Shown in pieces: positions 1 through 35,357 of a DNA stretch of 35,357 nucleotides. The translations under genes and the position numbers were made by a program. The DNA is from Catajapyx aquilonaris (taxonomy: Eukaryota). Within the stretch, counting starts at the first letter, position 1, and each line of letters starts with the position of its first letter. Below the pieces are notes generated by a model. That model saw only the letters and a program-made list of their open reading frames with translations, made no database searches and was not told the DNA's origin. The DNA lies in the NCBI GenBank assembly GCA_000934665.2, contig JYFJ02000984.1:62001-97357 (forward strand). Direction: 5' to 3'.

Positions 1-435
1 AGGGTTGCAGCATTTCATCCTAATTATGCATTCTTTTTTTCCCATCCAGTTCAATGGTACGTGAGCCATTTGCACACCTTTCACCGCAGCAATGACGAGT
101 TCAGAATGTCTGATCATTTGTATTTTCTTTCCTTCTGACTCTGTGTCATGATACTGCTTCTCATGTTGCATCTCAGCACTAACATTCACCAGAAGTTTGT
201 CATCATCTTGCAGTGTTTGATCCCATTTATGGATGTGCGGGCACAACAGGTGTGTAACCGTATACTGTACATTCCAGGTTTTCCTACCTTTTCTGCTAAA
301 ATTTTGTTGCATATAGCTCACACTTGCAATCTTCACTTGCTCTTCTGCAAGGACCGATGGTTTATATTTGATATATAAGTGCTTATATTCATATTTATTC
401 TTATAGGTCCATATTATTATCACTCGTACTATGGG
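1..435 (-). other. Stop-free minus-strand reading frame (145 codons) running off the left edge; product unknown
   Basis: Manual translation 435->1 has no stop: ...IIIWTYKNKYEYKHLYIKYKPSVLAEEQVKIASVSYMQQNFSRKGRKTWNVQYTVTHLLCPHIHKWDQTLQDDDKLLVNVSAEMQHEKQYHDTESEGKKIQMIRHSELVIAAVKGVQMAHVPLNWMGKKECIIRMKCCNP. It is not in the ORF track because the window truncates it. No family recognised. Confidence 0.35.
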
Positions 436-584
436 CTAAGCGAAACATCCCGTCGTATTCGTCGACTTTCGTAAAATTTTGGCTTCTCATTTCTGGGTTC
501 CCTCAATGTAATAATTAATTAATTACTCTTTATTTTTCTTATTAACATGATCTAGTGACTCAGCTTAGCTGCTGCAGCCAGTTT

Positions 585-848
585 GTCGGCTTCCACAGCA
601 CGGAGGTCTGCTGCCACAGCATTGAGGTCTGCTGCCACAGCATTGAGGTCTGCTGCCACAGCATTGAGGTCTGCTGCCACAGCATTGAGGTCTGCTGCCA
701 CAGCATTGAGGTCTGCTGCCACAGCACTGAGGTCTGCTGCCACAGCACTGAGGTCTGCTGCCACAGCACTTAGGTCTGCTGCCACAGCACGGAGGTCTGC
801 TGCCACAGCACGGAGGTCTGCTTCAACAGCACGGAGGTCTGCTTCAAC
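585..848. repeat. 21-bp minisatellite, about 12.5 copies (consensus CCACAGCATTGAGGTCTGCTG)
   Basis: Directly visible head-to-tail units with no spacers. The minus frame 552..872 reads (AVAADL[R/S/N])n. Confidence 0.97.
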
Positions 849-2901
849 GGGTTCCCTCAATGTATTGATCACTTATGTTTGCCTCCAGAAGCAGTTTGTG
901 ATAAAAGGCGTATCCTCTCTAGTCGGCATTACTCGACGTTGCAAATGAAACCCAGGTGTTAAGAGTTATATTTATAGATTTTACACAATGTGTTAATGTT
1001 GGAAAAAGCTGTTCCTCGCACTATTTTCCTCCATACTTGCCCTCATGAACTCCTACTAGCTTTGTCTTTATAATAGTTAAATAACTGGACAGTACCAGAT
1101 TCAAAATGACGTTTTGTATCCAATAGCTGTCCTTAGACCATGGTTTTCGTTTTGCTGTAATGTGTCATCATATCATAGCCTTTTGGGCTCATCTGTGGAG
1201 CGCTAGCCAAAGCTGCGTAGAGTAGGACGTCGTATGCCGCCTTATACAGGCATGAACCGAACTCTTTACGCATGCCAAATGCCCAAACACGTTTGCATAT
1301 CCTTCGCCACATTAAGTGAATCCAAAAAAATCCGAATACTGTTTCGAGTTTTCTCATTATGGGATTATGGCTCTTGACGGTCATTCACTCTCAACTTGTC
1401 TGCTAGACCAACTTGAACCCACTGCAATGTGGTTACATGGTGGAGCAGGGTCGGAGCTTTGTCAAACACGTCTTGTAATTGTGACAAAGGCAACTGGCTT
1501 GTGGATTTATTATCAGCAGTTTTCCCAATTTTCCTAAATAAAATGGAAATAGTAGTACATGAATGGATATTTTTTGTTACCTCCTTGTAGCGATGCTTCA
1601 GATTTGGCCCACTTTACTCTTTAACTATCCTCCCAAGTGTCTCCGGAAGTGGCGTATATTAGATGTTGGCCTCTAATTTGCGAGAGTAATATATGTTTGA
1701 TAGAACAGAACCGCATATGTTGTCACATATCCGTTCAAGATGTATGAAGAAGAAAGTGTCGCGGGACACATCTTCCTGCTGCCACTGCTGTTGCTACTTG
1801 ATTTCCAGCCGATACATTCTACAATCATAACGACCATTATGACGATTAATTATTATTATTATTACCTTACCCTCGACTTGTGCTATTTATTGATCACTTT
1901 ATATCACCCTCCACTCTCACTGACAATAATCTCCCCGTCTCCATCAATCATCGTGGCTGCCAACATGTTGCACATCACAGTTATAGGGGTTTAGAAATTG
2001 GACATTCTTTTTTGATGTCTGGCTATCGTCACCACAATCTGTAGTTGTTGTTTTTTTCTATTCTACAGTAAAATTGACAGTGGTGATATAAATGTGACGA
2101 CATAATCTTGATTGATTTTGTCAAGTTTGGCCAGATAACACCAGCGAGAGGAGCTTTTTACGCTGACTTGATGGTAGTAGAAAGGATTTTGTTGATCACT
2201 GGGAGGTCCAGTAACCCCCATTATTGTTGACAGCGAGGAGTGATTCTTACAGACATCAATTTTCGATTGCGTCGACTTTCTTCTGCTAATTTCTGGGTTG
2301 TCTCCACGAGATGCAAGGCTCTCTGAATGGTTGGTAGGCGTAGCAGAACTTAGATGTATTAGCAACTCATATTAGGTCCCCCCTCCCCCTCCCTTGTCTT
2401 TTAGAGCCTGCGTCGATGGAGGTTGTTTATGTGGTCATGTATTCTGGGCGAAGTGTTACAGTGAGAATTTCATAGCAATTGTGCTGAATGATCTGTTCTA
2501 CCCTTGCTGGAAGACAAGTTTTTAATTTCGACATGGTTATGAAAAAAGTGGCTCTATTATTATTTTAATAATCCACTTTTTCAGCATAATTATATCAGTC
2601 ATCATGCGCATGTCCAGTGAACCTGAATTGTACTAATGAAAAACCTTCTTTTTTTATAACACGACGGTTGTGATGAAGTACTGTTATAATAGGTTACTGA
2701 CTCAACTGCCGTCGCAACATATAAAGCAGGTTCGTGGGTCAGAACCATTCATTTTGACTCATATTTATAGGCGCAGAAGGTTCCACATTTTCGTTGAATT
2801 GAGCCCCATGTGCTTAAGCGACAACCACTGCCAGGTGCGTTTGTGCACAACCAGGAGCATAATATTATCCCCAAAATTATAATCACGCATAGAGTCCCGA
2901 G

Positions 2902-2940
2902 ATGTCACCTTGAGACAAGTTTGTGAACTCAAGGTGACAT
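2902..2940. repeat. Small hairpin, 13-bp perfect arms
   Basis: ATGTCACCTTGAG-N13-CTCAAGGTGACAT. Confidence 0.8.
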
Positions 2941-2969
2941 GACCACGCTGTAGGTATTAGTTTCATGTT

Positions 2970-3031
2970 GGCATGTTGCGTTGGCGCAGTATAGCCATTC
3001 TGCTGTTGCGCCATTAAACCTTCAATCAATC
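2970..3031 (+). mobile_element. Possible SINE/LINE 3' tail remnant
   Basis: Ends TGCTGTTGCGCCATTAAACCT-(TCAA)2-TC, resembling short-tandem-repeat retroposon tails. Resemblance from memory only. Confidence 0.3.
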
Positions 3032-4699
3032 ATGCCTAATGGTGCGAGAGAAGGCGCAACATGCCATGTTGCTGATGTGAATATTCTGAGGATCCAACCA
3101 CATCGAAATGGGTATTTATGGGGGCGTGAATTTTGCTAACAAAATCCGCTTCTGCTCTCCAGAAACATAGAACTAAAAACATAAACCTGTTCTATACATA
3201 TTTGTGCTCCAACCAACTCACGGCATGGTAGGTTGCGCAGTCATTTTTCATTCGTGGGAGTGGAAGGAAAGTGAAGAATTTCGAGCTTGAGACTTCTTGA
3301 GAAGTGCTCTGTAATGAATTCTTTTGCCACAATCTCTTGTGTTGAAGTAGGGTACAATACGTGCGAAATAATGCCGCATCATTATTTTAGTAATTTCTTT
3401 TTCTTGTGTTCTTCGGTCGGATCCGGTGTTTGAATGTTGGTTTGAGTGGAAAGTGCGCCTCGTGCTAGCGTCTGAGGCTGTCTAACTTGACCTCACTGAA
3501 CATAACTCGAATTGATTGTTCTTCGTATAGTTTGGGTGTGTCTACTAATAGCGAGACTTACCTAACATTAATAAAAAGCCCCTATGTAATAATTGTGATT
3601 ATATAGCAATTAATCAGCAATTAATCATACATGACGCAACTTGTGTAGCTTTTCATTCTGACACAGTGGAATAGAAATGTAGCTCCTCATGTGCTTTCCT
3701 GACGTCTACATCGACCACTCTTCTTCCGGAGAATGTAGTCGCAAGAATTAGTATCGTATTATTTCCTGTGGAGGGAACATGCTGGCGGGTTGCACACACT
3801 CTTTACATCTTGGGTAACACAATCATGTTTTGGGGCAGGTTAGAATGAGATATCAGGTTGAGCTGGATACCGAGAAAAGGTGACTGTTTCGTTACACATT
3901 GATGTGACACGTCGGAAACATTAGTATTACGACTATTGCTTTAAATAATCCAGTGTAGTCATATTGACCAAAATTATTCCTGCAATTAGGAATGAGTAAT
4001 GTTTGTGCACATCCTTGTCGTGGTTCGTAGTGGTGTAATCCTACGCAAAGGAATGACCTGTAAATTTAATCAGTAATTCCGTAATTGCTGCATTTCCTTC
4101 GCGTATGGTACAATCATGCAGCAGGATACACTCAATTCGAGTTTAATTGTCCGGGTGGCAGGTACCATTTTGCCATCAGCATTTTAAGGTTTGTAAAGTT
4201 CTTTTTTATCGTACAGGGTTTCTTCTGTGTGGCTTTTTAAATATTATTATGGCATTCTCATTATTTTAAAATGCATTGTGACTGTCTGGTGTCGTTACAG
4301 GGATCAGTGATTGTGTCACGTGTAGTGCAATGTACAGTACATTGTCGGATGCATGTATCGGCCTTTTTCTCCTTTGATTTTCCCGTCTTCCTGTGCATGA
4401 CTGGGTTTGCTTTGCATAAAATTATTTAGTTCGTACATAAATCCAACACTTGTGGGGCACTTGGCTACTTACAGATATGTGCAGTTAAAAAACTATGATA
4501 ACAAAATGTTTATGGTGTAATATGAGGATTTAAGTGTTTGCCTTGGAAAATGTCCCCTCATTTTAATAGCCTGCCTTTGCACTTCTGCTTCAAGTATCTC
4601 ACATTATCCCCACCAATGTTGTTGAAATATTGTAAAACGAGAGTATTTTTGATTTGAGCATATAGGTAAATATGCACGCATCAGTGCTTTTATGTGGAA

Positions 4700-5070
4700 C
4701 ATATTTTACTCTCGTGTTGTGGCCACTATCACTTTTACTTACAATCTTGGCAAATCGGAGACATCATTACTTGTCAAGCTGACTTGTATGAAGAAATCCA
4801 CATAGGAAGTGTCAAGAGCTGTGTCTTTTACATTCCGCACTATGGCGGAGCGTCGTGGTGTTCTCCTTGCTGTGCCTTCGCGCCTTGAGTTGGCGAGTAG
4901 GCCATTTATGTCGCATTGGAAGTGTCAAGGGCTGTCTGTTTACACTCTTTAAGAGAGTCTTGATTTCTTATTAGTATCCGTATGTGTTTCAGTTGTGGAG
5001 CAGTTGGTGAAACACCTGGTAAGATTACGTAATATTCCACAAGCATACACCCGAAGAAATCCTCAAATTC
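4700..5070. repeat. Scaffold module I/A; paralogous to ~15815-16040, ~18795-18927, ~25720-25950 and ~26410-26520
   Basis: Shared words: TTTACTC..GTG/TTTTGGC; CTTGTCA(A)GCTGACTTG; GGAAGTG.CAAG.GCTGT; GAG.GTCGTGGT; AGTTGGTGAAACACCT; CGAAGA.ATCCTCAA. Confidence 0.75.
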
Positions 5071-5076
5071 TGAATA

Positions 5077-5081
5077 CTTAA

Positions 5082-5120
<39 letters not shown>

Positions 5121-5124
5121 TAAG
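5077..5124. repeat. Back-to-back (AAT)n/(ATT)n microsatellite (self-complementary)
   Basis: CTT-(AAT)9-(ATT)5-AAG read directly. Confidence 0.9.
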
Positions 5125-5283
5125 TTTATTGTAAACCTACCCCTACAAACGTGGTTCGAATTACTCATTAACTTGTGCCTCCAGAGATGACAAATCAAGT
5201 GAGCAGATTTACAGAATATGATAATAAAATAGTATTTCCCTGGGTGTACACAGTCGTAGGTTAATGTAACATTCAATTTCGTA

Positions 5284-5370
5284 AGGTTCAGGTTAATGTT
5301 ATGATACACTGACAAAAATAGTTCTAAAAATTCCCAAGTGCCTGAAGGTAGGAAATCATACTAGTGTCGG
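5284..5370. repeat. Scaffold module B; copies at ~15405-15505, ~27680-27710 and ~32757-32850
   Basis: Shared GG.TTCAGGTTAATG...ATACA; three of the four copies continue into (CCTG)AAG(G/A)TAGG.AATCAT. Confidence 0.75.
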
Positions 5371-5846
5371 AATATAGTCTAATTAGCCCGCTATGCAGTA
5401 GCAGGTATCCTTTTGAGCCGCCAGAATAATCACAAGTCACTTGTGGAGGCAATGCAGGCGTGTGGCGAGAATCATGCTGCCGTCAGTCAGGTGAAAGTTT
5501 GGACCATTTTGGCAATATGCTTGTCGCTCAGGTTCATGGTTGTATCATTCCCTTTCCGGTAATTTTATTGGAAAATCGCTGACTGTTGGTCCAGTGTTTG
5601 AGGGGTCAGAGAATTTTCGATTCGTTGTTGACATTATATGAATTCGTTACAGGCAAAAATGGTGGTGCTGATGATTGACAATTTTTGCCCTTCGTAATGT
5701 GGTACACGCGGGCCAATATTCGCATTGTAGTCGTATCTCCAAGGCGATGATCTGCAGTTAGAAAGAGAAGCTCCACCTCATTTGAGAATATGTTTGCCAC
5801 TTGTTCATGTGATAAACTTAAATCACGTTTTCATGACCACGCCACC

Positions 5847-5867
5847 TATATATATATATATATATAT
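5847..5867. repeat. (TA)n microsatellite
   Basis: About 10 TA units. Confidence 0.95.
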
Positions 5868-6634
5868 GGGAAATGTGTATTTTTCTGAGTATGTGTCAAA
5901 TTTTGTTGACCAGTTCCTTTATAAACTTATATAAGGAGGTTCTGTGCTCTCTATTTTCATACTTGCTTTTATGGGTGCAACCTAGGTCCTGTACTTTGCG
6001 AGAAACTTCGTAAGGTATGCTGAAATATTTGCTACCATAGATGTCCGTCATAATTATCGTTTATTTAGTCTCATTATGTAGCAGCATAGTCATATTACAC
6101 ACTTAAGTGTGTTGTTGATGGTAAGTCCCTCACCGCGTCCCTCTTCTGATGTGTTGTCATTCATTGCTTTCTCCGCAAAATGTGATGAACTTGCGAGCCG
6201 TGACTGGTACACTCAGACAAAGCGCCGTAATATGATGGCAGGAATTCACGCTCACCAGAAAACATGCCGTATTGCTGCATGCAGCTATAAGAAATGGCAA
6301 TTGAAAGTACGAGATAAAATAAAGATAAGGTAAAAGTGGCATATGGAATGATTAATATTAATCCTGATGTAGTCATCCTGACCATAAGTGTCGGGCAATC
6401 TGGTAGACCACTGTTGTTGAATTTTAGCGCAAGTGTCGAAGTACATTGGGCAAAATAAGTCGCTCTCCCATGGTACGTGTCACAATAAATTGGAAGCAAA
6501 TAATTATCAGAGAAGCAAGTAACGCAGTAAGACAAGTAGCTGATACATATATTTATTTACATCAATATTATTTACAAACTTGAACTCGAAAGAGGTTGAT
6601 AAATCCACATCTGTTCTCAGGGATGGTGAAAGTC

Positions 6635-7060
6635 ATTGAGGTCATTTATGTATTAAAAAGTAAACCTATCTTTTGCAAATATGATGATAATTGTTACGGC
6701 GCGACATTCACTTATCCTCAGGTTCCTGATTCCTCTGACCCTCATAATATTATTGGATCATCCCAGTAGGCCTTTTGAAGTTTGAAAGCGAATGTTGGGA
6801 GAGGATTTTGGATTCTTTCCTGTCAAACATCAACCCTCAACTGCCCTGTCCTCTTGACAGACTAAGTTGGGTTTTTTTTATACGATCTGCATTACATATG
6901 GTCGAGAGTCGTTGTCCCTTGGATGGAAATATTTCATGCCAGCAGCACTATATCAGGGTGCTCGTATTTTTTTCCTACATGAAATGGTGGATAATAGGAG
7001 CCTCTCTCATGTCACTGCCATTAGAAAATATGAATGCCTACATTCGTCAAAGATTCGTAA
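6635..7060. repeat. Scaffold module D; second copy ~21215-21690
   Basis: Collinear shared blocks: ATCTTTTGCAAATATGAT, TGACCCTCATAATATTATTGGA, CTCAACTG...TGTCCT.TTGACA.ACTAAGTT, GGAAATATTTCA.GCCAGCAGCACT, TGCCATTAGAAAATAT, AAAACACACTTCAAAATG. Confidence 0.9.
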
Positions 7061-7079
7061 CTATACTCTCGGGTAAGTA

Positions 7080-7215
7080 GAGAGCTGTTATTATTTGTAC
7101 ATAAAATATCTTGTTTGTATCTTCAGCGCACGAGTAAGCGGAAAACTAGACGGTGGCGGGTATAGCTGGTACCTGGCGCCTAGATTCTATAGGCGGCTGG
7201 GGCTGAAGGGGTTAA
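7080..7215. mobile_element. Insertion ending in a piggyBac-like terminus (...GAAGGGG-TTAA)
   Basis: Absent from the module D copy at ~21650-21690. Homology resumes right after GGGGTTAA. No matching TTAA-CCC left end found. Confidence 0.4.
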
Positions 7216-9087
7216 AACACACTTCAAAATGTTGGGTTTCGTTTTGGTTGTGTAGTGTGGCTGATTTGTCTGAGGTTAGGCCTCTAGTCCGTAGTCGAAA
7301 TGTACTGTACCATGTCCTCCATAGTCAACACTACTAGGGGATTTTCCAGGTCGACTCAAATCACCCGAAAAATCACCCGAAGCCTACAAGGTTCTCCACG
7401 GACAGTCTATCATACTTATCAGAAGCAAATTAGATTCATGAAAAAACAACACGGCGGGGGAGGCCGTTGGATCCTCCTCCTTTGCCTGCTGCTTTTAATA
7501 TGCATTATGCATGTGCAACTGGAAGAAGTATTGCATCCCTTTTTGTCCCGCCCTGTGTGTGTATGTTGGGGTGGGGGGATTGGCGTTGTCATTTGCCATA
7601 TTCACTGTCATAATTAATACAGTATTCCCATGTAATTATGTTTCATATCTGTGTTTTCAGGAACATTTTCATCGCAATGAGTCCCGAGATGACCTCACCA
7701 TTGGCCTCACCTGTCTCTTGACCTGCCCAGTGGGCTACGAAATTATTCAACACTAATTTTGAGTGCAACTTTATTGGAAAGTACAATTTACTCGTTGGGA
7801 TAAAAAGGCACTGAGTTGAGAGATATTAATTTCTCCCCATCGTACACACACCCAGCGCCATCGTGTTAAATTGTCACATTTCATTTTCATTTGTACATTA
7901 TATAATAATTATGGTGCTCTTTTCCCCCTCCCCCCGATTTCTCCCCAACGTAAATCTGTAGGTGCTGTAATAGTATCCACATTTCATAACTGATTTTTGC
8001 TCTACTCTGTGCACTTATTGTTGACTCGTACAGTGACGTCCGGATGGGCACGCGTACGGTACATAGGATGAAATGCTAAGTGAATTGCAAGGCAGCTGTT
8101 ACTGAATGTGACTCAATTTCATGAATGCAGGGATACTCAAGTCTGACGCTCAATATAATCTATACATAAACATATGAAATCCTTCAAAAATAATGGTTGT
8201 GCATGGTCTAAATCTTTCCAATATTTTATTCGTCATATTTGTATGTTACACGTTGGCATCATACGTGTAACTTCAAAGGAGAACAGGAATTCCTCACCTG
8301 AAGCATATATTTGGTACCTCATATGGTACCCCAAAGTCCGTTAGCGACTTCTTCAGTCCGTGCATCACCAACCTTCGAAAACGATGCATAACTTTACCAT
8401 CATCACCTAATCCTATTGTGTTCATATTTTGGTTTGTCTCCGAATTTCACTCTTCGTGACTCCCTTCCTCGTTCAGGGGAAATCACGATTGGCTGACGAA
8501 ATCCAATCAAGCTTATCTCTTGCCTGGGGTCTTGATGGATCCAGAAGAGTATAAGGCTCATCAAATCGTGATGATTCAGCAGCGTTGTTGAAATAACAAA
8601 AGAGATGCGACCATATGTGACGTAGTTACATCCTGCTGCATCCTTTTCGCACTGACGATGGCCTCTGCTGTCCTGCGTGAATTCGACCTACGAGGCCCTT
8701 CGTATCTGTCATTGCGGGCAGTCGAACCTCGTCCGAAGGACATCTTGATAGTTTATAGGCTTGGGGATTGAGCAATTAATAGTTAAGCATTGTTACCTTT
8801 CCAGTTAGAAAAATGGTAATCGTTGGACTCATAGCTGGTCCGACCTAGAGGTAAATTAGAAAATAACGATTAGAGCGTAATCACGTCAAAGGGATCTGAG
8901 TTCAATTACAGTTGTTTATTTTGCTAGTGCTTCATGGGTACGATAAAAGCATGATGTTGTGATTACAGGCCATATCAATTTTTTCTCATGGGACTGCTGC
9001 CATCGTCATCACATTTTTGCGACAGTCTGTATCAAAATACTGTCTTCCTTATTAATTCTTCATCATTCGCCCCATAGAATTTTAAAA

Positions 9088-9185
9088 AATTGACGATCCC
9101 GAAACATTACGTGAAAATTCTGAACATTTTTTGCAGTGATTTATTCATAACCTCTCAGTGGTGTAAGTTTCATTGTTGTGTTCTT
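9088..9185. mobile_element. Diverged fragment related to the interior of the 28351-30389 foldback element
   Basis: GAACATTTTT...CATAACCTCTCAGTGGTGTAAGTTTCATTGTTGTGTTC matches the reverse complement of ~29585-29690 (GAACATTTTT...CATAACCTTTCAGTGGTATGCATTTCCATTGTTGTGTTC). Confidence 0.6.
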
Positions 9186-9448
9186 GTCCGTGCTTGTTGT
9201 GGGACATTCTTAATGAGATACAAGTGCCTGGAAATTTAATTAGTAATGAAAGTATTCCTACCTTTTTCTCCTATCTGTGTGACTCTCACATACAGCCAGA
9301 TGCCCTCAATTCCAGATGATGTTACTGGTGGCATTTAACATTATGCCAACGACATTTTTAGAGATTTTTGAGTTTTTCAATTTTATCCTACACTAAAGCG
9401 AAAGCGTGCGAAAGCAGCCCGTATGCAGTCGGTCCAAGCCGGTAGGTC

Positions 9449-9485
9449 AGCACGTGAGGCGGCACGTGAGGAGGCACGTGAGGCG
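9449..9485. repeat. 12-bp tandem repeat x3 (GCACGTGAGG[C/A]G)
   Basis: Directly visible. Confidence 0.9.
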
Positions 9486-10284
9486 TCATTTTTATCTTGG
9501 ATGGTTTCGGGCGGCTCGTACACAGGAATGCCGGGCAACTTGGCTTGCTGTCCCGCCGTCAGGACAGCCATCAGCTGGCTGTGATTCTTCTGTCGTATGT
9601 GTCCCTTGGGGCCCGTATTGGTGAAATGCACGCCTGGCCGCTGGTTTCCTTGGGGCTGCATGTAAACGTGAGCGATTAATGGAAACGTGACCTAAACGTA
9701 AATGGCCCCAAGCCCACTGAACCAACCATGAAGAATCGCAGGCTTAATAACCCAAAAAATGTAAACAATATTCCTTGTCATAGCATCAGTATAAACAGCG
9801 TGGTTAGGGTGATTTTTTGAGTTGTCGCAAATTTGCATTGAATATTCATTATTGCTGCCAACAATTATCATAAGTCCGTTTAATGCAGGTACACCATGAC
9901 GTGCGAGATTACGGAATCCACTACACTACGTGAGGCTGGGGCTGTGGTGTAAAAAATATGCCCCTGTAATGTCACTAGCATGTGTCTTATTACAGTACAT
10001 GACCTGCATGTTACAATTTAGACCTGTTACTTTGTTAACTTGATAATTTCATGACCTTGAAATGTACCCCGTATTTTTTGTGGCCTGTCTTTGCACTTTA
10101 TACGTGCTCGGGAAGGCTGTGGAAAAGGAATGTTGATGGTTATCCAGGAAGTGTAACATGTCGCCTTTTTCCTGTTTAAATATGAACCTCATTGGCATGA
10201 TGCACGTTATCGACGCTTGATTCACTTCAAGATGTCCTGAGTGTCTTGCTTACATTGTTCCTTACCTGTAAATGTCTGTAAGAG

Positions 10285-10695
10285 GTTGCTTAATATTGAC
10301 CAGTAAGCATCATTTTGTACGTAACGTGGTGTTGAGCAAAACTGCTTCGGAGTAATGATGTGGAGTTTGCAGGTGCCACCTGGTCATTTGAAACCAGTCC
10401 GGGTACTCAACAAATCAATTGGGAGTTCTGACACCGCTCCAAGTCGAACTCTGCCTTTTTGTGATTTCTTACGTGTTGTATCCAAGTGAATAATTTAAAT
10501 GTGCCCATAAGTTTGTGGTTCTGTTGTCACTTGTTCACATCATGAACTCAAAGCATATTTTGAAGACAAAGTCACCAACAATGTAGAAAAACCTTTGGTG
10601 ACCCCCCCGATAATTTGAAAGCAGTTACTTAACATTGTCCAGTAAGCGTCATTTTGTACGTAACGTGATGTTGACCAACCCGCTTCGGAGTAATT
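10285..10695. repeat. Scaffold module F: two copies (~10285-10355, ~10622-10695), third at ~21793-21860
   Basis: AA.ATTG.CC.GTAAGC.TCATTTTGT.CGTAACG...TGTTGA shared. Confidence 0.85.
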
Positions 10696-10789
10696 AATTA
10701 ATGCCACAGTACGTCATCATTTTTGCACTGAACAGCAGCCGGCATAATCGACACCATACATTTGCAGTTAAATGTGTAGAGATAACATT

Positions 10790-11040
10790 CCCAACACATC
10801 TTGTCGCTCTCAGCTCTCGAGAAGTTGTGGCCGTCGTGGGATGCTGTCCTTAACAACTCACCTGCACCATCCTTAGGATCTCTTCTGGATGAGGTACTTG
10901 TGTATTACGAGCAATAGTCCGAGTGGTCATGGTTACTTGCAGTGTATGTTGTAAATAAATTAAGTGGGTTTGAGTAAAAAATGTGAGCGATGAAGTAGTT
11001 AGCCACCTTTGAGGAAGAGGATTTCAGGACCAGTTAACTG
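10790..11040. repeat. Scaffold module G; copies at ~11710-11815, ~18940-19200 and ~26240-26350
   Basis: CACATCTTGTCGCTCT, TTCTGGA.GAGGT, GAGCAATAGTC and TGAGGAAG..GAT.TCAGG shared among copies. Confidence 0.85.
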
Positions 11041-11474
11041 ATGTGTCTGTTGGATTCTTATTATTATAAAAATATGCATGGTGATGGTAGAAGGCAATAA
11101 ATTAGGACAAACCATGTGTTTCTTAATGGTTATAGCATGTGACTGATTTTGCTGAGCTTCTGCCTGAGCTTGACACCCTAGCAGATGTCTTATTTGAGTT
11201 TTTTCACTCCGAATCTGGATAACTGGTAAAATTATGGCCGAATGAAACATCTGTGATATTAACAGGGCATCAAGGATTGCATTCTGGTGTTTCGTAAAGC
11301 GAAAGAGGTTTATAATCGTACAAACTGAGGGTTCCTCTTTGGTTGCGGACGTGGCTCATTCAGCACTCTGAATTTGATGTGAAGCCTGGAAATGCTGCCT
11401 GATCATTTGAAAATAGTCGGAATACTCAACAATAATATCGTAGATATCGTCACCTAGATTATTGACTCCTTTGA

Positions 11475-11650
11475 CACAGTGAGTGCTAATCAAGTAATGT
11501 CGTTTGTATTGTTTGGATGGACTTTTTGACCCAAAATTAAATGGTAACATTTAGTACTTGTATATTTTGTGCACACTGTTGTTGAATATTTTAGCACACG
11601 TTTTCAGTAAATGTGGCGAAATAAATAGCTCTCCCTTGATGGGCTGTACC
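11475..11650. repeat. Scaffold module J; second copy ~31270-31440
   Basis: CAGTGAGTGCTA.TCAAGT, TTGTATTG.TTGGAT, GTTGAATATTTTA and GCTCTCC.TTGATGGGCTG are collinear. Confidence 0.8.
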
Positions 11651-12867
11651 CCCCATACAATTTTTGTCGGTATCTAGACACCCTTCATGGAATTGTGCAA
11701 CTTTCAATGGTTTTGAGTAAAATTTGAGCTATTTGAGTCGTTAGCTGTCTTTCCTTATCATTTCTCATCATTTTTGGTTGAGGAAGGCGATATCAGGACC
11801 AACTGAAGTGACTGTTGCTTTTCTTTCCACTCTGTTACAATTACCGGCTGTACCACAAGTTTTAAAATTAATTTGGTGAGAGAAGTTATTTTTCTTAGTA
11901 GGCCACGTGAGCCTCCTTTCTAAGGACTTGAGCATATCAAAAATGGTGTGCTGCAGCTCGTCCACGGCGAACAACATCTGGGCCGGATGCGAGTTAGCCA
12001 CGAAGTTCTCGCGATTATCAACAATCGCAGTTCGCCTTTTATGTAAGAAGCTTGACCTGCTTATACCGTCAAGATAGTGGTGATGATAATTTATACTGTA
12101 GTATCATCTCTATATTTTGTTGCCAGTGAATGACCTTATTCTTTTATATTTCCAATGGTCGTCTTGAGTCAGGCTAATTCTTCCAGCTCTCAGGTAAGGT
12201 TCTCTGGTAAAGTTATCCCCTCATTGCCGGGCGATATAAATGAAACTTACCGCATCTGATATATTGGAACTCGCAGCACCTGCATTTGGTTCCACTTTTA
12301 TTTCTTCTAGGTTATGTTCTTCCGATCCCGCCGTTATATGTTGCTTATTGACAGTTCTTTCGGGTGTTGCTGCTGGTCGAAATTTAATGCAACTGCATAC
12401 ATCCACCCTAATCTTTGTCTGATGCCTGTGTTGCCCAACAGTATGGCTGGAAAAATAGAGAAGTACGTCAGAGCGATGTTCCGCAGCTCTATGCTTGCAT
12501 ATACAGCCTGAAAGTCCCTTCCTTACCTTCACAACTACTGTCCGGTCCATCCTGATCTGCGTGTATAGGTGGACTCCACGTGGATTTTTCCTCGCTTTTA
12601 TAGGTTTTGCTGTTACCATGACGTAATAAATTTGGGAGAAGGATTTTTTTTCCTACCCCCGCTTGCTGCCCCCCTTGCTGCATCTGACGAAAATTGCATT
12701 TTGCTTCGAGTGTCCTTTGATAATCTTGTACTGTCATGTGTTGATTATAATACTATACTGTTACATCTATTAATGATTTTGAGTTGATTTGGCAAGCACT
12801 GTATAGTCAGGTAAACCCATGGCCATGTCCAATTCCCAAATAACAGACAGTATTTTTTCACGATCGG

Positions 12868-12945
12868 TTAATTAATATTTATTTATTAATTTTACCCCAT
12901 GCTGGCCAACATGGCCCTTTAGGGGGACCTCCTCCCCATACAGAG
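12868..12945 (-). mobile_element. Probable non-LTR (L2-like) 3' tail
   Basis: Minus strand ends ...GGGCCATGTTGGCCAGCATGGGGTAAAATT-AATAAATAAAT: a GGCC..GGCC stem followed by a (TAAA)n tail, like insect LINE 3' ends. Confidence 0.4.
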
Positions 12946-13101
12946 AATGTTCACATTGTGCGGCAATTTGGTACATTTACAAAGCATAACATTATGACCA
13001 GGAAGCCAAATACTGAATCATTTACTGGTCGGCTGCGGGGAAAAAAAGAAAATCAAAAATAAATAAACACGGTCGGAGGGAGGGAAAAAAGATGAGCATA
13101 C

Positions 13102-13107
<6 letters not shown>

Positions 13108-13134
<27 letters not shown>
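13108..13134. repeat. Poly(A) tract, 27 nt
   Basis: Directly visible. Flanked by the inverted 9-mers GATGAGCAT / ATGCTCATC. Confidence 0.95.
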
Positions 13135-13619
13135 CATGCTCATCATTTACATATGCTCAGCTTACTTCATTTCGCATAGGTCTATGATCACTGTAAGATC
13201 GGCAAAAAACTGATATCGAAGGATTAAGTAAGTTGATTATTATGAAGGAAAAAAATCTTCCTCGTATGCGTTCCAGTCAATGCTCGCAGTTTCCTCGTCA
13301 AAAAGCATACATCTTCAGCCCATTTTCATGACTTGGTGTCTGTAGATTGGGGTAATCATGCTGCCTTATTGTAAGTACAGTAGTTGCTAATTCAGTGGTG
13401 CATCTATTAGGCCCAATTGGATGATCTCTCGACGACATAGCACGTTTAGGCGTGTCTTTTATCGTGAAGGTCTTTCAATACTTGCTTCGACCATTGTCTT
13501 GATTAACTGCTCGGCCTTACCTAGATAATTTTTAAAGTCACGAAACTAGTGCTTGGGGGCTGGGTACCAACTGCTGACGTGGAACATAATTACTACTTGT
13601 CATAACTACATTGACTCGC

Positions 13620-15245
13620 CGCAGTCACAAACGTCCAACTTGCTTCGTCGTATGGTGTCATTGAAACCTGTCCTTGGTTGTGTCGCAATTGAAGGGTATA
13701 TGATGATAGTGATATGAAATAAATATTTTTCTCCAATATTAATTTTTCCGTGTATTATGAAACAAGCCAGCGCCATTTGCACAATATACGCCACCGTCAT
13801 CAGCTTCTGATAGTCACTTCCGCTTGGAGCAGTGCCAAACACGCTACAGAAGGTCTCGTAGATGCTACGAGAATAGGTGCTTGCTGGCAGGCATCGCGTC
13901 AATTCTTTAATATTACAGATTGACCCAGCCAGTGAAGCGTCTTGTCACAGTCGACAATCTCGTTTTTCACAAGCCATAGTGCTTGATATTTAAGTTTTAT
14001 ATGCCACTCTGCCATTTTATGTGCCCACTCGGTAACAATGCCGGCAGCGTCGTGCACCAATGTTGGTGATGGTGAATATTTTACCACAAGTGTCAACTTA
14101 TTGCGAATGATTTTTTTTTACTGTAGGGAACGTAACTGATACCAGATACTTGCATGTCTATAATGCCCTCATATAATTGTGAAATTTTCAGCTCCTTCCG
14201 TCACATACATGTGTCAATGGCTGGGTCAACTCCTTGGCGTTACCTTCTTATAGCCATCAGGTATAGGCTTGGTTGTTTAACATCCTTTCCACTCAAATAA
14301 ACTCTGACAAGTAACACGTGGCCCAGGCAAATGCATACGGTGGGTGAGATGTGGGTAATTTACTGATATATTGTGGCCAATAAAATTAGTTTGAAAATGG
14401 GTTACAGTATTGCCTTCTTTTGAAGATGGGACCAGCTCTGTGGTCATCTCCCTGTGTAGTATCACGCGAGTGAAACACATCTGATCGTCGTCCTGGTTCA
14501 CACTAGTTTGCGCACTGTCGCCGATTATTAACTGAGCTTTTAAAATGAAGCATCTGACAAGTAGAGAGATTCTGAATGGCAAAATATTTTTTGTTTGGAC
14601 CCAGTTCATTTCGCATTGTTGCAGTACTGGGACACTCGAGTCTCACGTGAACCTCCCTGGTTCAGATGTCGGAAGGAACGTTTTTTCCGTTGTTGTGGTT
14701 TGTTTTGATGTAATCCCAGTGAGTGACGTGTAAATTGAAATATAAAATTTAACAATTTTAATACATTTAAGTTACATTTTGACGGATAGATCCCCATTCA
14801 TCACGTCTATTCGTATGGTTGTCTGTAATAATCGTTATTAATTACTTCATTTTGATCAACTTGGGCGGAACCAGTAATTCTAAGATGTTCCAGCTGAGTT
14901 GCCCGATACAATTCCCATTATTTAACAATAGATGACATTAATTTTGCATGGCGCAATGCCTGCTTACTATCATCCTTTATGGCGCATGTTGTAGTAGGTA
15001 ATGCAAGGTTTTGTCTTTTTCGAATCCCTTCCAGACGAAGAAGTGATATCAAGTCCTATTGAAATATCTCTCGACTTATAATGTGATGTATGTAGAAGAC
15101 AATGCATCCGGACAGCGGGTTTTGTTTTGGTAATGTGGTATGTCTGACTTGTCTGAAATGTGTTTTTAGCAATTATGCATATTTGGCCCAGCAGCACCAT
15201 AAGATGCATCATTAGAATCTTAATTTGTTAGGGTGCTACCCACTT
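13620..15245. repeat. Scaffold module C (~1.6 kb), uninterrupted copy
   Basis: Collinear with 22420-22590 plus 23470-25663 and partly with 27380-27470. Examples: CGTCTTGTCACAGTCGACAATCT, GTGCACCAATGTTGGTGAT, GGCCAATAAAATTAGTTTGAAAATGG, GCATCTGACAAGTAGA.AGATTCTGAATGGCAAAATAT, TTCCAGCTGAGTT, CTTCCAGACGA, AGGGT.CTACCCACTT. Confidence 0.92.
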
Positions 15246-16305
15246 AATTTCTGTTTAAAAATCTTAGGTAACAAGGTAAAAATAATAACTTGTGGGATAT
15301 TTCTATATATTCTTTCAGACCATTATGCTTAGCTCCAAATGTCGAAGTGCAGCAGTTAATAAGTGGCCCAAATCAGCGAATCATTTCTGGCTAGGTAATG
15401 CCATTTTGGCTTCATATTAATTTTGGGATACAAGCCTAAAATATGTTTCAAAAACTCTCAAGTACTGTACCTGAAGGTAGGCAATCATGGCATCTGAACA
15501 GAGTCGAGGGAGGCAGGTTCTCTTTTCCTACTGGTTCAAATTCACCGAACAATAATAGGAAAAGGCGCACGTGGCACCAAAATGCTGCTCAAGTCTGCTT
15601 GGTGCATCACACATGCCCATTTATATTTCTCGCTAATTTTGAGAAGGATGGTGACACCGATTTTCTGCACATCTTTTTCGGTGTTGCTTTCAACTGAAAC
15701 ACTATCTTCAGCGTCGTGAAAATGCCGGTATTTTCGGGAACATTTTCATCACAGTGAGTCCCGATATGAATTTAAAGTTTCAACGTTTAGGAGCGACAGA
15801 AAGAGTATGTGGGCTGGTGATGTCATTTGAATTAATTAATTGCACCTACCTGATTTACTCACGAGTTTTTGGCTATTTTCCCTTACTTCGTATTATACTT
15901 AAAATACATATATGAAAATTCAGAGAAAGCTTGTCAGCTGACTTGGTGACAAAGGAGTTATGCTGGAAGTGACAAGGGCTGTCTGTGTCTGTCATATTTC
16001 GCACTTGAAGACTGAGAGTCGTGGTTTTTCTTACAGTGTACTTTCTTACTAAATAGCGTAAATGTACACAAGTTCAAAGGATGTCACTAATGTGAAAATT
16101 TATATTATCCTTAAAAGTTACATCGTTATACGAGTATGCTCGTAGTTATATTGTAGACATTCTCTTTAACGAATCACATATCAGCACAGTCTCTTTATGG
16201 GGACATTTCCATTTTGTCGTCGTTGTTGGTTGTGTAGTCGTGTGTTATGAATGGGAAAGCCATGTTGTGAAGGTACTAACCTCTTTGTAACATTTGCGTC
16301 ATGCC

Positions 16306-17244
16306 TGTCACGAGGTCAGATTCAAGAGGCCCCAAAAGCAGAGAGTGACGTACTAAGGTGCACATTTAAAGAGAAAATTTATTATCAATATAAACAACTG
16401 TTCAGGAAAAGAAAGGACCAAGTCCGCATAAATTAAAGGTTCACAATAAATTGGGATGTGGAGAATGGACGGCTAGGAAGGTCAGATTAACAACCATAAC
16501 AATCCTGAACAAAATATCCAAATCATGTTTACAACCAGAGTCATAACCAACACACTTGGCACTCATGGAAATAACACTCCACACTCACTTTCACTTTCCA
16601 CGCCCGCTTCACGCCCCACTAGCACGGAGCAACAAGGAAGCGCAGGCCCCCAAAAAAAGGTATGCACTGGCGCAATTAAACCACACGCACCGTAACACAC
16701 ATACGTTCAATAGAAGATCCAGGTCTGGAATTCCTGAGTCGAGCTATCACTCCGGTGAGACGACAACTCCTAGTTGGCGTCCAAGAAGTCCAGAGTACAA
16801 CTTCACCAGTGTTGTAGAACACAGGCATATACCGCCTACTTCACCACTGTCGTTGAACACAGGCATCTACAGCCTACAGTGTCAAACAGTGCGACACGTC
16901 CCCAATAAAAAGGGGAAGGGAGGGAAGGCAAAGGACACGACCGTGTACAATTTTACCACGGCCTCCGAACCTTCAAACCACTGACAAGTAACGGGAACCC
17001 ACCCGTACCACAGTAACTCCCCAGAATTACGTACAAGTACCTTTCACTCGTACAACCCAAAAGGGGGGCAAAAATAGCAAGTCACCCAGCGTGTACAGAG
17101 CATACCAGCTCCGCTGAGGAGACGCCACATACTGACCACGCAGGGCCAGAAAAACTCTTCAAGAAAAAAAATCCTAGCGACTAAGCAATTCCATTTTACA
17201 AGCCGAGTCCGTGAGACAGGCCAGTCAAAAAGTCACACGTGACA
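16306..17244 (-). mobile_element. Solo LTR of an LTR retrotransposon (939 bp)
   Basis: Termini TGTCACG...CGTGACA (7-bp inverted, TG..CA), flanked by a perfect 5-bp TSD ATGCC (16301-16305 and 17245-17249). Orientation is tentative, from a minus-strand AATAAA ~75 nt before the left end. Confidence 0.88.
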
Positions 17245-17639
17245 ATGCCTGTGCCATAGAATGTGATGAAGGAAAACAACATTGTTTTAAATGCGTTTCT
17301 TTGGGCTAACTTGGTGCGGTACATGCTGAAAGCTTAGTGCTGTGACAGAGACTCCCAGGCAATAGCTGAAGTTTATTGTGCGTGGGATGTTCTCATTTTG
17401 TCCTATTCTTATAAGCCTAACATGAGGTTCACTTCACCCTTTAGGCTATGGGGACACAACATCTGGTGCCACTAGTGTCTCACATGCTGTGAGTCCTGTG
17501 ACTTGCACTATCCCAATATAATGCACTGCTCCTGTCTTGAAGGATATAACCACTGATGATGATAATGTGGTCAACAGCCTCGGTCGTATTTTTTCTTATG
17601 ATTGTATTCCTGTACTAATATGTATGAAGAGTTCTACAG

Positions 17640-17790
17640 TGTGTACTGACTTTTGTATCACTGGTGATAAATCTTATCTCAAGGTGAAATGCCACACACT
17701 TCTGAAGACGCCTCAGTAACTGCTTTACACACCTCTCCACTGCTTGAGTGTGACATGGGAAGTGGAAAACGAGTGGAAGAATAGGCGGGC
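17640..17790 (-). pseudogene. C-terminal fragment of a hAT-type (hATm-like) transposase
   Basis: FPCHTQAVERCVK, then after a frameshift VTEASSEVCGISP*D. Matches the remembered PCHTQAVERxVKxVTEASxxVCG..RD motif. Subfamily assignment is from memory. Confidence 0.7.
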
Positions 17791-17889
17791 CTTCCTCTGT
17801 AATTATGAATTTTTTGCCAGTTGATAAGGTCAACGTAATCCTGAGCGTTGAAGTTGATTACTGAATTATTGAACTTGTGTACAGATGAT

Positions 17890-18294
17890 TCAGGTGGCCT
17901 TCTTGATGGCCTTCAGGTGGCCTTCTTGAACTCGCAGAAAGCGTTCGGCCAGCCTTTGTGGCATGCTGGCGACCGTCTTCCCCATGATCCATGGGTAGTT
18001 AGCGGTGGATTCCCAGACCTCGCTGCAGTGATCCCGGAGCAGATGATCCCGCCGTTCATTTCGGTTGTCCCACTCCCTGACCGTCATACCCCACACGTTT
18101 TCGATGAGGTTGAGGTCAGAGGAGTAGGCAAGCCACTGCAGCCTCGATATCTTCGGGTGGTCATCCAGGAAGTCCCTGGTAATCCTCGCTGTGTGTGTCC
18201 CTGCATTGTCCTGCACGAATCTGATGCCCTGCTTTTCCGGGTACCTTGCCTCCAATTCCGGGAGAAGGTCGTCACCCAGTAGCTCATATGCCAA
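17890..18294 (-). pseudogene. Tc1-family transposase, C-terminal catalytic half
   Basis: FVQDNAGTHTARIT...QWLAYSSDLNLIENVW...VASMPQRL. I count 35 residues between the second D and the E. No N-terminus or terminal inverted repeat (TIR) adjoining. Confidence 0.93.
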
Positions 18295-18333
18295 GGGGTA
18301 GAGGTGAACACGACCGCGTCATGCCCCGGGATG

Positions 18334-18453
18334 ACCCCTCCAGGTGACCTCGATCCTGTTTGTATGGGCATGGGTGTCTGGATCTACGAAGTGGATACTG
18401 TGATTCGCCGTCAAATGCTCAAATCCCTCCCTTTCTAGTTGCGAATATGCCTG
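18334..18453 (-). pseudogene. Merlin / ISXO2-like (IS1595-type DDE) transposase fragment
   Basis: Manual translation QAYSQLEREGFEHLTANHSIHFVDPDTHAHTNRIEVTWRG fits AYxxLxxxGxxHxTVNHSxxFVDPxTGxHTxxIExxW. This frame is not in the ORF track. Confidence 0.88.
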
Positions 18454-18514
18454 TGAATATAATTATGTACAAAAATATGAAATTCCCTCAAAAATGCACC
18501 TACCGTATTTTTCC

Positions 18515-18610
18515 TAATGCGCCGCCTTAACCTTAGCGTGGTGGTGGGCCTTGAGTTCTCCAGCGACCCCATAGCTGCCTGCTGGCACAGTCATCCAGGC
18601 CAGATTGGCC
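18515..18610 (+). mobile_element. Possible RTE-clade LINE 5'-UTR remnant
   Basis: CCTTAGCGTGGTGGTGGGCCTTGAGTTCTCCAGCGACCCCATAGCT resembles the CCTTGyCGTGGTGrrGGGCTTG.GTG..CCA..GA..C..AGCT leader I recall for RTE elements. Confidence 0.35.
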
Positions 18611-19565
18611 ATTTTGGGGTTGGGGAATGACTGAGAGAGGTGCCGGTCTTTCCGCAATGCTATTCTACATTTACTGCACAACCTTAAACAGTACCTGCGG
18701 CTTGCCGACCGTTTGATTCGTTGTTTTGCTTCTGGGTTTGAAGTCGGAGGGACCCCAGAATTAATTCCTCAAGTTTGCCCAGAATATGTTATGGGGTGAT
18801 GTCATTTGATTAATTGCACCATAACATGTATACCTGATTTACTCACGAGTTTTTGGCTACTTTCCCTTACTTATACTTAAAATACAGAATGAAAATTCAG
18901 AGAAAACTTGTCAGCTGACTTGGTGAGACTGTTCCTTTTTCCCCACCACATCTTGTCGCTCTTTGTCTGCACTCGATAAGTTGTGACCGTCGTCAGGTGC
19001 TGTCATGGAGGCGTCCAGGACTCTCCTTGGGATCTTTTCTGGACGAGGTGCCCTCGTCAAAGTTATTATGAGCAATAGTCACTTGCAGTGTAAGTAGCAA
19101 ACAATGTAGTGCTGTTGACTAAGATGTGAGTGTCAATTTTGTCTTTGCCTCGTCTCTTCTGGATGTGTCTGAGGAAGCTGATATCAGGACTACCTGAAGC
19201 GCCTGCTCGATTCTTATTATATGCACGGCGATAATTCAATTTCTATTGTGTGGTGAATGACGGTGTTGCTGTGTTTTCTGTGGGAGAGGCTGCATACCAT
19301 CATGAAGTGCTTCGTCAGGTTGACTCGGAATTATCCAGTCGGACAACTACAGGTTTCTTTACGAACAGGCTTTCATATTTATAAACTATTTGCATGCATA
19401 ATAAAATCACTACGTGGGAGGCGGTGATGTCAGACCCTTTGGCGTGTACCTCTGACCCTGTATAATATTCAATATGGATGTGCATCTAGAGGTAATAATT
19501 TCTAGCGTTTTCTCCGGCCCTCTTTGGTTTAGATGTCAACTAACATTATTACTTATTTTATGATG

Positions 19566-19995
19566 TACGCGGGTGGTTTGATAAGTTTGGTAAAAAACGT
19601 AATAGTTAAATACCCTTTTTCGGCTAAAAACGATTGCTGCTTCGACTCCGGTGTGTAGTGGTGAATCCACGGTTCATCCATGGTCACGAATCGACGCGAC
19701 GCAAGAAATCCTGCGGATTGCGATTGAATATCACCAAACTACACTTCTTTGAAATGTCCTTGCGCATGCGTTTTTGGTCGACTGTCAACAGTCGCGGCAT
19801 CCATCGCGCACACAGCTTTTTTATGTGCAATTCTTCGTCCAGGATATTGTGCACTCGTTCAGTTGAGATGTTTACAGTGTCAGCAATCTCGCTTACTGTC
19901 ACTAGGCGGTCTTTCATAACGATATCATGGATTTTTTCAACGATATCCGTCGTGGTGACCTCAACTGGGCGACCGGAGCGCCCTTCATCTGTGCC
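19566..19995 (-). mobile_element. Internally deleted mariner: HTH2 to first catalytic Asp, plus one TIR
   Basis: DEGRSGRPVEV...IVMKDRLVTVSEIA...ISTERVHNILDEELHIKKLCARWMPRLLTVDQK, then (frameshift) RFVTMDEPWIHHYTPESKQQS. TA + CGCGGGTGGTTTGATAAGTT mariner-type TIR at 19566-19587. Confidence 0.93.
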
Positions 19996-20257
19996 ACCTG
20001 GATACTGTCCTTGCCGCCTCACATTAGGAGCTATGTTCGATAACTGCTGGTGATGAAATTACAGGCTGACCCGGCCAATTTGGCCCTGCAGCCCCTATGC
20101 TCTATGACTGCAAAAATTACTCTTATACTGTTACCCTTTATGAAAATGGATCTCAGCGCGGAATATTCAACTTGCAATGAGGAAAGCTAGGCAATGACAA
20201 TAACAATGCTAATTACACCCTTGAGTCTCCAAAACAATACTCATCGAGTGCCATTCA

Positions 20258-20457
20258 CCCTGGCCAGCAATGCAGCCTGCCATTTTCGTCCGACCGCCAG
20301 GTTTTTTCATCGGAAAAAACTACCGGTGGCTCACTGCAAGGGGCAGCGGGATGAAGGACGTTCTCATATGCGAATTGCAGTCGCATTGCCTTCTGCGCTT
20401 TTGTAAGGCGTTGTCGCCTTGCAGGGACTCGATCATGAACCCCCAGAACCCCGCAAC
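20258..20457 (-). pseudogene. Tc1-family transposase fragment (HTH2 end to first catalytic Asp)
   Basis: Manual translation LGVHDRVPARRQRLTKAQKAMRLQFAYENVLH...VVFSDEKTWRSDENGRLHCW fits RxPxxKxxLTxxxKxxRLxFA...VxFSDEK. This frame is not in the ORF track. Confidence 0.88.
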
Positions 20458-20846
20458 CTGAAACTCACATATTACCTTAGTTTGTAAGGGCACATGTTTA
20501 TTAGTCATGTCAGGTTAATACACGAACCCTGTCCCTCGGAACAATCACACCGTCGGTCGGTTACCTTTCTCACCCCATGCACATATGTTGCTGAAATATT
20601 TTAAAACGTTTATCGACACGAATAGGTCGAAATAAATTACTCCCCCATGGCAAGCTACGAAACTCATACAACGTGTGTATATCTTATGCAGATTATTATC
20701 ATATACAGTACTAGGATCCTTTGAAGAGGAGAATAAAGTTGTAGCTGATGTGTTGTTCCTAGTCTCTTCACGCTGGATCTGGAGTATGGTGTGACATCAC
20801 GGCCGAATAAAACATTCATTCTGGTAATCATCCATTCTGGTGTTTC

Positions 20847-21080
20847 CTAAAGTGAAAGAGATTTATAATCCGTCCAACTGAGGACAGGCCCTTCACAGGC
20901 GAGAATGTGAGCCAAATGATCCGGATTAAATAAGCGTTCATGGATATGGGTCATCAAAGGCGAAAGCAGAAAGGTAATTAGTTTGTTCACACCCGCTTTG
21001 GGGCTGGCATACCCTGTAACTATAGGGCGTATAGGAAAATTCCTAGGGGAATGTCCAGCCTTGTGGATTTTCATACTTTC
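20847..21080 (-). pseudogene. Penelope-like retroelement, start of the reverse transcriptase domain
   Basis: KIHK...FPIRPIVTGYASPKAGVNKLITFLLSPL matches the Penelope PKIHK..PLRPIVS...SP.......L.PL motif. Confidence 0.8.
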
Positions 21081-23053
21081 CCTGGATTCTTCACTCATTC
21101 GGAAGTTCTGAGACCCCATCAAGTCAAACTGTGCGCTGTATGTGTTCTTCTATCTTCGTGTTTTTGTGTGGCGAAACCTACGACTTGCACTTTGAGAGTT
21201 ACATCGCACTGAAATTATGGTCATTGTCAATTTTATATGAAAAGTACACCAATCTTTTGCAAATATGATAATAATTGGTTCGGCGCGACACTGACTTATC
21301 TGGTTCCTGGTTGTATACCTTTGACCCTCATAATATTATTGGACAATCGCAGGCCTTTTGGGTTTGGAGTAGAATATTGCTAGAAAATTTAGTATTCTTT
21401 TTCCTGACATATCACTCTCAACTGTCGTGTCCTTTTGACAAACTAAGTTTGCTTTTTTTTAAAAATATATATTTAAAAAACAATTTTCATAACATCTGGT
21501 GGAGTGTCGTCCATTGGCCGGAAATATTTCAAGCCAGCAGCACTGTCAGGGTCTGTCGAATTTTTACTAACTTACATGAAAATAGTGTATAGTATACGCC
21601 TTTCCCAAGTCATTGCCATTAGAAAATATACTTGCATGCATTCATCAATACTTATGACATAATAGTTTCTAAAACACACTTCAAAATGAACCTGATGCAT
21701 ACACAGAGAAGTTACCTTGCTGCAAACAAATAAGCCAACAGATCGGTCATTGTCATATGAGGAGGCACAGGTTTTTTCCTGCAAGTCTGTAATGAGGTTA
21801 TACATAACATTGTCCGGTAAGCATCATTTTGTGCGTAACGACCTGTTGACCTAAACCGTCGAGGTGTAAATTGCTTTCCAATGGTTTGCAGTGCAACTCA
21901 CACAAGATGGAACTAGTGTACCCTCATGCAATTGTGAAGCTTTCAACTTGACGTGTTCGTCAAGGTGTGTCATCATGGGGCCATGTATGTGAGGAGTGGA
22001 TGCATTTTATGATTACTCAAACTGTCATCTTCTTGCATCCAGATTGCTACGTTGCTACTTCAGGTCCTTCCTGCCCATCTTCTTCAGTTTTTCGCCAATT
22101 TGTGTCACTTGGTGCATCCTAATTGCTGAGGGCATGTACATCTTTTATTAGTGGACCTGCTACTAAATGATTCAACTTCAAGCAACTTTTGTCCTCTTAT
22201 TACGCCATTCTGATGTAAATTGCTTCTGCTGCTGCAACAATTACGGTAACGTGGCATGAGTATGGCCATTTCCGTTTAAATCCTTGGACCATGTCGTCAC
22301 AGTACCTACCAACGCGTTCCTTGTTGCTTGCTCTCAGCACAGCGAGGAAGTATGACTCACTTGGCGATGTGTAATTGAATAATGGTCTTGTCAGGTTAGG
22401 TTTCGACCAGACATGCCAACACTCCCAAACGTCCAGCTTGCTTCATCGCATGGTGTCATAGATCATAGATCGGTGGAATCCCTTGGTTGTATGAGCAAGT
22501 GAAGGGTCTGATATTATATTAGAATGTTTTTTTACCAATATAATTTTCCCCCCCAAATTAGTAACCAAACTAGCGCCAATTGCAGATTAAAGCAAACTTA
22601 ATGCGGTAACAGTTTACAGTCAACTCCAGGCACGATTACCTCAAATCCGTGTTGGTTAGAACGGGTAAGATGGATAATATTGACGTCTCATTGCCGGTCA
22701 CTATTAAATTCACAATCAGAGTGGGTTATTTGCCCTCCACCCCCAGCCCCAGCTGCTACAGTATAGCCACCTTGTGGGTCAGTCCATTGTGATCATGAAA
22801 GACTGCCGAGTCTTAACTTTCACAATCTCCTGAACTATACGGCCGTCAGGTGTTCCCTGTAAGTACAGAGACTAGTTATTAACTTTTATAGATCGCTCTG
22901 CTAATCTCAATATCTCATATGCAGATGACATTCCTTCTCCTTTAGAGAGGATATGTGATAAGAAGGATCCACTTGGCAGACGTGTTCTCTAGGCCTTTAG
23001 GAGTAATTTGCGAGTTGGCGCCACCTGATCGGCCCCTTAAGTCAGGTGTTGCC

Positions 23054-23202
23054 GAATACACTCGCCTCTGCGACATACACACGTCCCCGTATTTCACAAC
23101 CATCCTACGGTGGATTTGGATTAGCTTAATCCCTTCACTCCACAAAAATCTGACGATGGCCCGCCGTTCTTCTTTGGTGCACGTTTTAAGTGGTGCCACC
23201 AT
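23054..23202 (-). pseudogene. Mariner transposase N-terminal HTH fragment
   Basis: MVAPLKTCTKEERRAIVRFLWSEGIKLIQIHRRMVVKYGDVCMSQRRVY is a typical mariner first HTH. It is truncated before the conserved W. Confidence 0.9.
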
Positions 23203-24133
23203 CTTGGGATAGCTGTCGGTCGATTCCCATGCCATATAGTGGCACAAACTTTTACTACTTGATCTGCTATAGGTCTACCATTGTGTAGTGTGCAAGGTTT
23301 CAAGCGGCCAGGGACGATTTTTGGAATTTTCAGGACACTCGTCGTTTTCATTTGACTCGTCCTCGTATGTAATGACTGAGAATAATTTTGATGGTTGTTA
23401 TTGGCTAGCCCTTTGACCTTTTTCTGCTGGAAGGAATTTGTTATCGTCATAAGCATATGCGTCTTCCACAGTATAGTGGACGCTGCGATAATTCGTGTTT
23501 GCTGGTAGGCATCTTGTCAATAATCGATGTTTCATCATCATGCAGCACTGGCCGAATAAGCGAGCGAAACGTCTTGTCACAGTCGACAATCTTTCACACG
23601 CCATATTCGCTTAATTGATGAATTTACCATTATATGCCACTTTGCCATTCTATGTTTACACTCTGTTACAATACCGGCCGTGTCGTGCACCAATGTTGGT
23701 GATTATTTAATCACAAGTGTCAAAGTAACATGCGAAAGAAATTTTTCCCCGTGGTTGGGAACGTAACTGATACAAGATCTGTGCATGTCTATATTGCCCT
23801 CATGTAATATTGTGTCCTCTTTTTGTGCTGGGTCACTCCTGGACGTTACCTTCTTATAGCCAAGTAGGCTTGATTGTTTAACGTCCTTTCTACTCAAATA
23901 TACTGAAACAGACAAGTAACACGTAGCCCTGGCACATGCAATGTGATGGGTGAGGATAGATATATTGAAATGGCCAATAAAATTAGTTTGAAAATGGCTA
24001 CCGTCCTGCCAGTTTTGGAGACGGAAGCAAAGTTAAGGTCGTCGGGCTCTGCCGTGATATCTCCATATGCAGTCTCAAGCAAGTGAGACACATCCCGATC
24101 GTCACCGTGGTTCACACTACTGGTATGTGCACT

Positions 24134-24659
24134 TTAAAGGGGTGTTAAGGGCTGACCAGCCAATGCGGCTCTACAGCCTCTCGTACCCGGTTTATTAACC
24201 AAGATACAATATTACAAACAAGATACAATTTTACAAACAAGATGAATAACAATCAAGGTTTCCTTAGCCTCCAACTTCTTGGAAGTTAACGATGGCTGTG
24301 AACCGTGGACTAGGAGGAAGAGGGAACAAGGGACGATCCTGTCCTATATCAAAAGTGCCCCTGGCAACCTTGGCAAAGGTAGGCTCAGAATTTCCTTGAA
24401 CAGCATACTTCACCCTCTCATGAGTACGTGACGCCCGTTCCTCAGTGCGTAACAATTGCTCTTCAGCGTGTAAAGCCTGCTCCTCGGCACGTAATACCCG
24501 TTCCTCAGCGTGCAAAGCCCGCTCAATGGCCTCAAAGGCGACAGCCCGCTCACGCTCCGCCGACCTCTCCGCTTCCCGTTGCCTGCTGGTCACCACAGTC
24601 GCATCCTCTTTCCACATGCAATCACGATTTGTAATGGTTTTAGTTTGTGGCACCAGAAG
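24134..24659 (-). mobile_element. Insertion carrying a coiled-coil, non-LTR ORF1(gag)-like fragment
   Basis: Absent from module C copy 1. Flanked by ATGTGCACT / ATGTGTACT. Encodes heptads (ERALHAE ERVLRAE EQALHAE EQLLRTE) followed by PTFAKVAR, like the [S/T][Y/F]AxV motif of LINE ORF1. Confidence 0.55.
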
Positions 24660-26119
24660 ATGTGTACTGTCGCCGAATATATTGCTGGGCATTTTAAATG
24701 AACTGAGCGTATCGCATCTGACAAGTAGACAGATTCTGAATGGCAAAATATATCATTTGTTTATGGTCCAGTCCATCTTCGCATGGTTGAGGCAGTGGGA
24801 CACTCGTATCTCACCTGAACCTGCTTGGTTCAGCTGGCAGAGGGAATTCTCATCCACGTTTACCTTTGTTGTGGTCTGTTTTGGTGTATTCCCTGCCGGT
24901 GACTGACAATTGCCTGTAGAGTTACATTTTGATGAATAGATCACCAGTCATATGGGAAATGGGCCTTTTCCTGATAATGTGCCAAAATTTTGTTGATGAT
25001 TCCCGTGACAAACTAGGTACAGGGAGGCGCTGTTTCTCTGCCTCCAATCGGTTTGAATGACTGGATTTTGATAGATACGTCGCGTCGCTCTGAAAGATGG
25101 CCACGGTAGTTATTACTTCACCTCCAAATATGCACCAGCTGGAAAGCGATAATATTAAAAAAAAGCATTATAACACATCCCCGAGACAGAACGGCTAGTA
25201 TAAGTGTTACCAGTGCCTCTTGGAGTCTATCAAACTCATCACGTCTATTTGTCTGTAATAATCGCTATTAATTTCTGCATTAATTTTTGATCGACCTGGA
25301 CGGATTCCCAGTAGGCATAATTCCAAGATCTTCCAGCTGAGTTTCCCAATACCAGTTCCCATCTTTAACAATGTATGACGTCTGCATAGGAGAAGACCTG
25401 TGTACTATGTTGTAGTGAAGTAAATGCTTTTAAACCTTTTTATTGTTCGAATCACTTCCAGACGAGAAAGTTAGTGATTTCTGGTCCTACAGAAATGTCT
25501 GTCGGATTATGATATGAGGTATTTGCTCTGGGACACATTGAGGGTTCCTATTTGGTCGTGGGGTTATTTCGCGGAGCCTTTTGGAGTTATACGTATGTTG
25601 TATACAGAAGCATCTCATGATTTGCATCATCAGAATATCTATTTTTAAGGGTACTACCCACTTTTAAAAACAAAAAAGCTATTACTGGTGCCAACAAAGC
25701 ATATGTAATAAATCGCACATGTTTTACTCATGTGTTTTGGCCACGTTCCCTTACTATTACTTACAAAATGAAAATTTAGAGACAGCTGTACTTATCAGTG
25801 GTCTTCTGAATGTGATTCAGGGCTCCCGGGAATTGTTCCATGATATACATACGTGATTATCTCCTCCATTGTGACTGGCTTCTCCCCATTTACAGCCCTG
25901 GCGCTCATGTACTTGTCACAAGAGCTGTCTGTGTCTTCAATGTGGTGCTTCAATTGCCGGGTAGTGAATGAAGCGCCTTGTATGATGTTCCGTCACCCTT
26001 ATTTCGAAGCCATCATCATTACTATCCTGTTGAAGAATGCAGCTCCTGTCCATATGGTTTTATTAGTAGAGTGTTTATCTTTTTCTCTAATGTTCTTGTG
26101 GAGACACTTGGAGGAGTTG

Positions 26120-26200
26120 AGGATGGCCATACTGCCCTGCTGAGCAGAAACGCTTGACACCTGAATATTTGATCCTGCTTTCCGGACACACAGCCCGATT
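26120..26200. repeat. Scaffold module K; second copy ~30458-30540
   Basis: GGATGGCC.TACTGCCCTGCTGAGCA.AAAC..TTGA.ACCTGAA..TATTT.ATCCTGC...GGACACAC shared. Confidence 0.85.
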
Positions 26201-27269
26201 ATAAATGTTTTGTCACTTTTCGAGGTGTCACATACCCTCAATTCAATTCTGGATGAGGTGTCCTAGCCAAAGTTATTGCGAGCAATAGTCCCAAGTGGTC
26301 TTCATTTATCTCTCTTCTGTTTGAGGAAGGGGATATCAGGCCCCGCTGATGTACTTTAGTTTACGAAGAAGTCGTTATTTGAATATATTGATAGACACAT
26401 TACTCTCTTGAAGAGCGTCGTGGTTTTTCTTACGTTGCACTTGCAGGGTAGTTGGTGAAACACCTTGTAGACTTGCATGATATTCCAGAATCTTGAACTC
26501 GAAGACATCCTCAATGCTATCATCAGGCTTCGGTGCACGATCTTTCTGCATTCTTTTCTATTCCTCCGGTTTTCGGATCTTTCGTGGTACCGTATATCGT
26601 GGGGTGAGAACAACAGGGTTCCATCTGACAATTTCACCAAAAATGAGTTATTGTTGGTACAACATATAGTTCCATATGCAATGATCTATATTCTCCAGTG
26701 ATTTTATCCCTATATCTCTTAAACTGACGGTGGCAAATCAGGGCGCAACTTATTGTTAGTTCCATCTGCACCATACAGTGAGAACAACAAGGTCCTAAAT
26801 GCAGAAGCATGTGATTAATTGGTGCAGGTTTCACTGTGATCAGAAGGTAACATATGAACAAAGAGAGGCCATCTTCAGAACATTTTGTGGGTTAGATCAA
26901 AATGGCCCCCACAAAAAGGCACACAGCTCACACACATGATAACCTGATAAATGAAGGTCGTGTTGTCCATACAGACCCATTTCATCAGCATTATGATAGT
27001 TGGCAGCAATTGAAATGGATTTTCCGGGTATTGTGCACGAATGTTGTTGGATATTGTCACGCAAGTCTCGAAGTACAATACAATACAATACATCACGGCC
27101 TTGGGCAAAATTAGTCGCCATTCTAGGGTTCGCTGTACAAATCGGACAAATGTGTCTGTCTAGAATGCACTCAATGTAGTTGTGAAATTTTCAGCTAGCG
27201 TACATCACAAGGCTCTGGCCTGTCGTGAAACACAGACATAGACACACATACCTCTCTTTCGTACAGGCC

Positions 27270-27370
27270 TGGAAGGGCTACCGCCCGGGGAAGCCTTGCC
27301 TACATTGTCTCACCTCATTCGCCTGCCTCCGCATCCGGGTCAGCTCTGGCGACCAGCCAGTACCACTTGG
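27270..27370 (-). pseudogene. Possible non-LTR ORF2 linker fragment
   Basis: GWSPELTRMRRQANEVRQ resembles the WWxxELxxLR...R motif between endonuclease and RT in R1/LOA-type LINEs. Short match. Confidence 0.3.
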
Positions 27371-27991
27371 GTCCTTGCCTCTGGGCCATTTTATGTTTCC
27401 ACTCTGTGTTACCATACCGCCCTTGTCTTGCACCAATGTTGGTGAATATTTTACCAATATAATATTCACCAACATTGGTGCATACAGTACCACAGGTCTT
27501 GTGTAAAATCATTGGTAAAATAATGGAGATCGTCGTGAGAGTCAGTGTCTTGACATTTAGACCTTATTTACCGAATCAGGGCCTTTGTTACGTTTTCTTT
27601 CTCTTCCTTGTCGGTGAATTTTCTGCCATTATACTTAGCTTCAAATGCCTAATAAGTGGCCCAAATAAGGTAGTGAAGTATTGGCTTCAGGTTAATGTTG
27701 GTATACAAAAATATCCTCCTGCATCAGTATTGGAAGCGATGAATTATGGATCCCGCTTCGGCTTTGATCCATGAATCTTCTCCTGAAACCCGGCGGCCTT
27801 TTCCTGCTCCAAATATGTCCTTGTCCTTTCTGCCTCTGCGTCTTATGTGCCTCTGTCGTGTTCCGTCATAGCTTTGCAGTAATGGTTGCGATCTCACTAC
27901 ACTGCCTCGAATATGAAGGAATCAAGGGAACTGCAAGTCCTCCCATCACGTGGAAAGTTCTGTAAGCGCGAGTGAATGCTATACTGTATAA

Positions 27992-28183
27992 AGGCCGGTA
28001 TCCACGTACTAGATTCTCGCATACGAGGAGCCGCGAGGAGCCAACTGCGCATGCCCAGATACGAGGAAAGGGGGAAAAAGTTGAAAATTTTCGACTTTTT
28101 CCCCCTTTCCTCGTGTCTGGGCATGCGCAGTTGGCTCCTCGCGGCTCCTCGTATGCGAGAATCTCGTACGTGGATACCGGCCT
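27992..28183. mobile_element. Palindromic PIF/Harbinger-type MITE (192 bp)
   Basis: AGGCCGGTATCCACGTAC...GTACGTGGATACCGGCCT. Two 96-bp arms meet at GAAAA|TTTTC with no loop and 3 mismatches. TAA TSD at 27989-27991 and 28184-28186. Confidence 0.9.
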
Positions 28184-28350
28184 TAAGGCTTCACAGCTTT
28201 CTTGATAGTTCGGGGCTTGAAGATGGGAGATAAAATAGTTCCGTCTAAGGTGGACTCAGTTGCAATGCAGCTCATTTATGAGACACCGTCACTTATTATT
28301 AGATGTCATTGCGACAATAAAGATGTTGCAAAGCGTGTATTGAATAGGTA

Positions 28351-30389
28351 CTATTGACCGCAAAAGTAATGTCGCGACTGTTTATGTGCTTTTGTGTTTA
28401 TGTGTTGGTAATCCTGGGCGCTGCCAGGTTACGGACATGTTGATTTGGCGATGTTCCGGAATCGACAACACTCTGCTCACCGGTCACGGCCGCGGTCCCT
28501 TGGCCGCACAGTCCCGCAAGTGCATGGCCGCACGGTCTGGGTCGCTGTTTGAGAGCGCCGCTACTTATTCGTGCAACTTATTTCTACGAGTATAGTTTGG
28601 GTAATTCCATGTGAGATCATACAACTATGTTCACCCGACATTTTTGTTTTAGAAAATCAAAATTTGGCACTTAGGATCGTATTTTGTCAAGGTCACAGGA
28701 ACATATTTTTCAAACCAGATAACCACTGTAGGTCACGAGAAATGAGCGAGGTAAAAAATGGGAACTTTTCCATTCTGATGTTTACAATAACCCGATAATA
28801 ATTTATCTAATAATTATTATGCGTCCTACATACATGCAAAATGGGGCTTAATATTCTACAATGTAACGCTGAACCCGCAGATAACCTCCAACAAATTATA
28901 CGATTAAAATTACGTTTCATTTTGGCAGGTCATATCCCTTCAGTGGTGCAAGTTTCATATTTGCCCTCGTATTAGGGTCCGAGATGTAAAATACCGTATA
29001 AATAAGGCGGCCGGGTGCGCCTGGGTCATTCGATGACAAGGCGTCCAAGTTGGTGGCTCGGCCATCTCAGAATGTATTGTTGTAACCCCCATATATTATA
29101 GTACGTAAGTTATATGAACGGGCGTGAGATGGACATTTTGGAGGCAACGCAACGGTTTTAACCTAGAGCGTAAAATGGCGATACTAAAAAATTCCCATTG
29201 TTGTGCAAAAAGGACACATTTCAGGTGGTCCAATGAAATTGTTAGCCGCATGCTAAGAGTATGAAATTAATGTGGTGAGTACATGGTCATCTACTCATTA
29301 CCCCTGGAGAAGGAAAACATCACCAGCCTCTATTCTATCTTGGAAATAATAAATCCTGACATGTCCGTTTTCCATTATTTGGTCTTTTTTTTCCCTCTTA
29401 TGTGACACTGGGAAATTTTAAATTTACACGTGTACTGACCAAGATGACCAAATGATGGGAAAACGTACATGTCAGGACAACAATACATTCTGAGATGGCC
29501 GAGCCACCAACTTGCCCTCCTTGTCATAGAATGACCCAGACGCTCTAGGCCACCTTATTTATTTTATATCTCGGACCCTATTACGAACACAACAATGGAA
29601 ATGCATACCACTGAAAGGTTATGGGTAGCAGATTACTCACAAAAATGTTCGCAAAATTCGATTCGGTGCGGGTCGTCACGTCAAGGGTCACGCAACTTCG
29701 TAATATTGCGGAAAAGGGCGAAAGAGGCGCATCCGACCTCCTTATTTGCTGTATTTTACATCTCGGACCCTAATACGGTGGCAAAATTAAACTTGCACCC
29801 CTGAAGGGATATGACCTGCCAAAATGACACGTAATTTTAATCGTAGAATTTGTTGGACGTTATCTGCGAGTTCGGCGTTACCTTGTAGAATATTAAGCCC
29901 CATTTTGCATGTATGTAGGACGCATAATGATTATTAGATAAATTATCGGGTTATTGTAAACATCAGAATGGAAAAATTCCCATTTTGACCTCGTCATTTC
30001 TCGTGACCTGTAGCGGTTATCTGGTTTGAAAAATATGGCCCTGTGACCTTGACAAAATACGAACCTGAATGCCAAATTTCGATTTTCTATTTTTAAAAAT
30101 GTCGGGTGAACATTGTTGTATGATCTCACGTGGAATTACCCAAACTATACTCGTAGAAATAAGTTGCCCGAATAAATAGCGGCGCTCTCAAACAGCGACC
30201 CAGACCGTGCGGCCATGCACTTGCGGGACTGTGCGGCCAAGGGACCGCGGCCGTGACCGGTGAGCAGAGTGTTGTGGATTCCGGAACATCGCCAAATAAA
30301 CATGTCCGTAACCCGGCAGCGCCCAGGATTACCAACACATAAACACAAAAGCACATAAACAGTCGCGACATTACTTTTGCGGTCAATAG
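28351..30389. mobile_element. Non-autonomous foldback-like DNA transposon, 2039 bp, ~670-bp TIRs, TA TSD (Tc1/mariner-type ends)
   Basis: TA-CTATTGACCGCAAAAGTAATG...CATTACTTTTGCGGTCAATAG-TA. Arms ~28351-29020 and ~29725-30389 are reverse complements (roughly 90% by eye). Mirror ORFs 28386+ and 30145-. No transposase inside. Confidence 0.93.
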
Positions 30390-31464
30390 TACATGCTCCG
30401 TATTAATTACTGCTGAAGAAGTGATCCTGACCATTAAAACCAAGGATTAATACCATTTGGATGGCCTTACTGCCCTGCTGAGCATAAACATTTGAGACCT
30501 GAAATATTTAATCCTGCAGTCAGGACACACGGCCAGATTTGAAATTTCTCATTTTGTTCTTGGCTAGGATTGTCGTTTATCTGCAAAAACAACTTTCTTT
30601 CAATAATTGTCGCCGGCGTGTCACGGACCTTCTGAAAAATTCTTCCAGTGCCTGTTTACTCTCCATATATAATGCTGTGCACCAACGGTGTGGAATATTG
30701 TCAGGCGAGTGTCGATATAAACCGGACGGATTCCGTCACTGTCTCGTGGTAAGCTGGGAGGAGGACTTCATGTGACTACTTCTGCTGTCTTCATCATATG
30801 ATTGAATACAACTGACAAGTGAGCCAAGGTGTGTGTATCATTAGGTTGCCCTCATACAATTGCGATACGTTCAGCTTCCTTCATCGCATGTTGTCTGCGC
30901 TGATATTTCTCGGTAGAAGGATTATCTAGGTTGCTTTGGCAAGTAAATACGAAGGATGTGATGAAGATGTATTGAAATGTGCTGTAGCCAATATTATAAC
31001 TATATTTGCAAATAATTACCATACCAAAGAATTCCGTAATATTCTAAAACTACTGGTATACAGTTGCTGTCACAGATATTTTTATCATTGATTTTTATTC
31101 AATAAGGGTATGCGTGCCATCTGAAGTACTTAAGAAGGGGCATGACAAGTTGTTTCGCATAGTTGGGGCAATGGGCAATGATCTGTTATTATTACAAGTG
31201 CATTGAAAGGCTACCGCAGATGTTGGATTGAACTGCAGATGATTTTACATCTTACTGGCACGACTTCGACGCAGTGAGTGCTAGTCAAGTCATATCTCAG
31301 TTGTATTGATTGGATTGAATTGTTGGCGTTTTTCGCTACCTGTATAATTACACCTCGGGCGACATTGTGGTTGAATATTTTAATCCAAGTCTCGAATCAA
31401 ATTGCGCTAAATGAATTGCTCTCCTTTGATGGGCTGCATGCCTCACTCAGTTTCTTCTTGTGCG

Positions 31465-31715
31465 TGCCCTCACCGGTCTTCATCTCCTCTCTCCTCATAT
31501 TCCCCACCTCCTTCCGGGCATTTTTTTTATAAAAAAAAATCGTAAGGGTTTATTGCTGATGGTGGCTTTTGTTGGTCGAGATGGCGTCGAATTACGTATT
31601 TTCGATTAATTCCACTCCTCTTCTTTCTTCCTGTTCGTCATCGTATCCGTCTGCTCCAGCACATTACTGTGCTGAAGAGCAAGAGCCAGAAGCAGATGCT
31701 GTTTCTTTAACTTAA
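31465..31715 (-). pseudogene. Myb/SANT-like DNA-binding domain fragment, of the kind found in PIF/Harbinger accessory proteins
   Basis: Manual translation KQHLLLALALQHSNVLEQTDTMTNRKKEEEWN* and, after disruption, KKNARKEVGNMRREEMKTGEG. Fits LL.L......iE...td..t...K...W and K..a.K....rre..KTGGG. Confidence 0.7.
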
Positions 31716-34515
31716 GTTTCAGGCCTCACGTTGTGCTGCCCATCTCGATAACCAGGTCGTATTCTAGGAATATAAGCCCGCAAAGCAAGCCAACCAACAT
31801 ATCGCGGAAAAGCTCGTCCAAAATTACAACACCAACTGTGGTGTTTGTGACTACCTGTAACAATGTGTTATTAGTCTGTGTGATGCGACGTTTTTCGTTC
31901 CTTTAGCTTGAAACTATCCCGTCATTTTTGCCACGTATAAGTACTCCCCATGCTGTGCACCGACGCGAGTTTCGATAACAATATTTCGCCATATAAATTC
32001 TTCTCCCGTTGCAAGCAATATTACTGAGTTATTAACCTATACCTGGCGTCTTTCGAAGCGAAGTTCGAAGTTGATGTTAGTTTCTGCTGTCATCTCCAGG
32101 TACATTTGCCTCAAATCCATGCTGCCATGGAAGACTAACTTGGTTTATATAAGTAGATCTCCTTAATACCTGGACGAGATTCGTTGTCCGTTGAACAGAA
32201 AAATTTCATATCACCCGGTCTCCCAGGTCCAGCTGTTGAGTCAGCTTCTCTTTCCAGAAGGTTTTACGGCTGTTGAGGTTATGTATACCCGTTTCCTGAA
32301 TGTGGTCTGCACCCAGCACCTCCATCTCCTCTGGTGCAGGCAACAATTTTTTCAGCTGCCCAATGTGAACCATTCACAATAATTATTGTTAATTAATCTA
32401 CATTCCTCTCACGAGTATAGTGGCATTGTTGAGTACCTCATAGTGCCTCAGATAGATTGTGAACCAGTTCCCTGGGAAATCACACCTCCGCCCTCCATTA
32501 TCATAATCTGTTCGAGCAGCTTAATTTCTCAATATATAAACCTGTCATTTATTAATGTGCTGTCGCTATAATTCCTGTGAGAATCACGTACAAGAAGGTG
32601 TTGGGGTCTCTCTTTCGTTGTCGTCTTATCTGTAATGTAACCTTGCATTTGGATATACACGTCCACGTCCTACTGAAATATGACCTCGGTATTAATTGTG
32701 TCATTTCTCCTACGAAATATGCACGCACTGCTTGTGTCACATCACATAAAACGCAATTTTGGCTTCAGGTTAATGGTGGAATACAATGCCGAAAATAGTT
32801 ACAAATGAGTACCTATAAAGATAGGCAATCATAGCATCTGAATGGAGTAGTTCCTTGCAAGCACTCAGCAACCTCTTGAGGCAGTCTTAATTCCATACAC
32901 ATTTGCAAAAGTGCGGTCTTCCTTTGCTATTCCTTAACGATGCGTTCGTCATCTCAATATGTCAAGTGTTGCAGTCACACTGTGCCTCTGGTGAACTATC
33001 ATTGCAGCACATGCAGGTCCTTAACTAATTGAAGCTTTCTAACAAACGCTCCTTGGCACGCCCGCGCCCTCCTCTCCTCCGCTCTCCAGTGACTCGTCAT
33101 CATTAGCTGGCTGGCTCAGAAGTGAGCCCAGTGTGGTGAAGATACTCAAAATTTATCGGCAGATATACTTTGCATTTTACATTTAAATGGGTCGTTCAGA
33201 AATGATTAGAACTACAATTTTTTTCTGCACGCTAACCATTTAATGGGACTGACTCTTTCATTGCGTCGGACAGAGCGAAGTAGCTAGTCGCAGTCCATGG
33301 CCAGTTGTTGCTGGACGGTAGAGACCTGACTCTCCTCAACAGCTTCTAGAGTCATCACCCCAATTTCTGCCACAGTATTCATGGCAAACATTTCGAATGC
33401 ACTCATCAATTGTTGATCTCCTTTCTTCCTTCTGCTTATTCTTGATGTGGTTGTCAAAGCTACAATAAAGACATTGCAATGATTTATGCAATCAAACAGA
33501 TATAGTTCGAGAGAATACAGTATATTATTAAAATACATTCTGAGCAATGAACTCCCACTTAATCACAATACTCGTAATCAAATTTCAGAAGAATGCCGAA
33601 GGAAGACGTCGTCGATAAACTTGACAATTATTTCTTCGCCTACTCGTTTAGCATTAATAATTAATTGCTCTGGAATATTATTCGACGGATAACTAGTAAA
33701 AGGGCATGATTGCAGGCATAGCCGTATGTAGGAAGATGAATCAGTGATGATAAGACTGGCAGTGTCGCTCTTTCCTGTAACAGTGTGAGTCCACTTGAAA
33801 AGATGCAAGTGAAAGTGTTCAGAATCTTCTTTTTGTTTCATAATTTCGGGCAGTTGATGGCAGCAGAAATGTGATGGCCTCATTCTATTTCTACTAGAGC
33901 TGTTAATGCACAGGCATGTACAGTCATTATACACAGGTGATTATGTATTACGTATATTACATGCTTTCTGGTGGCATGATAATCCTAACAGAGTAACACG
34001 GGACATGTAATTATTGCTTCAACCTGAAGGGATAAAGAAGCTAGTGCTTGTAGTAATATAATATTATTGCTATCGCTGACCTTTAGCAACCATTTGAATA
34101 CGTTGGTGCCTTTTTTTCAATTTCTTGCTCGTATCTCTCCCACCCCTAAAATAAGACTGGGAAATCGTAGATCTTGAGTTCAGTGTTCGGAGACAAATGT
34201 TGCGATTAATTTTCTATTGACACTAATTTAATTCGTTGCAGGCAGAATACTTGTGATTGGCAACTTTTGCCTTTTGTAATGTGGCATGATCTGCGAAATA
34301 AATATTTCTCTCCCATGATGTGTCTTGTGTCTAGTTTTCCTTCATTGTGATGATTTCGGCTTGCTTTCGTCACGTGGTGTCATTATACAGAGTCGTCTGC
34401 TTGCTGACCAGATATTGAATATTCCTAATATGATTGTTGGATTATTTTGTTTTGATGCATTAATCTTAAACTTACAGTAAATTGTCAACGTTCTCTTTCA
34501 CATTGAGAGCTTTCC

Positions 34516-35357
34516 TTGTTTGTTTGTTTGTTTTGTGCTTTATTTAGTCTGTCGGCCTGCAGCTAATGCCGCTTGGCCGACCCTCCTCCCTCCTCACATG
34601 ATTACATTTACATTCATAGACATTCTACATGATTCCGTCACTCGATTCATTCATATGATTACATTGACATTTATCGACATTCTACATTTACATTTTTTTA
34701 CATAATTCCATTTTCTCTCACTCCCTCCCCCTGTCTCTCCAAAATTGCATCCCTCCTCTTTTTCACCACACCATACAAATACTTACACAGCGCACCCCTT
34801 TTTCTTACATTCTTTACAAAGCTATACACTTCCTCACCCTCCATCTCCTCCACCGCCGGTATCCATTTCCCCCTCTCCTCCTTCATTACCCTACAATCCC
34901 TCACTATATGCCCCATATTCTCCTCCCCCTCCCCACACAATAAACAGTTCCTCTCCGTTTCTGACAGCCACGACCAACTAGCCCTGCACAGTGTCCCACA
35001 TCTTAGTTTCGCCAACACCTTCAGAAATTTTATGTTCTCTCTGTCCAGATACTGGTCTTCTTCTCTCTCTATCTTTACAGATCTGTAGTCGGGCCAGTTG
35101 GTCGTGTTGGCAATTCTCTCCTCCCTCTCCTTGATCATCCTCTCCCTCAGTTCCTTCCCCCACGAGTCCCATCGTTCTTCCCAAGTTTGTCTTTGCCACT
35201 CCTCATCATGCTCCACCCCCCATTCTTGTTCCTTCTTCCTCACGTCTTCCCACCAGCCACTTTTACCACCTCCCTCCCTTTCCTTCTTCATCTCATCCCA
35301 TATCCTTCGCAACAGTCTGTCTTCCCCTAACCTTTCCATCTTCATGATCCACCTAAC
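34516..35357 (-). mobile_element. Non-LTR retrotransposon 3' end: ORF2 C-terminus (stop at 34698), 3' UTR and (AAAC)n tail; continues past the window
   Basis: Intact frame with LAKLRCG and the CCHC knuckle CLLCGEGEENMGHIVRDC. Stem-loop GTCGGCC..GGCCGAC, then AATAAA and (AAAC)n on the minus strand. Confidence 0.9.

Follow-up and report, generated by a model that had tools for sequence, protein, structure and literature searches.

Macrosatellite-like arrays, which arise by local tandem or segmental duplication, offer one comparison for the locus described here, which occupies most of a window of 35,357 nucleotides (the whole stretch of DNA that was analysed) from Catajapyx aquilonaris. As in such arrays, copies at the locus are adjacent, share one orientation and are related by colinear multi-module blocks; divergence is layered, indels are of any length, each copy has its own transposon insertions, and the backbone is unique elsewhere at a likeness of at least 80% (positions 13000-32999). 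The locus differs from them in that its order is far more scrambled and its units, at about 11, 7 and 8.6 kb, are unequal in length and also differ in content. A second comparison is TDRL, which likewise permutes order without inversion, as seen where module blocks g..j and l m trade places between the two units I and II. TDRL is defined, however, on genes of circular organelle genomes, so that it serves as an analogy for the non-coding nuclear DNA studied here, and at this locus remnants of both copies persist, loss being incomplete.

Flamenco-type piRNA clusters are characterized in three reports (PMC10643416, PMC11400887, PMC10495008) as strand-biased stores of transposon fragments. Known clusters of this type are rich in LTR or ERV elements. 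A long locus, fragments in one orientation and the possibility of local duplication are the points of likeness, and the idea of a "memory of past invasions", to which the preliminary description of this DNA alluded, belongs here; the strand bias of the fragments at our locus is, however, not significant, its modules are single-copy at the likeness given above and not transposon-derived, its transposon content is modest and its transposon fragments come from DNA transposons. With CRISPR-like arrays the likeness is limited to repeats that alternate with different sequences: the repeats at the locus are 40-700 nt long, 64-93% alike, of ~24 kinds and irregularly spaced, its "spacers" are kilobase-scale transposons, and the DNA is eukaryotic. 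We conclude, with a probability of about 0.65, that we are dealing with an old macro-repeat, non-coding and apparently specific to this locus, in an animal-like genome, which repeated local tandem duplication with random loss has shaped and into which transposons later inserted.

Repeat structure and orientation

Self-comparison of the window (blastn, word 7, E<1e-4) yielded 35 direct HSPs with 5459 aligned columns and two inverted HSPs, while five local shuffles of the window gave 0 direct and 0 inverted HSPs, confirming the diverged direct repeats that a preliminary description of this DNA had placed along the locus. Searches with nhmmer and 400-nt chunks returned 59 merged rows, 50 of them direct and nine inverted; eight of the inverted rows fall within a foldback element at 28338-30402, and the remaining one (9091-9186 / 29582-29678) involves the same element. 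The modules had been called always direct repeats, and in the backbone no module is inverted and all repeats share one orientation. We counted ~24 module families with 66 occurrences in place of the "about ten modules" first proposed. Identity between paired modules is 64-88% with gaps counted and 69-93% on substitutions only, and transitions are about as frequent as transversions. The short module previously called E is present (7651-7692 / 15728-15769), and the H repeats noticed at ~11678, 14165, 21918, 27163 and 30845 are real, but each marks only the 3' half of a member of a 165-nt family with ~10 copies. The array extends slightly beyond both ends of the span first given to it, 4700..32850, with module u to the left (Table 1) and a match between 5524-5706 and 34113-34288 (nhmmer) to the right.

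The most fitting reading of the locus is a tandem series of three to four macro-units, every one of which begins at module a and has three H copies. These H copies start at 6397, 11564 and 14046 in unit I, at 20578, 21840 and 23679 in unit II, and at 27028, 30671 and 31353 in unit III, which is more scrambled and more deleted than the others. An HMM search with H gave nine + strand matches, with E values from 4e-10 to 5e-37, and a short partial copy at 27426, within unit III; the sole minus-strand match (E 0.0016) is the palindromic core of the module. The spacers at 7700-10250 and 11830-13600 in unit I are backbone-like in composition.

Table 1. Features of the locus, with positions counted from the first nucleotide of the window; macro-units are given as the locus reads best
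Feature	Position	Strand	Description
Module u	4014-4214	+	Leftmost repeated module; pairs with 9183-9391 (E 9e-10, K2P 0.40)
Macro-unit I	4693..15800	+	a, b, c, d, e, H1, g, h, i, u, j, k, j, l, m, k, n/H2, L, p, q, H3, r, s, c, i
Module H, reference copy	14046..14206	+	~165 nt; ~10 copies, all + strand, three per macro-unit
Boundary module a2	15800..16036	+	Sister copies a1 4693-4872, a3 18779-18928, a4 25706-25803
Transposon block	15950..18780	-	Tc1-like DDE_3 transposase fragment and very high-copy short repeat (~18469-18745)
Tc1-like DDE_3 fragment	17893-18318	-	Pfam score 41.5 bits (cutoff 28.6)
Macro-unit II	18779..25706	+	a, l, L, h, (mariner), v/H1', m, g, j, H2', p, (mariner), q, H3', r, e, x, s
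Mos1/mariner-type transposase fragment	19640..20058	-	Second HTH and linker, roughly residues 45-169
Weak Tc3-like HTH	20258-20464	-	Weak transposon fragment
Insertion with Mos1/mariner N-terminal HTH_48 fragment	22590..23470 (ORF 22945-23274)	-	Alignment gap against unit I
GC-rich insertion	24140..24650		~0.5 kb, missing from unit I; GC 0.50; 19-nt and 21-nt tandem repeats
Macro-unit III, possibly with partial unit IV	25706..34288	+	a, b, t, L, b, H, Q, c, (foldback), t, v/H, p, n/H, g, x, c, d
Foldback-type transposon, high-copy	27974..30402		Palindrome with 114-nt arms at 27974-28201; long inverted arms at ~28338-29141 and 29439-30402
Weak zf-RVT	34701-35357	-	Weak transposon fragment; tail resembling non-LTR reverse transcriptase

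Units I and II are colinear at eight landmarks (g, j, H2, p, q, r, s and a), and indels are frequent and non-triplet in the colinear block that joins 13600-15960 to 22400-25800. Between the same two units, modules l, h, m and e have shifted in position with their orientation unchanged, in agreement with the earlier view that order is partly conserved and partly permuted. A rhythm of ~10 kb had also been suggested, and this is found in one colinear chain (10788-15940 against 18940-25801), where the offsets of pairs are 8.2-10.4 kb; outside that chain they span 0.3-28.6 kb. No single ancestral order that we could construct does better than 16 runs for the 66 occurrences, compared with 16-20 in 20 shuffles. 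Plain tandem copies plus deletions thus scarcely outperform random order, and many nested events must be assumed.

Divergence between module copies is layered, with a K2P distance of 0.07 in the youngest pair, a2/a3, which includes a 42-nt stretch at 98% identity, 0.20-0.31 between units I and II, and 0.3-0.4 in older pairs. Islands of 40-80 nt reach 84-98% identity against ~70% in their flanks. Module H and a few of these islands are better conserved than the neighbouring sequence, which could mean constraint.

Copy number and composition

Copy number was taken, over positions 13000-32999, as the depth of public DNA contigs of the same organism aligned at a likeness of at least 80%, a measure that is blind to copies below this level, so that very old dispersed families with copies 65-75% alike would escape it. 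The aligned contigs are short (0.7-3.8 kb) and probably stem from the same data as the assembly, and they give no independent support for the order of modules. Run X5, which bears the same species label and comes from another sample, contributed only short, diverged contigs that aligned to high-copy pieces alone, and so bears on the inserts and not on the backbone.

Backbone bins at depth 35-58, and so single-copy by this measure, made up 14 of the 30 bins, while the 13 insert bins ranged from 115 to ~7000; about half of the bins are repeat-derived. Eight backbone bins, three of which contain H copies, were without any other contig at a likeness of at least 80%. Composition is uniform along the backbone (GC ~0.40, AT skew ~-0.09), with T exceeding A on the + strand throughout both backbone and flanks, and the inserts have a GC of 0.45-0.50 and an AT skew of ~0.

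Inserted transposons

The preliminary description had found no match to a TE or gene. This is correct for the repeated modules, but the unique pieces between them do match transposons (Table 1). The block at 15950-18780 has a GC of 0.466 and an AT skew of +0.015, against 0.40 and -0.09 in the backbone, and depth rises from a baseline of ~35-40 to 115-258 over 16335-18335 and to 4554 over 18336-19002. The mariner fragment at 19640-20058 has SETMAR / Mos1 HTH as its nearest Atlas clusters (0.95, 196 shared features) and lies in a bin of depth 116; relatives of the second mariner fragment, the ORF at 22945-23274, matched it in tblastn at 19628-19992 on the minus strand. That ORF has 440 relatives at E<=1e-3, with Pfam HTH_48 in five of the eight relatives sampled, and bin 23005-23671 has a depth of 445. 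The GC-rich insertion is high-copy at its start (depth 312 in bin 23672-24338), with loose ends at 24131 and 24190, and the arms of the foldback element are complementary at 93-98% in a region, 27674-31008, where depth reaches 2000-7000. High copy number and a composition unlike that of the backbone agree with the earlier suggestion that the pieces differing between rounds are later gains. Homologous-protein searches among longer proteins with the RT-like tail and the Tc1 ORF found nothing, which counts as weak evidence.

The regions surrounding the mariner and Tc1 fragments, scanned over 15900-21000 and 22300-24800, showed no terminal inverted repeats, suggesting that these elements are truncated or decayed. 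The minus strand carries the two mariner fragments in colinear order, and the translations of both contain the region around an "RSGRP"-like motif. We considered whether they could be halves of a single element split by 3 kb of backbone and rejected this, as their translations overlap and are not complementary; DNA similarity between the two was not detected by blastn or nhmmer self-comparison. All five transposon coding fragments (three firm, two weak) are on the minus strand, with a chance probability of about 0.06-0.25, which is not significant. Pure neutral insertion does not predict such an arrangement.

An alternative is that the locus is a piRNA cluster of the unistrand type, or some other long non-coding unit transcribed from the + strand, that grew by local duplication and stores antisense fragments of transposons. 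This is the "memory array" of the preliminary description in its known biological form. Such a cluster would be consistent with the minus-strand position of every identifiable transposon coding fragment, with the single orientation of the backbone repeats and with the repeat-derived half of the bins; AT skew of the kind seen here is linked to transcription, and the excess of T over A on the + strand fits + strand transcription weakly. However, three to five fragments on one strand fall short of significance, and the same strand bias is expected of transposons inside an ordinary intron. The repeated modules, moreover, are single-copy at a likeness of at least 80% and carry no transposon domains, which indicates that the sequence that recurs is not transposon sequence. 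We regard a piRNA cluster as unlikely, and the fuller version, in which the whole 4-34 kb array would be one + strand piRNA-type or lncRNA unit that expands by local tandem duplication and random loss, traps antisense fragments of DNA transposons and uses the better-conserved H, with its three copies per unit, as a processing or regulatory element, as quite unlikely. We found no evidence for a dedicated array of repeats plus acquired fragments of the kind that had been proposed: the fragments are ordinary dispersed transposons, and the repeats are irregular, diverged and unevenly spaced.

Other origins considered for the modules

The modules might, instead of being local duplicates, be remnants of one or more dispersed transposon families of great age, with the pieces nested in one another and gathered at this locus. 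Very old families could produce a module order scrambled nearly to random and the fairly sharp ends that are common to the copies of H and of some other short modules, and depth would reveal their other copies only where these are at least 80% alike. Independent insertion, however, should leave about half of the pairs inverted, and there are essentially none; colinear multi-module blocks of 2-5 kb join the units; and the eight backbone bins without another contig at that likeness, three of them with H, also count against dispersed families. The modules also lack transposon protein domains by Pfam, and the scans for terminal inverted repeats returned no inverted pairs in the regions covered. 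We consider such an origin improbable; dispersal as one known TE family, which had been raised at the outset, is not seen at a likeness of at least 80% in 13000-32999.

A tandem multi-exon gene family or an array of alternative exons, with the conserved islands as exons, would account for the contrast between the islands and their flanks and for several splice-like sequences, namely the TTTTCAG that ends several H copies and the GTGAGT / GTAGGT on the minus strand of module a. The codon-position comparison proposed in the preliminary description points to non-coding sequence: codon periodicity of mismatches was present in 0 of 17 ungapped runs between module copies, and only 34 of 180 gaps between copies are multiples of 3. 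Similarity between copies in tblastn extends over several frames on both strands, with no frame preferred. No Pfam family was found at E<=0.01 within backbone modules in a search of the 295 ORFs of at least 50 aa in the window, and none in 101 shorter ORFs, which were drawn from the 165 located in spacers among 348 of 33-49 aa in the window. A homologous-protein search among proteins of near length found no relatives of a backbone ORF, again weak evidence, and the minus-strand backbone ORF at 6164-6556 gave no usable Atlas match. Past the splice-acceptor-like end of H, no reading frame is consistently open 3' of its copies, and translation of the candidate exon in module a runs into stops whichever of the three frames is read. 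By Pfam, tblastn frames and codon position, the backbone modules resemble non-coding DNA and show no exon behaviour, which makes an exon array very improbable; the decayed virus or multi-exon gene earlier offered as an alternative is without support.

Least credible of all is a cluster of small structured RNA genes, for example a tandem-expanded miRNA cluster, since the short islands conserved in one orientation that mark miRNA clusters, and that the locus also has, were accompanied by no hairpin common to the copies of any module in folds of both strands of 23 module copies (z -3.1 for t2 on the minus strand but +0.28 for its sister t1 on the same strand, and every other fold weaker than z -2), by 0 pairs in the consensus fold of nine H copies, and by no tRNA and no Rfam match at gathering score.

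Origin and significance of the locus

Under our preferred reading of the locus as an old, non-coding macro-repeat, a backbone of several kilobases would have undergone several tandem duplications of differing age. Growth of the backbone by local duplication, already proposed in the preliminary description, is supported by its single-copy depth at a likeness of at least 80%, by the colinear blocks of several modules and by the layered ages of the copies. Partial tandem re-duplications, each followed by random loss of one copy, would then have altered the order of modules without ever inverting them, and this may be why every repeat is direct and yet the order is partly scrambled. The duplications themselves may have come about by unequal crossing-over or replication slippage, with random loss afterwards. 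Nearby direct copies may occasionally have been homogenised, as the a2/a3 pair suggests, and dispersed transposons would later have inserted independently in each unit, giving the "different unique sequence in each round" that had first drawn comment. The locus as a whole presumably serves no function.

Growth of this kind is an ordinary mode of genome growth and no new kind of system. Were small-RNA data to show the locus to be a source of piRNAs, it would be a modestly interesting cluster in a non-model animal. Later transposon insertions can mimic "acquired spacers", and without RNA evidence loci of such build should not be read as new adaptive arrays. The importance of the locus beyond annotation is small; what it illustrates is that nested tandem duplication and loss can scramble the order of modules while their orientation stays.

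Repeated modules and macro-units

Comparison of the window with itself (blastn, word size 7, E < 1e-4) gave 35 HSPs in direct orientation, covering 5459 columns, and 2 in inverted orientation, whereas five locally shuffled versions gave none of either kind, so the repeats of the preliminary description are real. A more sensitive nhmmer scan in 400-nt chunks yielded 59 merged rows, 50 direct and nine inverted; eight of the latter lay within the foldback element at 28338–30402, and the ninth (9091–9186 with 29582–29678) involved it as well. Identity between copies was 64–88% including gaps and 69–93% on substitutions only, and the modules sort into about 24 families that occur 66 times in all. 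The array spans roughly 4014–34288, a little more than the 4700–32850 first proposed.

Module a delimits the macro-units (I, 4693–15800; II, 18779–25706; III, 25706–34288), each with three copies of H, a 165-nt family with nine strong matches (E 4e-10 to 5e-37) and one partial, all on the plus strand; the positions previously listed for H and for the shorter module E were found again. Units I and II share a colinear order for eight landmarks (g, j, H2, p, q, r, s, a), while l, h, m and e have moved with orientation unchanged, which agrees with the partly conserved, partly permuted order noticed before; unit III shows more deletion and more scrambling. The best single ancestral order needed 16 runs for the 66 occurrences, and 20 shuffled orders needed 16–20. 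The reported ~10-kb rhythm reflects one colinear chain, 10788–15940 against 18940–25801, with offsets of 8.2–10.4 kb. K2P divergence was layered, at 0.07 between the second and third copies of a (a2/a3), 0.20–0.31 between unit I and II blocks and 0.3–0.4 for older pairs, with transitions and transversions about equal in number. Within a2/a3, a 42-nt stretch (15847–15888 / 18831–18872) is 98% identical and its flanks ~80% identical with gaps, which could reflect local gene conversion or constraint; its minus strand carries splice-donor-like GTGAGT and GTAGGT.

Coding and structured-RNA tests

The modules are neither coding nor structured RNA. Indels of all lengths were frequent in the longest alignment (13600–15960 against 22400–25800), 34 of 180 gaps across all direct HSPs were multiples of three, and the proposed check of codon-position bias between copies showed that none of the 17 ungapped runs holding enough mismatches was 3-periodic (every p ≥ 0.168). 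When 295 stop-to-stop ORFs of at least 50 aa were compared with the window by tblastn, paralogous copies appeared in several frames and on both strands, the behaviour of nucleotide rather than protein similarity. Only two Pfam matches exceeded the curated cutoff: DDE_3 and a marginal hit to the translated 21-nt minisatellite (555–872; 28.0 bits, cutoff 27), interpreted as a repeat artefact. These ORFs held no Pfam family in backbone modules, and no relatives of two backbone ORFs were found. Module copies shared no common hairpin, the nine H copies no consensus structure, and the window contained no tRNA genes or Rfam families at gathering score.

Copy number and identity of the inserts

Four DNA runs from one sample contain 93–94% of the sampled words of 13500–23499. 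Depth was summed over contigs of two of these runs and a fifth run from another sample, in 30 bins spanning 13000–32999, and counts only copies of at least 80% likeness; the contigs probably derive from the data that the assembly was built on. Against a single-copy baseline of ~35–40, the 14 bins at depth 35–58 were exactly the backbone stretches, 13 exceeded 100 and three were intermediate (70–83). At this likeness and over this span the backbone is therefore unique in the genome rather than dispersed, and the round-specific sequences are dispersed repeats. Inserts have GC 0.45–0.50 and AT skew near 0, and the backbone is uniform, with GC ~0.40 and AT skew ~-0.09.

Features of the window, with positions, strand and supporting evidence
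Feature	Position	Strand	Evidence or depth
Minisatellite	526–890		21-nt unit, ~12 copies, 95% identity
Module a	4693, 15800, 18779, 25706
H, unit I	6397, 11564, 14046	+
H, unit II	20578, 21840, 23679	+
H, unit III	27028, 30671, 31353	+
Tc1-like DDE_3 fragment	17893–18318	minus	Pfam, above curated cutoff
Very high-copy short repeat	~18469–18745		Contig depth
Mos1/SETMAR-type second HTH + linker (resemblance)	19640–20058	minus	Atlas clusters, tblastn
Mos1 HTH_48 fragment	22945–23274	minus	440 relatives at E ≤ 1e-3; HTH_48 in 5/8 sampled relatives
Foldback-type element	27974–30402		Long inverted arms, very high copy number; depth 2000–7000
zf-RVT, weak	34701–35357	minus	E 0.0025; 219-aa open frame running off right end
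Backbone bins	13000–15667, 20337–22337, 24339–26339, 27007–27673, 31009–32999		35–58
High-depth bins	16335–18335		115–258
High-depth bin	18336–19002		4554
High-depth bin	19670–20336		116
High-depth bins	23005–24338		312–445
High-depth bin	26340–27006		132
High-depth bins	27674–31008		About 2400–7000

Scans of 15900–21000 and 22300–24800 showed no terminal inverted repeats flanking the Tc1 and mariner fragments, which are thus truncated or decayed. The two mariner fragments are colinear on the minus strand, and the 3 kb separating them contains backbone modules; a single split element was rejected, and they are probably separate insertions, because both translations cover the region of an RSGRP-like motif. 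The HTH_48 fragment sits within an 880-nt insertion missing from unit I. The foldback-type element comprises a perfect-centre palindrome with 114-nt arms (27974–28201) and, at 28338–30402, inverted arms of ~0.8–1 kb with 93–98% complementarity around a short core. At position 18633, within the short high-copy repeat, summed depth rose to ~18,500 over a baseline of ~35; this repeat had no tRNA or Rfam match. Judged by its weak zf-RVT match, the frame at the right end, with no relatives among the longer proteins searched, probably represents the C-terminal portion of ORF2 from a non-LTR retrotransposon. A 162-aa minus-strand frame (24264–24752) with an Ala/Glu/Arg-rich, coiled-coil-like stretch lies in a unit II-specific insertion, overlaps a 21-nt tandem repeat and matched no Pfam family.

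The window (35.4 kb, GC ~42%) is eukaryotic and most likely animal, as its Tc1/mariner transposase fragments and non-LTR reverse transcriptase-like tail suggest; Atlas clusters nearest the mariner fragment at 19640–20058 were commonest in Arthropoda and Mollusca.

Origin of the locus

Our favoured explanation, to which we give a probability of roughly 0.65, is nested tandem duplication and loss followed by independent transposon insertions. Whether it arises through unequal crossing-over or through replication slippage, a tandem duplication never inverts sequence, and when partial duplications recur in nested fashion and either copy is then lost, order is permuted while orientation is kept; transposons would have inserted later, independently in each macro-unit. 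This reading fits because it explains together the exclusive direct orientation, the colinear blocks, the layered ages and the single-copy status. The tandem-duplication/random-loss model of mitochondrial gene orders (PMC5975268, PMC3283314) follows the same logic, and this locus shares with it permuted order and kept orientation.

An unlikely alternative is a unistrand piRNA-type cluster or other plus-strand non-coding unit. The plus strand has more T than A throughout the backbone and both flanks, an excess that the inserted transposons lack and that is possibly a sign of a plus-strand transcription unit around the window; this uniformity, together with the minus-strand position of all five transposon coding fragments (three firm, two weak), resembles the strand-biased transposon stores described for flamenco-type clusters, but a strand count of five is not significant and the recurring modules are not transposon-derived. 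Slightly less probable is an old dispersed transposon family whose copies, below 80% likeness, would escape the depth test, a reading opposed by the direct orientation, the colinear blocks and the single-copy backbone depth at ≥80% likeness. Modules as exons of a tandem multi-exon gene family are very improbable, contradicted by the gap, mismatch-periodicity, tblastn-frame and Pfam results, and a small-RNA cluster is still harder to credit given the missing shared hairpin, H consensus structure and Rfam or tRNA match.

The earlier picture of local duplication plus foreign pieces holds in outline, but these pieces are ordinary insertions of transposons, and there is no support for the dedicated memory array to which the locus had been likened. 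The locus is a decayed macro-repeat of an ordinary kind, though unusually scrambled.

Follow-up and report, generated by a model that had tools for sequence, protein, structure and literature searches.

The window, a 35,357-nucleotide stretch of Catajapyx aquilonaris DNA analysed at its full length, holds transposon remnants and repeat copies that nearly all point the same way, as found by self-comparison and by scans for coding fragments. Ten minus-strand coding fragments had been claimed by the sequence-only reading, of which six were supported, all six on the minus strand and from at least four unrelated families:

17893..18318, minus strand, Tc1-type transposase fragment (second D to E region and C-terminus), by Pfam DDE_3
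18322..18462, minus strand, Merlin/IS1595-type transposase fragment of about 47 aa, by DDE_Tnp_IS1595
19631..19992, minus strand, mariner transposase fragment #1, residues about 57-173 of about 349, by homologues and tblastn placement
20258..20464, minus strand, Tc1-type N-terminal piece (HTH domain end to first catalytic D region), by HTH_Tnp_Tc3_2
22921..23175, minus strand, mariner transposase fragment #2, residues about 3-136, by tblastn, phmmer and HTH_48
34701..35357, minus strand, 219-aa open frame cut by the window end, by zf-RVT

Two of these identifications, the Tc1 DDE piece and mariner #1, lie above curated thresholds; the other four (Merlin, Tc1 N-terminal, mariner #2 and LINE tail) have a Pfam match below cutoff, in each case to exactly the expected family, and the plus strand yielded no transposon family in the same scans. 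The Tc1 DDE piece matches DDE_3 at E 1.5e-10 (41.5 bits, cutoff 28.6; 9.6e-11 in a repeat scan), with no homologue among 305 candidate longer proteins. For mariner #1, 19 of 110 candidates qualified as homologues at E<=1e-3, the best at 2.6e-37 and 72% identity, and they bear PF01359 and PF17906. These homologue proteins detected mariner #2 by tblastn (E 0.003 and 0.027) and, as a small library, by phmmer (E 1.4e-4); its sole Pfam match is HTH_48 (E 0.052, below cutoff). Sole matches below cutoff were likewise obtained for the Merlin piece (E 0.023), for the Tc1 N-terminal piece (E 0.0032), inside which a Tc1-type motif lies at 20303-20317, and for the open frame at the window end (zf-RVT, E 7.8e-4 to 2.5e-3). 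The latter is probably the C-terminal tail of a LINE ORF2; its Atlas neighbours are eukaryotic hypothetical proteins, with zf-RVT as the nearest named cluster, and searches returned no homologue among 617 candidates and no PDB match.

The remaining four claims were not supported. Nothing of hAT, Penelope or Harbinger-Myb type was found at E<=0.1 in open frames of at least 33 aa on both strands from 16 to 35.4 kb, and the "LINE ORF1-like" frame at 24267..24752 gave no family match and overlaps a degenerate 21-bp tandem repeat, placed by TRF at 24458-24524. Long open frames occur on both strands of this region, and the frame is probably a translated degenerate minisatellite. The chance of 2/1024 had been calculated for ten fragments, these four included. 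For the supported set, with all six on the same strand, the two-sided p is 0.03, or 0.06 for five of five when both Tc1 pieces, which may be one copy, are counted as one element.

Further evidence of orientation comes from self-comparison of the window, which is annotation-free and uses no repeat library. Among the 44 rows obtained at the DNA level, 42 are direct and 2 inverted; left out of the direct rows are five that constitute a tandem array and one inside a single inverted-repeat element:

28348..30392, hairpin-like inverted-repeat element of 2 kb, arms 28348-29083 and 29477-30392

Between separate places 36 direct rows stand against 1 inverted, and the direct rows cover 4.0-34.3 kb. One of the two inverted rows is formed by the element's own arms, the outer 298 nt of which are 98% complementary, and the other touches the same palindromic element; all inverted matches but one come from it. 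At the translated level 32 merged pairs were obtained, of which 26 are direct and 6 inverted; the inverted-repeat element accounts for every inverted pair and for 1 direct pair, which leaves 25 direct against 0 inverted elsewhere. Each of ten local shuffles yielded 0 matches. When 1-kb blocks were flipped at random, the direct/inverted counts of the ten trials ran from 18/29 to 37/13, and the method thus detects both orientations. The self-matches were clustered into 18 families with 52 places and 34 comparisons, or into 21 places and 20 comparisons when places were merged within 300 bp, and outside the inverted-repeat element neither clustering contains an orientation conflict. A hand count of about 17-22 independent comparisons corresponds to a p of about 1e-5 to 1e-6. 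The copies, which are old (64-88% identical at the DNA level), include the following:

4699..5066, family a-b, copy 1, direct to 25717-25797 and 26400-26514
15802..15949, family a, copy 2, direct to 18781-18926 (80%) and 25706-25787
18781..18926, family a, copy 3, direct
25706..26514, family a-b, copy 4, direct, broken up by other pieces
5267..5702, family c-d, copy 1, direct to 15397-15504, 32747-32848 and 34117-34284
32747..34284, family c-d, copy 3, direct, interrupted by an insertion of about 1.2 kb
6409..7050, family f-g, copy 1, direct to 11574-11638, 21220-21648 (73% over 448 columns), 31363-31424 and 32051-32209
21220..21648, family g copy, direct
31264..32209, family f-g copy, direct
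10790..11330, family k-l, copy 1, uninterrupted, direct to 18942-19220 and 20742-20883
18942..20883, family k-l, copy 2, split by about 1.5 kb with mariner #1 and the Tc1 N-terminal piece
13622..15245, family n-o, copy 1, about 1.6 kb, colinear and direct to 22420-25663 at 65-74% identity
22420..25663, family n-o, copy 2, direct, expanded by insertions at 22589-23471 (about 880 bp, with mariner #2) and 24133-24661 (the 21-bp repeat region)
27157..27456, family o, partial copy, direct to 14002-14205 and 23635-23713
30867..30997, family n, partial copy, direct to 22429-22544
10262..11432, short family j, three local copies, all direct, with a fourth copy at 21775-21897

The strand bias is real and stronger than first described, covering about 4-34 kb and not 16.3-35.4 kb alone; the earlier claim that unrelated transposon remnants share one orientation is borne out by the self-comparisons on a wider and firmer footing than it was made. 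Mariner #2 appears, from gaps in the colinear chain of matches, to be nested in family n-o copy 2, and mariner #1 with the Tc1 N-terminal piece appears, from the match coordinates, to be nested in family k-l copy 2, which suggests that later, nested insertions retained the orientation of the array. Base composition of the plus strand matches, with T exceeding A in 89 of 116 600-bp windows and all six supported coding fragments having an AT skew of the same sign as this majority; the skew is seen directly, as are the common orientation and the same-orientation nesting of younger in older pieces. One stretch departs from this skew:

16201..17400, A+C-rich stretch with reversed A/T skew (AT skew between +0.19 and +0.31; mean of the window -0.084)

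It gave no Pfam match, has no second copy within the window, and is the best candidate for an opposite-orientation insertion. The oriented domain continues past both window ends, and neither a boundary nor a promoter was seen.

The best single reading, a tentative one, is that of a unistrand piRNA cluster transcribed from the plus strand. The window would lie inside a long plus-strand transcription unit, probably of germline or gonadal cells, in which transposon pieces, their own sense strand being the minus, would be retained almost solely antisense to the transcript. Processing of one long plus-strand precursor would give piRNAs that are antisense to Tc1, mariner, Merlin, LINE and several unclassified repeat families, and a new insertion would persist only if its orientation provided antisense guides. 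The layout matches that of a one-strand piRNA cluster; transcription and its direction are deduced only from orientation and skew, and processing into piRNAs is predicted. The 1.2 kb of opposite skew at 16201-17400 counts against such a cluster. Dual-strand piRNA clusters, such as Drosophila 42AB, are graveyards of transposon fragments in both orientations; the window resembles them as a graveyard and differs in that one orientation dominates. A reduced strand bias is given for dual-strand clusters in PMC10643416.

With flamenco and the flamenco-like clusters of Drosophila the window shares a dense, nested and decayed set of fragments that runs in near-uniform orientation for tens of kilobases. 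Such clusters can be predicted in Drosophila from one-strand transposon content alone, at true-positive rates of about 0.8-0.9 and false-positive rates of about 0.01-0.02 (PMC11400887), and most of their fragments lie opposite to transcription (PMC10643416). The single orientation of a unistrand cluster is found in the window (36 direct against 1 inverted, 25 against 0, coding fragments six of six minus), together with Tc1/mariner domains (DDE_3 at E 1.5e-10, mariner homologues at E 2.6e-37). However, the bias of the Drosophila flamenco-like clusters is driven by the Gypsy family only (PMC10643416), whereas here it is carried by DNA transposons, a LINE tail and unclassified repeats. The enrichment for Gypsy elements and endogenous retroviruses that belongs to the Drosophila definition (PMC10643416 and PMC11400887) was not seen in the window: neither a Gypsy-type or LTR domain nor a reverse transcriptase, integrase, gag or envelope family turned up in the Pfam scans of both strands, and DNA self-comparison gave no long direct repeat pair at high identity. 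Flamenco-like clusters are also 227-1085 kb long, whereas 35 kb is in view here, known from sequence alone. Since the copies are old, much of the archive would target long-dead families. It is conceivable, though doubtful, that a flamenco-style one-strand cluster here, in an invertebrate host, reaches beyond the Gypsy and Drosophila pattern, with DNA transposons (Tc1, mariner, Merlin), LINE tails and short non-coding repeats archived alike in near-total antisense, and with embedded long hairpins that could also feed the siRNA pathway.

Close behind the piRNA cluster comes the possible but somewhat unlikely explanation that the window lies in a very long intron, UTR or non-coding host transcript on the plus strand, where sense insertions were purged for disturbing splicing or termination, with no piRNA role. 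Intronic antisense bias is moderate, whereas that of the window is near total (25-36 against 0-1) and extends beyond the LINE and LTR classes to DNA transposons and unclassified short repeats; were the locus an intron, the near-total bias of DNA transposons would itself be unusual. Mammalian LINEs and LTR elements in genes are known for antisense bias, and elements in host-gene introns lie mostly opposite one transcription direction, as they would here (PMC3088655). The plus-strand T-over-A skew fits a sense strand, and no protein family match suggesting an exon was found on either strand in the 35 kb, as expected inside a large intron; no flanking exon is in view, and any exons may lie beyond the window ends. 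If termination were selected against, sense-strand poly(A) signals should be scarce, but AATAAA shows no depletion on the plus strand, where 29 were seen against 14-22 expected (Markov orders 0-3), and this count speaks against the piRNA cluster as well.

An unlikely explanation is that a few old local tandem or segmental duplications multiplied a small set of elements with orientation kept, decay and deletions having scrambled their order, without any selection on orientation. Eight matches do line up as a colinear chain, offset by 8.1-10.4 kb (7651 to 15728, 10790 to 18942, 11179 to 20742, 13622 to 22420, 13853 to 23471, 14509 to 24661, 14798 to 25236 and 15833 to 25706), linking two adjacent blocks at 7.6-15.9 kb and 15.7-25.8 kb, and two further matches have a common offset of about 5167 bp. 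The chain may represent one old tandem duplication and so fewer independent events; with it collapsed, about 17 independent direct comparisons remain by hand count. Most pairs, however, lie off any colinear chain, at offsets of 0.3-28.6 kb, identities are spread over 64-88%, and about one quarter of the putative duplicated block aligns. Furthermore, families g, j, e, f, m and h are later insertions than the putative duplication, yet match their relatives elsewhere in direct orientation, and the presence of unrelated coding fragments on one strand is something that duplication cannot explain. Another cause, namely minus-strand transcription with elements in sense, or orientation-specific insertion or retention unrelated to transcription, is more improbable still: the transcription direction is deduced here from the DNA letters only, and AATAAA is at or slightly below expectation on the minus strand (27 seen against 25-33 expected) and in excess on the plus strand, but no process is known to us that would give Tc1, mariner, Merlin, LINE and short repeats a common orientation, and telomere-type repeats number 0 in the window, so that it is not an oriented telomeric array.

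Should small RNAs confirm the unistrand piRNA cluster, it would be one predicted from sequence, with an orientation rule for all transposon classes and not just for retrovirus-like ones, and would bear on whether single-promoter clusters across animals generally retain antisense insertions only. The count of direct against inverted self-matches with block-flip controls is portable, and could screen unannotated genomes for such loci without a repeat library.

Hairpin-RNA (endo-siRNA) loci and foldback elements are a known class for comparison. The hairpins of the window differ from them as local features, read from the DNA, within an oriented array; the likeness lies in the 2-kb inverted repeat and in a near-perfect hairpin with a stem of about 100 bp.

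If insertions were oriented at random, copies of one family within the window should match each other in the same (direct) or the opposite (inverted) orientation about equally often. DNA self-comparison of the window (word size 7, E ≤ 1e-3, overlapping rows removed) returned 44 rows, of which 42 are direct and 2 inverted. Five direct rows come from a 21-bp tandem array at 558-848 and one lies inside a 2-kb inverted-repeat element at 28348-30392, leaving 36 direct rows between separate places, 4.0 to 34.3 kb. Both inverted rows involve the same element, one being its arms (28348-29083 and 29477-30392) and the other joining 9113-9183 to one of those arms. Shuffling within 200-bp blocks gave 0 matches in 10 of 10 controls, and random flipping of 1-kb blocks (n = 10) yielded direct/inverted counts between 18/29 and 37/13. 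Furthermore, of the 32 merged pairs from translated self-comparison, 26 are direct and 6 inverted; the inverted-repeat element accounts for every inverted pair and for one direct pair, and elsewhere the count is 25 versus 0.

The matches were clustered into 18 unclassified families, designated by letters, at 52 places with 34 comparisons, or at 21 places with 20 comparisons when places up to 300 bp apart were merged. Adjacent matches commonly recur as a group (a-b, c-d, f-g, k-l and n-o), and each of these groups is therefore probably a single longer element. Eight matches form a colinear chain, 7.6-15.9 kb against 15.7-25.8 kb, which may represent a single old tandem duplication. After the chain and the recurring groups were collapsed by hand, about 17-22 independent comparisons were counted, all direct, giving a p of about 1e-5 to 1e-6 on that hand count; the bias is therefore a property of the entire window. 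The common orientation is solid, and chance is not a credible origin for it. The sequence-only reading had placed a strand bias at 16306..35357; the bias was borne out, and the interval was too narrow.

That reading had also listed ten transposon coding fragments, all on the minus strand. Support was found for six of them, firm in two cases, and each of the six reads on the minus strand:

17893-18318, minus strand, Tc1 DDE piece: Pfam DDE_3, E 1.5e-10, above cutoff
18322-18462, minus strand, Merlin piece: DDE_Tnp_IS1595, E 0.023, below cutoff
19631-19992, minus strand, mariner #1: best homologue 2.6e-37 at 72% identity, mariner Pfam domains in the matches
20258-20464, minus strand, Tc1 N-terminal piece: HTH_Tnp_Tc3_2, E 0.0032, below cutoff
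22966-23190, minus strand, mariner #2: HTH_48, E 0.052, below cutoff
34701-35357, minus strand, LINE tail: zf-RVT, E 0.0025 (7.8e-4 with a trimmed query), below cutoff

Each of the four below-cutoff Pfam matches is the sole family reported for its own fragment. Mariner #1 aligns by tblastn with part (residues ~57-173) of a 349-aa transposase, with E ≤ 1e-3 for 19 of 110 candidate homologues, and its named best relatives are insect; tblastn with these homologues also gave E values of 0.003 and 0.027 at 22921-23175 on the minus strand. Solved structures gave SETMAR (E 0.25) for mariner #1; mariner #2 and the LINE tail had none. In the Atlas, the LINE tail has eukaryotic clusters as neighbours, arthropod or mollusc ones being the most common. 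These relatives, like those of mariner #1, hint weakly at an invertebrate host. Searches for homologues among longer proteins came back empty for both the LINE tail (0 of 617 candidates) and the Tc1 DDE piece (0 of 305). The two Tc1 pieces stand in the right minus-strand order for one copy, with ~1.9 kb of other pieces between them, and the independent coding insertions therefore number five or six. At 17893-18462 the Merlin-type and Tc1-type DDE pieces, remnants of unrelated transposases, adjoin head to tail in one frame, separated by one stop.

Both strands were treated alike in the Pfam scans, which covered the 150 longest stop-free ORFs per strand over the whole window (at least 49-50 aa), every ORF of 33-49 aa between 16 and 35.4 kb (minus strand, 93; plus strand, 86), and frames in which X bridges a single stop (102 segments between 16.2 and 35.4 kb and 61 of 66 in the left part, the five left out lying in 1-965, namely the first 471 bp and the tandem array). 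These scans returned zero transposon families on the plus strand, and the ORF and bridged-frame scans returned zero on either strand in 1-16.2 kb. When six-frame translations with X at stops were searched as 5000-aa frames, DDE_3 was the sole Pfam match. The four remaining fragments of the sequence-only reading found no support. In fact, the Pfam scans of both strands located none of the hAT, Penelope and Harbinger-Myb pieces, and the "LINE ORF1-like" piece at 24267-24752 gave no family match, overlaps a degenerate 21-bp tandem repeat, has a 160-aa counterpart frame on the other strand, and is read instead as a translated minisatellite. A candidate reverse-transcriptase remnant at 33581-33940 was dropped, its two matches in the full-library search both being bacterial surface-repeat proteins. 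The tRNA scan of the window gave 0 genes, and therefore no tRNA-derived SINE heads were seen.

Base composition runs the same way. The 35,357 bases contain no N, have a G+C of 0.38-0.47 and, unlike mammals, a CpG observed/expected of 0.76; long open frames are absent, the longest stop-free frame (219 aa, minus strand) running off the right end. The plus strand has 11,112 T versus 9,312 A, and AT skew is below -0.03 in 89 of 116 600-bp windows and above +0.03 in 10. All six coding fragments share this sign, and the skew agrees with transposon sequence, sense on the minus strand, making up much of the window. The skew of the inverted-repeat element is near zero because it is a palindrome. A clear exception is the A+C-rich 16201-17400 (+0.19 to +0.31), which includes 2.1 copies of a 38-bp repeat (16800-16877), gave no family match and no second copy within the window, and may be an oppositely oriented insertion.

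Nesting bears on the timing of the bias. The second copy of family n-o (22420-25663) is colinear with the first (13622-15245) and carries an extra 880 bp at 22589-23471 with mariner #2 inside. Similarly, the second copy of family k-l is split by ~1.5 kb containing mariner #1 and the Tc1 N-terminal piece, and the first (10790-11330) has no interruption. These nested later insertions retain the common orientation, which points to a bias that would be continuing rather than a single historical accident.

In published work, unistrand piRNA clusters have as their hallmark unrelated elements, nested and nearly all in one orientation. In the accounts given for Drosophila, fragments lie mostly opposite to cluster transcription (PMC10643416), and such clusters can be predicted from one-strand Gypsy content alone, at true- and false-positive rates of ~0.8-0.9 and ~0.01-0.02, respectively (PMC11400887). 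Based on the near-total orientation and the nesting, we tentatively favor a long transcription unit, read from the plus strand, in which antisense insertions would be retained; its most likely identity is a piRNA cluster, a candidate function that we wholly infer. The locus differs from flamenco in several respects: the Drosophila bias is described as carried by Gypsy elements only (PMC10643416), whereas the window yielded no Gypsy, LTR or retroviral domain; the copies here are old, at 64-88% identity; and just 35 kb of the present locus is in view. If this is a piRNA cluster, the adherence of DNA transposons and short repeats to the orientation rule would be an unusual feature.

A long intron or non-coding host transcript is a somewhat doubtful alternative. 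Intronic transposons are not known to show an orientation bias as extreme as that in the window. Moreover, the canonical poly(A) signal, AATAAA, is not depleted on the plus strand, where 29 were observed versus 14-22 expected (Markov orders 0-3; ~1.3-2x excess), whereas its complement is as predicted (27 versus 25-33). Host transcripts too would nevertheless favor antisense elements, as reported in an analysis that left out DNA transposons (PMC3088655). Local duplication without selection would account for the one colinear chain but fails on the scattered pairs and on the strand common to unrelated coding fragments, and is improbable. Another cause of orientation, or minus-strand transcription, is also improbable.

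Several smaller features accompany the repeats. The 21-bp array at 585-843 (12.3 copies, 95% matches) is open in several frames and yields spurious coiled-coil-type Pfam matches. An A27 run on the plus strand at 13108-13134, preceded by A-rich sequence, falls within a short palindrome's loop and does not clearly represent the tail of a retroposon. The aligned ends of family n have no tail to reveal a sense strand. Three copies of family o (14002-14086, 23635-23713 and 27376-27456) have in common an invariant, nearly palindromic 17-base core, and the last of them overlaps a 54-bp palindrome at 27429-27482. Metagenome scans with a conserved core of this family found nothing, and a search for RNA runs containing 18001-28000 listed none. 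All 10 Rfam matches in the window lie at palindromes, far under the gathering score. At 27980-28195 a near-perfect hairpin has a stem of ~100 bp and an RNA minimum free energy of -201.8 kcal/mol (z -29 versus 200 shuffles); its Rfam matches are microRNA-like only and far sub-threshold, and it may act as a source of hairpin RNA or represent a foldback/MITE-type element. The inverted-repeat element has a loop of ~393 nt, and its outer 298 nt are 98% complementary, making it the youngest-looking feature of the window; if transcribed, it would give long double-stranded RNA. Its diverged relatives are found at 4014-4215 and 9113-9392. Telomere-type repeats are absent from the window.
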